A DNA stretch of 64,000 nt from a virus. Both the position numbers and the translations under genes were made by a program. The stretch spans positions 26,218 through 90,217 of the IMG/VR virus record IMGVR_UViG_3300014202_001569; one strand, written 5' to 3'. Positions 1-64,000 of this stretch are shown here, piece by piece. Position 1 is the first letter of the stretch; every line of letters starts with the position of its first letter. The notes beneath the pieces were generated by a model, which did no database searches, was not told the origin of the DNA, and was given only the letters and a program-made list of their open reading frames with translations.

Positions 1-1002
1 ACGATTTTGTGTTCTAAGGAAAGCTGGCAATTTCTTTCTAATATCCATGATGGAATCGCCAGGATACCCATACTCACTCTTCGTGTAATTCTTTACGTTA
101 ATAACGATGTTGTCAGAAGCGTTAGGCAATGCTCCAAATACTTTTGTATCAAAAGCTCCACTGATAATCTCGGAAGTTGACTTGTTCGGTACTCTAAACC
201 TAACGACGATTTCAGCGCTTGGCGGTGGCACACGTCCTGCCTTGTTGTCTCCAAATATCAATGACGCTTTGTAATACGCATCATATTCAACAATATACTC
301 TGGTCGAGCCTGAGATTCTGTAAAGTAATCCACCTCATCCCAAGCAATACCATTTACTGTAACCTTAATTGACCCTAGATAGACGTTTTCAAATGGTAAG
401 GTTAATATCATGTTGGATTTGCCAACACTGTTATGGGTGTATATTTTCGTCACTCCCTCTAGGCCAACAACAGACTCGGTAAACATGCTGCCCGCTGGTA
501 TTACTATGTCGGCCCCAAAGACAGGGCTGTTATTTGCGTCGGCTGCGTAGAGTTCATAAGCTATATCAAATCCCATACCATCCAGATTTATCAATATAGG
601 TGTCTTAAGTGTTAAATCGCTGTTATATACTGTGTTTGATCTTGCCAAAAACATAGCTTTTGCAGGAAGTGGTGGCATTGGCTTGTAACCCACCAACTTA
701 GCCAGTCGGAAAGCATTTTCTAATTCAGTTACAGTGTCAATGTAGAGTTCGTTAGCCAATTGGTCGATCTTGAAGGATAGCATGTCAGCCATACCCGCCC
801 AGCATTCAATTAACATAACCGCAAGCGAAGCTTCGCTTATGTCGTTAAATTCTTTGGCAAAATTAGACTTTAACAACTCTAAGGTTCTACTCCTTATTGA
901 GTAGAAATCCTGGTTCGTATAATTTAAACTATACACTGGTAAGTTATTAACAAATCTAGGTATAGCTAATGGTGTTACCTCAAAAGGGCATGTGTCTGCC
1001 AT
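1..1002 (-). CDS. Baseplate wedge protein, T4 gp6/baseplate-J-like (runs off left edge)
   Basis: Not in the ORF track because it is truncated. Manual translation from ATG 1002: MADTCPFEV...LNYTNQDFYSIRSR...MLSFKIDQLANELYIDT...AKLVGYKP...LIFGDNKAGRVPP. Follows the gp25-like gene. Confidence 0.8.
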   Translation of the reverse strand, partial: MADTCPFEVTPLAIPRFVNNLPVYSLNYTNQDFYSIRSRTLELLKSNFAKEFNDISEASLAVMLIECWAGMADMLSFKIDQLANELYIDTVTELENAFRLAKLVGYKPMPPLPAKAMFLARSNTVYNSDLTLKTPILINLDGMGFDIAYELYAADANNSPVFGADIVIPAGSMFTESVVGLEGVTKIYTHNSVGKSNMILTLPFENVYLGSIKVTVNGIAWDEVDYFTESQARPEYIVEYDAYYKASLIFGDNKAGRVPPPSAEIVVRFRVPNKSTSEIISGAFDTKVFGALPNASDNIVINVKNYTKSEYGYPGDSIMDIRKKLPAFLRTQNR

Positions 1003-1396
1003 TAATTCCTCCAAGGGACTTATAAACAATTAAACTTTCTATATTTCTTACATTTGCTGGATCAATAAACATTACATTGACTTTTAATATCAGTCTATTG
1101 TTTTCTTTATCCTGAACAAAATCAACCATAACATCATGAACTTGAACCCGTTTTTCCCACTTTTGAAGTGATGTAGCTACCTTCAATTTGGCTTCACTTT
1201 TAGCCATTTCTACAGGAACATTGAGCTTAACTTTGCTTAATCCTGTACCAAAGTTAGGTACGAAAATTCGTTCTCCAGGTTCAGTCAAAATGATCGCTGC
1301 CATATCCGCTTTGATCTGGTCGATATCATTCGCAGCGTTATGGAAATAACCTTGTGGGTGTTTAACAATAGGATAAGCTATTCCTCTATATCTCAT
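980..1396 (-). CDS. Baseplate wedge subunit, gp25-like
   Basis: IILTEPGERIFVPNFGTGL and WEKRVQV motifs of the GPW/gp25 family; located between gp5-like and gp6-like genes. Confidence 0.88.
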   Translation of the reverse strand: MRYRGIAYPIVKHPQGYFHNAANDIDQIKADMAAIILTEPGERIFVPNFGTGLSKVKLNVPVEMAKSEAKLKVATSLQKWEKRVQVHDVMVDFVQDKENNRLILKVNVMFIDPANVRNIESLIVYKSLGGINGRHMPF

Positions 1397-1406
1397 TTAT
1401 TCTCCG

Positions 1407-3680
1407 CTAATCGCTAGCTATTCCTTCGCATGGTTCTGGCTCATGAAGTGCCGAAGCAAATACATGTTCGCTTGCCTTAAGCCCCGTAACAGCAGAGACA
1501 TACTCAGGAATTTGCTGGAAGGCTACGACAACTGGATATACACAAGGTTGTCCCTGTCCAACAGGACTTTGTGGCTCGCAATCCTTCCCAGCTAGTAAGA
1601 ATATATAGTCGTCAGCCCAAAATACATGAGTGCCAGCACGGTTATAATACACATCTTTAACGCTTACTAACTTATGGCGAGAAATAAACTCCATCTTGTC
1701 AGAAGGATTGTCCTTTTCTTCACCAACCACCTCAACAAACTTGTCGTAAGAGTAAGTAATATAGTCGCCACCAGCACGCAAAAATATCTGTCCTGGTCCC
1801 TGCGGCCTTTCCTGCATGTGGAAAACGTGTGGACCACGAACCAAATTGTCCTTCTGTGGTGACATAATCTGGAAATACTGTTGATCGGTCTTCGTCTGAT
1901 CGTGGAAATCGCATAAGGTCACTGTTATGCCATAACCACTACGCAAACGGATGAATGCCTTCTTAGCATAGGCTCCAGTTTTGGAGCAACCGTTTCTGTC
2001 AGCACTGCATTGTTTATTAAGCTCGTCAACCATGTCAAAGGTATGATTGGCGGTGCTTTTCATGTGAATGCCGCGTAATGGCCCAGCTACACACCCTGGT
2101 AATGTTTCATCATTTAAGCAAATCGAGTTACCACTTGCCGTAACAATGTTAATACCATTTCTCTTGCCTCTCAAGTGTGGTTGACTTTCGTGGTCAACTA
2201 ATTCAATATAGTGCCCTGTTGCTGATCGCCAGTAAGTCCTACCACGGAAATTACCTGTGCAACCGTCATAATCAAAAGGCTTCAAAGTTCGTTCCCATTC
2301 TGGCTTTTCCCTTGGCTCCTCCACAGAGTCATCAAATACAATTGTAGCCCCCGAACGAGAACGAACTTGAATGCCCGACTGATTCAAACCACAGTCTTGA
2401 CAAAGATAAGGATAACAGTCATGTCTATGTTTTTGGTATTTGTTCTTGCCGTAGTTGTTAAACTTGAAACAAAAGTCTGTCAAACCATCTATAGTGCCAT
2501 TTAAACAATCTCTAGGTATTTCTGGCAGAATAATGTCAGGGAATGGCGTCTTCGGTGGACACCAATCCTCTCTACCCACCACCACTGGAATACTGGTTCC
2601 ACCCGCTCCCTGTCCTGTAACCCCGCCATCTGGAAATGAGTAACTTCCAGCCCCAACATATTCTTGGTCAACCGTTAAACTTGGTGTTTCAGGAATTGTG
2701 TTACAATTCTCTGGACCTTGTGGACAAGTATAGGGAAATGGTACGGGTATAAATGATATGGTGTTGTTGATCGGGTCAGCTAGTACCGTCATTGAAACAG
2801 CACAAACAGAGGGAACAACATCAACATAGGAAATAAAACACTGCGGATTTAGCCATTCGCCGCATGGATGGTATGGGTCATCTTTCATTAGAAATAATGC
2901 ACCCATACTGGATATTATTTCTAGTCTCTTCCATCTTCTATTGCACTTTGGATCACCGTCGTCCATGATGACGCGGTGCTTATCTGGTGTGGATATACTG
3001 TAGGAATGTGGCCATGTAGTCTTGTGAACAGAATCAGGATTAAATTCAACATCAGTCTGAGTGTCTATGTCATAACCCTGATAGTTGTCTGTATTATTGT
3101 GTGCGAACACCTGTGATTCGTCGTTCATGCCTACCATGTAGCCATTGCGGTGTCCTTCCCAAATCTTATAGTATTCTTGGATATGGTAGTTCCAATTGTC
3201 GTGCTGAATTGGTCCTTTGTCTCGATACCAAGTAGTGCCTATGTAAAACACCATGCTTGGGTCGCCATGCAAGAACGTTAAGCATAACATAGACCCAGGA
3301 GGTGGCACCCAATTCAATCCGCAATCATCAAAGCCGCCCATTGAGGAAATCGGCCACGCCCAATCCAATTCTTCTATTTTTGTTGCTACGCTTTCCCCTG
3401 GAACGTTGTTAGGGAGAGCTTTTTGACTATATCTTAATCCTGAATGTAATACTGGACTGAAATATTTGACTCTATTTTGTTTTAAAGGATCGCGGGTGTC
3501 TACGCAGAGCGCCATATGAACGCCGCGATAGGCGTTCCTTTGTGCCATGAAGTTGATTTTACGCTTGAATATCTTCTTGAAATTCTCCTGAAAGTTCATT
3601 TCGCGGAGTCTTTTTTCGTGTCTATCAAGCAGTTTGTATATGCTATCTAGGTGTTCTTTTAAACTACAAGGATTATCCAT
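1407..3680 (-). CDS. Baseplate central spike, gp5/VgrG-like (OB-fold N-terminus)
   Basis: CVDTRDPLKQNRVK...WAWP...VPPPGSMLCLTFLHGDPSMVFYIG OB-fold signature; repeated S.SGH.I...D beta-helix-like segments. Confidence 0.8.
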   Translation of the reverse strand: MDNPCSLKEHLDSIYKLLDRHEKRLREMNFQENFKKIFKRKINFMAQRNAYRGVHMALCVDTRDPLKQNRVKYFSPVLHSGLRYSQKALPNNVPGESVATKIEELDWAWPISSMGGFDDCGLNWVPPPGSMLCLTFLHGDPSMVFYIGTTWYRDKGPIQHDNWNYHIQEYYKIWEGHRNGYMVGMNDESQVFAHNNTDNYQGYDIDTQTDVEFNPDSVHKTTWPHSYSISTPDKHRVIMDDGDPKCNRRWKRLEIISSMGALFLMKDDPYHPCGEWLNPQCFISYVDVVPSVCAVSMTVLADPINNTISFIPVPFPYTCPQGPENCNTIPETPSLTVDQEYVGAGSYSFPDGGVTGQGAGGTSIPVVVGREDWCPPKTPFPDIILPEIPRDCLNGTIDGLTDFCFKFNNYGKNKYQKHRHDCYPYLCQDCGLNQSGIQVRSRSGATIVFDDSVEEPREKPEWERTLKPFDYDGCTGNFRGRTYWRSATGHYIELVDHESQPHLRGKRNGINIVTASGNSICLNDETLPGCVAGPLRGIHMKSTANHTFDMVDELNKQCSADRNGCSKTGAYAKKAFIRLRSGYGITVTLCDFHDQTKTDQQYFQIMSPQKDNLVRGPHVFHMQERPQGPGQIFLRAGGDYITYSYDKFVEVVGEEKDNPSDKMEFISRHKLVSVKDVYYNRAGTHVFWADDYIFLLAGKDCEPQSPVGQGQPCVYPVVVAFQQIPEYVSAVTGLKASEHVFASALHEPEPCEGIASD

Positions 3681-3689
3681 ATTCTCCTA

Positions 3690-5840
3690 TTAATCAGGCG
3701 GTAGAGGCTCGCCAGTATCGACATAGTTAGTTCCGCAAGGTGTGCCGCCGCCAACCCATACATTAGTCTCCTCTTGTGACCACGCAGCAGCAGCAGAACC
3801 AACTAAGTATTTGTTCAAACAGCCGAATTGACCGCCATATGGCATTGGCACTGCCTGATCCCACGCACCAAGTCTAACAACGGAGCCAGCGGGATTCACT
3901 TCAGCACCTGGAGCAAGTAACTTCAACTTTAAAGTAGTTATGTAGTTACCATCTTTTATCTGATGATCTACACCCATGATAAACCAACCCTTGCTCGTCA
4001 ATAACTCGTTACAAATACTCTTGAATGCTTCTTCTGGACTATCTGGATCATTTGCTGCCCAAACTGGACAATCAGTGTCGGAATTTCCGTGTACCAAAAA
4101 ATATGGATTTATAAACACTATACCCACACATCTTCCATAACCATCAATAGGAGTACACAGCCAACTAGAAGGATCACCCTGTACTCTTAAGTCGGCTTCA
4201 ATAGCTCCAATAACCAAGTTTGTCATAATATGGTGATAAGTAGCTTCTTGAGTCTGAACTTGTGGATTTCTGACCTTCATAACCGCGCCTGTTCTGGTGG
4301 GCACGGCTTGTCTAATTGGGCCTGGCGATGCCGCAATTGGACAGCCTGTTTTCACAGCACCTTCAATTTGGTTTACAATTGCCTGTCCAGATGGAACGTT
4401 ACCACCACCAGCCTTCTGTGCAGCCATTGAGTGCCATCTAAAAGCAGGAGCAAATTGCATCACTGGTGAACAATTGCCACCATTGACTACATACACAGCT
4501 TTCATTCTAGCGTTGATTTCAGAATCATTAAAATTACCCTGGCAATAAGGAATACCATTTGCCCACAATAAAAGTCTTCCATACTGTGGTTGGTCAGAAT
4601 TACAAGTAGAACAAGGTTCTTTAATCGCATCTAACTTAAATTTATAAGTAGGATCGTAATTCATAGTAATGCTAGTTCTTCCCAAGTTACTTGTTATCTT
4701 ACCTGTTAAATCTTTGGCAAATACACCATTCTTTAACCATTCGTGAATAATAGCTAACGGAGCCTTTTGATCTGCATACCATTTGTCATATGGTCCCCAA
4801 CCCTCACAATCTATATCATACTTTTCACAGTCCGCACCATTTCTACATGTTCGATCCTCTAACTGACCATCTCTTTGAACAAACTGCATGTCTACAACTG
4901 ATCCATCTGCCCTAATCGCCTTGAACTCAGGTCTAAATGGTGGGAAAGAAAACTTGCCAAGTAACTCAACAGCCTTGGTAAAATACATTTGCTTGCCATC
5001 TCTACCGAAAATCTTGTTAATCATTTGTTCCTGACCACGAACAAGTAAATCAACACCTTCTAGTTCATATACGAACTTGCCACTGTCAAAGTGAACGTTA
5101 ATCCAGTCAGTAATAAAATACATAACTGGACTGCATATAACAAAGGCACTGTTAAATCCTTCGCCTGGAACCGTAATTCTTAATGTCCCACCCTCACTTT
5201 GTTCTGTGGTTAATGGCATTGGTGGTTGACCACAAACATCTTCTTGTGCGCCACCAGTTACATACCAACCAAATTGGACTTTCATCCTGTATTTACCCTG
5301 AACTGGAACAGCATCGCCTTCAGGGTTAATACCCATTCTTTGAACCCACTGTTGGAACGTACTGCCCTTCTGATCTAGAATTGTAAATCGGCAACGATTA
5401 CCACGGTCTACCGATCCCCAACCGTATTGAAAAGCCTTAATCGTAGCCATACACTTCTCATCGTTAAATGGCTGCGATACATTGCCCATTGTCAATATGG
5501 TCTTCCATGTTTCTTCTGGATTTTCTACAGCACCTTCGTAATCTTGAAATGCAACTTTAACCCAAGCGGACTTAGTAGTTCCACCAAGAGCAGTCTTGTA
5601 CATTGGTTCAAAGTCATCATTAAGTTCTGGAAACATCATGTTACACCCAGGCGGGCCAATAACACAGTCTCCAGCATCACAGTAAACGAACTGATTTGCG
5701 TAATCGCTGAAATCTTGATCCCTAAAGCAACAATATGTTCTGGCATAATCAATGTCGCAGAAAACAGGAAATTCCCTATCAATAGGGTAATTACAATCAG
5801 GTGGTATTTGTACTGGTGGTAGTGGGTCGCCTTCAGCCAT
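3690..5840 (-). CDS. Putative baseplate hub (gp27/gpD-like)
   Basis: Position upstream of the gp5-like gene; C-terminal LRVQGDP...GWFIMGVDHQIKDGNYITTLKL resembles hub proteins. Confidence 0.6.
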   Translation of the reverse strand: MAEGDPLPPVQIPPDCNYPIDREFPVFCDIDYARTYCCFRDQDFSDYANQFVYCDAGDCVIGPPGCNMMFPELNDDFEPMYKTALGGTTKSAWVKVAFQDYEGAVENPEETWKTILTMGNVSQPFNDEKCMATIKAFQYGWGSVDRGNRCRFTILDQKGSTFQQWVQRMGINPEGDAVPVQGKYRMKVQFGWYVTGGAQEDVCGQPPMPLTTEQSEGGTLRITVPGEGFNSAFVICSPVMYFITDWINVHFDSGKFVYELEGVDLLVRGQEQMINKIFGRDGKQMYFTKAVELLGKFSFPPFRPEFKAIRADGSVVDMQFVQRDGQLEDRTCRNGADCEKYDIDCEGWGPYDKWYADQKAPLAIIHEWLKNGVFAKDLTGKITSNLGRTSITMNYDPTYKFKLDAIKEPCSTCNSDQPQYGRLLLWANGIPYCQGNFNDSEINARMKAVYVVNGGNCSPVMQFAPAFRWHSMAAQKAGGGNVPSGQAIVNQIEGAVKTGCPIAASPGPIRQAVPTRTGAVMKVRNPQVQTQEATYHHIMTNLVIGAIEADLRVQGDPSSWLCTPIDGYGRCVGIVFINPYFLVHGNSDTDCPVWAANDPDSPEEAFKSICNELLTSKGWFIMGVDHQIKDGNYITTLKLKLLAPGAEVNPAGSVVRLGAWDQAVPMPYGGQFGCLNKYLVGSAAAAWSQEETNVWVGGGTPCGTNYVDTGEPLPPD

Positions 5841-5848
5841 AGTTCTCC

Positions 5849-6172
5849 TTACTTCAATAAATTACTGCCAGGGATGATTATATTTCTTCCCGCTCTAAAT
5901 TCTAATATGTCCTGCATACGGTTCATTTCCATGATTTTCCACCAGAAATCAGGTGCGCCAAAAAACGCATTGGACACTAAATCTGGTCTGTATTCCATAT
6001 CCTTAGTTATCTCATAATGTTGATCTGAAGAACCAAAAGATAACTTCTTCTTTCTGTAAATGGGATACGCCAGCTTACCTTCATATTCAATTACAGGTAT
6101 AGTGGCATACCTGCTTGTCGGTGGCACATATCTTCGGCCTTCTGATTTGGTATAATGTATTGGTTTAGGCAT
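5849..6172 (-). CDS. Baseplate wedge gp53/LysM-like protein
   Basis: EYRPDLVSNAFFGAPDFWWKIMEMN motif; synteny. Confidence 0.7.
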   Translation of the reverse strand: MPKPIHYTKSEGRRYVPPTSRYATIPVIEYEGKLAYPIYRKKKLSFGSSDQHYEITKDMEYRPDLVSNAFFGAPDFWWKIMEMNRMQDILEFRAGRNIIIPGSNLLK

Positions 6173-6182
6173 GATAAATCCT

Positions 6183-6818
6183 TTAACTGAAATTAGGGTG
6201 TTTATTCGACCCGTTGTAATATTGACTACCTGGACTTAATCCATCAGTATCTCCAGGCTGGAATACATCAGCACCATTCAAAATACACTTATTAACTGGC
6301 AGTTTATTACATGGATAAACAACTTCCCAAGTGCAGCTTATGCTAAACTTGTAAGGGATGTATGTAACAGCATCCCATGCAACATCTGTAGGATAACGAA
6401 TACTGTAGTTTTTAAGTATCAAGCACAAGCCTTCAGTACCGTCCATCAATACACCACAAACAAATCTAACAACAGGCGGTGGTGTAAATGGGACTATACC
6501 AGTCTGAGGTCCAGGTAAAACAAGCTGTTGGATAATTCTGATTGCTTTTAAATTAGCTTCTATGTCTTCAAACTCGGTTATCATGAAGTGAAGTTCAGTA
6601 GAAATTGTTCTCGGATCAGAATAAGCATAGGTTAACATCGGGCTTGATCGGCCTGGAGCGGGGTCGTTGACGTAGGTTGCCCCTTTACTGTCAGAAATAT
6701 CTGGCAATATCTTTAATGTTATACAACCGCAGGGAGTTTGTATTTCACACTTCCCGCCGCCACTATTTGCATATTGTAGTGGGGCTAATGCACCACTACT
6801 TTTAGTTCCTCTCGGCAT
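6183..6818 (-). CDS. Putative tail tube initiator / baseplate-tube junction protein
   Basis: Lies between the tape measure and gp53-like genes; PPPVVRFVCG resembles contractile-injection-system tube-initiator proteins. Confidence 0.5.
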   Translation of the reverse strand: MPRGTKSSGALAPLQYANSGGGKCEIQTPCGCITLKILPDISDSKGATYVNDPAPGRSSPMLTYAYSDPRTISTELHFMITEFEDIEANLKAIRIIQQLVLPGPQTGIVPFTPPPVVRFVCGVLMDGTEGLCLILKNYSIRYPTDVAWDAVTYIPYKFSISCTWEVVYPCNKLPVNKCILNGADVFQPGDTDGLSPGSQYYNGSNKHPNFS

Positions 6819-6826
6819 TCAACTCC

Positions 6827-9800
6827 TTATGACAAATCTGTGTAATCAATTTCTAAACCTACGGTTCTGCCTATACGCGCACCAGGCCATTCCGTACTCA
6901 ATATTTCATCAAAAAAAGCTTCTGTAGGATAATCTACACCCTGGACACCCTGTATACAATTGCCGTTATTTCCTCGCTTCGCTAGTAGTCTTCCTATCCG
7001 ACCTAATAGCTTAACCATAGCCCTTGTGTTAGCAGCGGTAGTTCCAGTGTTTGCTTCAGTTCTTGCCATATCAACATCACTACCGCTTGATTCCGCCTGA
7101 CGCCTTCTCATCTCGTCTTCAGCACCTTTAGCTGAACCTGGAAGCATCGAACTTACCGCAACTTGGTTGCCGTCAGTCGCTGGTGTTATAAATGCTGGAC
7201 CCTTGACGGCGGTTATTTCCATCCTATTCGCCAACATATCTTCCAACAGTTTTTCTAGGTGGGTATCATGAGTGTAAATTGAGCCTGGATTTGATGCTTT
7301 TTTGGCCATCTCTTCAATTTCTTTATTAGCGGTTGGACTTATCGACTTGTCAATTTGTTCTTGAAGATTCTTTGCCATATTGTCTAGCACTGTTTTACCG
7401 CTGCCAGTTGCTTCTCCTGCTCGTTTCTTAACATCAGCTAACTGATCCTTGAGAACATCTCTTGCGCGTACCAAAAAGTCGAGTTGTTCCTTTGTAAGTT
7501 TTACTGTTTCTGGATTTTGTAAGACTTTAGCAATGTCCTGCGTATCTGGAGTATCAACCCCACGCTTTCTTGCCACTTCTCTTGCTCTCAAGAACTGCTC
7601 GTCTGTTAAACCTTCCTTTTTCGGATCAATCAAGCCAGCCGTAACCGCTTTCTTAGTTAAATCATTGTAATCCTGTTGTGCAAAAGCCGTCTTGAGATTT
7701 TTAGCCATTTCAACTGGTAGTTTAGAACCATAGACATTAAGCATTGACTGAACTATATCCATGTTTAAAGATTTGGCATTTTTCTTGATATAGTCCATCG
7801 CCGCCTCTGGACCTTTCTCCCATAATATGTCAGCCAATCCTTCATAATCTTTGCCAAGTTTCCCACGGTCTACACCTTGTTTTCTTTGATCGACCGTGCT
7901 AATTCCATATCTTTGTCTTACATACTTCTGGTCTGCACTTTCATTACCAAGCATACTAAGTGCTTTATGCCATGTGTTATCGTACACCCTCTGCGCATCG
8001 TGCTGGAATGGCTTCCACAATCTCTTTTGAGTTTCTTCAAGAGTCTCATTTAATTGATCGCGTCGTGCAGCCTTTTCAGCACGCTCTCTTTTCTCAGCGC
8101 CAGTCCACCATGTCATATCGTCTAACTCAGCTACTCTTTTGTGTAATGCATTCCTTTCTTCTATTTGTTTGTCTTGTATGCCTTTTTGCTCTCTTTGTTT
8201 CTTCATCATAATGTTCCAATAATCTTCCATCTGCTTATTGGCTAAATCACTTCCCTTCATCGTCTTCATCTTGTCAGCTTCTTGTGCTTTCGCCACCTTC
8301 AACTGTTCTTCTAAAGCCGTCTTTTCTTTGTCAATCTGTGTCTTTCTAGCACGGTCAGCCGTAACTTGCGCCACTTCCTCTGCATTACCACCGAATAAAC
8401 CAACCTTCTTGTCCTTGTTCTTTTCGATTCTTGTTACAACCGTAGCTTCTTCTCTAAGTAATGCCGCTCTCCTAGCTTCAAGAGCAGAAACATTGCCTTG
8501 TAGTGCCAAATCTTTATTGTCTGTTATGCTTTTGTCTGTTCTCTTTTGATCGAACTCAATGCCCTTCTGGATTGTCTTATTCAAGTTGTTCTTAGCATTG
8601 TCTAAATCCTTAAAAGCTAATGCTAGTGCAACGATACCCGCAACCAAAGCACCACCACCCAATGCCAATAGTAATCCTCCAAGACCACCAGACAATGCTG
8701 TGAGTCCTAGAAGCAAGGCTCCACCAACAGCTACCGCCGCACCAATCGCAACCAATGCTGCCAGGATCATGCCAAGCGCCTTACCAACCATTTCCCAATC
8801 CGTTTCATTGAAGAACTTAATTGCTTGTTCAAGGAACTTAGCTATTCCGCCAGCGTTTTCTTTAATGTAATTTCCAATAGCTTCAAGCAATGGCTTGGCA
8901 ATTGTTGCTATGCCGCTGACGAGTCCAGATATAAACTTCTGGAAGCCAGGAGTGTCTGCAATGGAAGCAACCTGAGCCATCGCTTTCTCAATATCCCCAG
9001 CCATGTTTGCAAGAAATTCACCAAGAAGTTCGACGCCTTTCTTTATGTCGCCTTCTTTGAAAGCCTTCCAGAATGGAGCTTCATTCAATTGCTTAATAGC
9101 CTCTGTCAAGAATGGCAATGCCTGGAATATGGCACTTTGCATTAACTGTTTGAAATGAGCCTCAATCAAATGTACATTTTGTTTAATGTCTTCGACTGGA
9201 TTAGATGCTTGCATACCCTGCTTAGCTATCAAACCTTGCACTCTGGTAAACTTCTCCACGATGGCAGTCATATCTTCAGGCTTCTTGCCAGCAAGAGCCT
9301 TCTGAATCTCCTCAGGTGTTGGTAATATGTTGACAATTTCTTCCTTGCCAAGTTTTTTGGCTTCTTCTCTCATCCTTTTTGCCTGGTCAGCTAAAACTTT
9401 TTCTATTGCCGCGCCACCATTAGCAACATCACCACCGATAGCCTTGAGATACTCTTGGAAGTTTTTGCTGCCTTGCGGACCAGCTAACTCCTTAATTGCT
9501 TCATCAAAGTCCTTACCACCATCCTTGATGCTGGCATTAAAAGCATCAAGTAAATCTGCACCTGTTTTTAGGAAGAGTTGTTGCTTCTGGAAAGCAGCTT
9601 GTTGAGCGCTCAATTGACCCTCTAACTGTTTTCTTAATTCTTGTGGCAACTTCTCCATGTTAAGCATTTCATCTATTGCCTTGCCTATGTCACCCTTCTC
9701 TGCTACTAACTTGTCAAATGTCTTTCTCCATTCGGCACCGCCCTTGTCCATTACGCCTTGTAAATCCTCAAGGCTCATTGTTGGACCTCTTGCCGCCTTG

Positions 9801-12322
9801 GAAAAGTCTGCAATTCTTTCACTAAAGCTCTTGGTTGTCTCTTTAATGTTGCCAAGAAGCACACCCATTTCATTCAAGCCTACACCAACAGTCTGTTCCA
9901 TGATGGCAGTATATCTGGCTCGCTGTGAAGGAGTTAATCTCTTAATGTTCTCTTCTAAAGACTTAGTAGGATCGGCCTTAATCAACTTCCTTGTCCAATT
10001 CTCAAGATTTTGACCAAATGCCTTAAAGTCTTCGTCAGTATCCATTAACGTACCTTCTAATACCTTACGGGCTAAATCTGGACGACCACCCGAACCAATG
10101 GCTCCTAATGCCTGTTCCTTTGGCCCACCACCCCCACGAAGTATACCCTTAGAGAGAAAGTCTAATGTTCTTCCAGTTGCAGCTTCTGTGCCTGTCTTTC
10201 TACCTCTTGCACTCAATTCAAGAATGTTCTTGGCGGCTGTTGTGCTTAAATTGCCAGCCATTCTCAAGTTTTCCATGAACTGATGAGATGATTTAGCAAT
10301 TTGCACTAATTCATCGCCAAAGATGCCTGTGCTTCTACCAATTTGGGTAAGATTTCTCTGCATACCACGAAGGTCGATTGTAGACATACCCAACCTCTGG
10401 TGCCAATCCGCAAACAATTCAGAGGTACTTTCCGCACTTGCGCCAATCAAATACGCAGTCTGTAAACCAGTCTTTGTAACTTTGTTTAAAGTCTTAGTGT
10501 CTTGAATACCGCGTTTGAAATTTCTAAGAGTGGTTTTCTGTATGACGTTGAAGCGCTGGCCAGTTTCTCCTACATCACTCATGTAAGTTCCAAGCTTCTC
10601 CAAGGTTCTTGCAGAGCTATCCATGTTTTTGTTGGACTCTGCAACTCGCTTGGCTATGTCTGACCATTCTTCGCCAGTGCCTGGAGGTGGCGCACCGCCC
10701 ATTTTAATGCCAGGTATAGATGTGGTTGCACCAGTTGAAATATACATAGCCTTTGTTGCTTCATCCATGTATTCAACCTGCTCAATCAATGGCGTAAGTA
10801 CGAAGTTTATCAAACCTTCCGCCAAACCACCTAATGCCGCACCAACGAATTTGATGACTGGCCCAAGAGCCGTTAAACCTGGAATTGTAGACTTTTCTAC
10901 TAGCTCGCCCAATGCCCAAAATGGCCCTTCAATTACCTTGCCGCCAACCTTTGCAACGCCCTGAGCGACACCAGCCAACATAGATTCAACAGGTTTGTCA
11001 CCAAATACCATCCTACTTGCCGCTGAAGCTCCAGAGATTGCTTTGGTTCTCGCACCCTGTCCTGCTCTGGCAAACTTTTCTTTACGTTGCTGCTGTAGAT
11101 ACTCACGCATCAAAGCTTCCTGACTTTCCCCGCCTTTACCTCTACCCAACAAACCTTTAATGCCAGCCCCTATTGATCCTAATAAGCTAGCTTGCGATTT
11201 TGCTCCTTTGCCGTCTTCTTTGGACTTGGCTTTTTTGTCTCCTTTAAATAGCTTCTCTACAAAACCACCTGACTTCTTTTCGGCAGCAACACCCTTTTCA
11301 GTAACGCCCATTAACTCATGAATACATTTACAAATACATTGACATAACTGTAAATCATCCTTGCCCATTTCATTGACAAGAGTTTCAGCCATAGCCTCCG
11401 CTTCACTTGTTGCCCCGCCTTCTACATCTGCTTGGCCTCGCGGTCTGGTTTTACCAAGGCCAAATAGGTCTTTAACTGTACCTGCTGTGGCTTTTCCTAA
11501 AGTGCCAACAGAACGTGCCAAGAAGCCTGCCCCCTTCGCTACTTTCGCCGTTTGTTGTCCAATCCAGCTATCTGAAACTTTCTTTGCAACACTGTTCCAT
11601 AAACCAGATACCTTGTTGGTAACTCCACTCCATAGACCAGAAACCTTGTCCGTAGCACTCTTCCACCACCCTGAAACCTTATCAGTAACGCCAGACCATA
11701 AATTTGAAACTGTGGTGCTGATTTTTTGCCACACTTCAGTTAATATGTTCCTAGAATCTTCGGCAGCCTTCTCGCCTGATTTCTCAAACCACTTAAAAGG
11801 GTTCAATTTCGCTATTCTGTTTCTGAATGCTTCGCTGAATGACCTCTGGAAGTCTTTGCCTATCATTCCAAAGGCGGTACTAAATCTTCTTTGGCTTCGT
11901 TCTAGAACCTTGCCAAAGGTCATAGTTTTGTCAGTAACATTTTCAAATGCTGGGGCCATATCTTCAATAGCGTCTTCAATGGCCTTTTCTATGCCATTTC
12001 CGACTGCTGGATTCATACTCTTAGCAACAGCTTCCCCAAAAGCCTTTGCCTCTCTGTTTACGTCGCGGCTAGACCTCTTGCCAGCCATGTCTTCACAACA
12101 ATCAGCAACCTTTTTGATAAGTTTATTAAGAGCCTTTAATTCCCTGTCGAGTTGATCGCCAACAATGCGTTGTAAATTGTCGTTTAGCTTCTTCAATTGC
12201 TCAGTATTTTCGTCTTCTCTTTGCGCACCTTTCTTGTCTTTGGCAACATCACCAACTAAGGCTGCGCGCAACTCTTCAATACTAGCTTTAACTTCACGAT
12301 CAAATACATCGACTGCTGCCAT
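6827..12322 (-). CDS. Tail tape measure protein
   Basis: 1831 aa, helical and A/K/G-rich; 11-aa W-periodic repeats (LWSGVTDKVSG); hydrophobic Gly/Ala segment; directly upstream of the baseplate genes. Confidence 0.85.
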   Translation of the reverse strand: MAAVDVFDREVKASIEELRAALVGDVAKDKKGAQREDENTEQLKKLNDNLQRIVGDQLDRELKALNKLIKKVADCCEDMAGKRSSRDVNREAKAFGEAVAKSMNPAVGNGIEKAIEDAIEDMAPAFENVTDKTMTFGKVLERSQRRFSTAFGMIGKDFQRSFSEAFRNRIAKLNPFKWFEKSGEKAAEDSRNILTEVWQKISTTVSNLWSGVTDKVSGWWKSATDKVSGLWSGVTNKVSGLWNSVAKKVSDSWIGQQTAKVAKGAGFLARSVGTLGKATAGTVKDLFGLGKTRPRGQADVEGGATSEAEAMAETLVNEMGKDDLQLCQCICKCIHELMGVTEKGVAAEKKSGGFVEKLFKGDKKAKSKEDGKGAKSQASLLGSIGAGIKGLLGRGKGGESQEALMREYLQQQRKEKFARAGQGARTKAISGASAASRMVFGDKPVESMLAGVAQGVAKVGGKVIEGPFWALGELVEKSTIPGLTALGPVIKFVGAALGGLAEGLINFVLTPLIEQVEYMDEATKAMYISTGATTSIPGIKMGGAPPPGTGEEWSDIAKRVAESNKNMDSSARTLEKLGTYMSDVGETGQRFNVIQKTTLRNFKRGIQDTKTLNKVTKTGLQTAYLIGASAESTSELFADWHQRLGMSTIDLRGMQRNLTQIGRSTGIFGDELVQIAKSSHQFMENLRMAGNLSTTAAKNILELSARGRKTGTEAATGRTLDFLSKGILRGGGGPKEQALGAIGSGGRPDLARKVLEGTLMDTDEDFKAFGQNLENWTRKLIKADPTKSLEENIKRLTPSQRARYTAIMEQTVGVGLNEMGVLLGNIKETTKSFSERIADFSKAARGPTMSLEDLQGVMDKGGAEWRKTFDKLVAEKGDIGKAIDEMLNMEKLPQELRKQLEGQLSAQQAAFQKQQLFLKTGADLLDAFNASIKDGGKDFDEAIKELAGPQGSKNFQEYLKAIGGDVANGGAAIEKVLADQAKRMREEAKKLGKEEIVNILPTPEEIQKALAGKKPEDMTAIVEKFTRVQGLIAKQGMQASNPVEDIKQNVHLIEAHFKQLMQSAIFQALPFLTEAIKQLNEAPFWKAFKEGDIKKGVELLGEFLANMAGDIEKAMAQVASIADTPGFQKFISGLVSGIATIAKPLLEAIGNYIKENAGGIAKFLEQAIKFFNETDWEMVGKALGMILAALVAIGAAVAVGGALLLGLTALSGGLGGLLLALGGGALVAGIVALALAFKDLDNAKNNLNKTIQKGIEFDQKRTDKSITDNKDLALQGNVSALEARRAALLREEATVVTRIEKNKDKKVGLFGGNAEEVAQVTADRARKTQIDKEKTALEEQLKVAKAQEADKMKTMKGSDLANKQMEDYWNIMMKKQREQKGIQDKQIEERNALHKRVAELDDMTWWTGAEKRERAEKAARRDQLNETLEETQKRLWKPFQHDAQRVYDNTWHKALSMLGNESADQKYVRQRYGISTVDQRKQGVDRGKLGKDYEGLADILWEKGPEAAMDYIKKNAKSLNMDIVQSMLNVYGSKLPVEMAKNLKTAFAQQDYNDLTKKAVTAGLIDPKKEGLTDEQFLRAREVARKRGVDTPDTQDIAKVLQNPETVKLTKEQLDFLVRARDVLKDQLADVKKRAGEATGSGKTVLDNMAKNLQEQIDKSISPTANKEIEEMAKKASNPGSIYTHDTHLEKLLEDMLANRMEITAVKGPAFITPATDGNQVAVSSMLPGSAKGAEDEMRRRQAESSGSDVDMARTEANTGTTAANTRAMVKLLGRIGRLLAKRGNNGNCIQGVQGVDYPTEAFFDEILSTEWPGARIGRTVGLEIDYTDLS

Positions 12323-12390
12323 AATGCTATTTATCTTTCTGTAGTAACTATTAAACGACTAAAATGGATTCAAGAAATGAATTACCGTAT

Positions 12391-12927
12391 CTATGCAAGT
12401 GGAGTCTGAATTTCCCCAGGTTGTGCAACTGGTTGATTTATTTGGTATTTTATTAACTCTTCTATTTGCATTCGTATTTGGTCTAACTCATTAGGGTCTA
12501 AAGTTCTAGATAGTTCCGCAACACCCTTTAAGAAAGCACTGTCCATCATTCTTAATTGACTGATTCCATTTCTCTTATAAGTTCTGAACGCTCCTGGGTT
12601 GTTTGGCCCTCCAACTATATAAGGATCACCCTTTATCATAGAATAACTGAATGGTTTATCCAAAAATCTTTCTAACATGTTCTTAACATAAGGCACCGTT
12701 AGATAGTTTAGATTAACTCCCCTGATCGCATCACTAAATATATCTGATACTATAACCAATGGGTAAGGGTCATGTATCATCTTGCCAACCCTCTGCCCAA
12801 TATAATGAAAGTTGATGACGCTGCCTTTGTGAACTATCTTAGGTGTAGCTACCGCTGGGGTCGGATAACTAATAGCCTTGAACAGACTTCCTAGTTTTTG
12901 TAAATCTTTTGGATTAATAGGCGGCAT
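12391..12927 (-). CDS. DNA end-protector protein, T4 gp2-like
   Basis: HDPYPLVIV...IRGVNLNYL resembles the gp2 D.FPL...G.NLHYL motif. Confidence 0.55.
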   Translation of the reverse strand: MPPINPKDLQKLGSLFKAISYPTPAVATPKIVHKGSVINFHYIGQRVGKMIHDPYPLVIVSDIFSDAIRGVNLNYLTVPYVKNMLERFLDKPFSYSMIKGDPYIVGGPNNPGAFRTYKRNGISQLRMMDSAFLKGVAELSRTLDPNELDQIRMQIEELIKYQINQPVAQPGEIQTPLA

Positions 12928-12961
12928 GGTTTATTTAGCCTTATTAACCATAACTATTTAT

Positions 12962-13168
12962 ATGATTCAGTTAAACCCGCCATTGCCGCTGGAAACTCCA
13001 AAAGGTAAGGGTTATGCTCACTTTCTAATAGACTATAGCCAGGAACATAACCTATTATGGGTAGTTTTTATTGACGAAACAGGAGAATGCTGGACATTTC
13101 AAAATCCAGAAATAAGATTACAAACCAATTTCACTATGGGACGAACAGTTAAGCCTTCATGTAAGTAA
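12962..13168 (+). CDS. Hypothetical phage protein
   Basis: ORF track 12878..13168; ATG 12962 (MIQLNPPLPLETPKG) is the more plausible start. Confidence 0.6.
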   Translation: MIQLNPPLPLETPKGKGYAHFLIDYSQEHNLLWVVFIDETGECWTFQNPEIRLQTNFTMGRTVKPSCK

Positions 13169-13637
13169 GATTGCTGTAATCCATACCATAATCAGAACTA
13201 CGGACAACAACCTTGCCCCAAGGATCACGGTCAAACTCTTTATCACGCAAGTCCTTCTCCGCAATTGCACTTCGGTTAAAGAATTTCTTTACTTCAGTAG
13301 TAACAGCCGAAATGATCTTCTTGCCAGCCTCCTCAGGCTTATAGTCACTTATCAAATCCTCGAACATGGTTTCTATGTCCATTGGGTATGCGCGTCCGAA
13401 AGGTTCGGTACTCGCTTCCTTCTGCACCCTGAAACTAATTTGATCCCCAACCTTATAAATTCTAATGCCTTCGAAGAAGGTATTCTTGCTTGGATTATAG
13501 ACGAAAAGGAACGGATCATCGTCATCCAGATGGTTTTTGACGGTCATGCCGTTAGACAAAAGTATCTGCTCAATGATCTTGAGTTGCTTTTTAGTCTCTC
13601 TTTCCTTCTTGTCTATAAATTCAATGAACTTTATCAT
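13149..13637 (-). CDS. Hypothetical protein, possible internal head protein
   Basis: 162-aa ORF; N-terminus MIKFIEFIDKKE; CTAAATA just upstream. Confidence 0.6.
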   Translation of the reverse strand: MIKFIEFIDKKERETKKQLKIIEQILLSNGMTVKNHLDDDDPFLFVYNPSKNTFFEGIRIYKVGDQISFRVQKEASTEPFGRAYPMDIETMFEDLISDYKPEEAGKKIISAVTTEVKKFFNRSAIAEKDLRDKEFDRDPWGKVVVRSSDYGMDYSNLTYMKA

Positions 13638-13690
13638 GCTATTACTATTTAGGATATTGACACGTTTTTCTAATTAGATTATATTTTGCT

Positions 13691-14512
13691 ATGAGACAAG
13701 AGTGGAATGTTAATAACCAGAAAGTAATTTGTAACGATTGCCTTCCTGAAATGAGAGCCATGCCAGAGAAGTCTGTGGATGTTGTCGTCACCAGCCCGCC
13801 ATACAACCTTGACATTAAATACAACACCTACGACGACAAACTGAAGTTCGAGGAATACTGGACCTGGCTGTTCGTCATCGCCAAAAACATATTGCGCGTC
13901 CTGAAAGACGATGGCTCATTCTTCCTGAACATTGGTAGTAACTGCAAATATCCTTGTTTCGGCATGGATGTTTGCCAGATAGTAAGAAATTCTGGATTCG
14001 TATTGCAGAATAATATCGTTTGGGTAAAATCATTAACCATTGGTGACACTAATTATGGTCACTTTAAACCCATCAAGGGTGAGAGATTCCTGAACAATCA
14101 GTGTGAATCTATCTTTCATTTCACCAGAAAAGGTGACGTGAAATTAAAAAGACTGGATATTGGCGTGCCATATTCCGATAAGTTTAATGTCAAGCGGTGG
14201 AAAGGCAAAAAGGCCGACGTGCGATGCGGAGGGAACGTCTGGTTCCTGCCTTACAAAACATATTCACCGTATTCAGACAGAAATTGGGAAGTAAGAAAAC
14301 ACCCAGCAGGGTTTCCAATTTCTCTGCCAGAGAAGTGTATCAAACTTCATGGCATAAAAGAAAACATGCTAGTTCTTGATCCCTTTGTGGGGGCTGGAAC
14401 GACCTTAATGGCTTGTCAACAACTTGGTGTTGCTGGTATTGGCATGGATTTAGATTTGGATTATTGCCTAATAACTTGTAATAATTTGGGGCATAATGAT
14501 GTTCAAAAGTAA
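13691..14512 (+). CDS. Beta-class amino (N4-C/N6-A) DNA methyltransferase
   Basis: Catalytic TSPPY precedes the SAM-binding DPFVGAGTT; HPAGFP motif. Confidence 0.92.
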   Translation: MRQEWNVNNQKVICNDCLPEMRAMPEKSVDVVVTSPPYNLDIKYNTYDDKLKFEEYWTWLFVIAKNILRVLKDDGSFFLNIGSNCKYPCFGMDVCQIVRNSGFVLQNNIVWVKSLTIGDTNYGHFKPIKGERFLNNQCESIFHFTRKGDVKLKRLDIGVPYSDKFNVKRWKGKKADVRCGGNVWFLPYKTYSPYSDRNWEVRKHPAGFPISLPEKCIKLHGIKENMLVLDPFVGAGTTLMACQQLGVAGIGMDLDLDYCLITCNNLGHNDVQK

Positions 14513-15134
14513 ATATGATAAGCGTGGTGCTGGCAAAGAAGGAAGCTTTGCCGATAGCATCTATAACCGCGTGCTACAAGAAAGCAACGTAAGCTTTCGA
14601 GACGCTACGGTGAAAGAGGATTGTGCGGGTAAAGACAAGATTCGTGCAAACGGAGAAGCCGACGATGTGAAAGGTCGGAAGAGTGCGGGAACCCATCGAG
14701 TTTGGTTGGAAGTCTGTGCTGCCAATAACGGGTCTATTGGCAGTGGGTGGACTTATCATGACGTTTTCATCGCACAAATGATGATCTATGTCGATGAGAA
14801 TAAGAACATAACGGATATCATCTTCGGTCGCTATTATGCTCCCGATGCCGTTAAAGAAATCTTAGAAAAACTTGATTTGACCAAGGAAACGAGAATCAAC
14901 AATGAGCTTAACAAGCTCTATTCGAGATGGTCGTTTGACCCCTACGATAAAATGCAGAAGCATCGTGGGTCAACAGTCTGTGTGACCTACTCAGACCTCG
15001 AATCTATAAGTTCATTCGAGCGCATCCAAGTGCCACGCAAGTATTGGCCAGAAATCATGAAGTTCTACAATGATCTGGCCCTTGACCAAGCCAAGGGCAG
15101 AAGTGTTGAAGTGCCATACAACGGCATCGTATAA
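14496..15134 (+). CDS. Putative PD-(D/E)xK restriction endonuclease partner of the MTase
   Basis: Overlaps the MTase stop; D-x-K-like EADDVKGRK...WLEV; assignment by context. Confidence 0.4.
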   Translation: MMFKSKYDKRGAGKEGSFADSIYNRVLQESNVSFRDATVKEDCAGKDKIRANGEADDVKGRKSAGTHRVWLEVCAANNGSIGSGWTYHDVFIAQMMIYVDENKNITDIIFGRYYAPDAVKEILEKLDLTKETRINNELNKLYSRWSFDPYDKMQKHRGSTVCVTYSDLESISSFERIQVPRKYWPEIMKFYNDLALDQAKGRSVEVPYNGIV

Positions 15135-15138
15135 ACTA

Positions 15139-15168
15139 AAAAGGCCAGGAGTAAAATCCTGGCCTTTT
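15139..15168. terminator. Bidirectional intrinsic terminator
   Basis: aaaaggccagga-gtaaaa-tcctggcctttt, a perfect 12-bp inverted repeat between convergent genes. Confidence 0.85.
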
Positions 15169-15171
15169 CTT

Positions 15172-16512
15172 TTACCCACACTGTCTCATTAGTATCTCTG
15201 GTGCATTTGGCACACAACGCTGCAACGTCTTCAAATCACTCGGATTACCAGTGTATGGCGTCTCCCTAATTACTATGCCAGGGAAACTAGATGCTGCTTC
15301 CTTGATAATCTGTGCCGTCGCCGTCAAAAACAACTGACCCTGACGCTTCGCTATGAACTCATGCTCCTTCTTGTATGGCTTGCCGTCTTCATCCAACTCA
15401 CCACTGTCCTTCATATACATGATCTTTACATCAACGAAACTAATAATTTCACCATCTTCATCAATCATTGCCTCAGAACCATCGTCCTGCTTCAACTTAA
15501 CCATCAATGTCCCATCCGTGAAAGCTGCCTTCAAAGATGTAGCAATATCCCAACCAATGGTGTAAACTGTGCCGTCAGTTCCAGTTACGTTGATAATGAA
15601 TGCTCTAGTCTTGAATGTTTCTGCAATAGAATCTACTACGATACGCTTGCGGAGAGCATCTTTTTCTTCAGGACTACCTTCTTCCAATCTTTGGATTTCT
15701 GGTGCTTTTAGGTATCGCTGTGGGTCATCTGTTCTCAATGTCCAGTTACCGATATAAACATCACCAAATCTAGCATTGAATCTGGTAGACATACGAATGG
15801 AGAAATCCTGTTCGTTGTAGATCAGGTCTTCGGTTGAACCACCGCTACCGACTTGAACGGAGCCAGTCAAAGCGGCAATAAACTTACGGTGTAGATCAGC
15901 TTTCATGCTGTATAAACCAGTTAGCTTAATGTAGACGTTGTTCAAAAGTGGCTGGGTCTGTAGCACATCTACAATGTGATTTGCTACGGATGTGCCTGGA
16001 TTGTTATGGTCCAAATCGTCCTTAATCATTTTCTTGATTTCTTTGGACGCTTTTTCAATGTTTGAATGTTCTCTAAGGAAGACTACCTGGAGGTTATCTT
16101 CTACGAACTTCCTTTGGTAAGCGTCAAGGTGTCTGTCGCGCACATCCATGATAAGACTTTTCATTTCTTGAACGTCGCCTTTGATGGCTGAGTTCATAAA
16201 TTCTTTCTTCCACTGCTCGAAGTCTAGGTGCTTCTTTTCTTCGGGCATGTCTGGATATTGTGGATCGGCGGAAAAGTCTTGTTCGCCTGGTTGTGTATCC
16301 ATTTGGTCGGGTGGCATATTAGCTACGTTTGGATCACCGCCTGGAGAAGCAGCAGGAGAATTTGGACCCGCTGGCGACGAAGGATCACCCATAGAAGAAC
16401 CTACAGACGGATCACCTGGACCCGTACCCGTGCCGTAAGCTTCCTTCTTAATCTCCGCTTTCTTTGAAGCTGCTTGTTCCAGCCAATCCTCAAGATTTAT
16501 TCTGTCCGTCAT
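15172..16512 (-). CDS. Hypothetical virion-associated protein
   Basis: 446 aa; Pro/Gly/Ser-rich N-terminal linker; LEDWLEQ N-terminus. Confidence 0.6.
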   Translation of the reverse strand: MTDRINLEDWLEQAASKKAEIKKEAYGTGTGPGDPSVGSSMGDPSSPAGPNSPAASPGGDPNVANMPPDQMDTQPGEQDFSADPQYPDMPEEKKHLDFEQWKKEFMNSAIKGDVQEMKSLIMDVRDRHLDAYQRKFVEDNLQVVFLREHSNIEKASKEIKKMIKDDLDHNNPGTSVANHIVDVLQTQPLLNNVYIKLTGLYSMKADLHRKFIAALTGSVQVGSGGSTEDLIYNEQDFSIRMSTRFNARFGDVYIGNWTLRTDDPQRYLKAPEIQRLEEGSPEEKDALRKRIVVDSIAETFKTRAFIINVTGTDGTVYTIGWDIATSLKAAFTDGTLMVKLKQDDGSEAMIDEDGEIISFVDVKIMYMKDSGELDEDGKPYKKEHEFIAKRQGQLFLTATAQIIKEAASSFPGIVIRETPYTGNPSDLKTLQRCVPNAPEILMRQCG

Positions 16513-16948
16513 TTGCTTCCTTTTGTTTTTGTATCTTCTGAATCTGCTTGATTAATTCCCTTTTACTAGAGCTATCACCTAAGTTTATAGTGTTATTTTG
16601 GTGTGCTGCCAAGTATCTAGGGAAGGTATCACGTTCTTTGAGCTTAACTCTAGTAGCTAAGTCAAGAACTTTAGTCATTTTTTCAGAGATGCCAGCCTTA
16701 ATTTCAAACATTTTGGTCATGGCTTCTTTACTAGCGCTGGTCGAGTCACCTTCGTTAATAACCATCTCTATTAAACTTTGTTTAACATCGTCTACTTCTT
16801 GCCGCTCTTGGCGAAGATTGTTCATAACTTCGTTGCACCAACCTAACCAGACTTCATCAGGGATTAAAGCTTTCTCCTCTTCTTGGGGCGCTGGGACATT
16901 TACGTTAAGTTGGGGAAGTAATTGCTCAAACTCTTTGTTTTCATCCAT
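16490..16948 (-). CDS. Hypothetical helical protein
   Basis: 152-aa ORF overlapping the next gene. Confidence 0.6.
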   Translation of the reverse strand: MDENKEFEQLLPQLNVNVPAPQEEEKALIPDEVWLGWCNEVMNNLRQERQEVDDVKQSLIEMVINEGDSTSASKEAMTKMFEIKAGISEKMTKVLDLATRVKLKERDTFPRYLAAHQNNTINLGDSSSKRELIKQIQKIQKQKEANDGQNKS

Positions 16949-17030
16949 AATAATTATTTATGGTAAAGGTATGTATTTTACTAGAGTCAATCTTATTAAA
17001 GCTATATAGTTTAATACCAAAAAGGAATGT

Positions 17031-17420
17031 ATGGAAGAAAAATTCTATAAGGAAGTGAACGATTCTCTTAAGTTAGTTTTTGATATTACGTCTCGTATTG
17101 ACGAACGCATGAAAGTTTTGATCGAAAATAACAACGATTCGAAAGAGAAAATCGAGAAGCTATACGATCAACATATCGTAATGCTCAATCGTATAGTCAT
17201 CGTAGAAAACAAAAACAATGGACAACTACTCAATGATCTTAAAGCTGAAGTTAATATAATAGAGAGTAGGGTTGAGCATTTGTCCGAGCGACTAATCCAT
17301 GTTGAAAAGGAACTGACGCAGACCACCCACAAGTGGACGACGGTTGTTGATTTTATATTCAAGGTAGGAGTAGTCGTAATTGGCAGTATAATTTTGTGGA
17401 AATTGGGCATTAAACCGTAA
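17031..17420 (+). CDS. Coiled-coil protein with C-terminal transmembrane helix (holin-like candidate)
   Basis: Heptad-rich body followed by VVDFIFKVGVVVIGSIILWKLG. Confidence 0.5.
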   Translation: MEEKFYKEVNDSLKLVFDITSRIDERMKVLIENNNDSKEKIEKLYDQHIVMLNRIVIVENKNNGQLLNDLKAEVNIIESRVEHLSERLIHVEKELTQTTHKWTTVVDFIFKVGVVVIGSIILWKLGIKP

Positions 17421-17444
17421 ATATAATAATAGGTGAAAAAGGGT

Positions 17445-19022
17445 ATGAGAAAAACATTTTTAGAATATGTTGGATTAAAAGAAAACACTGAAGCTAAAAA
17501 AGCTTCTTCTGAAGTCAAATTGGCTGACGATACGGACTTTAAGCCATTTGTTATTGATGGTGAAAACCATCCTGGGTTGAGAGTCATTGTCAAAGCTTTC
17601 TTGGACAGTGATAAAGTTTCGTTGCCTGGTCCTGATGGCTACCCACAAAAGTTAACCACCATCGACCCAGCCAAAGGTGAGACTTCGCCACGTCTAAAGA
17701 AAAAGGGTCTATATCTTGTCGGTGGAGCCGTTCGTGACCACCTTCTAGGCAAAACCCCTAAAGACTATGATCTAGCAACAGACGCTGGACCTGACGAAAT
17801 CCGTCTAATCCTTAGAAGCGGTGGTTTTACAGAAGTCAGACCACAAGATGCCAAAGATAAAAAGTATGAGAGATATCCAGAAGCAGGCCAAAAGAACAAG
17901 GTCTTCTCCGCTAAAGGCTGGGACCGTGGCGGCAAGGAATACGTTTTTAACGCCAGAGTTAATGGCGAAGAATTTGAAATAGCTACCTTCAGAAAAGATT
18001 CCAAGGGCGGTGATGGCAAGACTCCAGACAGCATGGAGTTCGGTGGACTTGATGACGACGCTGGAAGAAGAGATTTCACAGTTAATTCCATGTATATTCC
18101 ACTTACTTCTGCTGACGGAGCCAACGCCAAACTAATCGACCCGCACGGTGGCGCTCACCACTTACGTCGTGGTGAAGTTGAGTTTGTAGGTAATCCAAAG
18201 GATAGACTTGGTGAAGACCAGTCCCGCGTCTTGCGATATATCCGCCAAATTGCAACCCACGGCAAGAATACCAAAGTAGGCGATAACGTAAAGTCCGCTA
18301 TCAAGGACATTAAGGATTTGCCATCGGTTAGCCGTGAAAAGATTAAGGAGGAGTTCCTTAAGGGTCTACAACACCCCGACGTTGATCCAGTTCACTACGT
18401 CAAGATGTATAAGGAACTAGGATTGTTAGACACCGTATTCCCTGACATGCAGTTCAAGCTAGATGGTCCAGACGATTTCTCCGACAAGAAAGAGAAACGA
18501 TTGGCTATCGCTTGGTTGCTAAGAAATAACCCAACAGAAAGAGTAGAAAAGATGCTCCGTCAGGGCACTTGGAGTGATGAAGAAATCAGAGACACTGTTA
18601 TGCTTATTAAGCTTTCAAAATGGCTGAGTGAGCATGGCAAGAACCCAAGAGTCTTCTTGGATAAGTTCTTCGACATGAAGAAGGACTTCCATAAGACAGG
18701 CATGGTCCCAAGCCTAATGAAGCAGTGGTGTAGTATGAATAAACATCCAGAAGATGTTACACATCACTTCCTAAACCATGAACTTGATACCAAGGGTTAT
18801 GTTGATGATGAAAGTGGTAGGAAAGCCATTAATCCAGAAATTGCCAAACTGTTTGGCGGTCGTACCCCACAAGGTTCAGAATTTGCAGATGCCATCAAGT
18901 GGCTAGAAACTGATAAGTTCCGCAAGAGATTATCAACAAAAGCCGAAGACTACAAAGATGATGAAGAAGATCATGATGATGACGACAAAGATCACGAAGA
19001 TCATGAGGGTCATGAGGAGTAA
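17445..19022 (+). CDS. cca: Class II tRNA nucleotidyltransferase (CCA-adding/polyA polymerase family)
   Basis: VGGAVRD...KDYDLAT, EIATFRKD, RRDFTVN and EDQSRVLR motifs; acidic His-rich tail. ATG 17445 (MRKTFLEYV) chosen over the track start 17433. Confidence 0.9.
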   Translation: MRKTFLEYVGLKENTEAKKASSEVKLADDTDFKPFVIDGENHPGLRVIVKAFLDSDKVSLPGPDGYPQKLTTIDPAKGETSPRLKKKGLYLVGGAVRDHLLGKTPKDYDLATDAGPDEIRLILRSGGFTEVRPQDAKDKKYERYPEAGQKNKVFSAKGWDRGGKEYVFNARVNGEEFEIATFRKDSKGGDGKTPDSMEFGGLDDDAGRRDFTVNSMYIPLTSADGANAKLIDPHGGAHHLRRGEVEFVGNPKDRLGEDQSRVLRYIRQIATHGKNTKVGDNVKSAIKDIKDLPSVSREKIKEEFLKGLQHPDVDPVHYVKMYKELGLLDTVFPDMQFKLDGPDDFSDKKEKRLAIAWLLRNNPTERVEKMLRQGTWSDEEIRDTVMLIKLSKWLSEHGKNPRVFLDKFFDMKKDFHKTGMVPSLMKQWCSMNKHPEDVTHHFLNHELDTKGYVDDESGRKAINPEIAKLFGGRTPQGSEFADAIKWLETDKFRKRLSTKAEDYKDDEEDHDDDDKDHEDHEGHEE

Positions 19023-19207
19023 TGATGTGCTGTAAACATGAGGTTTATAAATTCATAGCATGGTTGGCTTTTACTTTTTCCCTAGTGAATAGCATTGCTA
19101 TGGGTGTTCGCGTCTTTTGGTGGGGCGGCTACAGCGACTGGTGGATGAACTATTTTGTGTGGTTCGCAGTCGCTTCTGGATTTTATATTTGGCATAAGCT
19201 AAAATGA
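19022..19207 (+). CDS. Small membrane protein
   Basis: Two hydrophobic segments; TAATG overlap with the upstream gene. Confidence 0.55.
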   Translation: MMCCKHEVYKFIAWLAFTFSLVNSIAMGVRVFWWGGYSDWWMNYFVWFAVASGFYIWHKLK

Positions 19208-19866
19208 TACTAGAGTTTAGAAAGTTTATGGAATCCGTACCGCCTGGTTTCAAAAGAATCGTAATTTTCGATTTTGATGATACGCTGGTATTTACTCCTA
19301 CGCCAGAAGAAGGCGCACCTAAATACCAGCAAGCAACTGGTCAGCCCTGGTATATTAAAGACCCGCAAACTGCCCAGGCCCACGGCTATCCGTCTAGCTA
19401 TAGACGGGAAGGCTGGTGGGGGAATCCTAAAACAATAGAATCCCCAATCTTCGACCCACATCCAGATAAGCTTAATCAAGACGTAGCCAGAGCTTTTCAA
19501 AGCTTTAAAGATGATCCACATACTTATACTGTGGTAATGACTGGCAGAATTGCTAAAATGGAGAACAGGATTAAGGAAATCCTAGCCCATTATAACATTC
19601 ATGCAGATGAATATTACTTCAAAGACCAGAAAAACCTCACCCAAGATAAGAACTATCCCCGCAAAGGTGACACTTTTGACTATAAAGCCTTCGTTATTAT
19701 TAACCGCTTGGTTAATCAAGAGACGCAATCGGTAGAAATCTTTGATGATAGAGCCGAACATATCCCTAAATTCGTTGAACTTGGTAGAAATTTAAAGGAA
19801 AAGTGGCCGAATATGCAAACTGTGATAATTCATGATGTACGCCAGAATAAAAACTACAGTTTATAA
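19204..19866 (+). CDS. HAD-superfamily phosphatase (RNA-repair 'Swiss Army Knife'-like)
   Basis: IFDFDDTL (motif I), VMTGR (II), FDDR (IV). Confidence 0.8.
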   Translation: MILEFRKFMESVPPGFKRIVIFDFDDTLVFTPTPEEGAPKYQQATGQPWYIKDPQTAQAHGYPSSYRREGWWGNPKTIESPIFDPHPDKLNQDVARAFQSFKDDPHTYTVVMTGRIAKMENRIKEILAHYNIHADEYYFKDQKNLTQDKNYPRKGDTFDYKAFVIINRLVNQETQSVEIFDDRAEHIPKFVELGRNLKEKWPNMQTVIIHDVRQNKNYSL

Positions 19867-19897
19867 GTGTAGATAGAGCTACAATCTTGTTTTCGGG

Positions 19898-20212
19898 GTG
19901 ACTATGGCTTATGATTACTTCCGAGAAGTAGCTAGTTTCTTTAAGAACTCAAATCTAGTTGATGAACCTATTTCCGTTAGGCGTATGAAGATACGAAATG
20001 GTCTTGATGGGTTGTGCGAAAAAAGGAATGATAAATTTGTTATTAAGGTTAGTTCAAATCTAGGTGAGAACTACTCCATTGATGTGCTGATACACGAAGT
20101 TGCTCATGCGGTAGCTTGGGATAAAGACACAGATATTCACGGACCAAATTGGGGTAGAGCCTACAGCAAAGTTTACCGATTATTCCTTGAAAAGTTTGTG
20201 AGCGACGAGTAG
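19898..20212 (+). CDS. SprT-like HExxH metalloprotein
   Basis: LIHEVAHAVAW...HGPNW. Confidence 0.7.
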   Translation: MTMAYDYFREVASFFKNSNLVDEPISVRRMKIRNGLDGLCEKRNDKFVIKVSSNLGENYSIDVLIHEVAHAVAWDKDTDIHGPNWGRAYSKVYRLFLEKFVSDE

Positions 20213-20282
20213 GATAAAATATTACCGAATAAATGGTAGCAATTTCTTTCGCTCAAAGTAAATAAACATCAAGGAGTAGGAG

Positions 20283-20912
20283 ATGGTGCCAGCACTGTTT
20301 ATAGGGGATAAGGTTGTTACTGGCTTGCATCATGGCGATGCATTTTCAAAGTTGACCGAACAAGAGAAAAGCAATGACGAACTCCTAAGTGGCTTCCTTG
20401 ATAATGACCACCATAAGTTCGTCACCGATACCGAAACAATCTATCTCAAAGATATCATCATCCTAAGACATGCTCAAAGTGATCTGCGGGCAGAAGATGG
20501 TCCAATTACCCCAAGTGGCCGTGCCCAAGCATTCCGTGCGGCAGCATTCTTAAAGGAACTTCACTTGGCTGGCTATGCTGGCTATTGTAGTCCCTATCGC
20601 AGATGCCAGCAAACTTCCGCTATCATTAAAGAAATATGTTCAATCCCTTTTGAGACAGAACCTCACCTTTGTAAGCAATCGCCATATGAGAATTATCAAG
20701 ACTTCACCACCAGGATTACAAATACGCTAGATTTCCTCCCGCCTAAATCAGTCCTAATCACACATACCGATTTCATCCAAAATATTCTGTACCTTACTAA
20801 CCTTATAAAAGAACAATTGAAATTCGTTGTGAATTGTAGTATAACCTATATTCACCAGAATAGACTTATATGGCTAGCGAAGGAAATCAATGCTCAAGAA
20901 AATAGAAGTTGA
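20283..20912 (+). CDS. Histidine phosphatase-family protein
   Basis: IIILRHAQS, CSPYRRCQQT, LITH. Confidence 0.8.
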   Translation: MVPALFIGDKVVTGLHHGDAFSKLTEQEKSNDELLSGFLDNDHHKFVTDTETIYLKDIIILRHAQSDLRAEDGPITPSGRAQAFRAAAFLKELHLAGYAGYCSPYRRCQQTSAIIKEICSIPFETEPHLCKQSPYENYQDFTTRITNTLDFLPPKSVLITHTDFIQNILYLTNLIKEQLKFVVNCSITYIHQNRLIWLAKEINAQENRS

Positions 20913-21501
20913 CCCCCGTATCAAAGTTAAGAACGTAGCCGACCTAATTGAACAACCAGTCGTTATAAGACTCAAGAAGTTCAATGAAGAAAGCACTGAT
21001 AAATTCTCTGAAGAACTAAATAAAGCCCATGAGACAGGCCAGCCTATCATCCCTATAGTTGTAGACTCATATGGCGGGCAAGTTTATTCCGTATTGGGCA
21101 TGATTTCAGAAATTCAAAATGCACTTTTACCAGTAGCCACTATTGTTGAATCCAAAGCAATGTCTGCTGGCGCAATTCTCTTTGGGCTAGGAAACGATGG
21201 CTTGCGATATATGGCACCACATGCTACATTAATGCTTCATGAGGTTTCAAGCTTTCAATTTGGAAAAATAGAAGACCTGAAGGCAGATGTGGATGAAACC
21301 GACCGTCTCAATAGCTACATTTTCGAAATTCTGTCTAAGAATTGTGGGCTGTCTAAGAACTATTTCCTAGACATAATTCATGAAAAAGGTCATGCTGACT
21401 GGTATCTCACAGCTAAAGAGGCCAAAAAACATAACCTGTGTAACCATATTGGTGTGCCTTCCTTTAATGTGAAAGTATCTGTAGATTATAAATTTAATTA
21501 A
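20890..21501 (+). CDS. clpP: ClpP-like protease subunit
   Basis: DSYGGQV, AMSAGA (catalytic Ser), LMLHEVS (His), DWYLTAKEA (Asp). Confidence 0.88.
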   Translation: MLKKIEVDPRIKVKNVADLIEQPVVIRLKKFNEESTDKFSEELNKAHETGQPIIPIVVDSYGGQVYSVLGMISEIQNALLPVATIVESKAMSAGAILFGLGNDGLRYMAPHATLMLHEVSSFQFGKIEDLKADVDETDRLNSYIFEILSKNCGLSKNYFLDIIHEKGHADWYLTAKEAKKHNLCNHIGVPSFNVKVSVDYKFN

Positions 21502-21510
21502 GGAGCGACA

Positions 21511-21741
21511 ATGGAACTCGAATTTTGCACTACCGAAGAACTTGTTGATGAATTAACTAAACGTACTACATTTGCAGGCATTGTAATTCGTTCCGAAAGC
21601 GAAGCTAGAGGAAATGAAATCGCCGTTCATCAAAATTGGGATATTACTTATTCAAGTGGCTTCTCCAATAGACAAGTAGCCGAACTTCTGGAAGACGCCG
21701 TTGGGCACTTTCATCAGTTGGCAGAAGCTGAAGATGAATAA
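21511..21741 (+). CDS. Hypothetical protein
   Basis: AAGGAG SD and ORF. Confidence 0.65.
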   Translation: MELEFCTTEELVDELTKRTTFAGIVIRSESEARGNEIAVHQNWDITYSSGFSNRQVAELLEDAVGHFHQLAEAEDE

Positions 21742-21804
21742 GTTGCTTTCATTGCTGAGTTTTGATAGGATGGGGATGCCTGTCCTCTCGAAACGGAGAA
21801 AACA

Positions 21805-22044
21805 ATGCCAAAATACTATGTGGACGCAGGTGAATTTCGCAAAGTAATTGACGAAGTTGACCCGAAAACCGCCGCCATAGAAGCATTTAGAACTTTAGAA
21901 GAGAATCCAGTTCCTAGCCTGAGCAGCGTCACCGTCGTAAGCGAAGAAGGCTTCGACACCAATAGTGAAAATGATTGGTGCTTCTCTACTATGGATATAC
22001 TTGAACAAAGCGACCAATTGGGTCAATATAAACCCGATTACTAA
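21805..22044 (+). CDS. Hypothetical acidic protein
   Basis: GGAG SD and ORF. Confidence 0.65.
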   Translation: MPKYYVDAGEFRKVIDEVDPKTAAIEAFRTLEENPVPSLSSVTVVSEEGFDTNSENDWCFSTMDILEQSDQLGQYKPDY

Positions 22045-22076
22045 CCATAGATAGCCTTTTACCCTTGGAGTAGCCT

Positions 22077-22646
22077 ATGCCTATTTTTAGCGGGTTCGAA
22101 GGTGAGGAATTTCAATTTAATGGGATTCCCAATAAGATTTTCAATCTGTTAACAGATGAAAATATACAAGTAAATGCACTCTTCAACTCGCACAAAAGGA
22201 TCGACCTGATCGGCATAAGAATAGGCAACTCCAAAATTAAATGGTCAGCACAAGATGGAAAAGCAGAAGTCAATGGAGAGAAACTTTATCATCGTGCTTA
22301 TGTCACTGTTGATAATCAAGCTTATCATACTTATGTCGAAATGAAACCCCACCTGGCCTCACCAGAAACAAACTCCCTGTTCATCAACGCAGGACAATAT
22401 CATTTTAATATCGTCAGAAATAAGAATTGCAGCGTCGTTCTACCCTACTTTTTTAAATTTGACGCAGTTATATATAATAGAAATGCTCGCCCACATGGTA
22501 TAGTAGGTCAAACAGCCGATTACAATGGTGCCCCAAGAATTGACTCTGGAGAACAAGGCGAAGGCATCATCGACGGCAACCCACTAGATTATATGGTAAG
22601 CGATCTATGGAATAAGGATTTTAGATATAACAAATTTAAGGAATGA
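22077..22646 (+). CDS. Hypothetical protein with VWD/root-cap-like domain
   Basis: FQFNG...FNLLTD...VNALF...PHGIVGQT pattern. Confidence 0.4.
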   Translation: MPIFSGFEGEEFQFNGIPNKIFNLLTDENIQVNALFNSHKRIDLIGIRIGNSKIKWSAQDGKAEVNGEKLYHRAYVTVDNQAYHTYVEMKPHLASPETNSLFINAGQYHFNIVRNKNCSVVLPYFFKFDAVIYNRNARPHGIVGQTADYNGAPRIDSGEQGEGIIDGNPLDYMVSDLWNKDFRYNKFKE

Positions 22647-22647
22647 A

Positions 22648-22824
22648 ATGGACGTTTTTTATGTAAAACCTAAAGACTTCGCCGCCTGCTCTTTTGATAA
22701 TATAGACGAAGCCTTAGAAGAAGTAAGAATGCACTTGGCAGATGGAGTCAAAGAAGTTAAAGTCATAGTTAAAGAAATGACCCAAGAAGAATATGAATCC
22801 TTGCCCGCGTTTGAAGGATACTAA
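22648..22824 (+). CDS. Hypothetical protein (58 aa, not in track)
   Basis: Manual translation MDVFYVKPKDF...PAFEGY*. Confidence 0.55.
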   Translation: MDVFYVKPKDFAACSFDNIDEALEEVRMHLADGVKEVKVIVKEMTQEEYESLPAFEGY

Positions 22825-22839
22825 TATAAGGAATACACA

Positions 22840-23064
22840 ATGGATAATACCATCCCAATAGACCGTGATATGGCCCACGTTATCTTAGCCGCTTTCAACG
22901 TTGCCTCCTTGGAAGGTATGAGCAGCCTTAATTCAAAAGACCGCCCAATCAAAGGAAAACCCGAAGGCCAAGACTACGCCGATGCCGAACTTAGAGTCCT
23001 AAGAGTCCTTACCGTACTCTATCCAGATATCGCACATCAATACTTCGATATAAAAAAACAATGA
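22840..23064 (+). CDS. Hypothetical protein
   Basis: AAGGA SD; operon-like packing. Confidence 0.6.
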   Translation: MDNTIPIDRDMAHVILAAFNVASLEGMSSLNSKDRPIKGKPEGQDYADAELRVLRVLTVLYPDIAHQYFDIKKQ

Positions 23065-23077
23065 ATAGGAATGTAAT

Positions 23078-23269
23078 ATGAGAAATATTTGGGATACATT
23101 GATGGAAGACCCGTACACAGCCATCGCAACCTTAATCTGCGCAACCATCCTCGGTTGCGTGCTAGTCTTCGGTGGCGTAAGCTGCGTTAAAGCCGAATAT
23201 GAATACAAAATTAAAAGACAAGAATTACAAAATCAAGGCAGTAAAGAGTTTTTCAATAAAGAAAGATAA
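23078..23269 (+). CDS. Small membrane protein
   Basis: One hydrophobic helix. Confidence 0.6.
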   Translation: MRNIWDTLMEDPYTAIATLICATILGCVLVFGGVSCVKAEYEYKIKRQELQNQGSKEFFNKER

Positions 23270-24081
23270 TGGAATCATACTGGACCCCTAAACTAACCCT
23301 CGAAGAAGCCTGGAATTACTCTGAAAACGGCATCGCCATCTTCGGCAACCCCGCCATGCGTGATGTTATATGGGAGAAAGGTTCCCCTCATCCTAAATGG
23401 TGGATCAATAAAGGCTACAGGGATACCAAACCTGAAAGATTTGTTAACCGCATAGGCTGGTATCCAGATAAACCCACAAAGGAGTATGACGAAATGGCAG
23501 ACAGGGAACGAGAACTCTTTGAAACCAACCGCCCTAAAATGAACACTTGGTATACCCAAGGCAAAAATGGCGGCTGGATAGAAGTAATCCCCAAACCCAT
23601 TAACCACTCCAAATGGATACTAGACGAAACCCGTAATGTCTATCGCTATGAGAAAAATGGCAATTGGGCCGAAGTTTCCGCCGCCCTAGATACTACCGAA
23701 GGCTTCTGGCCCACCAAACTCTGCATCAAAGGCGAAATCAAAGAGTTTATAGACCACGGCTGGTATGACCGCGAAGGCTCAATGGATTATTGCGAATGGC
23801 AAGTAGATCATCCAGACGGAATGAAAATGGGCTGGTGGGGTTCGACTTGGAGATTGTTGGTCTTTGCCTTGTTGGTTTTTACCTGTTTCTCCTGGCCTTT
23901 GTATTCCTTCATAGGCTACTGTATCTTTACCTATACTGTAATGGGCTATCTCCTACTCAGCGGAGAACTAAGCTCCGTAGGCTCAGTACGGAAACAAATC
24001 ATTAGCGGCTTCTTCCTCTGGCTTCTCTCGCCCATCGTGTTTATCTTCCTTCTTATATTCTCTTGCTTTGCAATCCTATGA
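23269..24081 (+). CDS. Hypothetical Trp-rich protein with C-terminal TM helices
   Basis: ORF track; overlapping starts and stops. Confidence 0.6.
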   Translation: MESYWTPKLTLEEAWNYSENGIAIFGNPAMRDVIWEKGSPHPKWWINKGYRDTKPERFVNRIGWYPDKPTKEYDEMADRERELFETNRPKMNTWYTQGKNGGWIEVIPKPINHSKWILDETRNVYRYEKNGNWAEVSAALDTTEGFWPTKLCIKGEIKEFIDHGWYDREGSMDYCEWQVDHPDGMKMGWWGSTWRLLVFALLVFTCFSWPLYSFIGYCIFTYTVMGYLLLSGELSSVGSVRKQIISGFFLWLLSPIVFIFLLIFSCFAIL

Positions 24082-24482
24082 CAAACAAAGAACACTACAG
24101 CGACTATAAGTGGATCAAAGTCAAACGACATACCGATGACCCCACCAAATCGTGGGAAGATCGCTATAAAGTCCTAGACGAACACCACCTAAAAGAAACT
24201 ACCTTCCTGATTGATGAAGTCAGAAAACTAGCCGATAAACTAGACACAACCGAAAAACAAGAAACCGAACTTAAAAAGAAAGAAATGAGAGCAGATCGCT
24301 TCCGATCATTCCTAATCTTCTGGTTCGGCTTCTCTTCCATCCCTATTATTATCCTAGACTTCTTTGTTGATAAACAAACTCAACTTTCATATCATCCTTG
24401 GATATTGATTAGTACGTTGTTATTTGGCTTAGGTTGTTCGTCGTTATTAACATACTGGAGAAAAAATGCCAGCCCCAAATGA
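24063..24482 (+). CDS. Hypothetical membrane protein
   Basis: Two C-terminal TM segments; true start probably ATG 24078. Confidence 0.55.
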   Translation: MLCNPMTNKEHYSDYKWIKVKRHTDDPTKSWEDRYKVLDEHHLKETTFLIDEVRKLADKLDTTEKQETELKKKEMRADRFRSFLIFWFGFSSIPIIILDFFVDKQTQLSYHPWILISTLLFGLGCSSLLTYWRKNASPK

Positions 24483-24687
24483 CTTTCAAGAATGGTGGGA
24501 TAATTATAAACACAAGATTCCTGGTCCTAAAAGGAACTCAGTAAAACATTGGGCGCTCCTCGGTTGGAACGCCCATGTTGATTATCTTGAACAACTTGAT
24601 TTGCAAAGTAAAGAACACGATAAAAAGATGATGGAAGAATACCAAAAAGCAGGTTGCCCTGCTGGTTGGTGGGGCGACCCCGATTAG
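24466..24687 (+). CDS. Hypothetical protein
   Basis: ORF track. Confidence 0.55.
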   Translation: MPAPNDFQEWWDNYKHKIPGPKRNSVKHWALLGWNAHVDYLEQLDLQSKEHDKKMMEEYQKAGCPAGWWGDPD

Positions 24688-25109
24688 ATAATTACATTAA
24701 ATGGATTCGATGTAACACTCATAGTCTCTGGTGGTATCACTACGTTTCCGTGAACCGCATTAGGGTCTAAGAAACTCTTAGGAAATACGTCACCAGATAC
24801 TGGTGGATTGTAAAAATATCCAGCCTGGAATGACCCAAATGGTGAAAAATTAGCACAACCATTCTTCTGCATTACCGCAGTAGCCACTAACGTATAACCA
24901 TCACCCGATGTAGCAAGCTCCAAATCATCAAATACCGCTACACCATTAACAGCCGCTACCGTCAATGTCCCTGTCAGTACGCCAATGCCAGGATTCGTGC
25001 CAATCGCAATCGTTACAAGATCAGTGCTTGTTGGATTCTCTAAATCCACAACAACACAGTCTATCGTCTCTGCCGCTACTGTTTCACTTATTACTGTTGA
25101 AAACTTCAT
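24684..25109 (-). CDS. Ig-like domain protein (possible virion decoration)
   Basis: GTLTVAAVNGVAVFDDLELATSGDGYTLVAT resembles bacterial Ig-like repeats. Confidence 0.55.
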   Translation of the reverse strand: MKFSTVISETVAAETIDCVVVDLENPTSTDLVTIAIGTNPGIGVLTGTLTVAAVNGVAVFDDLELATSGDGYTLVATAVMQKNGCANFSPFGSFQAGYFYNPPVSGDVFPKSFLDPNAVHGNVVIPPETMSVTSNPFNVII

Positions 25110-25142
25110 AATCTTTCCTTCCTTAAAAAGATACTGTATATA

Positions 25143-25355
25143 TTACTTCGGTGGCATTTTAGAATCTTTCCCGTGCTTCTTACCCTTCTTGTTATGCTTC
25201 ACAATCGCATCCTTCTCCCAAGGTGCCGCCGTACTACGACTGTTAATCTCCGCATCAGTTATGTCTGGTCCTAAATCCTGTGCAGCCGCACGTCGCTTCC
25301 TAGTAAATGCACTAGATTCCTTAATCTTCATCCAATTTAAAAATGTTTTAACCAT
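25143..25355 (-). CDS. Small basic protein, possible internal head protein
   Basis: MVKTFLNWMKIKES N-terminus; Lys-rich C-terminus. Confidence 0.6.
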   Translation of the reverse strand: MVKTFLNWMKIKESSAFTRKRRAAAQDLGPDITDAEINSRSTAAPWEKDAIVKHNKKGKKHGKDSKMPPK

Positions 25356-25365
25356 ACCTTATATA

Positions 25366-26115
25366 TTAACTCCTTCCTATTTCCCTAGCCTTCGCATCAC
25401 CACCATAATGTATATTGTGCAAAAATGTCTGAATCGCTGAATCTACTAACTCTGGACCACTCACCCTATTCAATGCATCCAAAGATAATACCATCTTCTC
25501 TATATTAACCAACCACTCATTCTCCTGTGACTGATATGCAGGATTCATCGTGTCTATTACATTCTTCGCCGCAGACTTAATCCCAGCTATCAACGAAACA
25601 GGTAACGCAAATACATTACCTAATGTCGTTGGCTGCTTGCCTACCGTTACACCCGTCCCCGTAATCTTTTGCGGCTGCTGTGAATGGAAATGATTCTCTA
25701 AATCACTCAACGCCTTATTCAATACCGCAGTCTTTTTCTGACGTGCCTGCGGTACTTGCTCCCTGGCAACATAGTTTAATAACCACGCACTGCTGTCATT
25801 AAATGCCTTGCCAGCTAATGCCTTGGTTTGCTGTGGCGTGTCCGAAATATAAGGATTGCCACGCGACATCGAACGATACTTACTAGCAGTCTGACCCAAT
25901 CCACCCACAATCGCTGGACCAGCACCCGCAGCCGCACCAGGAACATGACCAAAATACTTAAGCAAATCCCCACCCTCTCCACCTAATGCCTTCCCAGCTA
26001 TCCCGCCAAGATTACCACCCACCCCTACATTGCGAAAAGGATTGTAACTAGCCTCGTCACGCCTATCTACATATTCCCTGAAAGTTCTCATGGTTTTATC
26101 TATTGTTCCCAACAA
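25366..26115 (-). CDS. Gly/Ala-rich protein, possible internal head protein
   Basis: Probable start at internal MRTFREYVDRRDE. Confidence 0.6.
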   Translation of the reverse strand: MLGTIDKTMRTFREYVDRRDEASYNPFRNVGVGGNLGGIAGKALGGEGGDLLKYFGHVPGAAAGAGPAIVGGLGQTASKYRSMSRGNPYISDTPQQTKALAGKAFNDSSAWLLNYVAREQVPQARQKKTAVLNKALSDLENHFHSQQPQKITGTGVTVGKQPTTLGNVFALPVSLIAGIKSAAKNVIDTMNPAYQSQENEWLVNIEKMVLSLDALNRVSGPELVDSAIQTFLHNIHYGGDAKAREIGRS

Positions 26116-26245
26116 TAAAATCGTATTTTATTAATTTAACCATACTCCTTTATCTCATGGAAACTAGACTCATTATTGTAGCCGTAACCGCCGCCGCTGG
26201 CTACGCATTCGGATACATTCTCGGTTCTATCCTCAGGAGAAACAA

Positions 26246-26626
26246 ATGAATATCATTATCCAATTCCCTAACCATCACCACATAGGTCAAATTACGTTAA
26301 ATAGCGAATCTTTTGAGAACGGCTTAATAACTACCTTCCCAAGCATCAATGAATGGGATGACAATAAAACCCAAAGCCTTTTTGGTATCTTCGTAGACTT
26401 CTTTAAATTCGGTGCCGATTACTTTGAGAAAGGTAAAGTTAACGGCGAAGACGTGGCCGCTAAAATCAAACATCAACTCGGTGAGATTTGGCTAGATGAT
26501 CGCTGGCACTTCTCTGGCGTCTGGCCACACTCCGTTAACTTCGGTGAAATGTGCTACTCCTCAGACCCGACCGTTGACCTGGAAGTTACCTGGCGTTTCC
26601 AGAAATTTGAACTACTAAATCCATAA
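26246..26626 (+). CDS. Tail tube gp19-like paralogue
   Basis: WHFSGVWPHSVNFGEMCYSS...LEVTWRF resembles the T4 gp19 C-terminal motif. Confidence 0.5.
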   Translation: MNIIIQFPNHHHIGQITLNSESFENGLITTFPSINEWDDNKTQSLFGIFVDFFKFGADYFEKGKVNGEDVAAKIKHQLGEIWLDDRWHFSGVWPHSVNFGEMCYSSDPTVDLEVTWRFQKFELLNP

Positions 26627-27046
26627 GTCCCTCACTATTTCTTCTGGTATCCCATGCGTATCCCATAAATAATGAACCGTCTCATCACTCCGACCACGCT
26701 CCTTCGTAACCTTCTCTACCACCTTCGTTGACCTCTTTAATAACCTGAAATACATAATCTCTTCATCCTTGATGCTCCCCGCTACATCCGTCCTGACTAA
26801 CCATTGCTGATTGTTAATAAAACACGTCAACACGGGCGATAAAGTCATACTTAAACCATCAGCATAAAATAACCTGGCAGCATAGTGATCCTTGCCGCCA
26901 CACGGACATTCATACCAGACCAGATGCCTGCCCATGAATACTTCACGCTTTACTTCCTGAACGTCCCGACAATCCAATACCGCCTGGAAATGCTCAAACC
27001 AAACCTTATAAAGATCGCTAATTACCACGTCACCGTTAACCTCCAA
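26615..27046 (-). CDS. Hypothetical protein
   Basis: ORF track; overlapping chain of minus-strand genes. Confidence 0.5.
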   Translation of the reverse strand: MEVNGDVVISDLYKVWFEHFQAVLDCRDVQEVKREVFMGRHLVWYECPCGGKDHYAARLFYADGLSMTLSPVLTCFINNQQWLVRTDVAGSIKDEEIMYFRLLKRSTKVVEKVTKERGRSDETVHYLWDTHGIPEEIVRDLWI

Positions 27047-27435
27047 CGACCTTCACTCCATTCCCGCCCCGTTACATAATCCACATTACACGCTTCCATA
27101 TAATTGTCGCAACGTATCATCACCGAATCTATACTAAACTTATAATCTTTGTTGTGTTTCAATTGAGTAATGGCACTTTCCCATACAGGGTTAACGGTAT
27201 GGCCATCACCATATTCCAACTCAACCGACCGCTTCGCATCCTTGATTGCCCCAAGAATACACTCTTCAACATACTTAACCTTTTCCCTAATCTCTTTAGC
27301 AAATTGCTTTTCTTGCTCTTGTTGTTTCTTAACCTGTTCTTCCCGCTCTTGACAGGCTTTAATGGCACCTAAACGCTGTTTCTCCAACTTATTCTCTTGG
27401 AGCATTCTTTCTAACTCGTCTTTGGTGGGTAACAT
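27022..27435 (-). CDS. Hypothetical protein
   Basis: ORF track; GGAG SD. Confidence 0.6.
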   Translation of the reverse strand: MLPTKDELERMLQENKLEKQRLGAIKACQEREEQVKKQQEQEKQFAKEIREKVKYVEECILGAIKDAKRSVELEYGDGHTVNPVWESAITQLKHNKDYKFSIDSVMIRCDNYMEACNVDYVTGREWSEGRWRLTVTW

Positions 27436-27800
27436 GATTCATACTCCAATGTTTCATAATGAAGTCTAAGCTCTATTATATCTTCATTATAAGAAGGTAT
27501 AACATCCACACTTACACCATTATAATTAAATCGGTCAGTGTTCTGCCTCTCATAATGACCCCCTAATAAGGGGGTTAACTCATGCTGGCAATTTGGACAC
27601 TTAGGCGGAACCTTAATATAATGCTGAATACTTGCCTTCCCTTTCGGGAAGGGCGGTACTGCAAAAAAATTCTTTATATCGCATTCCAGATCAAATAACA
27701 TAACGTGAATCTCGTTCTCCTCCGTGGGAGATATCGTTATATGTGCCTGCCTTGGCTCTATCTTAAAATCACCAAACTCAGCCGCAAACGTGTATTGCAT
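27411..27800 (-). CDS. Hypothetical protein with CxxC
   Basis: CPNC motif; GAGG SD. Confidence 0.55.
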   Translation of the reverse strand: MQYTFAAEFGDFKIEPRQAHITISPTEENEIHVMLFDLECDIKNFFAVPPFPKGKASIQHYIKVPPKCPNCQHELTPLLGGHYERQNTDRFNYNGVSVDVIPSYNEDIIELRLHYETLEYESCYPPKTS

Positions 27801-28437
27801 TCCATATCCTCTTAATAGTTCTTAAATCGTGACCATAATCATTCATTCTCCATGTAGTCTTTGGCAAACCGTTTATATGATCCAAAAACCGCTCCTCCAT
27901 CGCCAAAAACTCCTCTGGTATATTATAAGAACGATGTGGCAACTCCAACGCATCAGACCACAAAAAATTGAAAAGTAATTCCTCTGGCCTGTCAGCCCTG
28001 TAATAAAACAAATTAGGCCCAATCGACATGCTGGGATACTTCTTTATAGCATACGGCGGCTCGTTTAACTGTTTCGCATGACATAATTCTACCAATTTGA
28101 TCTTCTTAAACTTTTTGAAACTGGTTCCTTTATAGCGGAGGTCCATATGAGTTGATCTACCGAGTATAGAGCCAGGATGACCACTTACCCCCACAAATTC
28201 CGCCGTATGTATAATCCCACTCCGCTCATCATCATTCCGATTTACCTTACGATCCGATTTAGCGTCAGTTGGATATAAAGTTTCCTGTACCCGCCACCAT
28301 GCATCAATCTTCCCATAATAATTCTCCTCGAACGTTGACTCCCGCTCAAAAACATATTGTGGATACGCTAACGGCAATGCAATAATGTCAGCCCGCTCTG
28401 TCGTAAATCCGTAAGCTAATGATTCAATGTCATACAT
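27778..28437 (-). CDS. Hypothetical protein
   Basis: 219-aa ORF. Confidence 0.6.
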   Translation of the reverse strand: MYDIESLAYGFTTERADIIALPLAYPQYVFERESTFEENYYGKIDAWWRVQETLYPTDAKSDRKVNRNDDERSGIIHTAEFVGVSGHPGSILGRSTHMDLRYKGTSFKKFKKIKLVELCHAKQLNEPPYAIKKYPSMSIGPNLFYYRADRPEELLFNFLWSDALELPHRSYNIPEEFLAMEERFLDHINGLPKTTWRMNDYGHDLRTIKRIWNAIHVCG

Positions 28438-28539
28438 GCAATCACTTCGGGGTTGTTAACAAAGTTTATCACCAATTCCCATCATAATCCATCCCAGCGT
28501 AAATTGGTATAAAAAATCTTATAGGTGGTGGAATTTTTG

Positions 28540-28623
28540 GGCGGCGGGAATTTTGGGAATTGGAAAAATTAGTTTTCTTAGATTTGTGCGGGGGAATCAA
28601 AAATCCTGGCGGCGGGAATTTTG
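28540..28623. repeat. 16-bp direct repeat GGCGGCGGGAATTTTG (two copies)
   Basis: Copies at about 28540-28555 and 28608-28623; a degenerate copy at about 28524. Confidence 0.8.
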
Positions 28624-28734
28624 AAATTGACTCTTTAATAAACTCACTGGTATGGCGTCCAGGTAGGGTATCCCTATGTTACTTTTTTAAGGAGAAAATG
28701 AAATTAATTAATCATATTTTAACTCTGCAAGCCA

Positions 28735-28776
28735 ATCATATTAGTATCATTGGGGCATCAATGATACTAATATGAT
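28735..28776. repeat. Perfect 18-bp inverted repeat
   Basis: atcatattagtatcattg-gggcat-caatgatactaatatgat. Confidence 0.9.
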
Positions 28777-28784
28777 ACTGAGCA

Positions 28785-28910
28785 TTAGCACGTCTGCATA
28801 CGCTTGGCCCATCGTATGCTGCGACGATAGGCATAGCTATCGAGTCGTGCTGTCGTGCTGAACCGACGCTTCCGCTTGCTACCATCGACAGTCGCTTGCG
28901 GCTTCTTCAT
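28785..28910 (-). CDS. Cassette mini-ORF (41 aa, basic)
   Basis: Motif, then GGAG, then ATG; MKKPQATVDGSKRKRRF...TC*. Confidence 0.6.
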   Translation of the reverse strand: MKKPQATVDGSKRKRRFSTTARLDSYAYRRSIRWAKRMQTC

Positions 28911-28993
28911 CGCGGGTTCTCCGTTAGGTGTTTGGGCACCTTATAAGGTACAATCGCAATTGTATCATAATGGGGTTGGGCGAACCCCGCTTG

Positions 28994-29164
28994 TTACTTC
29001 CCGAAACAGCAAACGACGGCGAGAGCGATACTGCGTTTGGTCGCTTCGATTTCCCTTACGCGATCCGTATGCCAGGTAGTACCTTCCTTCCATGCTGGCA
29101 TCTTGGCCACTTCCGCTTCGAGCGCTTCGAGATAGTCGTACTTGGCTCGCAGGTTCTTGTCCAT
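28994..29164 (-). CDS. Cassette mini-ORF (56 aa)
   Basis: MDKNLRAKYDYLEALE...FGK*, followed by a hairpin. Confidence 0.65.
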   Translation of the reverse strand: MDKNLRAKYDYLEALEAEVAKMPAWKEGTTWHTDRVREIEATKRSIALAVVCCFGK

Positions 29165-29251
29165 CGTTCGACTCCGTTAGGTGTTTGGGCACCTTACTAG
29201 GTACAATCGCAATTACGATATGTTAAGAGAGTGGGCGAACTCTCTTTAGTT

Positions 29252-29374
29252 TCAGCCATCGCTGAAGCTATCGAGCAGCTTCCGCCGCTGTTTCGGCGTG
29301 GTGAAGATCATGACCATCGTGGCGCAGATGATGAACGCGGGGACGCAAGCCAGGCGGATCAGTGTTTCCTTCAT
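29252..29374 (-). CDS. Cassette mini-ORF (40 aa, one TM)
   Basis: MKETLIRLACVPAFIICATMVMIF...DG*. Confidence 0.6.
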   Translation of the reverse strand: MKETLIRLACVPAFIICATMVMIFTTPKQRRKLLDSFSDG

Positions 29375-29467
29375 CGTCGTTCTCCGTTAGGTTGATTGGG
29401 CACCTTATAAGGTACAATCGCAATTACGATATGAATGGCAGGGTTTGCATTCCCCTGCCCCTCCCCT

Positions 29468-29887
29468 TTAGGGGAGGATTGGCTTATCGTAGTCCCATTG
29501 CTCTTGCCAGCCCTCGCAGACCCGTATGTTATGGGCTTTGATGCCCCTATCTTCCCAATGCGCTGCCTCCACTTCAGCGCCCTTCTGCGTTAGGTGATAG
29601 CTGGAAACATGGTAGTCGGGCGGCGAATCCCAATAGGCGTTGCCCTCGTCATCGTAGTCAAGGCCGTCATCCCAAACGTAGACAATCCAGCACCACTGCG
29701 GTTCAAAGTTATCCCAAGGGTAGCCTTGATAGCGGGCCTTGCGTTCGGCTTCGCGTTCGGCAAGCAGCTCGGCCTGCGCGTCGAGGTCAAGGTAGTTCCA
29801 GTGACGCACGTTCAACCCATGTAGCACGTCGGTCATGTGGTCAAGGTGGCAAGCGGGGGCCATCGGCTCGCGGCGGATAGTGACCAT
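29468..29887 (-). CDS. Cassette ORF, acidic and Trp-rich
   Basis: Motif 29927 and GGAG SD. Confidence 0.7.
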   Translation of the reverse strand: MVTIRREPMAPACHLDHMTDVLHGLNVRHWNYLDLDAQAELLAEREAERKARYQGYPWDNFEPQWCWIVYVWDDGLDYDDEGNAYWDSPPDYHVSSYHLTQKGAEVEAAHWEDRGIKAHNIRVCEGWQEQWDYDKPILP

Positions 29888-29972
29888 TCGACTTCTCCAG
29901 TTGGGGGTTGATTGGGCACCTTATATGGTACAATCGCAATTGTATCATAATGGAGTGGGCGAACTCCAAGCG

Positions 29973-30203
29973 TTACGCTGCTTCCATCGCGGCGACGGTT
30001 CGCGGGAACTCTTGCCGCATCATGTCAGGGCGGGAGAGAAGCAACTTGCCCGCATCCGAACCCATGAACAGGTAGAAGAAGAGACGCTGCTGGTCCGCGT
30101 GACTGAGGCGATACTTGCGGTTGTAGGCGGCGACCTGGAAGCGGAAGTAGATGACAGCGATTGCCAGGGCGACGGCGGCGAGCGCGGCTTCGAGATACTT
30201 CAT
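29973..30203 (-). CDS. Cassette ORF, N-terminal TM, ends -EAA
   Basis: Motif 30240 and SD. Confidence 0.7.
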   Translation of the reverse strand: MKYLEAALAAVALAIAVIYFRFQVAAYNRKYRLSHADQQRLFFYLFMGSDAGKLLLSRPDMMRQEFPRTVAAMEAA

Positions 30204-30291
30204 CGCGTTTCTCCGTTGGGGTGTTTGGGCACCTAACTTGGTACAATTGCAATTAGAGGAGGATTGGGGAGTGGGCGAACTCCCCGTGAGG

Positions 30292-30480
30292 TTAGCTGTC
30301 GCTGTTGAACATACTGCCGATGACAGCGATCAGTGCGGTCAGGACGTGGCCTGCGCAATCCATGAGGTTGAAGGCAATCCAGAAGTTCCAGAAGCCTCCC
30401 TCGCTGGCGTGGTGAAACCAAGCCACCACTAGCACAGCCAGGACCAGGACCAGGGCGATAACCACTAAGACTTCCACCAT
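30292..30480 (-). CDS. Cassette ORF, membrane protein
   Basis: Motif 30517 and GGAGG SD. Confidence 0.7.
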   Translation of the reverse strand: MVEVLVVIALVLVLAVLVVAWFHHASEGGFWNFWIAFNLMDCAGHVLTALIAVIGSMFNSDS

Positions 30481-30568
30481 GACTTCCTCCGAGTTAGGTG
30501 TTTGGGCACCTTACTTGGTACAATCGCAATTAGAGGATGAATGGGGAGTGGGCGAACTCCCCTTCCCT

Positions 30569-30772
30569 TTACCTTGGCACTATGCTAAGCCAAGCCTTGC
30601 GGTTGCTCTCCAGTGCCTCCAGGTTCAATTGCACGGCACGGTCGAGGTCTGCGGTCAGCCCGCCCCGCCCATCGGGGTAAAGGGTACGGCCCTCATGGAC
30701 GATGGCGTATTCGATGCAATCCAGGCGGGTTTCGGCGGCGGTTGCGACTTCGGGCACGATGGCGGTCAGCAT
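30569..30772 (-). CDS. Cassette ORF
   Basis: Start corrected to MLTAIVPE after SD. Confidence 0.65.
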   Translation of the reverse strand: MLTAIVPEVATAAETRLDCIEYAIVHEGRTLYPDGRGGLTADLDRAVQLNLEALESNRKAWLSIVPR

Positions 30773-30847
30773 GGTTCTCTCCGTTGGGGTGTTTGGGCAC
30801 CTTACTTGGTACAATCGCAATTAGAGGATGAATGGGCGAACCGCCCT

Positions 30848-31021
30848 TTACGGGCGGCGGTGGTTCTTGTAGCGGTCGGAACGCGGCTGGCGGGCGGTGG
30901 GCTTGTCATCATAGTAGTTCGGCAGGTTCGCCATGTTACGGGCAGGGCGGGCCATGCCGTCAACGCTGGCGCGGCGTTCTGCGGTGGTCTTGGGACGCTT
31001 CAAACCGAACTGGCTGGCCAT
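30848..31021 (-). CDS. Cassette ORF, basic
   Basis: Start corrected to MASQFGLK. Confidence 0.6.
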   Translation of the reverse strand: MASQFGLKRPKTTAERRASVDGMARPARNMANLPNYYDDKPTARQPRSDRYKNHRRP

Positions 31022-31101
31022 GTTTGGACTCCGTTGGATTGGGCACCTAATATGGTACAATTGCAATTGGGGTATCATTAGGGCATCCTTGCCCTTGCCC
31101 T

Positions 31102-31290
31102 TTACTCCCCCTTCCATTGCCGCTGCTTGCGGGCTTGCTTGACCTTGCGGCGATTGCCACGCTTGTCAGCCATCGCAGCTTGTGCGATTTGGACGCCAAT
31201 CGGGAACAGGTTGCCAGGCTGCACAGTGGCGATGGTGATGGTGAAGCCATCGCGGGACAGACGCTTGCGGGGTTCGGTGGTATTATGCAT
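31102..31290 (-). CDS. Cassette ORF, basic
   Basis: Motif 31311 and GGAGG. Confidence 0.65.
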   Translation of the reverse strand: MHNTTEPRKRLSRDGFTITIATVQPGNLFPIGVQIAQAAMADKRGNRRKVKQARKQRQWKGE

Positions 31291-31358
31291 GTGTTCCTCC
31301 TACCTTAACTGGTACAATTGCAATTAAGGTATGTATGGGCATCCTTGCCCATTTCCCC

Positions 31359-31616
31359 TTAGTCGGTCGTGCGGCAATAGCACCTGTAAGCCTTGCCGTC
31401 GTTGGCGTAGACGATGAGGTTGAAGCTATTGCCGCTCCCATCTTCCCGTTGGATGCTGGACAGCGTGACAGGGATGCCATTGATGGAAATGACGGCGTTG
31501 CGGTTGCTCATTGCGTTGAACAGGGTGAACTTCGTCATGGGCGTTGCACAGCGGGTGAGGCGCTGTTCCATCGTGAGAGCCAGGGTAGCCGAACGGCGAA
31601 CGGTTGAAGTGAGCAT
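31359..31616 (-). CDS. Cassette ORF
   Basis: Start corrected to MLTSTVRR. Confidence 0.6.
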   Translation of the reverse strand: MLTSTVRRSATLALTMEQRLTRCATPMTKFTLFNAMSNRNAVISINGIPVTLSSIQREDGSGNSFNLIVYANDGKAYRCYCRTTD

Positions 31617-31704
31617 CTGCGTTTCTCCGTTTGGGGTGTTTGGGCACCTAATATGGTACAATTGCAATTAGAGAAAGCGGGGTTGGCTTTCCCCCGCTCT
31701 TGCT

Positions 31705-31872
31705 TTACTCCTTCTCGAACAGGATGATACACGGCTTGCCATCGGGATCAGTGCTGACGATAGCATCGTCCACGCTGACGATGGGGCCATCCTTGCGACC
31801 CAGGTAGACACCCATGCCATCGGTCGCGGTTGCCAGCAACTGCCGCAGAGCTTCGACCTTGAGCGTATCCAT
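31705..31872 (-). CDS. Cassette ORF
   Basis: Start corrected to MDTLKVEAL. Confidence 0.65.
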   Translation of the reverse strand: MDTLKVEALRQLLATATDGMGVYLGRKDGPIVSVDDAIVSTDPDGKPCIILFEKE

Positions 31873-31934
31873 TGTTCTCTCCGTTGGGGTGTTTGGGCAC
31901 TTTAAGGGGTACAATCGCAATTAGGGGATGATAC

Positions 31935-31958
31935 AAAAAAGGCAGGGTTTCCCCTGCC
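31935..31958 (-). terminator. Family-A cassette terminator (GGCAGGG-GAAA-CCCTGCC-U6), representative copy
   Basis: + strand aaaaaaggcagggtttcccctgcc; near-identical copies at about 33485, 34088, 34696, 36032 and 37357. Confidence 0.85.
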
Positions 31959-31964
31959 TTTCCT

Positions 31965-32243
31965 TTAGACTACCTTTTCGCACAGTTCATTCAGCTTGCA
32001 GGCGAGGTCGGGGGAGAAGCAATCCCACCGATGTTCGCATTCCTCGGCAATGGCCATGATCTGCCAGGCCACGTCTTCGGGGATATGGAACGTAATGTCC
32101 TCATCGGCGTCCCAATCCAGTTCATTGTCGGGCGGTTCGCAATGCACCCACAGCAGCTTGTAAAGGTCATGCCCGTGGGCATAGCGGTCGCCAACCCAAT
32201 CCAGAGCCTTACGTTCGCCAGCGGTCAGAGTCAGGTGATACAT
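31965..32243 (-). CDS. Cassette ORF, acidic
   Basis: Start corrected to MYHLTLTAG. Confidence 0.7.
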   Translation of the reverse strand: MYHLTLTAGERKALDWVGDRYAHGHDLYKLLWVHCEPPDNELDWDADEDITFHIPEDVAWQIMAIAEECEHRWDCFSPDLACKLNELCEKVV

Positions 32244-32286
32244 GGCTTTCTCCGTTGTTTGGGCACCTAATATGGTACAATTGGAA

Positions 32287-32487
32287 TTAGGCGGCTCCCT
32301 TCTTTTGCCATTCCCATGACCATTCACCAGAGCGCTGTTCAGTGCCGCTGCCCCTTGCCCAATTGCGTATGGTATACATGACGAAGCTGGGGACTTGCGT
32401 GACGTTCTGCATGTAGATTGCTCCCGCCCTTGGGACTGGAACATTGGCGAACTTGACACCGCGACGATAGATGCTGATTTGTTCCAT
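32287..32487 (-). CDS. Cassette ORF ending -GAA
   Basis: Start MEQISIYRR; its stop codon is the TAA of the next motif. Confidence 0.7.
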   Translation of the reverse strand: MEQISIYRRGVKFANVPVPRAGAIYMQNVTQVPSFVMYTIRNWARGSGTEQRSGEWSWEWQKKGAA

Positions 32488-32592
32488 GTTCGACTCCGTT
32501 GGGGTTGTTTGGGCACCTAATATGGTACAATTGCAATTTAGGGGATGATAGGAAAAAAGCGGGGGTGGCATTCCCCCCGCTCCCCCTAACGA

Positions 32593-32829
32593 TTACGCTG
32601 CGGTCTTGCGCCACGGCACGCTACGGCTGCCACGGGTGAAGCCAGTGGATTTGGCATCGGCAAGCCACGTTCGGCCTTCCTCGATGGCGTCATGTGTGCT
32701 GGGGAAGATGCCAGCGCTCTCCCAGCCTACATTGGCCACGCCACCGTCGCGGACATAGGCCACGTTGAAGTCGAATAGCTTGCGTTCGGGGTCGATGAAC
32801 AGCAACAGTTCTGCACGAAGGTCAGGCAT
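32593..32829 (-). CDS. Cassette ORF ending -KTAA
   Basis: Start MPDLRAEL. Confidence 0.7.
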   Translation of the reverse strand: MPDLRAELLLFIDPERKLFDFNVAYVRDGGVANVGWESAGIFPSTHDAIEEGRTWLADAKSTGFTRGSRSVPWRKTAA

Positions 32830-32910
32830 GATACACTCCGTTGGGGATGTGGGCACCTATATTGGTACAATTGCAATTGGAGATGATTAGGGCGTCCTTG
32901 CCCTGCCCCA

Positions 32911-33111
32911 TTAGGCTACCATGTCGCTGAGTTGTTCGCTCTGCCCCTTATTGGCGTTGAAGGGGTAGAGGTAGAAGCCGTGATTGATGGTGTTGCCCAT
33001 CCACCACGTCTGCCCCATGTGCGTTACCAGCATCATATAGCCATTCTTGGCCTTGCGGTAACAGAGGGGGCCGAAGCTGCGGGCGCGTTGCCGACTGATG
33101 TAGACTCGCAT
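32911..33111 (-). CDS. Cassette ORF ending -VA
   Basis: Start MRVYISRQ. Confidence 0.65.
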   Translation of the reverse strand: MRVYISRQRARSFGPLCYRKAKNGYMMLVTHMGQTWWMGNTINHGFYLYPFNANKGQSEQLSDMVA

Positions 33112-33190
33112 GATACTTCTCCAGGGGTTGCGTTGCACCTAATATGGTACAATTGCAATAAGGGAGAAAGGGAGTGGGCGACTCCCTGCC

Positions 33191-33412
33191 TTACGCGGCG
33201 AGCTTGGCGTTGTCCTCGAAGACGGGAAGGGCGAACACCGTGAAGCCCTTCGTGCTACCGTCGATGCTGGTGAGCTTGTCATGGGTTGTCCAGACTTCCT
33301 CGCCACCGATGGCGAGCTTGATGTTGCCGCTGTCCGTTTCGGCAATGCACTTGCCGATCTTGCCGTTGAACAGAAACCGCTTGTTCACAAAGTAGGTCGT
33401 GACTTCCATCAT
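33191..33412 (-). CDS. Cassette ORF ending -KLAA
   Basis: Start MMEVTTYF. Confidence 0.7.
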   Translation of the reverse strand: MMEVTTYFVNKRFLFNGKIGKCIAETDSGNIKLAIGGEEVWTTHDKLTSIDGSTKGFTVFALPVFEDNAKLAA

Positions 33413-33518
33413 CTGCGTTTCTCCGTTTGGGGTGTTTGGGCACTTAACTTGGTACAATTGCAATTAGGGGATGATACAAACGAAAAAAGGCAGGGTTTGC
33501 TGTCCCCTGCCTTACCCC

Positions 33519-33797
33519 TTATTCCTTTTCGGTCAGTTGCGCCTTATGCTTGGCGATGAAGGCGCGAATGTCGGCCTGCATATCCAGCACCTGCTCCCAT
33601 TCGTCGCGGTAGAGCGTGACGGGGAATCGCCGCAAGCCGTCAAGCTGCACGGCACCCTTGGGAGATACCTTGAGGGTGAGCTTCTTCTTCGTCGCGGCCT
33701 TGACCTGTTCCGCCGAATTGTCCTCGATCAGCTTCGCGGCCTGCGCCTCGGTGAGCTTGCCATCCTTGACCTGCTGCATGATTTCGAGTACGTTCAT
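33519..33797 (-). CDS. Cassette ORF (FPVTLY..EW-type hypothetical protein)
   Basis: Motif 33837 and SD. Confidence 0.75.
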   Translation of the reverse strand: MNVLEIMQQVKDGKLTEAQAAKLIEDNSAEQVKAATKKKLTLKVSPKGAVQLDGLRRFPVTLYRDEWEQVLDMQADIRAFIAKHKAQLTEKE

Positions 33798-34116
33798 CTG
33801 CGTTTCTCCGTTTGGGGTTGATTGGGCACCTTATCTGGTACAATTGCAATTAGGGGATGATACGAAAAAAGGGAAGAGAGGCGAACCTCTCTTCCCAATG
33901 GTGAGTTAGCGTCGTCGCCTTGACTGCCATTTTGTGTCGGGCTTAGACCGCCAGTTTACGTCGGGCTTAGACGGGCCACACTTCGCAGGCTCCCCAGCTA
34001 CGGGACGTTTGTAGTGCGGGGTAACGTCCCATCCGACCCCTTCACTACTAATCTTGGTACAATTGCAATTAGGCCATGATGCAAACAAAAAAAGGCAGGG
34101 TTTCCCTGCCTTAGCC

Positions 34117-34347
34117 TTACGCGGCCAGCGCCTTCAAGTCCAGCGTACAGGTGGGGCGCTTGGCGAAGCGGTCGGGAAACCGCCTGAACTCCCGCAAAGC
34201 CTGCACCTCATCCCACCTTCCAGGGATGGTACGCTCCGCGATCACCTCCTTGCCCATGCGGACGTAGATCGTGGTCAGCGTCTTTTTGACGCTGCCGTTG
34301 CGCTGGGTGAAGGTGGACACGCCGACGTTCAGCTTGCCGATCAACAT
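34117..34347 (-). CDS. Cassette ORF ending -ALAA
   Basis: Motif 34384 and SD. Confidence 0.7.
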   Translation of the reverse strand: MLIGKLNVGVSTFTQRNGSVKKTLTTIYVRMGKEVIAERTIPGRWDEVQALREFRRFPDRFAKRPTCTLDLKALAA

Positions 34348-34433
34348 GCGTCAGACTCCGTGGGGTTGTTGGGCACCTAATATGGTACAATTGCAATTTG
34401 AATCATATTGGGAGTGGGCGAACTCCCAATTGT

Positions 34434-34628
34434 TTAGTTCTGGCGATACTTGGCGATAGCTTCCGCCAGCGATGCCTCCATCGTCTTGCCAGCCTGCACG
34501 CCAGCCATCGTGTCATTCCGCAGCTTGCCGAGGTCCATGATGTTGAACTGAATGCAATTGCCCTGCGTGCGGAACGCATCATCGAAAGCCTTCTCCAGCG
34601 CCTTCTCAGCCTTGCTCATTCGTGCCAT
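34434..34628 (-). CDS. Cassette ORF
   Basis: Start MARMSKAE. Confidence 0.7.
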   Translation of the reverse strand: MARMSKAEKALEKAFDDAFRTQGNCIQFNIMDLGKLRNDTMAGVQAGKTMEASLAEAIAKYRQN

Positions 34629-34729
34629 TGTCTTTCTCCGTGTTGGGGTGTTTGGGCACTTAACTTGGTACAATTGCAATTAGGGGATGATAGAAAAAAA
34701 GGCAGGGTTGCTGTCCCCTGCCTCACCCC

Positions 34730-34972
34730 TTAGACCTTTGCCAGCAGCTTCGCCCACTTCTCATGCTGTTTCCAGTGGGCGCAGACGTGTTGTTTCTCCC
34801 GCAAAGCGGTGCGGATACGCTCACGAATCTCATGCGTCTTGTAAGCGTAGGTGCAAGTCGCCCACAAGTCCTCGGAGAAGGCAAGCAAGGTCAAAGCCTG
34901 CTCATACTCCTCATTGTTGACCAGAGCCAGGATAGCGTCTTTCTGGCGGATCAGAGCGTTGTCAAGTTCCAT
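34730..34972 (-). CDS. Cassette ORF
   Basis: Start MELDNAL. Confidence 0.7.
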   Translation of the reverse strand: MELDNALIRQKDAILALVNNEEYEQALTLLAFSEDLWATCTYAYKTHEIRERIRTALREKQHVCAHWKQHEKWAKLLAKV

Positions 34973-35061
34973 GTTCGACTCCGTTAGTTGGGCACCTAAC
35001 TTGGTACAATCGCAATTAGAGGATGAATGGGGCAAGGTTTGCTTTCCCTTGCCCTTCCCCT

Positions 35062-35415
35062 TTACTTTAGGTAGACAATACCATGTGCGGTCAGGCACTT
35101 GCCGAAGTCATCGGAGAACACGCTGCCCCGTGCGTGCTTTGCGGGGGCTTTGAAGCCAGCCGCCTTATGAATGTCGCCCGCCTTGAGAGCGCCAAGCGTT
35201 TTGGTGAAGCCGTCTTGCAGGCAGATGAAGCAATAGACGCTAGTTGGTTCCCGCTTGCCGTTGCGTTCCTCCAGCACCACGACACGCGCCCACTTGTCAC
35301 TGATGAAGTCAGCGCGATGGGTGGGAGGTGCGGAGTAAGTGTAGCCCATCTGCTTCCAGTGTTCCGCCGTCACTTCGTCGGCCCGCGTCACAAAGGCGTC
35401 GATGCGATCTTTCAT
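35062..35415 (-). CDS. Cassette ORF, conserved phage hypothetical protein
   Basis: Start MKDRIDAF; SVYCFI...GDIHKAAGFKAPAKHARGSVF. Confidence 0.75.
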   Translation of the reverse strand: MKDRIDAFVTRADEVTAEHWKQMGYTYSAPPTHRADFISDKWARVVVLEERNGKREPTSVYCFICLQDGFTKTLGALKAGDIHKAAGFKAPAKHARGSVFSDDFGKCLTAHGIVYLK

Positions 35416-35461
35416 GATTCTCTCCGTTGGGGTTTGGGCACCTAACTTGGTACAATTGGAA

Positions 35462-35638
35462 TTAGGCCACTTGGTATTCGTGTTCCCCAATAACAATCAT
35501 ACCACCGAAGAATTGCCACGTTGGGCTTGACGCCAGTGCCGCTGTATGCTCTTTCTCCAGAGCAGGCATATCGGCCTTGATTTGTTCCGCCGTCAAGTCC
35601 TCACGGGTGTCACGATGATACGCTGCGATGATCTTCAT
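35462..35638 (-). CDS. Cassette ORF ending -VA
   Basis: Start MKIIAAYH; stop codon fused to the motif. Confidence 0.65.
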   Translation of the reverse strand: MKIIAAYHRDTREDLTAEQIKADMPALEKEHTAALASSPTWQFFGGMIVIGEHEYQVA

Positions 35639-35715
35639 GGTCAACTCCAGGGTTTGGGCACCTTACATGGTACAATCGCAATTAGGGTATAAAGGGAGTG
35701 GGCGACTCCCTGCCC

Positions 35716-35967
35716 CTAATCCCCTTCGTAGTCTGGCCCATAGTGATTCTCGAAGTCCTCCATTTCCTGGCGTTCGAGGATAACGTCGTGCGCCAATTCC
35801 GCATCCCAACTATCCTCGAAGTTGTCCTCATCGTCATCATCGTCATCATCGAAGATGGAAGGGCCGTCGCCATCGGAACAGCAAGGGCAAGGCGGGTCGC
35901 AAACGTCGCAGCGATTGTTGCCGTTGCAATCCTGGTCCAGTTCGTTACCGCAACCACAGTAAGGCAT
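35716..35967 (-). CDS. Cassette ORF, Cys-rich N-terminus and hyper-acidic C-terminus
   Basis: CGC..C....C..C.PPCPCC followed by a DDDDDDDEDNFED tract. Confidence 0.7.
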   Translation of the reverse strand: MPYCGCGNELDQDCNGNNRCDVCDPPCPCCSDGDGPSIFDDDDDDDEDNFEDSWDAELAHDVILERQEMEDFENHYGPDYEGD

Positions 35968-36063
35968 GGCGTTCTCCAGTTTGGGGTTCGTTGCACCTAA
36001 TATGGTACAATTGCAATTAGGGGATGATAAGAAAAAAGGCAGGGTTTCCCCTGCCCTTCCCCT

Positions 36064-36324
36064 TTACGCGGCGGCTTTGGCGGCTTGTTTCGGTGTCTTC
36101 TTGGCATGGGATGCCAGGATGCCTCGCACCTCGACGGATTCGAGTAGGATGTGCCGCAACACGTTGTCGATGTTGCCGCGACGGACTAACTCCGAACCAA
36201 TCGAAGACGCCAGAAGCGCTTTCAGCTTCTCCAGTGCCTCGCATTCCGTTTCGTGGCGACGCGCTTCATCGCGGTTGGTGAATTGCTTGCCGTCAGCGGT
36301 CTGAAACAGAGAAACAACCTTCAT
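36064..36324 (-). CDS. Cassette ORF ending -KAAA
   Basis: FQTADGKQFTNRDEARRHE N-terminus. Confidence 0.75.
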   Translation of the reverse strand: MKVVSLFQTADGKQFTNRDEARRHETECEALEKLKALLASSIGSELVRRGNIDNVLRHILLESVEVRGILASHAKKTPKQAAKAAA

Positions 36325-36375
36325 GGCAAAACTCCAGGGGTTTAGTGTTACACACCTTTACTGGTACAATTGGAA

Positions 36376-36576
36376 TTAGACACCAGCTGCCAGTGACGCC
36401 ACATACTGGAAGCGATAGACAAACCATTTGTCGCGGCTGTCTTCGGGCCGCACGCGGATTACCTTGCGGTCATGGACGTAACTCGCGTGCAGAGCGGCAG
36501 AGCGGGAGCAACTGGCCTGATAGATACCCTTGTAGCACCAGTGCCGACCGTACTTGATTTCCACTTCAAACCGCAT
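36376..36576 (-). CDS. Cassette ORF
   Basis: Motif 36610; stop codon fused to the next motif. Confidence 0.7.
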   Translation of the reverse strand: MRFEVEIKYGRHWCYKGIYQASCSRSAALHASYVHDRKVIRVRPEDSRDKWFVYRFQYVASLAAGV

Positions 36577-36656
36577 GGTAGACTCCGTTAGGTGTTGGGC
36601 ACCTATTATGGTACAATTGCAATTAGGGTATTATTAGGGCATCCTTGCCCTGCCCC

Positions 36657-36920
36657 TTAGACCATTGCCTTGCCACGCTTGCCGTCGATGCAATCCTTTG
36701 CGGTGCGATACCATTCCGTGCCATCGGACCATGCACGCCATTTCTTGCCGTAGTTGTTCGGGTCGGGATGCCCTGACAGCATGAAGAAGCCAGGAACGCT
36801 CCAGAGGTAGACGGTATCGCCATTGGCCAATGCTGCTTCCAGGTCGGGAGCAAGGGCCGCATAGGGGCGCTTACCGCCAGGGGAAAGGTAGTCACGCAGC
36901 TTGAAGTCTACTTTCGCCAT
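36657..36920 (-). CDS. Cassette ORF
   Basis: Start MAKVDFKL. Confidence 0.7.
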   Translation of the reverse strand: MAKVDFKLRDYLSPGGKRPYAALAPDLEAALANGDTVYLWSVPGFFMLSGHPDPNNYGKKWRAWSDGTEWYRTAKDCIDGKRGKAMV

Positions 36921-37002
36921 GATTGACTCCAGTTTGGGTATCGTTGCACCTATTATGGTACAATCGCAATTAGGGTATAATGGAGTGGGCGACTCCATTG
37001 CC

Positions 37003-37299
37003 CTACGCTGCCTTTTGCTTGGCAAGAAGCCATTCGTAGGCTTGTGCCCAGGCATATTCGCGGTCGAAGCGGCCCCAACCGAAATCCCCGCAAGGATGTG
37101 CCTCAAAGTAATGCGGGCTTTTGTCGAGAGTAAACTTGATGCTGCATTCCGCCATGCCGTCGTTGAAGATGTGTTCTTGCCACTGATAGCCCGCTGCCAG
37201 GAACGCTTTCTGAATCTTTTCGATCATGACTGACTCCTTTGGGGTTGCGTTGCACCTAACATGGTAGCCCTTTGCGTCACACATCAGAAGCCATCGCAT
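37003..37299 (-). CDS. Fused cassette ORF ending -KAA (internal second start at 37227)
   Basis: MRWLLMCDAKG is in frame with MIEKIQKAF across a half-motif. Confidence 0.6.
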   Translation of the reverse strand: MRWLLMCDAKGYHVRCNATPKESVMIEKIQKAFLAAGYQWQEHIFNDGMAECSIKFTLDKSPHYFEAHPCGDFGWGRFDREYAWAQAYEWLLAKQKAA

Positions 37300-37387
37300 T
37301 GCTATTCTCCTTTGCGTTGCACCTATTATGGTACAATTGCAATTAGGGGATGATAGGAAAAAAGGCAGGGTTTCCCCTGCCTTCCCG

Positions 37388-37630
37388 TTAGGCGGCGATT
37401 TTCTCGGTAACGTCGAAGAGAAGCCATTCCTTGGCATTGGCTGGCGTGATGTAGAAGAAATCCCACAGACCATGCTTGACTGGCAACTGCCATTCCGTGG
37501 GACGAGTTTTCCACGTTTTCAGCTTGCCATTGACACGGCAGCGCTTGGCCGAACCATCCGAATTGCGGGCGGTCTTGTGGTAGATCGTCTTGCCCTTGTA
37601 GAAACCAGCGGCCAATTCCTTCGTAATCAT
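37388..37630 (-). CDS. Cassette ORF ending -KIAA
   Basis: Start MITKELAA; RVNGKLKTWKTRP motif. Confidence 0.75.
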   Translation of the reverse strand: MITKELAAGFYKGKTIYHKTARNSDGSAKRCRVNGKLKTWKTRPTEWQLPVKHGLWDFFYITPANAKEWLLFDVTEKIAA

Positions 37631-37751
37631 TCCATTCTCCAGTGGGGTTGTTGGGCACCTATTATGGTACAATTGCAATTGAGACGGGAGTGGCGTAGGT
37701 TTGCCTACCTTACGCTGACAGCACCACGCTGCCAGGCCACTCCCGCCTCGT

Positions 37752-37931
37752 TTACGCTACATACAACCCTGTTTCACCCTTGACCACGGTGACGCAATCC
37801 GCTTCCGTTTCGAGCAGGGACGCTTCATTGCTACTCACGATATAGCTGCGCCACTTGCCACCTTGCCCTTCGTTGTAGGGCTTCCACTTGTCCCACATCT
37901 CCTGCAACAGTTCATCGCGTTCGTCAGGCAT
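37752..37931 (-). CDS. Cassette ORF ending -VA
   Basis: Start MPDERDEL. Confidence 0.65.
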   Translation of the reverse strand: MPDERDELLQEMWDKWKPYNEGQGGKWRSYIVSSNEASLLETEADCVTVVKGETGLYVA

Positions 37932-38029
37932 TTCATTCTCTCCATTTGGGGTTTGGGCACCTAATATGGTACAATTGCAATTAGGGGATGATACGAAAAA
38001 AAGCGGGGTTGGCTGTCCCCCGCTCTCCC

Positions 38030-38209
38030 CTAGATATTGTTGCCCCTGCTCCCGCACCACTCATTCTGCGGCCCGTCATCATCGTCAATCATGGGGCAGG
38101 CAGCACTCCAGCGGGAGTATTCTTCCATTGCCTCATTGTATTCATCGTAGCAAACCTCATCACAGAACTCGCGTTCGCCGCAGGGCTTCTGGCAGAATCG
38201 ACAGGCCAT
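38030..38209 (-). CDS. Cassette ORF, Zn-binding and acidic
   Basis: MACRFCQKPC..EFCDEVC. Confidence 0.65.
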   Translation of the reverse strand: MACRFCQKPCGEREFCDEVCYDEYNEAMEEYSRWSAACPMIDDDDGPQNEWCGSRGNNI

Positions 38210-38259
38210 TGTTCTCTCCAGGTTAGGACTTCGTTGCACCTATATTGGTACAATTGGAA

Positions 38260-38538
38260 TTACAAGTCCTTTTTCCGTGGCACGTCGTTGATGGTGTAAG
38301 TGAACTTGATGCGCTTCCGCTCACAGTAACGCCAGAGTGCCTCCTGCTTGTTGCGGTTGGGCAGCTTGCCGTTCTTTTCAAGCCAATTGGCTGCGGAGTC
38401 CATCCAGGCGCTATCATACCCATAGGCATAGTCCACCTTATGGGCTAGTTCATCGTCAATCATGATGACGACGGAATGATAGGTCTGCCCTTTGCGCTTG
38501 TTGAACCAGCGGCAGCCGTGCAATTCGAGCGTTTTCAT
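38260..38538 (-). CDS. Hypothetical protein
   Basis: Start MKTLELHG; YAYGYDSAW motif. Confidence 0.7.
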   Translation of the reverse strand: MKTLELHGCRWFNKRKGQTYHSVVIMIDDELAHKVDYAYGYDSAWMDSAANWLEKNGKLPNRNKQEALWRYCERKRIKFTYTINDVPRKKDL

Positions 38539-38539
38539 G

Positions 38540-38734
38540 TTAGTTTCCTTTGCAATGCGGGCAAGCGATAGCACCGACGCCAGGGACAGCGGTTTTGCCA
38601 CGGTAAGAATTGGCACGCACCCGCGTTTCATTCTTGCAGGCACCGCACTTATAGACGAACACGGTTCGCCAAGGCGGTTGGAAATCGCGGACACGTTCGG
38701 AGCGTACTGGCGTTGACAGGTTCAGAGTGTTCAT
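38540..38734 (-). CDS. Zn-ribbon mini-protein
   Basis: CGAC...CPHC. Confidence 0.7.
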   Translation of the reverse strand: MNTLNLSTPVRSERVRDFQPPWRTVFVYKCGACKNETRVRANSYRGKTAVPGVGAIACPHCKGN

Positions 38735-38796
38735 TTGGTTTCTCCTTACCTATACTGGTACAATTGCAATTAGAGGACAATTGGGCGATTGCCTCC

Positions 38797-39057
38797 TTAC
38801 AGTAGAACCACCACGTTCATTCCGTCCAGTCGCCGCTCAACCCACTCTAGCACTTCGGCCCGATACAATTCGGTGACTTCGTGTTCTGCAAGCAACACCT
38901 CGCAATAGGCGTTGATGCTGTCATCGTGTTCCTTGATACGTTCGTCCTGCCCATCGGCGTCGAAATGGGCATCATACTTCAAGACGGCATCAGCGGCATT
39001 GTGGCCAGCGATGACACCTTGGACGCCATCACAGTTCTTGACGTGGAACACTGGCAT
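38797..39057 (-). CDS. Cassette ORF, acidic
   Basis: Start MPVFHVKN (or MTMPV at 39063). Confidence 0.65.
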   Translation of the reverse strand: MPVFHVKNCDGVQGVIAGHNAADAVLKYDAHFDADGQDERIKEHDDSINAYCEVLLAEHEVTELYRAEVLEWVERRLDGMNVVVLL

Positions 39058-39197
39058 TGTCATTCTCCGTTTGATTGGGCACCTAATATGGTACAATTGC
39101 AATTAGGTTTGGCCAAAAGAAAAACCCCACGGGATTGTTCCCGTGGGGTTTCGATCAGCCTTCCCCTCCTATATCGGTGTAGAGGTCATCCAGCCAC

Positions 39198-39374
39198 TTA
39201 TCCTGCTTTTCGTCGCTCGGCACCGTCGTCTTCGTTTGCGGGTCGCTCATTGGCGTTTCGTTCCTCGAATTGTCGGATTTGTTCTTTCTCGGCACGGGTC
39301 CAATCCTTTTCGCCACGGTGAACGGGTCGAATCTTGCCACCACTCTTGTCATACTGATTACGGTTCCAGCCCAT
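39198..39374 (-). CDS. Cassette ORF, charged
   Basis: Start MGWNRNQY. Confidence 0.55.
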   Translation of the reverse strand: MGWNRNQYDKSGGKIRPVHRGEKDWTRAEKEQIRQFEERNANERPANEDDGAERRKAG

Positions 39375-39423
39375 GATACTCTCCGTTGATTGATCGCCAC
39401 TCTCTGTTTGGTACAATTGGAAT

Positions 39424-39516
39424 TTACAGTGCCTTGATACAGAACCGAATCAGGCCGTAGGCAAAACTGCCCATCACCACGATGTAGAGCAGGACCAGAC
39501 CAAGTTGATTTTCCAT
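39424..39516 (-). CDS. 30-aa single-TM peptide
   Basis: MENQLGLVLLYIVVMGSFAYGLIRFCIKAL*; stop codon abuts the motif. Confidence 0.55.
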   Translation of the reverse strand: MENQLGLVLLYIVVMGSFAYGLIRFCIKAL

Positions 39517-39662
39517 TCTGCACCTTTTGGGTTTGAGTTCGTTGCACCTTATCTGGTACAATTGCAATTAGAGGATGATACGAAAAAAGGCAAGGGGTGA
39601 TGTCCCCTTGCCTCAAATTTTAGTTAATTGCCCTTTACGGGGGCGGTCTTGCGGCTTTATTG

Positions 39663-39947
39663 CTACGAATTGAGGTCGGCAATGGTGTAGAGCCATTCAG
39701 ACTTAGGAAGGCTGAGCGTCTTGGATTGAGCAATGCCAAGCTCGGTTGGCAAAATACTCCAGTAGTTCCCAGCGCTTCCTGTTTGGCGTATGAGGCCAGC
39801 ATCGGACAAGTGCAACAAAGTAAGCAAGCACTTACGAAAACAAACACGCCAACCAGAAACATGATCGCGGTGATTACATTCCTCCCATGTATGCACAAGG
39901 TCAAGTAGGATGCGACTCGCCAGACGGTTCTGAGCCAAGTTGAGCAT
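39663..39947 (-). CDS. Hypothetical protein (frame uncertain)
   Basis: Start MLNLAQNR downstream of motif 39990; an alternative overlapping frame exists. Confidence 0.4.
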   Translation of the reverse strand: MLNLAQNRLASRILLDLVHTWEECNHRDHVSGWRVCFRKCLLTLLHLSDAGLIRQTGSAGNYWSILPTELGIAQSKTLSLPKSEWLYTIADLNS

Positions 39948-39948
39948 G

Positions 39949-40188
39949 TTAGCCCTTTTTGCGTTTCTTCTTCTTGCCACACTCATCTTGGTACAATTGC
40001 AATTCCTGCTCGCTCACCTCGTCGTCCGTCCATTCAGGCACCACCACGGGCGGCACGGGCTTCAAACTGGCGGAACAGTGGACGCCATTAGGCCGCAAAC
40101 CCCCGCCCTGATGATCGACAAAGCTCTTGTCTGGAGTGTAAGACACCAAACTCCTACACTCCAGACAGTAGGCCACGCTATAGACCAT
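39949..40188 (-). CDS. Zn-finger-like ORF with the motif inside its 3' end
   Basis: CLEC...HC; ELQLYQ is the translated motif. Confidence 0.6.
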   Translation of the reverse strand: MVYSVAYCLECRSLVSYTPDKSFVDHQGGGLRPNGVHCSASLKPVPPVVVPEWTDDEVSEQELQLYQDECGKKKKRKKG

Positions 40189-40423
40189 CCTTCAACTCCT
40201 CTTTGAAGTCATCCCAATAGTCGTCGGGCAAGTCATTCTCTTCGGGCGGATACAACTGAGCCATGATGAAAGCCGTGTACGCCGCCGTTCCAGGCTGAGG
40301 CCCATTCGGACCAAAATCCGTCTTGATGCCCTGGCAACACACGCAGTCCTTATGACAGGACACAGCACGATCTTCACACGTCTCATGATCGTTATGATCG
40401 GGATGTTCGCATTTCATGTTCAT
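40178..40423 (-). CDS. Leaderless Cys/His-rich acidic ORF
   Basis: ATG exactly 9 nt after GTACC. Confidence 0.7.
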   Translation of the reverse strand: MNMKCEHPDHNDHETCEDRAVSCHKDCVCCQGIKTDFGPNGPQPGTAAYTAFIMAQLYPPEENDLPDDYWDDFKEELKDGL

Positions 40424-40446
40424 GCCCTTTTTGGTACAATTGGAAT

Positions 40447-40647
40447 TTAGGCCGCTTTCCCGATGACAACCTTTGCCATACCCATCAACGTGCGGGCAAT
40501 GGCATCCTGTCTGTCAATCGCCTGCACCTTGTAGAGCGTAATCAAGGTAGGCGACAACGCATCCTGCACTAACTTGCGGAACACTCGCACCTTGTAGCCC
40601 TGGCTTGGATAGCACGGATGATACACTTCGACGTAGAACTCTTTCAT
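40447..40647 (-). CDS. Cassette ORF ending -GKAA
   Basis: Motif 40670 and AAGGAG. Confidence 0.7.
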   Translation of the reverse strand: MKEFYVEVYHPCYPSQGYKVRVFRKLVQDALSPTLITLYKVQAIDRQDAIARTLMGMAKVVIGKAA

Positions 40648-40682
40648 GTTTGTTCTCCTTACCTAAACTGGTACAATTGGAA

Positions 40683-40871
40683 TTAGAAGGGGATTTCTTC
40701 TTCCACTTTGTTCCACGTTGCCCGATAGGTAGCGACTCTGGCGACTTCATCGCTCCGAACCCATTCGCCCTTGAGTTGCGGGGGCTTGCAGCACAGTATC
40801 AACCGATGAAAGTTCCCTTCCTTCTGATGCGCCACCACGTCATCCCCGAACTCATCAATCGTTTCGTGCAT
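40683..40871 (-). CDS. Cassette ORF
   Basis: Start MHETIDEF. Confidence 0.65.
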   Translation of the reverse strand: MHETIDEFGDDVVAHQKEGNFHRLILCCKPPQLKGEWVRSDEVARVATYRATWNKVEEEIPF

Positions 40872-40951
40872 GTTTGTTTTCTCCTTACCCAAACTGGTAC
40901 AATCGCAATTAGCCCTAAACGAAAAAGGGCGGGATTGCTCCCGCCCCACCC

Positions 40952-42061
40952 CTACTTCTTATTGAATAAACCCTTCAAGATGGAATCTTCCGCCTTCAAC
41001 CATACCTCCTTGAGCGGAACCTTATGCTTGCGGGCATTGAACAACACGCCAGTAAACACCGTCTCACCCTCAATCAAGATGGCAAAATCCTTCTGGTTCT
41101 CTTCATCCTTGACGCAGTGCCACAACGATTCCAATTCATTGTAAGCACCATCTACCTTGCCCTTGTAATGCTTGAAACAATCCGTAATTTCAGGATACGT
41201 CGCAAGCAATTCGTCGCCTTCACCCTCCAAGATGAACGGCAACAGAGTCGAAGGATTGTAAAGCGCGTCACCATTCGCACCCTTCATCTTATGCAGCGAT
41301 AGATAACGCTTGTTCTTGATCTTCCAACGACGGTTCGCGTCATCCTTCACAACGCAACCTTCCCACGTCGCTTCTGGCTGCGAATTGACGTAATCCGTTA
41401 CGTCGTCAGCACTTCGGAGCGAATACTGGCCAACCGTCTTGAACAGTGGGACATTTTGCGGGCCAACTTCTTCTTCGCCACAGAATGCGGAAAGCTGGTA
41501 GACGCACGGCTGAGCATACTCCCGAACCACCTTGTTCCAAAGGGAGCAAAACTCGCAAGCGTAACTCAACGAAGGATCAAGGTACAATTGTAATTCTTGC
41601 AAGTCCTTGATGCCCAGCGCCTGTAAGATACCTTCCTTCCAGGTGAAGGAAGCTGGCATCTTATGGTAGTTCGCCTGCCATTCGGTGTTGAACATGCCCA
41701 TGTTCGCGTAGGAACCACGGGTATTCACACGCCATTCGCCATCGAAGTGATAGAACAGCAGCAAGCTGCCGTCTACCTTCTCCAGCGCAACAGACTTATC
41801 CCAATTGAACAGCGGCATTTCGTCCGCTACTTCACCCCAATTGAAAAATCGGGGGAAGGCACGCGCCACCAGCGAATGGTCCTCAGTGTTGAGAACTAAG
41901 CCACGGCATTCGCGGACAATGGGATCAGTCTTCGGAGAGTCGATTTGGCTATAGTTCAGGATAGCCAGGGGAAGCGTATCATGGCGATTGACGGAGATAT
42001 GTAGTTCCGTTTCCAGGTCCGTCAGAGTCTTGCCAGAACGCAGATAGTCGATAGTCTTCAT
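40952..42061 (-). CDS. rnl1: RNA ligase, T4 Rnl1 family
   Basis: RECRGLVL, RAFPRFFNWGE, EKVDGS (adenylation Lys), EGCVV, KIKNKRY. Confidence 0.9.
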   Translation of the reverse strand: MKTIDYLRSGKTLTDLETELHISVNRHDTLPLAILNYSQIDSPKTDPIVRECRGLVLNTEDHSLVARAFPRFFNWGEVADEMPLFNWDKSVALEKVDGSLLLFYHFDGEWRVNTRGSYANMGMFNTEWQANYHKMPASFTWKEGILQALGIKDLQELQLYLDPSLSYACEFCSLWNKVVREYAQPCVYQLSAFCGEEEVGPQNVPLFKTVGQYSLRSADDVTDYVNSQPEATWEGCVVKDDANRRWKIKNKRYLSLHKMKGANGDALYNPSTLLPFILEGEGDELLATYPEITDCFKHYKGKVDGAYNELESLWHCVKDEENQKDFAILIEGETVFTGVLFNARKHKVPLKEVWLKAEDSILKGLFNKK

Positions 42062-42120
42062 TTTCTTTCTCCTCTAATCTAATTGGTACAATCGCAATTA
42101 GAGGAGAAAGGGACGGCCCC

Positions 42121-42510
42121 TTATTGGGGGCCATCTTCCTGCTTTCTCCTCTTTTTGGGTGTTGCCAGTGGCATCATGGGAGGCATTCCGCCTTGCTGTT
42201 GCTTGGCACCGTCCTGCTGCGCCTTGACGAACTCTTCCGTAACACGCATCAGGTTCAGGTATCGACAGTCCAGGGTCAGAACAGGTTCACTCGGATCAGA
42301 CAAAAGTTTGCCCACAAAGTAGGGCAGGCAAATTGCCTGAATGTGCAAGCTCTGGCCCATGATCGGCGCACCGTCTTCCGTCTTTTTCAGGTTGTAGACG
42401 CAGACGTACTGGCCAACCTCAAGATCGTCTTCCGCCAGCATCACCCCCACGCGCTTGCGAGGCGTTTCTTCCATCGCGTCGTCATAGTCTTCTTGTTCTT
42501 GTCCAATCAT
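42121..42510 (-). CDS. Hypothetical protein
   Basis: Motif 42547 and GGAG SD. Confidence 0.65.
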   Translation of the reverse strand: MIGQEQEDYDDAMEETPRKRVGVMLAEDDLEVGQYVCVYNLKKTEDGAPIMGQSLHIQAICLPYFVGKLLSDPSEPVLTLDCRYLNLMRVTEEFVKAQQDGAKQQQGGMPPMMPLATPKKRRKQEDGPQ

Positions 42511-42559
42511 CGCTTTCTCCAGTTAAGGTTAGTTACACCCTAGATTGGTACAATTGCAA

Positions 42560-42805
42560 TTAAATCGCCATCCGTTCTGACAACCAGTTAGGAATGGAGT
42601 CCGCTGAACCGTTGTATACATACTGCCCATTACTAGACCACTTGAAAAAGTGAAAGTTGTCGTTCTGGACATTATAAACGGCAATGCGGTCTAAGTCAAC
42701 CACGTTAAAGTAGCGGACGCCATAGAACTTACAAATCCCTTCGACCGTTCTTAAAGCGTCCACCAGCTTGATTACTTCTCCCAAGGGGCTTTCGACGCTA
42801 GACAC
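42560..42805 (-). CDS. Hypothetical protein
   Basis: ORF track; stop codon fused to the motif. Confidence 0.55.
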   Translation of the reverse strand: MSSVESPLGEVIKLVDALRTVEGICKFYGVRYFNVVDLDRIAVYNVQNDNFHFFKWSSNGQYVYNGSADSIPNWLSERMAI

Positions 42806-43212
42806 CGCTCAACCGTTAAAGGTTCACAGCGGTTTCGCATCGCCTCCACCTTGTCCTGCGGCACCCCATGCACGTTCTGAAACGAACCGTGACAAGGGAA
42901 GAAGAACACTGGCACCCCAAGCTCTTGCGCCATCTCGACATACGGCTTGGCTTCCCATGCCTGCGTATTCGTATTGTCGATAATGACCGTCTGACCGAAC
43001 TCCAAGGCTTGCCGTGCCATCTTCTGATTGATAGCGTGATACACGCCAACCTTCGACGGGTCGAATTTATAAACGCCGTCCACCTCAAATTGCTTATCGG
43101 TGGAACAGACCTTCACATCATGACCCAGCGCCACCAGCATAGCCCGAATCGTCTCAGCTACGGTGGACTTGCCCGAACCACTCGGACCCTGCATGATTGC
43201 GAGAATGTTCAT
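42772..43212 (-). CDS. AAA_33/N4BP2-like polynucleotide kinase
   Basis: MQGPSGSGKST P-loop, VIIDNTN, NVHGVP. Confidence 0.85.
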   Translation of the reverse strand: MNILAIMQGPSGSGKSTVAETIRAMLVALGHDVKVCSTDKQFEVDGVYKFDPSKVGVYHAINQKMARQALEFGQTVIIDNTNTQAWEAKPYVEMAQELGVPVFFFPCHGSFQNVHGVPQDKVEAMRNRCEPLTVERCLASKAPWEK

Positions 43213-43428
43213 GTTTGCTCCTTTTGATTGCCCATTATATCTGGTACAATCGCAATTAGCAAGAGAGGGGAAAAGGGCGGGTTTGCTGTCCCCGCCCGCA
43301 TCATCAAAGCTGTCTAATTAAGTGTCGGCACTTGATTTCGGGCGCTAGAGGCCAACCCCCTAGCGCCCAGCTATCAGCCGCAGAATAGGTATGTTCCTTG
43401 CATTTAATATCATTTAAGGTTTCCTTTG

Positions 43429-43632
43429 TTACGCCGCTGCTCGACGTTGCCCGATGTGATCGTTCAGGGCAGAAATGGAGCAGCTATGCCAGAACTTCTC
43501 AATCAATAGCGGACGCCAGCCCTTCCCATACCAGATTTGCGCAATCGCCAGCGCCGTCTCACGCTCTTTCGCCGTAAACTCCTGATAGAGTTCACCTTCC
43601 ACTGGATGCGTACCCTTCAAGCCATACAGCAT
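43429..43632 (-). CDS. Hypothetical protein ending -RAAA
   Basis: Start corrected to MLYGLKG after GGAGG; the longer track start overlaps the tRNA. Confidence 0.65.
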   Translation of the reverse strand: MLYGLKGTHPVEGELYQEFTAKERETALAIAQIWYGKGWRPLLIEKFWHSCSISALNDHIGQRRAAA

Positions 43633-43661
43633 TGCAAGCCTCCGAATAGAGAAAAGGTCAG

Positions 43662-43736
43662 TACCGCTAGGGGGATTTGAACCCCGCATTTTCTGGTTGA
43701 AAGCCAGGTGTCCTATCCAGATTAGACGATAGCGGC
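43662..43736 (-). tRNA. trnE: tRNA-Glu(UUC), CCA not encoded
   Basis: GCCGCTA acceptor; CTGG-CTTTCAA-CCAG anticodon arm; GGGG-TTCAAAT-CCCC T-arm; 3' A then CTG. Confidence 0.92.
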
Positions 43737-43743
43737 ATAACAG

Positions 43744-43830
43744 TGAGCCGAGTAGGAGTTGAACCTACAATGCGCTAGCTAGGCGCGCCTGGGTTACAGC
43801 CAGGTGGACTTGCCAATGTCCAATCGACTC
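43744..43830 (-). tRNA. trnY: tRNA-Tyr(GUA), long variable arm, CCA not encoded
   Basis: GAGTCGA/TCGGCTC acceptor; CCTGG-CTGTAAC-CCAGG; GTAGG-TTCAACT-CCTAC. Confidence 0.92.
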
Positions 43831-43863
43831 ATTTGGGCGACACCTAGTTTGGTACAATTGCAA

Positions 43864-44082
43864 TTACGCTTCCTTGTAGTAATCGTCTTGCGGCTGCCGC
43901 ATATCGAAGGGAAAGTATTCCCGTCCCGCCAGCGGCATATCCTCACTGTTAATCGGGTCGCCGTCTTCCGTTTCCCACTCAACGCCACCATGATCGTGAA
44001 TCTTGAACTCTTGCTTGATACATTCCCCCGCGTCATTGAACGTCTGTTCCACAACGCCAGGGGAAAACTTCTTGAACAGCAT
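43864..44082 (-). CDS. Acidic hypothetical protein
   Basis: Stop codon fused to the motif. Confidence 0.65.
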   Translation of the reverse strand: MLFKKFSPGVVEQTFNDAGECIKQEFKIHDHGGVEWETEDGDPINSEDMPLAGREYFPFDMRQPQDDYYKEA

Positions 44083-44092
44083 GTTAGCTCCT

Positions 44093-44263
44093 TTATTTGC
44101 GAAGACGCTCTTTATGGTACAATTGCAATTTCTCTTCCATCTTCGCCACCAATTCCGCTGGTGCCTTCACCCATTTCAGCCAGTTGATTGTGTTCTGCCC
44201 ATCATTGAACCAATCGAAGCGTTCGATCAGTTCAGGATGGGTCAGAACAGCACGCACAATCAT
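44093..44263 (-). CDS. 56-aa ORF containing the motif (KLQLYH)
   Basis: Manual translation MIVRAVLTHPEL...KERLRK*. Confidence 0.55.
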   Translation of the reverse strand: MIVRAVLTHPELIERFDWFNDGQNTINWLKWVKAPAELVAKMEEKLQLYHKERLRK

Positions 44264-44264
44264 G

Positions 44265-44522
44265 TTACGCCGCCTTCTTTGTCTGCTGCTCCATCACAGT
44301 TAGCTCCAGATAGATCGGGAGCAGGTAGACGTTCGTGGGCTTGCCCTTCTGCCCTTCCACCTTGCGGGGCTTGCCCATCTGACAGTGGCCCAGCTTCACC
44401 AGCGTTTTCAGGAAACCCTGCGCATCCATGTAGTCCAAACCGTTCGCATCAGCCAGTTCCTTGATGCTCACCTCATGCACGCAGTCATAAGGCTCATTCA
44501 CTTTCAGCTTCTTCGGAATCAT
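44265..44522 (-). CDS. Winged-helix-like protein ending -KKAA
   Basis: VSIKELADANGLDYMDAQGFLKTLVKLG...GKPTNVY. Confidence 0.6.
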   Translation of the reverse strand: MIPKKLKVNEPYDCVHEVSIKELADANGLDYMDAQGFLKTLVKLGHCQMGKPRKVEGQKGKPTNVYLLPIYLELTVMEQQTKKAA

Positions 44523-44630
44523 CGTTTCCCCTTGTTTGAAGTTCGTTGCACCTTAACTGGTACAATCGCAATTAGAGGATGAAAAAACAAAGAAAGGGGA
44601 AGGGATTTTACTCCCCTCCCCCCTTAGACG

Positions 44631-45005
44631 TTACGCGGCGGGCCGACCACGCTTGAACGTGATGCCCTCGGCTTCCGCAACCTGTCGGCACAAGGTCAGT
44701 GACACCTTGAGCTTGCGTTCCTTGCGGAGAAACTCGCGGCCCTTCGTGTAACCGAACCGCTTCAGCGCCGCTGCCACGATTCGACGGTCAGTGCCGTTGT
44801 AGACGCGGGGCCGACCTGGACCACGTTCACCCTTTGCCTTCACCTTGACGGGCTTGACCTGCTTGCGGGGGCCACGTTCCACCCCCTTATCGACACGCGG
44901 CATACGGTAGACATAAAAGCCCTCCGTAGTCAGCTTGCCACGGCACTGCGGGCCGACTTCATCCCGCACAACCCGCCCACCAAAGTTCAGTTCGTTCGCA
45001 GCCAT
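44631..45005 (-). CDS. Basic putative DNA-binding protein ending -PAA
   Basis: RGPGRPR and KRGRP AT-hook-like motifs. Confidence 0.6.
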   Translation of the reverse strand: MAANELNFGGRVVRDEVGPQCRGKLTTEGFYVYRMPRVDKGVERGPRKQVKPVKVKAKGERGPGRPRVYNGTDRRIVAAALKRFGYTKGREFLRKERKLKVSLTLCRQVAEAEGITFKRGRPAA

Positions 45006-45071
45006 GAGAAACCTCCAGAGAAAAGAGAAAGTTTGTTACTCGCACTTAGTTTGGTACAATTGCAATTGGAA

Positions 45072-45548
45072 TTAGAACCTTACCTTGTTCCAAGTCCAGA
45101 CGAACGGATACGCAACCGCCGTCTTGATTCGTTGCCACGCAGCCGCCTTCATCTCAGCGATGATTTCGGCCACCATCCCCCGCACCACTTCCTTGTTCAC
45201 CAGCGCCGCACAATGTTCCTTCACTTGCGCCAGCACCGCTTCCTTGATGTCATCATACTTGCTCTCAATGCAAGTCTCGATTTCATCCTTTGCCTTCACC
45301 TCGATTTCATCCCACCAGTCGTAATCCCGCACCGCATCATGGATTGCGTCGGAGAAGTCGTGGTCATTCATCGCCTTCTCAACCGCATCGTCCACGTCGA
45401 TTTCGTCGCGGATAGCACTCTTCACCTCGTCGGAGAAGTCGTGATTCTCCAGAGCCGACTCCACCTCATCCTTGAAGTCACGCTCACCAAGATACGCCTC
45501 GATGCCTTCATTGATGATCGTTTCCAACTGCTCGCCAAGTCCGCTCAT
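45072..45548 (-). CDS. Acidic helical-repeat protein
   Basis: HDFSD repeated; very D/E-rich. Confidence 0.7.
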   Translation of the reverse strand: MSGLGEQLETIINEGIEAYLGERDFKDEVESALENHDFSDEVKSAIRDEIDVDDAVEKAMNDHDFSDAIHDAVRDYDWWDEIEVKAKDEIETCIESKYDDIKEAVLAQVKEHCAALVNKEVVRGMVAEIIAEMKAAAWQRIKTAVAYPFVWTWNKVRF

Positions 45549-45600
45549 GTGTTCCCCTTGCGTTTGAGTTCGTCACACAATCATTCTGGTACAATTGCAA

Positions 45601-45801
45601 TTAGGTGGGATTCCCGTTTTCATCCACGTCGTTCCCGTCAGCATCTTCGATACTGAACACGTCGAATGTATCTTCGACGTACTTCACTTCGTCATCTTCG
45701 GGAATGTTCATGTTCGCAATCAGGTCCGCAAGGTCTTCGGGCTTACAACGTATCGTTGTCTTGAGCCGCACTTCGACCTCGACCGTGTATTCTTTCTCCA
45801 T
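45601..45801 (-). CDS. Acidic mini-protein
   Basis: Stop codon fused to the motif. Confidence 0.7.
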   Translation of the reverse strand: MEKEYTVEVEVRLKTTIRCKPEDLADLIANMNIPEDDEVKYVEDTFDVFSIEDADGNDVDENGNPT

Positions 45802-45914
45802 TTGCTCCCTTTCATTTTGAAACTCGTTGCACCCTTACTGGTACAATCGCAATTAGGCACTGTACAAAAAAATAGGGCAGCCACCATTGGCTGCCCTACA
45901 CACAAGGGATTGAT

Positions 45915-46649
45915 TTACGCGGCTGCCTTGTCCGTCCCGAACAGCAAGTCCTTTGCGTAACCATACAGACGGTTCAAGACGCCTAGCGGACTATCACTCA
46001 CCCCTACCTTGAGGTGCGATAGGAAGTGAACGGGACGCAACACCTTGATACAAGCCAAGATGCCTTCCTTCGAGGGAACATACATCGCCAACCGCTCGAA
46101 GAATCCATCCTTAATCTCATACTTTTCCACTGGTGCCAGCATCAAGCGCCGTTCGTCATCGCTGAAATTGTCCATCAGCAACTTCATCAAGCGGCCCGCA
46201 AGCTCTTGCTCAATCGGCGCACCCTGGATAAGCTCAGAAAACGGACGAATCGTGGTCTTATCTTCACACGCAACCTCATTCGTCACCAGCTTATCCGCCA
46301 TATCCGCCGTCAAACCCGCCTTGACCAGCGCCGATACCAACTTCTCTTTCGCCCCGCCCTGGCATTCAGGATCAGCCTGCGGATAGAACTTGGCCTGCAC
46401 TTGGAACAAGCCCTCAATATCCGCCTTGCCGTCCCGCGTCACAATGAGACGGGGATTCGTCGGCTTGCAACGTAGCTTGGACAAACTCTCAGCGAATGAG
46501 TCAATCAGACTCTCTTTCAGGATACCCTCTTCCGCCTTCATACGGGCCTCAGCCTTTTCGTAGATTTGCTTCGCATAAGCAAACCGCTCAAAGGACGGCA
46601 GCAACGCGGCGGATACAGGAACCTGCGGACGATCTTGCTTCTTAGCCAT
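45915..46649 (-). CDS. Hypothetical protein ending -KAAA
   Basis: Start corrected to MAKKQDR; the longer track start overlaps the tmRNA-like RNA. Confidence 0.75.
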   Translation of the reverse strand: MAKKQDRPQVPVSAALLPSFERFAYAKQIYEKAEARMKAEEGILKESLIDSFAESLSKLRCKPTNPRLIVTRDGKADIEGLFQVQAKFYPQADPECQGGAKEKLVSALVKAGLTADMADKLVTNEVACEDKTTIRPFSELIQGAPIEQELAGRLMKLLMDNFSDDERRLMLAPVEKYEIKDGFFERLAMYVPSKEGILACIKVLRPVHFLSHLKVGVSDSPLGVLNRLYGYAKDLLFGTDKAAA

Positions 46650-46711
46650 CGGTCGTTCTCCCCTTTTGGTGAAAGTGTCGGAACACCTAGTTTGGTACAA
46701 TTGCAATTCAG

Positions 46712-46847
46712 TGGACCAGTCGGGAATTGAACCCGATTCCAGTCGATTTGCTGACAAACTACGCTACTTGTGTTGAGGCATCTTTTCGCGTCTGACCTAC
46801 CACGGTCAAGCCTGTCACTTGGATCGCTGTCGAAACCTGTCTGGCCC
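46712..46847 (-). ncRNA. ssrA: Minimal tmRNA-like RNA (136 nt)
   Basis: GGGCCAG/CTGGTCC-A acceptor with G3.U pair; ACAGGTTTCGAC D-loop; P2 helices AGCGAT/ATCG(A)CT and TGACAGGCT/AGTTTGTCA; GGAA connector; TCGGG-TTCAATT-CCCGA T-arm. Confidence 0.8.
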
Positions 46848-46861
46848 GATTGTGTAAGTTA

Positions 46862-46994
46862 GCCCCTAGCGGTTATCGTCGCCGCACCTACCTGCAAAGC
46901 CTAGCGTACCATTGGCCACTGGCACGTCCTACATGGCATGTATACCCACCATTAAGAGTCGGCTCCAGGTCGCACTACATTATGCGATAGGGGC
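46862..46994 (-). ncRNA. Unknown structured RNA (133 nt), tRNA-like closing stem
   Basis: GCCCCTA/TAGGGGC terminal stem; internal stems TCGCA/TGCGA, CCTG-GAGCC/GGCTT-TG-CAGG, TACAT/ATGTA, CGTGCCA/TGGTACG and GCGG/CCGC; 5' end 9 nt after GTACC. Confidence 0.65.
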
Positions 46995-47070
46995 AACTTA
47001 ACTGGTACAATCGCAATTACATCATGCCCTAAAAAAGGGGAAGGGCTTTCGCCCCTCCCCCTCGGCCCCC

Positions 47071-48087
47071 TTAGACCGCAAGCCCGCTGGCCATTTCCAC
47101 CGCTGCGGACAGCGCCAGCTTGTTCATGGTGTTGTTCTGGCCAAACCAGAGCGAATTGAGTCGGTTGTCCTCATTCCGCCCGTTGACGTAGCTGAGATAC
47201 TCAGTCACGCCATTGTAGGCACTCCAGTACGTTCCCCGAACGCTAGGCAGGTTGTTCCCCTTGCCCGCTTCACAAAGCTCAATCACCTCTTCCAGAATGT
47301 TCTTCTGGCGTTCGGAAACCACTTCCTTCAACTCCTTGGAACGCTCCCCCGCCGTCCAGATGGCGCTATCCTCCGCGTCCACCTTGAACACCCGCTTGAC
47401 ATACTTGCGGAGGTCATTCTGGTTAATGCTCTTATTAACCAGCAAGCGATACTGCTCAGCAGTCGCCTCGAACTCCGCATTCATCAAGTTCATAACGTCC
47501 CGAAGATTTTCGAGATTCGTATGAATGTTCTTGCTATGCTTCAAGCGAATCAGCTTGGAAGCATCAGCGGAATGCGCCATCGAAAGCGTATTCCAGCAGA
47601 CCACGCGAATCGGCGTGAACCCGCAACGAACCGCCAAGCTACCGTCGTGGCTATGGCTGAGAAGAATGTACTTCTCAACCACATCCCCCGCCGCAATCTC
47701 CATCGGATCACGGTTCAGCTTAGCCAGCGCCCAAATGCGGCTGCCTTCAAACAGCGCCCCACCAGTATGCAGGGCCGCTTCCTTCTGGTCCAACCACGGT
47801 TGAAACCAGCCGAACGCCTCTTGATTCTGGAGAATCGTGTAGCGCTCACCCACCATGTTCGCCAACACCTTGCCATCAGTGGAACGAACCACTTCCCACG
47901 CATCAGCAGGCACCCACGCATCATTCACCTTGCGGGCCAACTGACGCTTCTCCGCGTCCCAATTCAGGCCAGCTTTCTCGATGAACAACTTGTGGTCATA
48001 CATCGCCGCCTCTTCCGTGACCGCCGTACCCAAACCATGCCACGGCGTTGCACCCACGAAAGCCATCGACTCAACTGCTGCAACCAT
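47071..48087 (-). CDS. DUF932 (TIGR03299-like) phage/plasmid protein
   Basis: VESMAF...PWHGLG, GALFEGSRIW, LLSHSHDGS, FTPIRVVCWNTL, GTYWSAYNGVTEY. Confidence 0.85.
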   Translation of the reverse strand: MVAAVESMAFVGATPWHGLGTAVTEEAAMYDHKLFIEKAGLNWDAEKRQLARKVNDAWVPADAWEVVRSTDGKVLANMVGERYTILQNQEAFGWFQPWLDQKEAALHTGGALFEGSRIWALAKLNRDPMEIAAGDVVEKYILLSHSHDGSLAVRCGFTPIRVVCWNTLSMAHSADASKLIRLKHSKNIHTNLENLRDVMNLMNAEFEATAEQYRLLVNKSINQNDLRKYVKRVFKVDAEDSAIWTAGERSKELKEVVSERQKNILEEVIELCEAGKGNNLPSVRGTYWSAYNGVTEYLSYVNGRNEDNRLNSLWFGQNNTMNKLALSAAVEMASGLAV

Positions 48088-48210
48088 GTTTCTCTCCCTT
48101 AAAGTAAAGTTTTCGGTTCCCTTGTGCCTTAACTGGTACAATTGCAATTTGGCCAAATCCAACTTCCCTTATCTTACCCCAAAAAACACCAATGTAAAAA
48201 GGAAGTCAGA

Positions 48211-48600
48211 TTACGCCGCCGCCTTCAAATTGTCTGGTGTACATGTTTCCAGGTCCACCACCGCAGCCAACGGATTGTCCACCCTCGGCTTTAACCACGC
48301 CAAGAACTGTTCCCTTGTATAGCTTCCTTCCTTCACCATCTTGCAATCCTCAACCTTGATCGGCGTCTTGTCCCACCACGGACGCTCTGGCTTCTTACGT
48401 TCCTTTACCGAATAAATGTTGCCAGCCTTCCTTTTGACCAAAGTAACGCGGAAATAATCCGTGAAAACGAAAGCCCCATAAATGTGCATCTTCCGCACAT
48501 CTATCGCCATCGTCTTCGGATTACCCGTCTTCGTAAATTCCCCCGTCTCTATGAAATAACGCTGGCATTCCGCCATCCACCGACTATTGTGCTGCTTCAT
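48211..48600 (-). CDS. Hypothetical protein ending -KAAA
   Basis: Start corrected to MKQHNSRW. Confidence 0.7.
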   Translation of the reverse strand: MKQHNSRWMAECQRYFIETGEFTKTGNPKTMAIDVRKMHIYGAFVFTDYFRVTLVKRKAGNIYSVKERKKPERPWWDKTPIKVEDCKMVKEGSYTREQFLAWLKPRVDNPLAAVVDLETCTPDNLKAAA

Positions 48601-48759
48601 CTTCCTTCCCCCTTGTGACCGTTGTTTTGCCCAAATCGAACTGGTACAATCGCAATTTGCAGCCTCCTCTCTATTAAAGAGAACATTCCCCACCCTACAT
48701 CCTAACTGTAACCATAGCAAGAGCTTAGATAGGGACATAGAAGTAGCCATTGTCCATGT

Positions 48760-49750
48760 ATCCTTCTCCTTTGTGCCAGGCGGAATTTATTATGTACTAG
48801 AGCCATAAGGGGTTACGTCTATGGTACAAATAAACCAAGACCTCCCTGAGATGAACTGAGTTCAACGGGAGCGTTCATAACGGTGAACGCCAGCGTTTGT
48901 CCGATTATTGGCAAGTTTTATGTGCTAGAGCCGCAATGACTTAGGGACAATCTTTTTTTAGGGTGATACGGGGAAGACAAGAATACGTCCTCTGCGCCCC
49001 TCACGGGCGAGTGCAGGTACACATGTGCATTATTCCCCGTGCGTAAGGTACGGGCGTCACAGACGGTTAGGGGAAATAATAATTTGGTTGTCAGAAAGGA
49101 GAGATGAGCAGCGTATCTGTTGAATGTGGCCCTGTGCAAAAACAAAAAATCCACTTTACTTTTGCGGTTTGCCTGGTAAAGTAATTGTAGTGCAGGTCAG
49201 TGATTGGGCGACACTGACCTGCACAACGGTATAGTCTGGCTACAACCCAGGCTATACCAATACAGGTAGCTAGGCTACCGATATGCAACGTCGCATACCC
49301 ATAGCTTGCCCTAATTAAAAGATGCCAGGTCTGCCGACGAAGCATATTCTTAGCTACAAGTCCTTTTGGTTTGGGTTCAAACAAGCGAGCATAGTTTTGC
49401 TCGCTTGTTTGTTTTAATGGTACAATCGCAATTCTCCCCCGTATGTGCATATGAGAGCATATACGCACATCACACATCCACATCACAGATTATAAACGCT
49501 TATACCCACCCGCACCACATATCCATCCCTTAATTACCCTGAAATTAAATTGGAATCTTTTCCTGTGACGTAAGTGCTTATAATGTAACGATTTATAACA
49601 TTTGGAAACTCTTCCACAATGCCTGTGAAATTAACTCACAATAAAACGGGTTAGACCCCATATTCCCCCTCCCTGCCCCAAGATTTAAGCCAAGCGACCT
49701 AACACGTTTCATCACAACGACTTGCGCCATACATTACTTCGACCTTCAAT
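48760..49750. other. About 1-kb non-coding island with many hairpins
   Basis: No credible ORF; inverted repeats at 49190-49224, 49228-49258 and 49379-49410; direct repeat TTATGTRCTAGAGCC at about 48790 and 48918. Confidence 0.55.
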
Positions 49751-49874
49751 TTGACGATAATTTGGTGTTCCTCACTTGTGTTAGGGCAAGTTAATAGCAC
49801 AAGCCCTACAGAGCGTCTACAATGCCCCAGGACGAGTCCGAGCATTAAGGGTGGGTTTGTGGTGGTAATATCCA

Positions 49875-50928
49875 TTAAGTCTTGCCAGGGAGCGGATATG
49901 CACGTCCATAGATACTTATTTGGGCATCGGGGATAGTATCATGGTGATTCAGGAACTTATAGGCGACTTGTCCGTTGCTCATTTTGCATACAGATTCTTC
50001 GGTATCCTTGTTGGGGTCGAAGGGGGTGATGAATTTTTGACCAAACTGCAAGGATTGGAGAGTACAGTATTTCATAGTATATCCTTTTTAAGCTGGTTTA
50101 GTTCGGATTGGATGATACGTTGGGCATCGCCGCCTTGGTACAATGGTAGAATTATTTCTAATTCGATGATTCTGGCGAGTTTGATGATATGGGCATCGAC
50201 TTGCCAGACGGCTTTATCGCCGTATTTTTTGGTAAAGGCATTGGCTAGTTCAGTGGGTTTCATGGTGTTCGCTCAGTGGCGGGCAACAGCGGGATTCAAG
50301 GACGTAGTAATTGAGTCCAGATTGCAGGACGACAAATGAGTTATTAGCTTCTTTGACGAAGGTATAAATCATTTTTTCGCCTTTCTTCATGATCCAATTA
50401 ACTTGATTGCCGAACGTGACCATAGAGACGTGGCAATCGTCTGTTAATATGAATTGTTTTGGCATATTAGTTACAGCTAAACAGTGGTGACGCTTTGCCT
50501 TCCTTTAGGACATTATCATTAGGGTCGAGTAGGCGGAATCGACCTACGGAGTAGAGTTTGAGTTGTTTCTGGTAAACATCTTCGGCGTAGTCCTTATTAG
50601 GATTGGAGCAGACGGTTTTCCATTCGCCTGCGGCGAGTCCAGCGCGTTGCACTTTGAAATCCATGATAATCTCCTTTTGTTCTATTTAGAGCGTGACGAC
50701 TTCAATTCGGTTCAGGTCGGGATGATTATTTGGGCGAATCCAGGGATCAATACTGCCAGTATAGTGACGGGCGACTACCTTTTTACCATTTGCTTTAACA
50801 AACTGGTAGGTAGGGGAACCGTAGTGGTCTGGCATGGATTGTATCCGATACTTCTGGCCGTTGTCTAGTCCTTTGGTCATAATCCAGCCGTGGACAAGGA
50901 TAACGGAGCCGACTTTGAGTTTGTTCAT
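49875..50928 (-). CDS. Five small tandem hypothetical ORFs (50686-50928, 50467-50664, 50250-50465, 50072-50263, 49875-50075)
   Basis: ORF track; overlapping or abutting; the first is leaderless, 9 nt after the motif. Confidence 0.6.
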
Positions 50929-51079
50929 ACTTCACTTGGTACAATTGCAATTGTTGGATAGATACAGTTGTGTCTCAATTCAACTTCTGGTTATATCGCC
51001 GCCACAACCGTCTTAACAACAATCGTATATTTGATTACAAGTATTACTTGGAGCGAATCAGGTTATATTGGCGTGGGCG

Positions 51080-51346
51080 TTAGAAGCGTTCTTTTATAGC
51101 TTCTATGAGTGTATCGGGTTGATTAGTTTTGATATAAATATCCATTATACCATTACCAGCGTATCCTTTTATTTTAATTCCGCCGTTTGCGGTCATTTGG
51201 AATCTTATAAAGCCAGGTTTATAGGCATGACGGGCGGTTTCGGTACGATTAAGGATAACACGTTGGACGTATGGAAGGGATTCGAGCCAGCGTATAGCTG
51301 GTTTGAGTTCTTTCATAACGGTTTGGTGTGATCCTTTTTTATTCAT
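51080..51346 (-). CDS. Hypothetical basic protein
   Basis: ATGA overlap with the upstream gene. Confidence 0.6.
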   Translation of the reverse strand: MNKKGSHQTVMKELKPAIRWLESLPYVQRVILNRTETARHAYKPGFIRFQMTANGGIKIKGYAGNGIMDIYIKTNQPDTLIEAIKERF

Positions 51347-51903
51347 CTTGTTAATTTAGCGCCAGGGTGTCCATTCATTCCCTTAATCAATTTATTAACT
51401 TCTTGACATTCTTTATCCTTCTTATATGGATATTTAGTCCAGCATTGGGCGATAAGGTGGGCGGCATCATCGGGATTTTCTTCATCGGCGTGGGCCTGAG
51501 CTTCGTTAATAAGCTGTTGGGCGGCTTCGGTACGGATATAGTCAAGGACGTGGTGGAAGTTACTGGCATCGGCGTGGGCACGTCTGCCGTTATCCCAGGA
51601 CGGATTACAATACTTTTCCAGGTAGTTATTGACCATACGGTGATCGACAACGGCGGAAGTGGGGTGATAGAAGCAGATTAGGTGGCCGTTTAATTTGGCC
51701 CAAAAGAAGGTAACGACGACGGGGCAATCTGCTATTTGGCCGATGGTGGAGCAGGTTCCCATACAATCTTGTTCCCAGCGAATTGTATTTAATTCGGTGG
51801 GGTGTAGTGCTTGGGTGGAGTAGCGTTCCCATAGGGATTGACGGGCGTAGTCATCGGCTTCGACAACAAATTCGGTATCTTTGAAGCGTGGGTCAACTTT
51901 CAT
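51343..51903 (-). CDS. Hypothetical protein
   Basis: GGAGG SD; 186 aa. Confidence 0.65.
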   Translation of the reverse strand: MKVDPRFKDTEFVVEADDYARQSLWERYSTQALHPTELNTIRWEQDCMGTCSTIGQIADCPVVVTFFWAKLNGHLICFYHPTSAVVDHRMVNNYLEKYCNPSWDNGRRAHADASNFHHVLDYIRTEAAQQLINEAQAHADEENPDDAAHLIAQCWTKYPYKKDKECQEVNKLIKGMNGHPGAKLTR

Positions 51904-52116
51904 GCTGCCTCCAATAGTTGTAGGACGCGCCAGCCGCCTTTATAGCAGGCTTTGACTAATTCGGCAATAGGGGCGTTTATGGGTGTATGCCAGCGGTCAC
52001 TAACCCAGCTGGTTCGGAGTAGGTAGCGCCAGACAGGGCGATGATACGATAATTCTCATCATGGGTGAGATTATTACCGCCAGTGATTTGTGGGTGGGCG
52101 GTTTTACCGTCGATAA

Positions 52117-52563
52117 CTAGGAACATTTATTCTCCAGTGGGCAATCGCCGTAATGAAATAAATCCCAAACTTCTCTGACGCCATCTTCCCAATCGGACTG
52201 ACGACCATCGGATTTAACGATAAAATCGTCACCGAAGTAATGTTTCAGGATAGTGAGGCAGCCTGTAACTAGGGTATCGTAAGGTTTTCTTGCTGTTTTA
52301 CAGAAGGTGAACAGTTTGCCATCTGTTTCTTGTCTAAAGCTAGGTTGAAAGAGTTGTTCGACGCTAAAGGTTTCGTGGCCATCTTCTTCGATACCATTGA
52401 ATCGGATGGTATTTTCTGAGAAGACGGGTGGTTCGTCTATATCGTATTCAAACTGGACGGGGATATTCAGGCTTTTGGCGAGCAGGGAGCAATCCTTGCT
52501 GGCTTTCTTGAATTTATCGGCGTCGAGTTTTTCGGGGCGATACCAATAGTGAGTGTAGCCCAT
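52117..52563 (-). CDS. Conserved phage hypothetical protein (MGYTHYW type)
   Basis: MGYTHYW...GHETF...FCKTARKPYD...SDG. Confidence 0.75.
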   Translation of the reverse strand: MGYTHYWYRPEKLDADKFKKASKDCSLLAKSLNIPVQFEYDIDEPPVFSENTIRFNGIEEDGHETFSVEQLFQPSFRQETDGKLFTFCKTARKPYDTLVTGCLTILKHYFGDDFIVKSDGRQSDWEDGVREVWDLFHYGDCPLENKCS

Positions 52564-52565
52564 TA

Positions 52566-54694
52566 TTAACTTTCCTTTTCGATGTTAATAAGCTCTTGGA
52601 GAGCATTAGTGGGGAAGGGAATATCGAATGATTCGACTAATTCGTTGCAGCAATCGAGGTCGATTGGGGCTTTTTCGTTGGCTAAAGAGAACAGGAGCAT
52701 GGCGAGTTCGCCTAATTGCTGGGCATCCATTGGGACATTGTTAATAGCGAAGGTATTATCTTCGCGGTTACAATAGATGTTGATTTTAGTTTCTTCTTCG
52801 ACGTTATTGGGGTTAATAGCGGTGAAGAAGATGACTTCATTATCCATGATTGCACCTTTTGGGTTTTGGGCACTTAGCTTGGTACAATTGCAATTAGCGG
52901 GCCTAGCCATTCGCCGTCGATTTCATCTAGTTTACGTTTATCATAAAGACCTTCGTGGCACCAGCGGGCATAGAAGACGCGGTTTTCTGGTTTGATATTA
53001 GTGATAGACTCATAGCGTGAGACATTGGGGTTCGATTGTCTTTCTTTTTCGATGGATTGATCGTGGTCGGTGAAGACGTAGTAGATGGATTCTGCTTTGT
53101 ATTTATTTTTTCGCCACCAGTAGTAGCCTGATTGGGTGGGTTTGGTAGTGGTCCAGTCCATTATTATCCTTTCACGGCTTCGCCAAGGAAGACATAGGTA
53201 TATGTGTGGCCTACCATAGAGCCAGTGTGTTCATAGCGGACGAATTTAACACGGATAGAGCAGGATGAGCGGTCCCAGCCTTTGATCGTGGAGTGACCGT
53301 TTTCGGTCATGCCGAGTAAGTGGGCAGCCATAGTATAGGCTTCATCGCAGGCGCGGTCGAAGTTAGCTTCTTTGCGGGTGATGAAGATTTGTTCGCTTTT
53401 AAGGATTTTCATTGATTTGCTCTAATTCGTATTTGATTTGCTTGGCCAGGTCTGTTTCGAGTTTGGAGTACCAAGTGTTAAAAGCGCCTTCTTTATTATC
53501 TTCTTTGGAGACGAATTTAACGAAGTCTTTAGCCAGGATGCGTAGAGCTTCTTTACGGGACATATTCATCCTTAAAATTAGTGGGGCAAGATTCATTTGG
53601 GCAGAGTGAGCCTTGATCTTCGCGTTTGACATAGCCGCAATCGGGGCATTCATCCTCGAATACGACGGCGCATTTATCACCGAAGATATTATCCTCGAAG
53701 AAGGTTTTAATTTCTTTGCGGACGGTATTACGGTCGGCGTCACGCCAGATAATAGCGTCTTCGATGGTTCCAGGGAGTTCGATGCTGGCGTGTCCATCGG
53801 GGATACCTACTGAGCTATCACCACGGACGGTAAGGTAGATTTTCATTAGAATGGGATTGTTGGGTCTATTGTGGGTGGTTTAGGGTTATCGAGGTAGTCG
53901 ATTTTGGTACGCATATTATCAATTGCGTCTTCGGTATCGGTTCCTGTAGCGAACAGTTCTTTGCCGTCTTTACGGAAGGTAATTTCGGTCCAGTATTCTT
54001 CGCCGCCGTAGTTAGGGGCGTGTTTACGTTCGGTATGGAACCATTTCCAGCCTTTATATTCATTGCGGGCGGCTTGTTGGGCGGGGATGGCGAGGTTTTT
54101 CATGATACCCATTAGACGCGCTCCTTGAGAATCTTGATAATTTCTTCGAGAATGTATTGTGCCTTATAGGGCATACCTTCATCGGGAGCGTTGTTTGCGG
54201 CGAGGTTAATCGCCTTGAGGGTATCTTGGGCGATGCGGTCAGCTTCGGAGTTCAGGTGTTTGTATTTGGTATTCATGCTTAGTTTGGTACAATTGCAATT
54301 AGTCGTCTTCATGGCAGAAGACATGCCCGCAGGTGCATTCTTCGCCTTCGGTGGCATCAGCGGGGATTGTTTCCTTACAATCAGGGCATTCGCCGTTTTC
54401 GTAACAGTCTTGCACTTTACGGGCGGGCAATTCGCTTTCCAGGGCTTCTTTCCATTCGGGGGAATTTTGGTCGGCAATCCAGTTAATAATGGCTTCAATA
54501 GCGCCAGGGTTATCTGAGAGAAACTCAATCAAGTCGCCGTGGCAGCCATCTTGGGCGAATTGACCACGGTGCATGGCATCTTGATAGCCCATCGTATTGA
54601 CGAGGCGGCAGAGGTTTTCGACTCCTGTAGAGCCTTCCATACAGTGCATTTTCTTTTCGTCGCGGTATTCTTCGATCAAATTGAGCATATCCAT
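52566..54694 (-). CDS. Tandem small hypothetical ORFs (52566-52847, 52874-53161, 53164-53412, 53399-53569, 53553-53846, 53846-54112, 54112-54276, 54299-54694)
   Basis: Tight operon-like packing; starts corrected to the first ATG after the motif or an SD. Confidence 0.6.
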
Positions 54695-54707
54695 CGTTAT
54701 TCCTTTT

Positions 54708-55028
54708 TTAGTCGTGGGAGCCGACGCAGGTTTTGCCATGTTCGGGGCATTGGAAGCTAATAAAGCATACGCAATTGCACAATTCAGCTTTCTCGCAGCA
54801 AGCGTAGCGTTTCTTGTCTGCGGCCTTGATACATTCGCTGGAGCAGTTCTTTTGTTCTGCTTGATCCAGGGCGCGGGCGAAGGTATCGTCGTCTAGTGGT
54901 TTGCCGCAGGTACGACAATTAGCATAGCGTGCGATCCAATCGGCGCTTAGGGGATATTCTTCTGTCTTCCAGCCAGGATAGACCCAGCGGGCGACACCAG
55001 CGTTGCGGTCGATAGTGATGGTTTTCAT
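54708..55028 (-). CDS. Cys-rich Zn-finger-like ORF
   Basis: Start MKTITID 10 nt after the motif; CRTC, CSSEC, CPEH. Confidence 0.65.
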   Translation of the reverse strand: MKTITIDRNAGVARWVYPGWKTEEYPLSADWIARYANCRTCGKPLDDDTFARALDQAEQKNCSSECIKAADKKRYACCEKAELCNCVCFISFQCPEHGKTCVGSHD

Positions 55029-55308
55029 ACTTACCTCTGGTACAATTGCAATTTCACTTTGCAAATTGGACAAGAAACAAACCTGTGCGGACGATCTTCC
55101 AGCCATGAGCCTTATACCATTCGGCTCGTTTCAGGCCAGCCAGCGTGCTAGTGTCAACGGTTTTATATTTCACTTGGCGCACTCCGCAAGCCATGCTTGC
55201 ATAACGGCTTGAGCCATTGCATTGCCTTCGCAGGAATGCAAGACTTTATAGTGGCCATTACCAAGATGGCGGGAAATATACTTGCCATGAACGACGCAAT
55301 TGGACGGA

Positions 55309-55686
55309 TCATTTCCGAGTAACTGAATCCAGGTCTTCACTTGTGTTCTCCTGTTGGTATGCTTTGATTGGTACAATTGGAATTTTCTGGCATACCTTAA
55401 TCAAGGCATCGCGGAGTTGTTCAGCGATGATACGGGGGAGCATCATACTGCTACCGTGCCTGAAATGAATCCAAACGTCATTAGATTCGCTGGCGTAGCA
55501 TGGTTCGACCATGATAAGCGGGCCAGTTTGGTAATCATTTTCAGGTGGTGGCAGGGATTTAGGGTCGTGGAGTGGGCCTTGATGTTGTCTATGATCCTCA
55601 AATTCTTGCCCATCATATCGCTTGCCTGGGAAGCATTTATGATCGTAGATATAGGTTTCAAAACCAGTTGGGTTGCTTGATGGCAT
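55309..55686 (-). CDS. Hypothetical protein
   Basis: TAATG-coupled to an upstream ORF at 55686-55850. Confidence 0.55.
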   Translation of the reverse strand: MPSSNPTGFETYIYDHKCFPGKRYDGQEFEDHRQHQGPLHDPKSLPPPENDYQTGPLIMVEPCYASESNDVWIHFRHGSSMMLPRIIAEQLRDALIKVCQKIPIVPIKAYQQENTSEDLDSVTRK

Positions 55687-55850
55687 TATTTATCTCGATT
55701 CTGGAGCATTTTGATAAAGATAGTACGGTCTTCGGGTGGTAGAGACAGGGCGAAGAGGACTGCATCGCTCAGCGTGTTATTATGGATCAATAGTTCGACC
55801 ACATCTTTGCGGTTGCCATTGGTCCAATTCTCAAGCATTTCGTCCATCAT

Positions 55851-56519
55851 TTACTCCAGATAGGGGCAGAAATCGCCTTGGGTACAGCCAGGGACGGGGA
55901 TTAGGGTATTGCTACCTTTAACGTCACAGCCTTCCAATGCGGCGAGGGCTTTGAACCAGTTAGATTTAGGTGTATTGGCGAGTAGGACTAACAGGTGGAA
56001 GCCGCCGCGAGTTTTAAGGATTTTGAACGCATTATCGGGCAATAGTTCCTTTATTTTAGGCAAATGGAGAATGGGTTCGATGTTATCGTAGTCAAAATCA
56101 ACGAAGACTTTACGGTTAGTGGCGTGGTGAACGGCGGTGCGGGCGATGGAAAGCGGGTTGAAATCAGCTTTTCCATCGGCAAAGCACTTGGCGAGTTCGA
56201 CCAGTAGTTCTTTGTTTGCCTTAACTATATTACGGGGATTTAGCGCAATGTAAAGGGCGAGGGCTTCTTGGGGAACGTCAATTCCGTCTCTTTTGTAGCC
56301 ACCGAAAGAGCATTCCAGTCTAAGGATATGTTCTTTTAGGGTATCTTTGCTGCTGGTGAAGCGGGCGAGTTGGTTGTCTTTGAGGTTCGGGACACTGGAG
56401 CAGTATTTGTGTCTAGCGAACAGGGCGAGATAATAGACTTCATCAGCTTCCAGGTCGGGAAGGAAGCTAATGAAGTCATCTAGTTTAGTTTCATCGAGCA
56501 GGACTTTGTAGTGGGTCAT
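55851..56519 (-). CDS. Putative AEP/primase-fold protein
   Basis: Leaderless start MTHYKVLL; VFVDFD (DxD) and KTRGGFH motifs. Confidence 0.4.
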   Translation of the reverse strand: MTHYKVLLDETKLDDFISFLPDLEADEVYYLALFARHKYCSSVPNLKDNQLARFTSSKDTLKEHILRLECSFGGYKRDGIDVPQEALALYIALNPRNIVKANKELLVELAKCFADGKADFNPLSIARTAVHHATNRKVFVDFDYDNIEPILHLPKIKELLPDNAFKILKTRGGFHLLVLLANTPKSNWFKALAALEGCDVKGSNTLIPVPGCTQGDFCPYLE

Positions 56520-56730
56520 GCTTACCTTGGTACAATTGCAATTCTTTTTGCTTCTTGATCCAGTTGCGGTGCCGCTTGCGTCGTTTCTTTTTGGTTTTGG
56601 TTTCAAACGAACTATGGATTTTATGTTCTTTATCAATCCATCCTCGTTGTCTTTTCCATGCTTTGAGCATGTTTTTGAAAGCGTCAGGTTCCTCCTTTCG
56701 CTCTACTCTGAGCCGAACTATATTTGCCAT
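56491..56730 (-). CDS. rpsU: Ribosomal protein bS21-like
   Basis: VRLRVERKEE..AFKNMLKAWKRQ.GWI.KE.K....FETKTKKKRRKR parallels bS21 (V...E..E.ALRRFKR...G...E......YEKPS.KR.RK). Confidence 0.5.
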   Translation of the reverse strand: MANIVRLRVERKEEPDAFKNMLKAWKRQRGWIDKEHKIHSSFETKTKKKRRKRHRNWIKKQKELQLYQGKHDPLQSPAR

Positions 56731-56770
56731 TTATAATGAGGGGTACGTTTTGCCCTCATTATCATTATAG

Positions 56771-58976
56771 TTACTCTTGCGCAATTCCTTCCAGAGCGGC
56801 GACCAATCGGGCCTTGGTAGCTGGATCATTACGCAATTCCTTGAAGGTATTTTCAAGGGAGAATGATTTGACAAGTTCATTGACGAGTCGCTTGCGGAGC
56901 GCCGACTTCAATTCATTCTTAAACTCAGGTTCCTGAATGACTTCATGGACGGTTTCTTGGAGAAGGGACGACAGCCCTTGCATCTTGCTTACTGCATCCT
57001 TAATAACGCCATCAAAGGGGCTATTATAGCCGAACAGATTACGTTTTAGATAATCTTTCAGCCCTTCGTTGACGGCGCTGATAACAGCGGTGTGGGTCAG
57101 GTCCACGACTTCGGTTTCAATACTCATATTTGATCCATTCTACGGCTGCTTGGTTGTTAGCTGGGAAGAACGAGATAGCGTATGCTTGGGCTTCGTAGAA
57201 ATTAGCGAATGATTTAACGAAGGCCGTTTCGGGCAACAAAGGTATTTTATAATCTTTGGCGTAGACGGCATTAACGGTAACATAATAGGGAGTTGGGCCA
57301 TCGAGTATGGTTACTCTTCCTATTTCGATTGGGCCAAGGCGTGCGACATAATACATACTCTATTTAGTCGCTAGTTTAATTTCGGTGATGGACAGGACGG
57401 CATTTTTGTTAATACGGATGGTAGTGGTGCCCGTCAGGTCAATCAGGGTAACGCAATCGGGTTCAACGGCGACGATTTTATGGGTGCCAGCGCCGTCGAA
57501 AACCGTGATCTTATAGCCTGCCGTAACTTCTTTCACAGACACATCTTGGCCCTTTTTGAGTGGGGCGAAGAAATCAGCGAAGGAGGTGGAAGCCAGGGCA
57601 AGAATCAGGATAAGGGAAGCAATCTTAGCCATAGACCAGTTCTCCGAAAAGGGCGCATTGGAGTAGAACGTCAGCGGTTTCGGCGTCGTCATTTTCATCC
57701 ACGATGTTCTGGAAGTGTTGTGGGTACTTTTTGGCCATAACATCGAAGCCAATGAACAGTTTTTCGCGGGTTAAAGTATGTTTTGTATTTTCGCTATCCA
57801 CGATACCCATAGCGCCATCCTTGATGGTAGGCAGGATATAGGCGGGGTGCCAAGTTGAGCCAATGGAATCGGGCACTGAGCGCTTGCCGCCTTCCTTGAA
57901 ATCATCCAGGGTGGTGTCAGGGGGACAAATGTACTTGTCCAGTTTCATCCAGTAATTGCTGCCGCCTTCAAAGGCACTGACCAGCAGATTGCGGGTGGTT
58001 TCCAGGGTGACATTATGCTGAATGGTGACGGTTTTGAAGGTTGTTTCAGGCATTATATTTCCCCGTAGTGGTGAGACGCATTACCAAAGGTTTTATCTTG
58101 GGCTAAATCATCGAACAGGGTGGGCGGTGTTCGGATATTAAGTTCAGCCAAGACAGTCTTGACTTGCTCCAGGGTCATTGCGGGATTAGGAAGATTAAGG
58201 TTGCTGAAAACATAATTATCGTTTTCAGCATATAAATCCTTTTCATCTTCCACGACGAGGAAATACTGTTGTAGTGGGCGGTCCCATCCCGTCATGATGT
58301 GGAGGTTATCTTGCTTAAACCGACGCTGGGACATTCTTGTTCTCCAGATAGGCGTTAATACCCTTGTAGGTATAAGGGATATTAAGGCGTTTGCAGGTGG
58401 CTTTGATTGCGCGGCCATCCTTGTTATAGGTGCCAGCGCGGAACGCTTGGATCATTTTGGCGGCGACGGTTGGGACATTTTCAACAGGCCAGACGTACTC
58501 TTCGGGGTACTTGAGGACAGCCTTTTCAAGTTCCTCGGTGTAGGTCTGAGCGAAGGTATCGAAGTTAGTCATTTGGTTCTCCATGCTATGATTGGTACAA
58601 TTGCAATTAGGGGGCTAGGCAGCTAGAGAACATTATGCCCCTCTAGCTACTCAGCTAAGCACCGCTTACCCCCTAATTATTCTGCTCCCCAGCCCGCGAG
58701 CAAGGTATTAACCTCGCCATTTCGCTTGAAATAAACCGCAACGACGGTTTCCCATTTCTCAGCCTGATCCAAGCAGAACTCTTCGGCTTCCTTGAACGAT
58801 TCAAACTCTTTATGGAGTTGGTAATCGACAGAGCGAACCGTCTGGAAATCACCGCTATAGCCTTCCTGATGGCCATTTTCGGAACGGTCATTGTCTTGGC
58901 GTTGGCGGAAAGCCTTATCAATATCGGTACGGGTGGCTTTACCCTTAATAACGTGATTGATATTAGTTGCGCCCAT
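56771..58976 (-). CDS. Tandem hypothetical ORFs (56771-57127, 57117-57356, 57360-57632 with signal peptide, 57625-58053, 58053-58334, 58315-58584, 58677-58976)
   Basis: ORF track and overlap pattern; 57360-57632 starts MAKIASLILILALASTSFA. Confidence 0.6.
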
Positions 58977-58978
58977 TA

Positions 58979-59287
58979 TTAACCTCCTAGAATTTCGTAG
59001 GCTGCTTGGACTTTAAGGAACATTTTCGCCGCATCTGCATCGCCAGGGTTACGGTCGGGGTGATATTTCATTGCCATTTTGCGGTAGGCAGTTTTAATAT
59101 CAGCCATCGTAGCGGTATTGTTAATACCTAGAATGTCATAGGGGCTAGAGCCGCCGACGACTTCCTTTGCCTTGTTAATACCCATACGGGTATTGAAGTT
59201 AGAAACCCATTCTTCGGGTGAGCCGTGGCCTTGGCTAGTATCATAGCGTTTCTTATAAACGCCCATGAAATCTTTCTTTTCCTTCAT
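58979..59287 (-). CDS. J-domain (DnaJ) protein
   Basis: SPYDILGI...IKTAYRKMAMKYHPDRN...F..V..AYEIL. Confidence 0.9.
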   Translation of the reverse strand: MKEKKDFMGVYKKRYDTSQGHGSPEEWVSNFNTRMGINKAKEVVGGSSPYDILGINNTATMADIKTAYRKMAMKYHPDRNPGDADAAKMFLKVQAAYEILGG

Positions 59288-59547
59288 CGTGCCTCCAACT
59301 TAACTTCATGGGGACGTTCGTAGCAAGGAAGACGCAGGACTTCGAGGTGTTTACAGTGGCGATAGCGACGATAGCCAGGGCAAGAGCAAGCGAAGTGTCG
59401 CTTATTCTTATTCTGAGCCACGATATAAACGCGGTCAGACGTTTGGGACCGAATCTCAAAGCGATTGGTCCATTGAGCGTTATCGGGAAGCACAGAATCG
59501 ACACGAAGGACAGGGACATTGGTACGAACAGCGGGAACAGTGTTCAT
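59284..59547 (-). CDS. SWIM-type Zn-finger protein
   Basis: YIV...CSCPGY....CKHL. Confidence 0.8.
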   Translation of the reverse strand: MNTVPAVRTNVPVLRVDSVLPDNAQWTNRFEIRSQTSDRVYIVAQNKNKRHFACSCPGYRRYRHCKHLEVLRLPCYERPHEVKLEAR

Positions 59548-59559
59548 TGTTACTCCTGT

Positions 59560-62287
59560 TTAGTGATCGTTGCCCCTAGTTTGGTACAATTGCAATTCGT
59601 CTTGTCTTGCCTTTATTTCCTTTTGGAGTGCTTCCAATTTAGCTGTATTCAAGCCTAAATGGGGAGCGAGTTTTAGTTCGCGGGCCAGACATTCATCGTC
59701 CATCTGGATCAATTGCATTTTGTATAGCAATATACCTGATGTGGGGATTAGAGTCTTTTTTGCTGGTCGCATGGTAGCCGCCTGAAAACGAATTTATTAT
59801 TCAATAGGGTGTAGATGATAAGGGTATTACCATTTTCCACCTTAAGTCTTGGCTTCATTACAAGGTCATTAAAGCCAATGCCGTCTGAATAGAAGACAAG
59901 GTTGGCGCGTTGGCCGAGCAAGTCTTCAAATTCATTGTCGCTGACTGCGGTTAATTCATACATTAGGCTACGCGGCGAATAACCGCCTCCGTCCAGTTGT
60001 CGGTATAGGAATTACGACAATCTTGATAAGATTGGTGTTTAACGATTTCGATGATACCTTTGTCTCGCAGGGCGATCATGGCATTGAACTCACGATTGCC
60101 GTAGCTACCGTTTTTACGGTGGGTACGATAGCCGTGGAGGACAACGGTGATTTTATGCGGGTTGGCGTCGATGCGGCTTAACAGGGCTTGTTCTGTTTTG
60201 TTCATACCTTGACTGGTACAATTGCAATTACAGAGCTTCTGCTTTAGCCTTAACTTGAGGTGTTAATTCGCGGGATACTAGCACCCATTCGCCCGAATTG
60301 AGCATATTATCTAATGGGTTCCATCCTTCTTCAAACTGGACGTGATTTTGTTTCTTATTAACGGACTTCACCTTACAGAAATAGCCGTGTTTATATCCCT
60401 TATTCTTGGGTAATACCCATACATCGCCAGGGAAAACCTCTCCGATGGTGAGCGGTGCGGTTCTGACCTTACGTTGTTCAGCCTTGAGTTTGGCTTTAAG
60501 AGTTTTGAACTCTTTGTTTAGTTCAGCCAGTTTTTGCTCAAGAGCTTCCATGATTTAACCCCAATTGATATAGTGCATTGCGCCTTCTGGCAACTTGGAA
60601 CGGGTGATGCCTTTGATCTTCAAAACATCCTCTGACCGATCATCGGGAATTTCTCTCCAATCGCCAGTTTTATGAAAGCTGAAATATCCTTCTGGCATGT
60701 AGCCAAGAGTACGTTTCAGCTTTTCCCTTGATCGGTGAGAGGTGGTTTTAATTATCATTAGATTCGCCCTTTAAGTTCAGGATACAATTCAGCCAGAGTT
60801 GGCGTGCGGCCCAATTCGGCAATCAGTGCCCGTTTTTCGGCATTCAGCTTTGCGGACATTTGACGGACATGGGTTGCCGATGCTTCGCCGTCACAACAGA
60901 GATTTTCGGGACTTAGCCCATTCTCAACGGAGCGTAGTTCATTGAGAATTTCCGCTTCGGTGCGCTTGGCTGCGGGTTTCTTACCCAGGTAGAGTTTCAC
61001 ACTTGCCGCTGCGAATTTATATCGCTTCTTATCGCTGAGCGATTCGGCAATGACGGGGTAGCGGGTAGAGCGTGGCTTGAGGCCAACGATACGATAGGTG
61101 CGAATGCCATCCCGAAATTCCTTGCCCAAATCATCGGGAGCAAGGCCATAGCGATGTGCCATGTATTTGAACTCATTAGCGGCGCGAGTCAATGCTTCGC
61201 CACTTTCGGCCAATTCAGCCAATTCAACCTTGAGCGTCAAGGTGGTGGAATCGAATTTACCACTGCCGATAGTAACCTTAATGTCATGTTCCTCCTCGAA
61301 CGCTTCGAGGTGGGTTTTCAGTGCTTCGGACAGGGTGCGAGCGGTGGTCTTATCCATGATATTCTCCTATTGGTTGTGCCTAGTTTGGTACAATTGCAAT
61401 TTCAGACCAGCCCGCCATTTCACAGCGGTAGAGTTTATTGTTTAGTTCCAATACATCGCCTACGGAGGTAGAGCGGCCTTGCTTGACGCATTGAACGTCT
61501 TCATTGAGCCACCATTCATTACTAATATGGTTGGTTAGCTCAAAGGCCACGTCTAGGTCATCCGTATCGACGTGAGCAACTAGCTCATAATCGGTAGGGA
61601 ATGCTAGTTGACTAAAGCCGAATGTAGGCTTAATAGCGTGCCAGACTTTAATCACTTTACTTTCTCCAATTTGACATTGGTGCCGCCCTTGGCCTTAGCT
61701 TCTTGAGCCAGGGCCAGAGCGTCCTTTTTATACCTAATCTGGCGTGGGAAATGGTCAGCCTTGAAATCCCAGCCCTTATTGCCGCCACGATAGGGAGCGG
61801 TCGCATGAACAAGATACATTTATTCTCCTTTAAGTGCCAACGAGGGTGCCGTCTTTGCGTCTGATTGTCCAAGCATTTTTGCCATCATCGGAGCGTGGCC
61901 ACTTACGAGCGTAAGCAAAACTCTCCAATGTATTCAATTCCATTTGCAGAGCAAATGAAATCATATTTTCACCTCTGGCACGGAAGTAGGCTAAGAGACA
62001 ATAATGGACTTTAAGAGCCTTGAATAACTCTTCATCGGTCCAAGCAATCTTAGTTCCCAGGTCTTTCGCCACTTCACGAAAATCGTTCGGTGTCATTAAA
62101 ACTCCACGACTGGAAGATGTTTGACGCTATGAGTTTCTTCAACGTAGGCATTTTCCGCATTCCAAGTATGGTCTTGGCTGCTGCGGTTAAATGACCGTAC
62201 AATTTCTAATGCCTTTTCAAAAGGCATTCCCTTGGACCGTCGTGATTCTTTGTAGTTCTTATGAACCACTACGCTGTAATTCATCAT
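59560..62287 (-). CDS. Tandem hypothetical ORFs (59560-59772, 59748-59963, 59963-60205, 60228-60551, 60555-60758, 60758-61357, 61380-61655, 61830-62096, 62096-62287)
   Basis: ORF track; abutting genes; two leaderless starts. Confidence 0.6.
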
Positions 62288-62309
62288 GCCCTCTTTGGTA
62301 CAATTGCAA

Positions 62310-62723
62310 TTAGAGCATACGACGCACTTCGCATTCCATGCTTTCATTATGGCTAAGATTGCGTGCTAGTTCATCTGCCGCCTCCCTAGTCAAATCCTTC
62401 TTAACTGGCACTGCATCCATGTGGGCTTCAACAACATCTTTAGCGTCTTTTAGGCCAGCACCAGTAACGGCACGATAAGCCTTAATAGCCTTAATCTTCT
62501 GGTTGGCGCTCCAGAACATGACGACTTGCCACTTATTATCGTTCAGGATAGTAAGTTTCTCAATAGGTACGTCAACGTGGAAGTTACCATCAAGATCGGC
62601 CACGATGGTCATTACGAAGCCATTCTTTTCATAAATGGCACGAATCTTACCAGTGGTTTCGCCTTCGCCGCCGACGTGAAAGGCATTGGTTTTGATGGTG
62701 GTATCGAGCAGATTAGTAATCAT
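62310..62723 (-). CDS. Protein with ribosomal bL12 C-terminal-domain-like region
   Basis: QKIKAIKAYRAVTGAGLKDAKDVVE...VKKDLTREAADEL. Confidence 0.75.
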   Translation of the reverse strand: MITNLLDTTIKTNAFHVGGEGETTGKIRAIYEKNGFVMTIVADLDGNFHVDVPIEKLTILNDNKWQVVMFWSANQKIKAIKAYRAVTGAGLKDAKDVVEAHMDAVPVKKDLTREAADELARNLSHNESMECEVRRML

Positions 62724-62725
62724 AA

Positions 62726-62902
62726 TTACCTCTTATTGGTATACACTTTGAGGATAGTATATTCGCAATCGCCCATCAGGTCAGCGGGGGTTTTGTCGAT
62801 ATAAGCGATACATTCGCCTTCGGTATCGGCACGGTGGACTTCATTCAGGCTTTCGCCCCTGATTTCGGCCACGATATACCTAGTCTTCATTGTGCCCTTC
62901 AT
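62726..62902 (-). CDS. Hypothetical protein (58 aa, not in track)
   Basis: Manual translation MKGTMKTRYIVAE...TNKR*. Confidence 0.5.
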   Translation of the reverse strand: MKGTMKTRYIVAEIRGESLNEVHRADTEGECIAYIDKTPADLMGDCEYTILKVYTNKR

Positions 62903-62955
62903 TTAGTTCTCCTATTGAAGAAAGGGCGGGTTGGCATTCCCCGCCCTGCGAGTGT

Positions 62956-63645
62956 TTACGCATCCTTCATGGTTGGCATGAGCCACAGCTTTTTAGAGCC
63001 GAATACAGCATTAGAAATAAGGCTGAATCGCCCCAAGAGAGCAAGCGTAGCTGGAGTATCATTTGCAAGACACTTATGCAGTTCTTCCCGCTTACGTTCA
63101 TCGCTGACATTAGCCAGCCGTTCCGCAAGCACTTCATTTTCAAGACACTGCACAATATCTTCGTGCAAATTGAAACCCTTAACAATCTTGAAGCGAATCG
63201 CCCTAAGAAGTCTGAGCGAATCTTCAAAGAAGCGGTCATACGCTTTGCCGACGCAACGAATGAGTCGGTTATCAAGATCAATTCGACCGTTGAACGGGTC
63301 GATATATTCGCCAGAGATTTCGTCCACGGCGATAGCATTCATGGTGAAGTCACGACGCGACAGGTCATCGTGTAGAGTGCCTACACTAACGCTATCGGGT
63401 CGGCGTCCATCCGAATACTGGCCATCCTTACGGCAGAGAACGAAGTCTGCTGGCAGCTTGCCCTTGATATGGGCACGAACGGTCCAGAATTGGGGAGATT
63501 CAAGGTAGATTTCGCCTTGATTCTTAACCCATTCGACCATAGCTTCGTAGGACGGCGCTTCCACGGCGAAGTCTAGGTCTTTGGAACGGACGCCCAGGAG
63601 TTCATCCCGAACAAATCCGCCCACTCGGTAAATTTTGATGTTCAT
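62956..63645 (-). CDS. cca: Second, short class II tRNA nucleotidyltransferase
   Basis: Start MNIKIYRVGGFVRD; KDLDFAV, YSDGRRPDSV loop, RRDFTMN, EDSLRLLRAIRF, ERKREE. Confidence 0.9.
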   Translation of the reverse strand: MNIKIYRVGGFVRDELLGVRSKDLDFAVEAPSYEAMVEWVKNQGEIYLESPQFWTVRAHIKGKLPADFVLCRKDGQYSDGRRPDSVSVGTLHDDLSRRDFTMNAIAVDEISGEYIDPFNGRIDLDNRLIRCVGKAYDRFFEDSLRLLRAIRFKIVKGFNLHEDIVQCLENEVLAERLANVSDERKREELHKCLANDTPATLALLGRFSLISNAVFGSKKLWLMPTMKDA

Positions 63646-63738
63646 TGTGTCCTCCTTGCTCAACTTGGTACAATTGCAATTCAGTCCCAAAAACAGGTAC
63701 GCTTGCATTTGCCGCAAGTGAAGAAGGGATAGTTCGGG

Positions 63739-64000
63739 TCATTCTGCGACTTGCCATTCTCATATAAACACGCCCCGCAATCGCAAAATGCGTTATGTTC
63801 GTGCATTTCCTTGCATTCGGTGCAAAGTTTCTTGCGTGCGCCTGATTCTACAAATTCCTTGGCATGTTCATAATCAATAAAGCCTTGCTCAATGATTTTA
63901 ATATCATCAATCAGGCCAGTATTGACGCGACAGTGCCAGAGGTTGAATGTAGTCAGACTATTATCCCGCTCAATGGTGCCTAAGATAATATCGCCCCGCT
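63739..64000 (-). CDS. Partial ORF with Cys/His cluster (runs off right edge)
   Basis: ...LCTECKEMHEHNAFCDCGACLYEWQVAE*. Confidence 0.5.

Follow-up and report, generated by a model that had tools for sequence, protein, structure and literature searches.

A probable single-block promoter with a fixed predicted start distance and candidate leaderless transcripts in an uncultivated huge T4-like phage

The DNA analyzed here, a stretch of 64,000 nucleotides (the window; positions 26,218 to 90,217 of IMG/VR record IMGVR_UViG_3300014202_001569), is a section of the 341-kb contig of an uncultivated huge T4-like phage. We consider it probable that this phage uses a phage-specific promoter consisting of a single block, (T)AATTGCRATTGTACC(A), located at −25 to −9; that transcription starts at a fixed distance from it and yields three classes of 5′ ends, one of them leaderless; and that the promoter is read by the host core RNA polymerase together with a phage factor. 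The motif, its spacing statistics, the integrity of the ORFs behind it, its conservation in relatives, and the agreement of orthologue N-termini were determined directly from the sequences. The comparison set consisted of G001, G002, and the 595-kb related phage LR756511, with relatives recovered by way of a protein; an exact-motif scan of viral contigs for relatives gave single chance matches only. The genome containing the window (G000, completeness 68%) and G001 are incomplete, and G002 is 98% complete.

With at most one mismatch allowed, AATTGCRATTGTACC occurs in 83 copies across the whole 341-kb record, and 81 of these lie on the minus strand. Most belong to one array:

28947..63681, minus strand: promoter array, (T)AATTGCRATTGTACC(A) with at most one mismatch, 66 copies in the window; the array extends past the window end to genome position 336,041

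Information content defined a rigid conserved block of 17 nt at −25 to −9, which is where the original prediction had placed the promoter, and revealed no conservation upstream of −26 in three genomes. The block shows strand specificity: it always points the same way as the gene that follows and never lies inside a gene. In the proximal array, strong hairpin-plus-T terminators are located 15–20 nt upstream of promoter copies; in the distal part no strong same-strand terminators were found. The TAA or TGA stop codon of the upstream gene usually forms the 5′ edge of the motif, 23 nt ahead of the ATG.

Several other promoter assignments were considered and rejected. A bipartite σ70-type promoter, with −35 and −10 hexamers 16–18 bp apart, was rejected because nothing was present above −26 and consensus matches in the array were at the level expected by chance from shuffled sequence (14 vs. 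13.8 and 29 vs. 24.8). By eye, a σ54 reading placed the GC of TTGCA at −20/−19 instead of −13/−12, and in an extended −10 reading the TG abutted the TA without a spacer base. A repeat at genome 234–237 kb, CAGAAGCTAATG, proved to be a coding repeat within a 1496-aa ORF.

To describe spacing, we numbered bases from the last C of GTACC, so that position 10 is the first base past a 9-nt spacer. Among the 83 sites, an ATG began at offset 10 in 12 cases (7 in the window), at offset 11 in 2, at offset 9 in none, and at offsets 12–20 in 4 altogether. The spike at offset 10 had a binomial P of 5.6e-12 against the per-offset background; with all copies in the 341-kb record tabulated, the spacing is thus not random. 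All seven 9-nt spacings that had been proposed, for ATGs at 40423, 50928, 54276, 56519, 58584, 60205, and 62287, were verified, as was the 10-nt spacing at 55028; in the seven, the final C of GTACC sits on the minus strand at 40433, 50938, 54286, 56529, 58594, 60215, and 62297. Eleven of the 12 ATGs at offset 10 open ORFs of 54–222 aa. Positions 7, 8, and 9 were R in 77/83, G in 70/83, and Y in 76/83 sites, and position 10 was a purine in 76/83, with A as frequent as G; this is the RGY at −3 to −1 followed by a purine at +1 that the original prediction described. Four independent features start at position 10: conserved leaders, mini-leaders that open with a Shine-Dalgarno (SD) sequence, ATG codons, and the Y(−1)R(+1) pair, which is the start-site preference usual for bacterial RNA polymerase. 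From these features we infer that transcription would begin at the purine located 10 bases past the last C of GTACC, after a pyrimidine, and that the start would slide by one base if position 10 is a pyrimidine. At sites with an ATG at offset 11, position 10 was C or T in 11/11 cases in LR756511 and in 4/4 in G000 and G001.

One promoter would thereby feed three kinds of 5′ ends. In the first class the transcript would carry a C/A-rich conserved leader of 20–30 nt with GGAG at its end; leaders opening with GCCCAA or GCAACG do begin at position 10, the offset that had been claimed for the GCCCAA leaders. In the second it would carry a mini-leader opening with the SD itself (AAGGAG or AGGAGG). 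Examples of these two classes in the window are:

30240..30254, minus strand: promoter with conserved leader GCCCAAACACCCCAACGGAG from position 10 (30230); SD-led ATG 27 nt past +1
63667..63681, minus strand: promoter of an SD-first transcript, which would open with AAGGAGG at 63657; ATG 12 nt past +1; 229-aa ORF
31311, 38757, 40670, 40896, and 42085: further SD-first sites in the window array

In the third class, the AUG would be the first three bases of the transcript (12 + 2 of the 83 sites) and would be translated leaderless. Here the A of the start codon is the predicted first transcribed base, and the mRNA should therefore be without a leader. The candidate sites in the window are:

40433..40447, minus strand: promoter AATTCCAATTGTACC; predicted +1 is the A of the ATG at 40423; ORF 40181–40423, 81 aa; a second in-frame ATG lies 2 codons on (+6)
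50938..50952, minus strand: promoter; predicted +1 is the A of the ATG at 50928; ORF 50689–50928, 80 aa; the G001 and G002 orthologues also start at +1
54286..54300, minus strand: promoter; predicted +1 is the A of the ATG at 54276; ORF 54115–54276, 54 aa; the G001 orthologue (54 aa) is also at +1 and aligns 1-to-1
55039..55053, minus strand: promoter with a 10-nt spacer (position 10 is T; TATG); A of the ATG at 55028; ORF 54711–55028, 106 aa; the start would slide to the next purine
56529..56543, minus strand: promoter; predicted +1 is the A of the ATG at 56519; ORF 55854–56519, 222 aa; the G002 orthologue (221 aa) has its ATG 9 nt past GTACC
58594..58608, minus strand: promoter; ATG at 58584, 89 aa; ambiguous, since the start could be leaderless or lie at 58572 and be SD-led
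60215..60229, minus strand: promoter; predicted +1 is the A of the ATG at 60205; ORF 59966–60205, 80 aa; the G002 orthologue is also at +1
62297..62311, minus strand: promoter; predicted +1 is the A of the ATG at 62287 (ATGATG; a second in-frame ATG 1 codon on); ORF 62099–62287, 63 aa

The sequence at 58584 reads ATGGAGAACCAAATG (predicted transcript AUGGAGAACCAAAUG), and SD-led initiation at 58572, where a second ATG lies in frame, is therefore equally likely. Thirteen of the 14 sites with an ATG at +1 or +2 have window coordinates above 50,000 or lie past the window end, and the GC-rich proximal array contains only one, at 40433; the proposed concentration of leaderless starts in the distal, AT-richer array was thus borne out. 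Sites of this type mostly precede the first genes of small distal operons and account for approximately 1 in 7 genes behind the promoter. None of the window's eight candidate leaderless genes could be assigned to a family in Pfam or PHROG. Searches for IF3 and ribosomal protein S21, which might aid leaderless translation, found neither.

The relatives follow the same rule with other promoter sequences. In G001 the promoter is TAATTGnGGTTGTACT (97 sites, ATG at offset 10 in 16/97), in G002 it is CTTAGCTGTACC (115 sites, 27/115), and in LR756511 it is AAGCTGTACN (134 sites), where the ATG peak is split between offset 10 (7 sites) and offset 11 (11 sites). The promoters of G000 and the three relatives have a TGTACY core in common, and the upstream half differs in each phage. 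In all three relatives the spacer is again 9 nt long, the Y/R pair is present, leaders begin at position 10, and the ATG codons show the spike; pooling G000, G001, and G002 gave an ATG at offset 10 in 55/295 sites (P = 8e-50). The block ends at −9 in G000, −7 in G001, and −6 in G002; near the start, conservation is limited to Y(−1)R(+1).

These comparisons bear on whether transcription might start a few bases upstream of position 10, within the 9-nt spacer, so that the putative leaderless genes would have leaders of 3–9 nt. Positions 5–9 (T-A-R-G-Y) are semi-conserved and could be transcribed, and the split ATG peak in LR756511 suggests some flexibility of the start. However, the leader families, SD-first leaders, and ATGs share their first base in four genomes with differing spacers, and position 10 or 11 is the sole strongly purine-biased position, following a pyrimidine. 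We regard such an upstream start as very unlikely.

Several results indicate that the ATGs at the predicted +1 are true start codons. In G000, G001, and G002, the ORF behind such an ATG has at least 51 codons in 50 of 55 cases and is short in the remaining 5. Eleven orthologue pairs between genomes align from residues 1–7 with matching lengths; pairs with the ATG at +1 in both genomes align from residues 1–3 and have equal lengths. At 42085, a gene of 369 aa is preceded here by an SD leader of 14 nt, and its orthologues in G001 and G002 start at +1 with a 1-to-1 alignment. The agreement of the orthologue N-termini confirms that translation starts at the +1 ATGs. The count was restricted to ATG, so all 55 candidates have that codon. 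Where GTG or TTG occupies +1, a downstream SD-led start was present in every case; for the GTGs at +1 that open a long ORF (8 sites), it was always within 18–39 nt. This SD-led fallback fits the requirement of leaderless initiation for a 5′-terminal AUG (Brock et al. 2008, as cited in PMC5312081). In 10 of 13 +1-ATG genes no SD-like word occurs in the 13 nt before the ATG, in line with the claim that these starts mostly lack an SD; the other 3 match only the promoter's own AAGG, which is placed upstream of +1. Approximately three-fourths of the ORFs (crudely called) without a promoter within 130 nt carry an SD, vs. these 3/13. We infer from the sequences that the +1-ATG genes would be translated leaderless.

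A different explanation accepts the predicted +1 and supposes that the SD-less ATGs are translated mainly by termination and reinitiation on read-through polycistronic RNA, the ATG at +1 being a by-product of tight packing. At most distal sites the upstream stop overlaps the 5′ edge of the motif, approximately 23 nt before the ATG, so reinitiation on read-through transcripts could contribute, and the distal part contains no strong same-strand terminators. A few G002 spacers read AAGGAGnnn-ATG, an SD-like word three nt ahead of the ATG that only an upstream transcript could use. Contigs from a sediment metatranscriptome, found by searching public runs with one gene (which matched in a small share of its words), hold relatives of 90–95%; no RNA runs were listed as matching a 10-kb query among the public runs. 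One contig of the RNA library spans the promoter at 56529, and read-through RNA or DNA carry-over is therefore present. However, tight packing predicts neither a single offset (0 at 9, 55 at 10) nor a slide to offset 11 that occurs only with a pyrimidine. Promoter-less internal genes of the same operons mostly keep an SD, which argues that SD-independent reinitiation is not the norm here. In addition, one and the same gene has an SD-first leader in one phage and a +1 ATG in related ones, and this makes sense only with a 5′ end at position 10. On balance, reinitiation as the main route is unlikely.

The promoter also precedes structured RNAs:

47004..47018, minus strand: promoter ahead of a folded RNA (46862–46994) and a mini-tmRNA (46709–46847); position 10 is 46994

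The 7-bp closing helix of the folded RNA begins at the predicted +1 (46994), and its z-score is only −1.5. The original prediction used this RNA as support for the start site. The 9-nt distance holds; its value as evidence for +1 is weak when taken by itself, because tRNA 5′ ends are scattered 0–26 nt past the predicted +1. The tRNA and tmRNA genes directly behind copies of the motif, the fixed distance to mature 5′ features, and the lack of terminators between distal-array genes would also suit a processing signal, in which the motif or its RNA copy directs cleavage of a long transcript a fixed distance past GUACC and leaderless mRNAs arise by cleavage. In the proximal array, however, a strong intrinsic terminator lies 15–20 nt before each copy, and new initiation is therefore needed. 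The Y(−1)R(+1) pair is typical of polymerase starts, and the strand specificity of the block, its orientation with the gene, and its absence from gene interiors also speak against processing, which we rate the least likely of the alternatives to initiation at position 10.

We searched for the polymerase that would read the promoter. No T7-like single-subunit RNA polymerase (PF00940) was found in G000, G001, G002, or LR756511 (T7 control, 1e-110), no ORF of polymerase-subunit length contained the β′ DFDGD motif, and Rpb1 and Rpb2 domains were also absent. ORFs of 1199, 1054, and 1495 aa, considered as polymerase candidates, gave only chance-level matches (E about 0.5) to a collagenase segment and no informative family or solved-structure match; a 702-aa ORF in the distal array resembles an SF2 helicase. 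Sigma-like ORFs comprise two gp55-like ones in G000; in G002 and LR756511 there are three types, among them an ECF-like and a 275-aa type. One, of 178 aa, has a Sigma70_r2 match only (no region 4) and matches the PHROG "late sigma transcription factor"; a second gp55-like paralogue lies at genome 66.2 kb. A search for the MotA C-terminal domain gave no match, and neither did its positive control. Because there is no recognizable phage polymerase, sigma-like proteins are present, and the upstream halves of the promoters are phage-specific, the likeliest reader would be the host core RNA polymerase with a phage-encoded specificity factor. If a phage sigma is required, the genes driven would be middle genes, not the early ones of the original prediction. 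A TATATAA-type motif precedes structural genes, and the gp55-like proteins may serve that motif instead.

Leaderless phage transcripts are already known from phiYS40, and the case described here belongs with them. This Thermus phage has a leaderless class of middle and late transcripts (Sevostyanova et al. 2007, as summarized in PMC3594737), and a "−10 region adjacent to ORF" pattern is described for Deinococcus-Thermus (PMC12340547). As far as those accounts go, the systems share a promoter element that precedes the start codon by a short, constant distance and a transcript that begins at the AUG; in phiYS40, as here, a whole class of phage genes lacks an SD, and the element-to-ATG spacing is diagnostic. 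In the summarized account, the phiYS40 promoter is a host-type −10 element used by the host σA holoenzyme in a phylum rich in leaderless mRNAs, whereas the promoter here is a phage-specific block of 17 nt with TGTACY at its core, most phage genes are translated by the host with an SD (GGAG), and leaderless promoters make up only 14–23%.

Promoters with one block are also known from other systems, among them the T4 gp55 late promoters, TATAAATA. Like these and the phiEco32 gp36 promoter, the promoter here has one block near −10, no −35, and a start fixed 6–9 bp downstream, and the phages here encode gp55-like sigma proteins with region 2 only, whose link to the promoter is putative. The gp36 promoter is a single element, tAATGTAtA, with a start 6–8 bp downstream (PMC8948821); the distance here, 8–9 nt past GTACCA, fits a range of 6–9 bp. 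Unlike theirs, the block here reaches −25 and has roughly double their length; a 17-nt block far exceeds known single-element sigma promoters (8–9 nt), which counts against our preferred explanation. The information content of the block is nearer that of single-subunit polymerase promoters, though no such polymerase was found. T7-type promoters are similarly long, nearly invariant, present in many copies, specific to each relative, and started by a purine, but G000, G002, and the 595-kb LR756511 have no T7-like polymerase gene, and the block here stops at −9 to −6 instead of continuing through +1, with A as common as G at +1. In phiKZ and AR9, many copies of one early promoter likewise drive arrays of small unknown genes in a very large phage; those phages, however, have their own multisubunit polymerases, of which none is encoded here, and long leaders. 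In phiKZ, leaderless transcripts were not detected (PMC8244752), and the 5′ UTRs of AR9 are 26–491 nt (PMC5312081).

The spacing rule allows +1 to be placed from sequence for about 80–130 promoters per genome and corrects the start-codon calls of dozens of small genes. The differing upstream halves, with no phage polymerase, point to a promoter-specificity factor. More speculatively, and with considerable doubt, the TGTACY-core promoters might constitute an undescribed transcription system of this clade of huge T4-like phages, uncultivated phages of 340–600 kb. A phage factor, either a gp55-like sigma paralogue or a protein of no known family, would read a 17–20-bp block whose upstream half co-evolves with it, and would fix the start to one base. 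That precision may be used to let the genes at the head of operons alternate between SD-led and leaderless translation, as a timing switch at the level of translation, for example once the phage alters the host initiation apparatus. One promoter with three 5′-end designs amounts to a natural experiment, and orthologues that switch between SD-first and leaderless forms make the cost and benefit of leaderless translation directly testable in an SD-using host.

The window comprises bases 245,656–309,655 of a 340,934-bp IMG/VR virus record (G000; completeness 68% by CheckV). G000 groups with distant T4-like myoviruses by its predicted portal, DNA polymerase, tape-measure and baseplate genes, and the nearest deposited relative is LR756511, an uncultured phage of 595 kb whose portal shares 81% amino-acid identity. 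GTACC was in excess in the window (111 copies observed versus 74 ± 8.5 expected), and starting at 28,947 almost every copy was on the minus strand within a single block, (T)AATTGCRATTGTACC(A). With at most one mismatch allowed, the block occurs 83 times in the whole record. Minus-strand copies between genome positions 274,602 and 336,027 account for 81 of the 83, and the orientation is strand-specific, in every case co-directional with the downstream gene.

Taking the tenth base after the last C of GTACC (position 10) as the predicted +1, conserved information was confined to −25 to −9 plus Y(−1)R(+1), with no conservation upstream of −26. Canonical sigma-70 matches showed no excess over shuffled sequence. 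Promoter copies in the GC-rich proximal array are preceded, at a distance of 15–20 nt, by strong hairpin-plus-T terminators of 9–14 pairs, so transcription must restart at each cassette. Examples are:

39152–39121, terminator preceding the promoter at 39108–39090
45899–45872, terminator preceding the promoter at 45858–45840

On the basis of these terminators, the co-directionality, the information profile and the chance-level sigma-70 matches, we describe the block as a putative single-block promoter that is not bipartite. Its position at about −25 to −9 with a purine at +1 (76 of 83 sites) agrees with the original prediction.

The predicted fixed spacing was also found. The A of ATG was the tenth base after GTACC for the ORFs starting at 40423, 50928, 54276, 56519, 58584, 60205 and 62287, all as originally listed, and the eleventh at 55028 (a 10-nt spacer); the folded RNA at 46994 likewise lies at the tenth base after the copy at 47004. 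The RGY proposed for −3 to −1 was present as R in 77, G in 70 and Y in 76 of the 83 copies. When all copies were tabulated, ATG was at offset 10 in 12, at offset 11 in two, at offsets 12–20 combined in four and at offset 9 in none, so that the spacing is non-random (P = 5.6e-12 versus the per-offset background). ORFs of 54–222 aa follow 11 of the 12 offset-10 ATGs, and those behind the two offset-11 ATGs encode 106 and 69 aa. The expected concentration in the AT-richer distal array held, with 13 of the 14 sites having ATG at +1 or +2 located beyond 50,000. The conserved leaders GCCCAA… and GCAACG… begin at position 10 too, as had been claimed for the former. A third class, absent from the original list, has a leader that begins at this position with the Shine-Dalgarno (SD) sequence itself:

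31311, 38757, 40670, 40896, 63667 and genome 332,129, promoter copies followed by AAGGAG or AGGAGG
42085, promoter copy followed by AGAGGAG

A search with the 222-aa product of the +1-ATG gene at 55854–56519 found two related contigs: G001 (159.5 kb; 86% identity in this search) and G002 (373 kb, 98% complete; 78% identity). The G000 motif has no copies in G001 or G002 and none in LR756511, which has just two chance matches at two mismatches. Each of these genomes has its own many-copy block, and a TGTACY core is the sole common part.

Promoter blocks and ATG positions relative to GTACY
Genome; block; sites; purine at position 10; ATG at offsets 9/10/11
G000; AATTGCRATTGTACC; 83; 76; 0/12/2
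G001; TAATTGnGGTTGTACT; 97; 90; 0/16/2
G002; CTTAGCTGTACC; 115; 105; 0/27/2
LR756511; AAGCTGTACN; 134; 78 (position 11 not separately counted); 5/7/11

Family-specific leaders begin at position 10 in all four genomes. At the LR756511 sites with an offset-11 ATG, position 10 was C or T in 11/11. Pooling G000, G001 and G002, an offset-10 ATG occurs at 55 of 295 sites (P = 8e-50), and in 50 of the 55 the ORF so opened has at least 51 codons. In G002, the ATG of the orthologue of the 222-aa gene is likewise 9 nt past GTACC.

Comparison of orthologues supports the +1 ATGs as true starts. BLASTP of promoter-proximal genes from the three genomes gave 11 orthologue pairs with a +1 or +2 start in each partner; the alignments begin at residues 1–7 and lengths match (for example, 54 versus 54, 87 versus 81 and 222 versus 221 aa). 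Downstream of the copy at 42085, a 369-aa gene follows an SD-first leader of 14 nt in G000; the orthologues in G001 (366 aa) and G002 (364 aa) instead begin directly at +1, aligning 1-to-1. Such a swap between an SD and an ATG at +1 makes no sense unless the RNA begins at position 10. Eight sites have a long ORF headed by a GTG at +1, and at all eight an SD-led start lies 18–39 nt downstream, in agreement with the 5'-terminal AUG requirement of leaderless translation, as PMC5312081 cites it from Brock et al. 2008. By a crude gene call, an SD was present for about three-quarters of ORFs lacking a promoter within 130 nt upstream versus 3/13 +1-ATG genes. The upstream gene usually ends in a TAA or TGA at the 5' edge of the motif, and ribosomes re-initiating on read-through RNA could contribute to expression of the +1-ATG genes.

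The transcript at 58584 would read AUGGAGAACCAAAUG, and its gene may start at the second, SD-led AUG. An orthologous pair, genome 333,698 (window 88,043, past the window end) and G001 37,986, both reading aaaccATGtATGATC, is an exception to the +1 rule conserved in both genomes: the +1 ATG opens just 29 or 19 codons, and an ATG four bases upstream, within the spacer, gives 91 aa. The closing helix of the folded RNA (folding z = −1.5) coincides with the predicted +1 at 46994; this is only suggestive because tRNA 5' ends scatter at 0, 2, 5, 11 and 26 nt downstream of predicted +1 sites. The 19 tRNA genes of G000 are exclusively for Leu, Ser and Tyr, the class with a long variable arm, in contrast to G002 with 58 tRNAs of most specificities. 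In addition to the mini-tmRNA of the window, G000 has a full-size tmRNA with the tag ATPYEYALAA:

genome 74,672–109,686 (outside the window) and genome 8,558–8,914, tRNA genes and full-size tmRNA

In contigs of approximately 90–95% relatives, taken from one DNA metagenome and one sediment metatranscriptome, the promoter block is the exact point at which different cassettes are joined. This would fit an exchange of cassettes at the shared promoter, or a collapse of the assembly there:

58594, 44548–44582, 52897 and 59574–59597, contig joints and loose ends

At 58584 a relative carries the conserved GCCC leader in place of the ATG. One contig (assembled, not a read) of the RNA run holding relatives spans the promoter at 56529. 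Metatranscriptome contig depth was greatest over the mini-tmRNA (46710–46847, within 46669–47335), at 150–220 versus 2–20 elsewhere. Because the flanks of these contigs differ from G000, the copy abundant in that RNA library is assigned to a relative.

Upstream regions of genes outside the array, across the record, are enriched in ATATATAA, ATATAATA and TATAAATA, which are similar to T4 late promoters:

25366, minus strand, late-promoter-like motif ATATATAAggtATG
12962, minus strand, late-promoter-like motif TATAAATAgttATG

TATATAA followed after 3–4 nt by ATG and an ORF of at least 60 aa was found at 13 sites in each of G000 and G002, out of 71 and 77 respectively; among 121 LR756511 sites, ATG was at offset 5 in nine and offset 8 in six. 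These counts suggest another promoter class whose start codon adjoins the motif, perhaps read by a gp55-like sigma.

No T7-like polymerase was found in the four genomes (T7 itself scored 1e-110 in the same search), nor were Rpb1 or Rpb2 domains. The beta-prime DFDGD motif was absent from every ORF of polymerase-subunit length, its single match being in a 188-aa frame of G002, and large ORFs of no known family gave no polymerase signal. G000 encodes two gp55-like paralogues with sigma region 2 only; G002 and LR756511 additionally encode two other types, one ECF-like (about 160 aa) and one sigma-70-like (275–335 aa). The specificity determinant is probably phage-encoded, because the upstream half of the promoter differs among close relatives. 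Mechanistically, the closest precedent is phiEco32 gp36, whose holoenzyme recognises one element, tAATGTAtA, with the start 6–8 bp downstream (PMC8948821); the G000 block is twice as long and extends to −25. A requirement for a phage sigma would mean that the array genes are not "early" in the strict sense. In LR756511, the gene for the 335-aa sigma-70-like protein (L197, 153,144–153,622) lies directly downstream of one copy of the AGCTGTAC promoter of this phage, and positive feedback would be possible if this sigma reads it.

The predicted leaderless class contrasts with phiKZ, in which no leaderless transcripts were detected (PMC8244752), and with AR9, which has leaders of 26–491 nt (PMC5312081). 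A fixed promoter-to-ATG distance was shown to be diagnostic in Deinococcus-Thermus (PMC12340547), and PMC3594737 describes leaderless transcripts for phiYS40 middle and late genes. Leaderless phage transcripts are already established, and the class predicted in G000 would be a further case. The promoter family, with its clade-wide TGTACY core and phage-specific upstream half, appears to be new to the literature searched.

Follow-up and report, generated by a model that had tools for sequence, protein, structure and literature searches.

The closest known counterpart of the RNA described here is the 'TLD only' (CDS-less) tmRNA of the mycobacteriophage DS6A (Hudson, Lau & Williams 2014, PMC4131195; PMC11915505), a molecule of about 80 nt that is essentially the tRNA-like domain (TLD) of tmRNA. 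We located the DS6A copy at JN698994:28478-28560, where it scores 43.2 bits against the Rfam tmRNA family RF00023, below the gathering score of that family. Other reduced forms have been described in organelles. The CDS-less tmRNAs of jakobid and oomycete mitochondria and of Mallomonadaceae plastids (RF02544) have a TLD with no evident tag reading frame, and are presumed to act together with SmpB without tagging (PMC11915505). A different kind of reduction is seen in Fermentibacterota, whose tmRNAs encode tags of only two amino acids, Ala-Ala (PMC11915505). In the literature searched, DS6A was the only case of a reduced phage tmRNA, and no description was found of a mini-tmRNA family of about 136 nt such as the one presented below. 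It is worth adding that the studies of huge phages published as PMC7162821 and PMC12484599 annotated tmRNAs using ARAGORN.

The window analysed here is a stretch of 64,000 nucleotides, corresponding to bases 245,656-309,655 of the 340,934-bp IMG/VR record G000. It contains, on the minus strand, a mini-tmRNA gene of 136 nt (46712..46847), which runs from G1 at 46847 to the discriminator A at 46712. The initial annotation of the sequence had proposed at this place a mini-tmRNA with a complete TLD and almost no mRNA-like domain, and both the comparison with Rfam and the predicted fold agree with that description. In a search of the whole window, in which only the best of any overlapping hits within a clan was kept, the gene matches RF00023 with 48.1 bits (E 6e-16), which is above the gathering score of 47. 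The match covers model positions 1-374, with 37 nt standing where the model has 269. The family covariance model built here, R1, gives a score of 154 bits. The unconstrained minimum free energy (MFE) fold, at -44.8 kcal/mol and with a z-score of -2.5, has the layout of a tmRNA TLD followed by P2.

All of the hallmarks of a TLD that had been claimed for this RNA, namely the G3.U pair, the stemless D-loop ending UUCGAC, the long P2, the GGA connector and the T-arm, are found in the sequence where they had been placed. The acceptor stem has 7 bp, formed between the 5' strand GGGCCAG (46841..46847, minus strand, as are all of the following elements) and CUGGUCC, with the G3 of the G3:U pair at 46845. 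It is followed by a stemless D-loop, ACAGGUUUCGA (46830..46840, RNA positions 8-18), which aligns to the RF00023 consensus GGaUUCGAC. With the C that opens P2 added, the D-loop reads ACAGGUUUCGAC; this C (C19, at 46829) is both the last C of the tmRNA-type GG.UUCGAC motif and the first base of P2. In the MFE fold and the alignment, the 5' strand of P2 (46809..46829) comprises P2a, of 7 bp, an internal loop CCAAG and P2b, of 9 bp, while on the 3' strand (46740..46760) P2b is followed by an internal loop GCAA and then by the other side of P2a, in which a single A is bulged. The molecule is completed (46713..46739) by the GGA connector, the T-arm UCGGG-UUCAAUU-CCCGA and the 3' strand of the acceptor stem, CUGGUCC, as seen in both the RF00023 alignment and the fold.

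P2 encloses about 48 nt, as had been noted from the sequence together with the TGACC/GGTCA hairpin, and the fold arranges these as a three-way junction with two small hairpins, here called Ha and Hb. The hairpin Ha, UGACC-GUGGUA-GGUCA (46793..46808), occupies in the MFE fold the place of pseudoknot 1 in full tmRNA; its stem has four modelled pairs, GACC/GGUC, to which the MFE fold adds U40:A55. The stem-loop Hb (46761..46791, from the MFE fold and the alignment) has the stem ACGC/GCGU and a 23-nt loop, within which is an A-rich and GCC motif, GAAAAGAUGCC (46777-46787), that is conserved in the family. The pseudoknots PK1-PK4 are absent: in the fold and in the RF00023 alignment the 48 nt within P2 form two simple hairpins. 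Complementarity between the loops of Ha and Hb, of the kind that could form a pseudoknot, was looked for by inspection and none was found.

Identity as a tRNA-Ala was considered and rejected, given that there is no ARAGORN tRNA at this position, that the fold has no D-stem or anticodon arm, and that the best Rfam family is tmRNA. ARAGORN, which the initial annotation had suggested as a check, makes no call at the mini-tmRNA; its sole calls in the 64-kb window are tRNA-Glu and tRNA-Tyr.

Comparison with the known systems places the family, at about 136 nt, in an intermediate position between the TLD-only forms and full tmRNA, with a long P2 and a motif resembling a resume context, and with no pseudoknots. 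With the bacterial one-piece tmRNA (ssrA, RF00023) it shares the same TLD, P2 and GGA connector and a GUAG-type entry to the 3' strand of P2, as well as a GCN codon that stands, after an A-rich leader, at the position of the resume codon. It differs from the bacterial form in being without PK1-PK4, helix 5 and a conserved tag frame, and in having 136 nt rather than about 360 nt. The DS6A RNA is likewise phage-encoded, and has the G3:U stem, a stemless D-loop ending CGAC, P2, a T-arm and no pseudoknots; as in the mini-tmRNA, the loop closing P2 includes a stretch rich in A, and the RNA is not called by ARAGORN-style annotation. However, P2 in DS6A has 5 bp and is closed by about 21 nt, whereas in the mini-tmRNA it has 16 bp in two parts and leads into the conserved three-way junction with Ha and Hb. 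The mini-tmRNA also differs from DS6A in its conserved A-rich and GCC motif, in an RF00023 score above the gathering score, in its length (136 nt against about 80 nt), and in its occurrence in jumbo phages, here alongside a full-length phage tmRNA. The DS6A type is little more than a TLD, with a short P2, a small closing loop and about 63-90 nt in all, which cannot be said of the 136-nt RNA, although this too is a phage TLD with alanine identity and no anticodon arm. The CDS-less organellar tmRNAs are set apart from the mini-tmRNA by their description, the plastid forms being of about 65 bp and having no internal two-hairpin domain. The Fermentibacterota tmRNAs have a very short frame, similar to the GCC UAA found in the family members L036 and L259 (see below), but from their description they differ from other tmRNAs only in the length of the tag, whereas the mini-tmRNA is without pseudoknots.

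The mini-tmRNA is not alone. We found 17 homologues in viral, metagenome and MAG contigs, of which 16 have 133-138 nt, the exception being L120 with 118 nt, and this constancy of size persists down to 51% identity. Two search patterns were used. The first, applied to IMG/VR contigs, comprised only the end motifs of tmRNA; after screening for an acceptor stem of 7 bp it gave 37 candidate reduced tmRNAs of 79-162 nt. One of these, L096, was rejected as a tandem-tRNA artefact; the remaining 36 all have a perfect 7-bp stem, G3:U and A73. Among the viral contigs there are also DS6A-like copies, of 79-83 nt, the 79-nt class being the DS6A type. The second pattern added the Ha loop, and provided further members in metagenome and MAG contigs. 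L120/L048, which has no hairpin Ha, was found without the Ha constraint. Since UUCGAC, the T-loop and the Ha loop GUGGUA were preset in the search patterns, their invariance in this set is no independent evidence. A blastn search with the locus against 50,697 phage records gave no match, and a protein-pattern search for DUF932 relatives (a DUF932 gene being a neighbour of the mini-tmRNA) in viral contigs found nothing.

The initial annotation had looked to covariation in homologues for a decision, and homologues with compensatory changes do indeed exist. In a MAFFT alignment of 10 members, the consensus structure is identical to the fold of the single sequence. In this alignment paired cells amount to 96.8%, compared to 28-43% when the partners are slid by 1-3 columns, and changes on both sides are seen in 26 of the 35 pairs, compared to 5-9 in the slid controls; not one of 500 column shuffles matched any of the observed measures. 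In P2, compensatory changes are found in 13 of 15 pairs in the 10-sequence alignment, and in the Ha stem three of the four modelled pairs covary in the MAFFT alignment and all four in the model-fitted one. When 18 rows are aligned using the covariance model R1, compensatory changes are found in 29 of 35 pairs, a count that is biased towards structure by the fitting to R1. By contrast with the freely varying and covarying acceptor positions 4-7, G3:U is present in 18/18 family rows, and A73 is likewise invariant. We consider it near certain that the gene and its structure are genuine, phage-encoded and under selection.

The homologues in the records G001, G002 and G003 score 49.8, 50.4 and 60.1 bits, respectively, against RF00023. 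Two of the 36 viral copies are close relatives of the mini-tmRNA: L065, whose record has 373 kb and is 98% complete, and L036, whose record has 159 kb. The RNA is 95% identical to L065 and 80% identical to L036, while the flanks are only 26-41% identical. In the L065 and L036 loci, tblastx synteny shows 66-77% identity for the DUF932 and 244-aa proteins next to the RNA, and the figure for a structural protein of the window in the two records is 44-64%. On sequence comparison, the mini-tmRNA is therefore the best-conserved feature of its neighbourhood in a single lineage of jumbo phages, and further members of the family are found outside it. Contigs from a G001-like relative are also present in three metatranscriptomic libraries of one sediment study. 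These contigs resemble the window only between 46710 and 46847, and these limits confirm, at the level of sequence similarity, that the conservation is confined to the predicted RNA. The contigs are a sign of presence and not of transcription, because they run into different flanks and DNA carry-over is possible.

The record G000 is a jumbo phage and not a bacterial contig. Its left end contains a phage DNA polymerase and PHROG-only genes, and the window encodes a T4 Rnl1-like RNA ligase, a PNK-like kinase, the DUF932 protein and two CCA-type nucleotidyltransferases. The 244-aa protein encoded downstream of the mini-tmRNA has no family match, its only look-alikes being annotated 'hypothetical viral protein'. 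Among the other phage products is an RF1-like factor that carries PxT and GGQ motifs. SmpB was sought in G000, in G001 (98% complete) and in G002, and none was found; similarly, neither Pth nor AlaRS was found above the cut-off among the phage-encoded partners sought in G000. The record does contain a full-length tmRNA at 8,558-8,914 (120 bits, with the tag ATPYEYALAA). IMG/VR flags the record as a provirus, and it was considered whether the full-length tmRNA might belong to a host flank of this 'provirus'. This was rejected, as it lies among phage genes, including the phage DNA polymerase. The sequence of its TLD differs from that of the mini-tmRNA, implying that the latter is no recent deletion derivative. 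A chimeric assembly as the origin of the GC jump in the record is also unlikely, given that the promoter-type motif described below is found at 109,736 in the low-GC part, and that the structural protein and the mini-tmRNA both recur in G001 and G002. No homologue of the G000 DNA polymerase was found in G001 or G002, a result that carries no information with so long a query.

The promoter-type motif is 15 nt long, AATTGCRATTGTACC; the 341-kb record has 70 minus-strand copies of it and a single plus-strand one. The minus-strand copies include 69 between 274 and 336 kb and one immediately before the big tRNA cluster, at 109,736; one copy precedes the tRNA-Tyr/tRNA-Glu pair. The copy AATTGCGATTGTACC (47004..47018, minus strand) is 157 nt upstream of the mini-tmRNA, just past the terminator of the DUF932 gene, and as a promoter-type motif it would head a unit comprising an upstream structured RNA and the mini-tmRNA. 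The upstream RNA (46862..46994, minus strand) has a predicted multi-stem fold closed by a long stem, with a z-score of -2.25, and has no match in Rfam. We found no terminator between it and the mini-tmRNA, and the two are probably co-transcribed. The next copy of the motif, AATTGCAATTGTACC (46694..46708, minus strand), starts 4 nt past the discriminator, and putatively drives the downstream gene for the 244-aa protein. Directly 3' of the discriminator A of the mini-tmRNA is CUG, so that the CCA end is only partly encoded. The same trailer, a discriminator A followed by CUG, is found in tRNA-Glu and tRNA-Tyr, with the consequence that all three RNAs need completion of the CCA end, a step for which two candidate enzymes are encoded by the phage. 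Indirectly, this suggests that the mini-tmRNA is made and processed in the same way as the phage tRNAs.

The reading that we favour, with moderate confidence, is that the mini-tmRNA is an alanyl-accepting mimic of tmRNA, which would use host SmpB to act on stalled ribosomes, either as a competitor or as a rescuer that adds a short tag or none. It would be transcribed from the phage-specific promoter along with the upstream structured RNA, trimmed like the phage tRNAs, and completed at its CCA end by a CCA-adding enzyme, for which the two phage proteins are candidates. Host AlaRS would then charge it with alanine, through recognition of G3:U and A73, and the RNA would bind SmpB and EF-Tu of the host, host SmpB being suggested by the absence of a phage one. 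In this form it would be able to enter ribosomes stalled on broken mRNAs and take over the nascent chain. Peptidyl transfer to a TLD-only tmRNA has been observed in vitro, as Shimizu and Ueda are cited in PMC3895274. Further precedents are the DS6A form and the reported inhibition of tmRNA by a lone TLD in E. coli (PMC4131195, PMC11915505). Having neither the pseudoknot ring nor a conserved tag frame, the mini-tmRNA would add no degradation tag, and at most a few residues, and the net result would be that SmpB and stalled ribosomes are diverted from degradative tagging during infection. The strict conservation of the alanine identity elements suggests that charging matters, and is probably required, which argues for action on the ribosome over simple sequestration of SmpB. 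The presence in the same phage of a full-length tmRNA with a canonical tag ending in YALAA means that a plain blocker of trans-translation fits poorly, and the occurrence of both RNAs in one genome suggests a division of labour, in which the two would have different jobs. We note that the conserved A-rich and GCC motif, and the in-frame stops found in all but one of the eight closest relatives, leave some room for real short tagging.

The proposal that goes furthest in that direction is of an ultra-minimal but complete tagging tmRNA, which would resume on the GCC of the Hb loop, read 1-7 codons (here ASTQVA), stop at the UAG and so add a short tail. We regard this as doubtful. In its favour, the motif R-A-A-A-N-A-Y-GCC, with its A at -4, is kept at the start of the Hb loop across the family, including L120/L048, and we take it to resemble the A-rich leader and alanine resume codon of E. 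coli tmRNA. The spacing between Ha and GCC is 13 nt, which resembles the spacing between PK1 and the resume codon in the full tmRNA of E. coli. The candidate reading frame itself, GCC UCA ACA CAA GUA GCG UAG (ASTQVA*, 46759..46779, minus strand), had been recognised in the initial annotation, and it is present as described, with A at -4 and with a stop that runs into the 3' strand of P2; however, the frame is not conserved in the family, and the overlap of the stop with helix P2 is itself an objection to tagging. In the frame of the conserved GCN, a stop is found in 9 of the 17 members, giving peptides of 1-7 residues. The frames include ASIQVA* in L065, AYIKVAC* in L197, ASIKVAC* in L246, ASIK* in L131, ALVKT* in L120, and simply A* (GCC UAA) in L036 and L259. 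In L138 the column reads ACC and there is no tag frame, the next frame having an 11-residue peptide and then a stop. In the other 8 of 17 (L208, L184, L179, L133, L324, L156, L198 and L159) there is no stop in this frame before the 3' end, and in L133 a stop is absent from every frame, which is hard to reconcile with tagging. In addition, the length of the Hb loop differs by single nucleotides across the family, and these changes shift the frame, so that no tag peptide is conserved. Within the closest sub-clade, on the other hand, 8 of 9 members have an in-frame stop within 8 codons, at varying positions and after differing peptides. This would fit a requirement for any short frame, but is not statistically secure. 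Similarly, a variant in the metatranscriptome contigs turns codon 4 of the frame into UAA. A mechanical difficulty is that a free chain of about 36 nt must span the decoding centre and the mRNA channel and return to P2, and we know of no tmRNA that functions unless it has the pseudoknot ring or some spacer in its place. The RF1-like factor of the phage, with its PxT and GGQ motifs, and the existence of bacterial tmRNAs with tags of two amino acids (PMC11915505) are further points in favour of minimal tagging. A role of GCCUC in mimicry of the anti-Shine-Dalgarno sequence was also considered, and was discarded because GCCUC is not conserved in the family.

It is unlikely that the RNA is a pure sponge, removing SmpB of the host (and possibly also AlaRS or EF-Tu) from the ribosome by titration and blocking host trans-translation without entering the ribosome. 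Such an action has a precedent, in that a TLD on its own, whether or not it can be charged, is a strong inhibitor of tmRNA in E. coli, where titration of SmpB may be the cause (Mao et al. 2009, in the accounts given in PMC4131195 and PMC11915505); furthermore, the phage is without its own SmpB, and the gene is behind a promoter-type motif that is present about 70 times. Nevertheless, binding to SmpB alone needs neither a strict G3:U and A73 nor the internal A-rich and GCC motif, and a sponge would also starve the full-length tmRNA of the phage itself. Some other tRNA-like role, as a decoy for host nucleases or defence sensors directed at tRNA or tmRNA, as a substrate or guide for the RNA-repair enzymes nearby, or as a partner of the upstream RNA, seems quite improbable. 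The Rnl1-like ligase and the PNK-like kinase are 3.5-6 kb from the mini-tmRNA, with phage tRNAs close by, and the probable co-transcription with the upstream structured RNA could be read in the same way; but in relatives the two enzymes are not adjacent, there is no specific feature that indicates such a role, and the conserved elements are all those of tmRNA. Hardly credible is a decaying relic, in the form of an internally deleted tmRNA pseudogene or a fragment left at an ssrA integration site. It is true that tmRNA genes are frequent integration sites and that fragments of them are common (PMC11915505), and the provirus flag on the record might seem to point the same way. A relic would not, however, be expected to have both halves present with perfect pairing, nor to keep its length across the homologues, as described above, with compensatory changes in every helix. 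Its TLD is unlike that of the full tmRNA of the phage, and it is flanked by promoter motifs and not by an integrase. The covariation, and the contrast between an RNA that does not diverge and flanks that do, led us to reject a pseudogene or integration-site fragment.

Whichever way it acts, the mini-tmRNA is a natural scaffold with which to define the minimal RNA needed for ribosome entry, frame setting and release, and it gives access to the question of how ribosome rescue and protein quality control of the host are manipulated by phages at takeover. If minimal tagging were true, the pseudoknot ring of tmRNA would be dispensable, and jumbo phages would recycle ribosomes without degradation marks, beside a classical tagging tmRNA in the same genome.

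Reduced phage tmRNAs are under-annotated. ARAGORN called only one of the 19 loci scanned, whereas a restricted pattern search gave 36 reduced tmRNAs of 79-162 nt in viral contigs. The one locus called is L131, for which ARAGORN gives the tag AKRCLNQVAC*; we regard this call as spurious, the frame being open-ended in the present copy. Several members of the family are located inside or beside tRNA genes or clusters.

In G000, the 340,934-bp jumbo-phage record that holds the window, the minus strand carries 70 copies of the motif AATTGCRATTGTACC and the plus strand a single copy. Within the window the minus-strand copies are arrayed over 28961-63681; in the coordinates of the whole record they span 274,616-336,041, with one more at 109,736, and the plus-strand copy is at 90,604. 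Copies stand in front of small genes and of the unit of the 136-nt mini-tmRNA (window 46712-46847, minus strand), as well as of a pair of tRNA genes and the large tRNA cluster; the structural region is free of them. AATTGCRATTGTACC is probably a phage-specific promoter. The dense portion of the array coincides with a 20-kb stretch (window ~29,000-48,500; 274.5-294 kb of G000) with a G+C content of 50-57%, compared with about 41% for the genome; to the right of it the value is 45-47%. The homologous loci of the relatives likewise have a G+C content of about 50-53%.

Between a copy of AATTGCRATTGTACC and the mini-tmRNA there is a structured RNA (window 46862-46994, minus strand), with several stems, one of them a 13-bp closing stem, and a predicted fold z of -2.25. 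It had no match in Rfam, and its conservation is patchy in L065 and L036, two contigs that carry mini-tmRNA homologues. In three related contigs the mini-tmRNA has a conserved DUF932 protein (phrog_1221) as its upstream neighbour, with an identity of 66-73% (window 47071-48162, minus strand; L065 ~620-1530; L246 2633-3640).

In the direction of transcription, a tRNA-repair-type module lies 3-6 kb downstream of the mini-tmRNA. It comprises, all on the minus strand, a T4 Rnl1-like RNA ligase (also phrog_562; window 40952-42061), an AAA_33/PNK-like kinase (42772-43212), and tRNA-Glu(UUC) and tRNA-Tyr(GUA) (43661-43830). In both of these tRNAs and the mini-tmRNA (3' ends at 43661, 43743 and 46712), the bases after the discriminator A are CUG, not CCA. 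The window also encodes two PolyA_pol-head nucleotidyltransferases of the CCA-adding type, at 17433-19022 (plus strand) and 62956-63717 (minus strand).

Outside the window, G000 has a full-length phage tmRNA (C1:8558-8914, minus strand; 120 bits) with the tag ATPYEYALAA. Its neighbours are phage genes, a DNA polymerase among them, and no AATTGCRATTGTACC motif precedes it. ARAGORN identified 18 tRNAs at C1 74,672-109,686, every one of the long-arm type (Leu, Ser, Tyr); it makes no call at an extra tRNA-like sequence at 106,947-107,037. An RF1-like protein of 201 aa (C1:79,470-80,075; L253:1429-2034, minus strand) matches RF1 positions 132-336, being without domain 1 and retaining the PxT-like and GGQ motifs. 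It is about equal in size to PrfH.

G001, the 98%-complete record of L065, has the mini-tmRNA and no full-length tmRNA. It also has two sub-threshold tmRNA-like RNAs (24,758-24,884, 29 bits; 82,583-82,660, 22 bits), both with a G3:U acceptor stem and a T-arm. Further reduced tmRNA families of 114-162 nt are present in other viral contigs (L014/L042/L053, L056/L069, L113/L118 and others). They have internal domains of their own and differ both from the 79-nt class, which is of the type seen in Mycobacterium phage DS6A, and from the family of the 136-nt mini-tmRNA.

What the first reader, a model, noticed from the sequence alone, without database searches (positions are those of the whole stretch)
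46862..46994. Unknown 133-nt multi-stem RNA co-transcribed ahead of the mini-tmRNA
It starts exactly at the predicted +1 and is closed by a 7-bp acceptor-like stem. It has D-arm-like and T-arm-like hairpins (the latter lacks TTC) around an expanded three-way junction, and is separated from the mini-tmRNA by a 14-nt A/C-rich spacer. It might be a tRNA-mimic decoy, a Y-RNA-like molecule, or a partner that supplies in trans what the mini-tmRNA lacks (speculative).
Basis: partly seen in the sequence, partly recalled or inferred. Interest (0 to 1): 0.72.

Follow-up and report, generated by a model that had tools for sequence, protein, structure and literature searches.

The report
Self-pairing tRNA look-alike of jumbo phage
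A group of giant uncultured phages carries a small RNA shaped like a tRNA whose decoding loop is replaced by two hairpins that each appear built to stick to a second copy of the same RNA, so it probably forms pairs, rings or chains of tRNA look-alikes; it does not depend on the neighbouring mini-tmRNA.

Summary
The RNA is real (minus strand, 46994→46862). I found 9 distinct homologues (45-98% identity) in related jumbo phages, with no Rfam match. The fold covaries: 26 of 42 pairs show double changes. It is a tRNA cloverleaf without T54 whose anticodon loop is replaced by a three-way junction carrying two hairpins. Both hairpin loops are palindromic in all nine. The two adjacent central bases of loop H2 switch GC/CG/UA. 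They cannot pair within one chain, and this is the signature used for intermolecular kissing loops in OLE and GOLLD. I noted the idea before finding the most divergent homologue, which changes both loops and keeps both palindromic. Co-transcription with the mini-tmRNA is likely here but not conserved: a 98%-complete relative has this RNA and no mini-tmRNA. The in-trans partner, Y RNA, intron-tRNA and pseudogene readings all fail. Best reading: a non-decoding tRNA mimic that self-associates as a dimer, perhaps rings or chains. A decoy role is inference only. Expression and assembly are untested. The scan has noted tRNA look-alikes with one palindromic loop in other phages, but not this family.

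The parts
46861..46994 (-). tRNA-like RNA gene: 133 nt plus discriminator U at 46861; no encoded CCA
47003..47016 (-). Phage promoter motif; the RNA 5' end lies 8 nt downstream
47031..47060 (-). Terminator-like hairpin and U run of the upstream DUF932 gene, separating it from the RNA
   Evidence: read directly; not listed by the consensus scan
46988..46994 (-). Acceptor stem 5' strand; pairs with 46862-46868. Pair 3:70 is C-G in all nine, so no alanine identity
46972..46985 (-). D arm (4 bp). The loop has one G here and GG in six homologues; U8 and A14 invariant
46961..46970 (-). Anticodon-stem equivalent and helix P2, 5' strands; pair with 46890-46901 around a variable internal loop
   Evidence: helices 3 and 4 (all 8 pairs show double changes)
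46927..46957 (-). Hairpin H1: 11 bp with a bulged G
   Evidence: helix 5
46939..46946 (-). H1 loop: G + 6-nt palindrome + A (GUAUAC here; CUAUAG and GAAUUC in homologues); predicted homotypic kiss
46905..46926 (-). Hairpin H2: 7 bp, joined to H1 with no linker (predicted coaxial stack)
   Evidence: helix 6
46912..46919 (-). H2 loop with palindromic centre (GGCC here; GCGC and GUAC in homologues); adjacent bases covary; predicted homotypic kiss
46869..46885 (-). Degenerate T arm: purine at 54, A or U at 55, invariant C56-G57-A58; pair 53:61 broken in 6 of 9
46862..46868 (-). Acceptor stem 3' strand
46848..46860 (-). Spacer after the discriminator; serves as leader of the mini-tmRNA
46709..46847 (-). 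Mini-tmRNA, a neighbour on the same predicted transcript in this genome; not a conserved partner

Best explanation
An early phage non-coding RNA descended from a class I tRNA. It keeps the acceptor stem, D arm and elbow bases but cannot decode. Its anticodon stem now carries a T-shaped junction whose crossbar is two stacked hairpins, each ending in a self-complementary loop. Shown by comparative evidence: the fold, the +1 start, independence from the mini-tmRNA, and selection for self-complementary loops. Inferred (about 0.8): loop H2 kisses H2 of a second copy, giving at least a dimer. Inferred (about 0.4): H1 also kisses H1, and because the loops sit at opposite ends of a fixed-length crossbar the RNA builds rings or chains displaying many tRNA bodies. 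Inferred (about 0.3, the most likely single job): the assembly is a multivalent decoy for host proteins that grip the tRNA elbow or acceptor end, such as tRNA-attacking anti-phage effectors, and so spares real tRNAs. The stated confidence is for 'self-associating non-decoding tRNA mimic', not for the decoy job.
For: Nine homologues at 45-98% identity. 96.8% of cells paired and 26 of 42 pairs with double changes; 0 of 500 shuffles as high; slid controls give 2-6 such pairs. RNAalifold gives the same fold. 46 G-U against 3 A-C cells point to RNA on this strand. The model also scores ordinary tRNAs, Thr and Gly best, at up to 47 bits. All 45 loop cells are self-complementary. Columns 85 and 86 are each other's only perfect partner among 143 columns: GC 6, CG 2, UA 1. 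Kretsch et al. (PMC12286853) use such adjacent-base covariation, starting from GGCC, as support for kisses seen by cryo-EM. Out-of-sample test: the idea was noted; L094 changes both loop centres and keeps both palindromic, where about 6% of stem-flanked 8-nt spacers in this genome have a palindromic centre. Purines flank the palindromes as in HIV-1 DIS (PMC7357161). One gap column in the 54-column crossbar against 14 in the other 89. The phage encodes tRNA-repair and maturation enzymes: an Rnl1-like ligase, an AAA_33 kinase-like protein and two PF01743 nucleotidyltransferases.
Against: Only 9 sequences; on the tree the loop changes amount to about two independent events per loop, and R-scape was not available. 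The pair counts use an alignment fitted to my model, although the crossbar columns are already ungapped in the plain MAFFT alignment. H1 palindromes are A/U-rich and weak (-6.4 to -6.8 kcal/mol), and their outer pair could be intramolecular. The L094 H2 loop has only a 4-nt palindrome (-4.6). No read evidence for a discrete RNA. No evidence at all for a binding partner. The gene is optional: it was not found in the stretches held from several close relatives or in a 595-kb relative.
Confidence: 0.68

Rival explanations
1. A monomeric tRNA mimic. The loop palindromes are intramolecular motifs or protein-binding sites, and self-complementarity is incidental.
For: Outer loop pairs can extend the stems (in 6 of 9 H2 loops the flanking bases pair). 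H1 duplexes are weak. Few independent changes.
Against: Adjacent columns 85/86 cannot pair in one chain, yet they take three complementary states and no mismatched one. No other column partners them. The out-of-sample homologue keeps both palindromes.
Confidence: 0.15
2. A cis-acting processing signal (t-element-like). RNase P and RNase Z cut at the tRNA-like body to release or stabilise neighbouring transcripts, here the mini-tmRNA.
For: In four homologues it lies 5-10 nt after a stop codon and 14 nt before the next promoter motif. In the window it precedes the mini-tmRNA.
Against: In five homologues it starts at +1 of its own promoter. Neighbours change freely. A processing signal would not need a conserved, covarying 60-nt insert.
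Confidence: 0.07
3. A structural RNA for the phage itself, like phi29 pRNA: it oligomerises on a capsid, motor or replication compartment rather than acting as a decoy.
For: About 130 nt, a three-way junction and two loops for intermolecular contact, as in pRNA (PMC7357161).
Against: pRNA loops are complementary to each other, not palindromic. This gene sits in the early shuffling array, away from structural genes, and is optional. The tRNA elbow would be unexplained.
Confidence: 0.05
4. A Y-RNA-like partner of a host Ro60.
For: tRNA-like domain; the T loop reads GNCGAA in 2 of 9 homologues, similar to the start of the YrlA motif (PMC4201824).
Against: Full motif in 0 of 9. No TROVE gene in four genomes. 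RF02553 does not hit it. The ends form the acceptor stem, not a Ro60 stem. The host is unknown, so a host Ro60 was not tested.
Confidence: 0.04
5. A partner that supplies the mini-tmRNA's missing mRNA-like domain in trans.
For: Adjacent in the window and about 100 nt apart in L058. A short run such as Ala-Asp-Ser-stop can be read across the junction into H1 in most homologues.
Against: G003 (98% complete) has the RNA and no mini-tmRNA. L053, 98% identical, lost the mini-tmRNA at this site. They are 6 kb apart in G002. No special pairing. The codons lie inside covarying helices and the frame shifts in L038 and L094.
Confidence: 0.03
6. A tRNA with an intron in the anticodon loop, or a decaying tRNA pseudogene.
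For: The insert sits at the anticodon loop, with 3-nt unpaired stretches beside a 3-4-bp helix, faintly like a bulge-helix-bulge.
Against: Of 1296 in-silico splice products one passes ARAGORN at the normal threshold, in one homologue only, and relaxed hits give no consistent anticodon. T54 is absent in all nine. No tRNA-splicing endonuclease. Dense compensatory change excludes decay.
Confidence: 0.03

Closest known systems
Phage T4 stable RNA species 1 (rnaC, NC_000866 70908-71046)
   Same: A phage ncRNA of about 140 nt with a tRNA-like T arm, no anticodon and unknown function (PMC9697503).
   Different: Not homologous (5.5 bits, partial match). rnaC has a canonical T loop, no D arm and two long hairpins in its predicted fold; it is late and lies in a tRNA cluster.
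OLE (L9.3), GOLLD (L21a), ROOL and manA self-assembling RNAs (PMC12286853; bioRxiv 10.64898/2026.07.01.735769)
   Same: Symmetric kissing loops supported by covariation of adjacent loop bases; OLE L9.3 also switches among palindromes starting from GGCC. GOLLD, ROOL and manA occur in phages.
   Different: No Rfam match to any of them. OLE, GOLLD and ROOL are over 500 nt. None of these is described in those papers as built on a tRNA cloverleaf.
Canonical class I tRNA (RF00005); Thr and Gly tRNAs of related phages score best
   Same: 7-bp acceptor, U8, A14, 4-bp D stem, C56-G57-A58, short variable loop.
   Different: No anticodon loop; purine at 54; pair 53:61 often broken; variable discriminator (U, A, G); no encoded CCA.
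YrlA / bacterial Y RNA (RF02553; PMC4201824)
   Same: A tRNA-mimicking ncRNA of similar size, also found in phages.
   Different: Not permuted, no Ro60 motif, no Ro60 gene nearby or in the genome.
HIV-1 DIS kissing loop and phi29 pRNA (PMC7357161)
   Same: DIS: a 6-nt palindrome flanked by purines in a hairpin loop. pRNA: a small phage RNA with a three-way junction that oligomerises through two loops.
   Different: DIS is a single loop in a genomic RNA. pRNA uses two mutually complementary, non-palindromic loops. Here there are two different homotypic loops on a tRNA body.
tmRNA tRNA-like domain (RF00023)
   Same: A tRNA body whose anticodon arm is replaced by another domain.
   Different: It has a true D stem, lacks G3-U70, and gives no RF00023 hit over these coordinates.

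Membership tests
tRNA (RF00005) | Cloverleaf with 7-bp acceptor, D arm and T arm | tested here: met
tRNA (RF00005) | 7-nt anticodon loop with U33 | tested here: not met
   replaced by a domain of about 70 nt; no consistent spliced product
tRNA (RF00005) | T54-Psi55-C56 loop | tested here: not met
   position 54 is G (7) or A (2)
tRNA (RF00005) | CCA addition and aminoacylation | not testable with these tools
   CCA is not encoded and the discriminator varies; the phage has nucleotidyltransferases
YrlA / Y RNA (RF02553) | Ro60 (TROVE) gene within about 4 kb | tested here: not met
   0 of 4 genomes
YrlA / Y RNA (RF02553) | GNCGAAN(0-1)G motif and model match | tested here: not met
   0 of 9; no hit
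YrlA / Y RNA (RF02553) | Binding to a host Ro60 | not testable with these tools
   host unknown
tmRNA or a piece of a two-piece tmRNA | G3-U70 alanine determinant and absence of a D stem | tested here: not met
   C3-G70 in 9 of 9; covarying D stem
tmRNA or a piece of a two-piece tmRNA | Obligate co-occurrence and pairing with the acceptor piece | tested here: not met
Intron-containing tRNA (bulge-helix-bulge type) | Splicing endonuclease and a functional spliced tRNA | tested here: not met
T4 rnaC / rnaD | Sequence and structure homology | tested here: not met
Self-assembling natural RNAs (OLE, GOLLD, ROOL, manA) | Covariation of adjacent bases in a palindromic loop | tested here: met
   criterion from PMC12286853; few independent events
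Self-assembling natural RNAs (OLE, GOLLD, ROOL, manA) | Homology to a catalogued family | tested here: not met
Self-assembling natural RNAs (OLE, GOLLD, ROOL, manA) | Oligomer observed physically | not testable with these tools
   needs native gel, mass photometry or cryo-EM

The most novel reading that the evidence does not exclude
A natural self-polymerising tRNA mimic: both homotypic kisses form, so the 18-bp crossbars link head to head and tail to tail into rings or filaments that display an array of tRNA elbows and acceptor ends as a multivalent sponge for host tRNA-binding or tRNA-attacking proteins.
Probability: 0.35. Interest if true: 0.92.

Novelty: new variant of a known kind. Interest (0 to 1): 0.76.

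Why it matters
Anticodon-less tRNA-like RNAs of phages, such as T4 rnaC, have long had no known function. This family gives a specific prediction that is cheap to test: self-assembly through two covarying palindromic loops. If confirmed it would be a short natural RNA oligomer built on a tRNA frame, which I did not find among the assemblies in recent reviews and cryo-EM papers (PMC12990946, PMC12286853, 10.64898/2026.07.01.735769). It would suggest RNA-only multivalent decoys as a phage answer to tRNA-targeting immunity (such systems: PMC11464382, PMC12409363, PMC12445682), and it offers a ready-made building block for RNA nanostructures.

Tried and rejected
Plus-strand fold: wrong strand. Rfam at gathering and E-value thresholds on the window and three homologues: no family covers this RNA. 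blastn against annotated phages: no homologue. One genome per GTDB species with the core pattern: one false hit; the pattern would miss divergent members such as L094. Relaxed viral patterns: no new members. Metatranscriptome runs X2 and X6 hold contigs over the region, but they are assembled contigs, one runs across the upstream terminator, and DNA carry-over is possible, so they show neither expression nor ends. I first guessed that the 372 nt replacing the mini-tmRNA in run X1 was a full tmRNA; it is a 114-aa ORF with its own promoter. Pairing with the mini-tmRNA: no better than shuffles, and the cofold equals the sum of monomers. H1-H2 cross-kiss: weaker than either self-duplex in all nine, and not compensated. 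Apparent covariation of columns 59 with 82 and 46 rests on one sequence and was rejected. A DNA-level operator or cruciform: G-U far exceeds A-C. No SmpB gene in the four phages. Literature searches found no description of this family; the library lacks most subscription journals.

Full report
Setting. The window lies in a 340,934-nt phage record. The region is an array of short minus-strand genes, each behind one promoter motif (68 copies in the window against 0.7 expected). Upstream of the finding is a DUF932 gene; an RNA ligase and an AAA_33 protein lie 4-6 kb downstream. Rfam finds two tRNAs and the mini-tmRNA at 46847→46709, and nothing over 46862-46994. The genome also has a full-length tmRNA at C1:8556-8914.

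Observation. On the minus strand the stretch folds as described, but its energy is not special (z = -1.39). The start is supported: the first G is 8 nt after the motif, where 71 of 77 genome copies have a purine and 12 have a leaderless ATG. No motif or terminator lies in the 14-nt spacer, so one transcript probably carries this RNA, the mini-tmRNA and the next ORF. That is an inference.

Homologues. Pattern scans, neighbour proteins and a covariance model gave 9 distinct sequences: the window, L053, L058, L019, L064, L038, L039, L067 and L094, at 45-98% identity. All come from related large phages. L094 was found by the model and was not in its training set (63 bits; ordinary tRNAs score 47 or less). 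On the 9-sequence alignment 96.8% of cells pair, 26 of 42 pairs show double changes and every helix has at least one; shuffled and slid controls are far lower. RNAalifold returns the same fold. That alignment was fitted to my model, but the two junction hairpins are already aligned without gaps by MAFFT. G-U cells outnumber A-C cells 46 to 3, as expected for RNA on this strand.

Anatomy. The frame is a class I tRNA: 7-bp acceptor, U8, A14, 4-bp D stem, short variable loop and C56-G57-A58. Six homologues have a standard GG D loop. Position 54 is always a purine and pair 53:61 is broken in six, so it is not a working tRNA arm. Pair 3:70 is C-G, the discriminator varies, and CCA is not encoded. 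The anticodon stem continues through a variable internal loop and a 3-4-bp helix into a three-way junction. The junction carries H1 (11 bp, one bulged G) and H2 (7 bp). They are joined with no linker, so by general junction rules (own knowledge) they should stack into a crossbar with the loops at opposite ends. The crossbar has one gap column in 54; the other 89 columns have 14.

The loops. H1 loops are G + GUAUAC, CUAUAG or GAAUUC + A. H2 loop centres are GGCC, GCGC or GUAC. All 45 cells are self-complementary. The two central H2 bases are neighbours, take the states GC, CG and UA, and have no other perfect partner in the alignment. Neighbouring bases cannot pair in one chain. Kretsch et al. 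use this argument for OLE L9.3 and GOLLD L21a, where cryo-EM shows symmetric intermolecular kisses (PMC12286853). I recorded the kissing idea, from eight sequences. L094 then changed both loop centres and kept both palindromic; about 6% of stem-flanked 8-nt spacers in this genome have a palindromic centre. Limits: about two independent changes per loop (tree), weak A/U-rich H1 duplexes, and a 4-nt palindrome only in L094 H2. I put the H2 kiss near 0.8 and the H1 kiss near 0.5. With both, rings or chains are the simplest geometry. A closed double-kiss dimer, known for tandem retroviral hairpins with 2-bp kisses (own knowledge), is not excluded.

The mini-tmRNA is a neighbour, not a partner. The two are adjacent in the window, about 100 nt apart in L058 and 6 kb apart in G002. 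L053, whose RNA is 98% identical to the window's, keeps only the two ends of the mini-tmRNA at this site. G003, 98% complete, has the RNA and no mini-tmRNA. L001 and L054 have the mini-tmRNA without this RNA nearby; these are fragments. The two RNAs do not pair beyond chance. Five homologues start at their own promoter and four follow an ORF, which fits a mobile cassette.

Other readings. Y RNA: no TROVE gene, no YrlA hit, no motif (PMC4201824). Intron-containing tRNA: no endonuclease and no consistent spliced tRNA. Pseudogene: excluded by covariation. T4 rnaC: similar in kind but unrelated.

Likely working. Shown: a conserved tRNA-shaped RNA selected to keep two self-complementary loops. Inferred: it is made early from +1 or cut out at its tRNA-like ends, may receive CCA from the phage nucleotidyltransferases, and associates with itself. 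The bulky crossbar should keep it out of the decoding site. What remains exposed and conserved is the elbow and acceptor end, which RNase P, CCA enzymes, the L1 stalk and several tRNA-attacking effectors recognise (own knowledge; tRNA-targeting defence and phage tRNA counter-defence in PMC11464382, PMC12409363, PMC12445682). A multivalent decoy is therefore my single most likely job, at about 0.3. No partner was identified.

Novelty and verdict. The family is not in Rfam and I found no paper on it. Non-decoding tRNA mimics of phages are a known kind, and the scan has AI notes on others with one palindromic loop, which I did not test and do not count as support. Twin covarying homotypic loops on a stacked crossbar are the new element. 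I class it as a new variant of a known kind, interest 0.76; confirmed ring or filament assembly would make it much more than that.

Noticed in passing
L058:1425-1512: A third structured RNA candidate of about 85 nt with a long closing stem lies between this RNA and the mini-tmRNA; not found in G000 or other loci.
   Followed up: partly
L053:3984-4010: Relic of the mini-tmRNA: only its first and last few bases remain, joined, in a very close relative.
   Followed up: partly
L122:1361-1497 and L122:1501-1631 (G004, complete 498-kb phage): Two tandem expanded tRNA-like RNAs with canonical T loops and a shared insert motif inside a tRNA array; a different family.
   Followed up: partly
L110:9391-9509, L111:3705-3829, L113:3591-3712, L115:339-480: Four more expanded tRNA look-alikes of 119-142 nt with canonical T loops in viral contigs. 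The L111 long hairpin ends in a palindromic loop.
   Followed up: partly
G002:C1:24758-24884: A weak 127-nt tmRNA-model hit (29 bits) besides that phage's mini-tmRNA; a weak YrlA hit lies about 220 nt downstream.
   Followed up: no
G000:C1:8556-8914 (outside the window): The same phage also encodes a full-length tmRNA (120 bits) with a tag ending YALAA.
   Followed up: no
window 46709-46847: The mini-tmRNA keeps a probable first pseudoknot (hairpin loop GGUA can pair with downstream UGCC), followed about 10 nt later by a UAG; conserved in L019, L001, L054 and L058. Covered by an earlier report.
   Followed up: no
window 28946-63679: The promoter motif has 12 of 77 genome copies followed by ATG exactly at the inferred +1, so many early mRNAs are leaderless.
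   Followed up: partly
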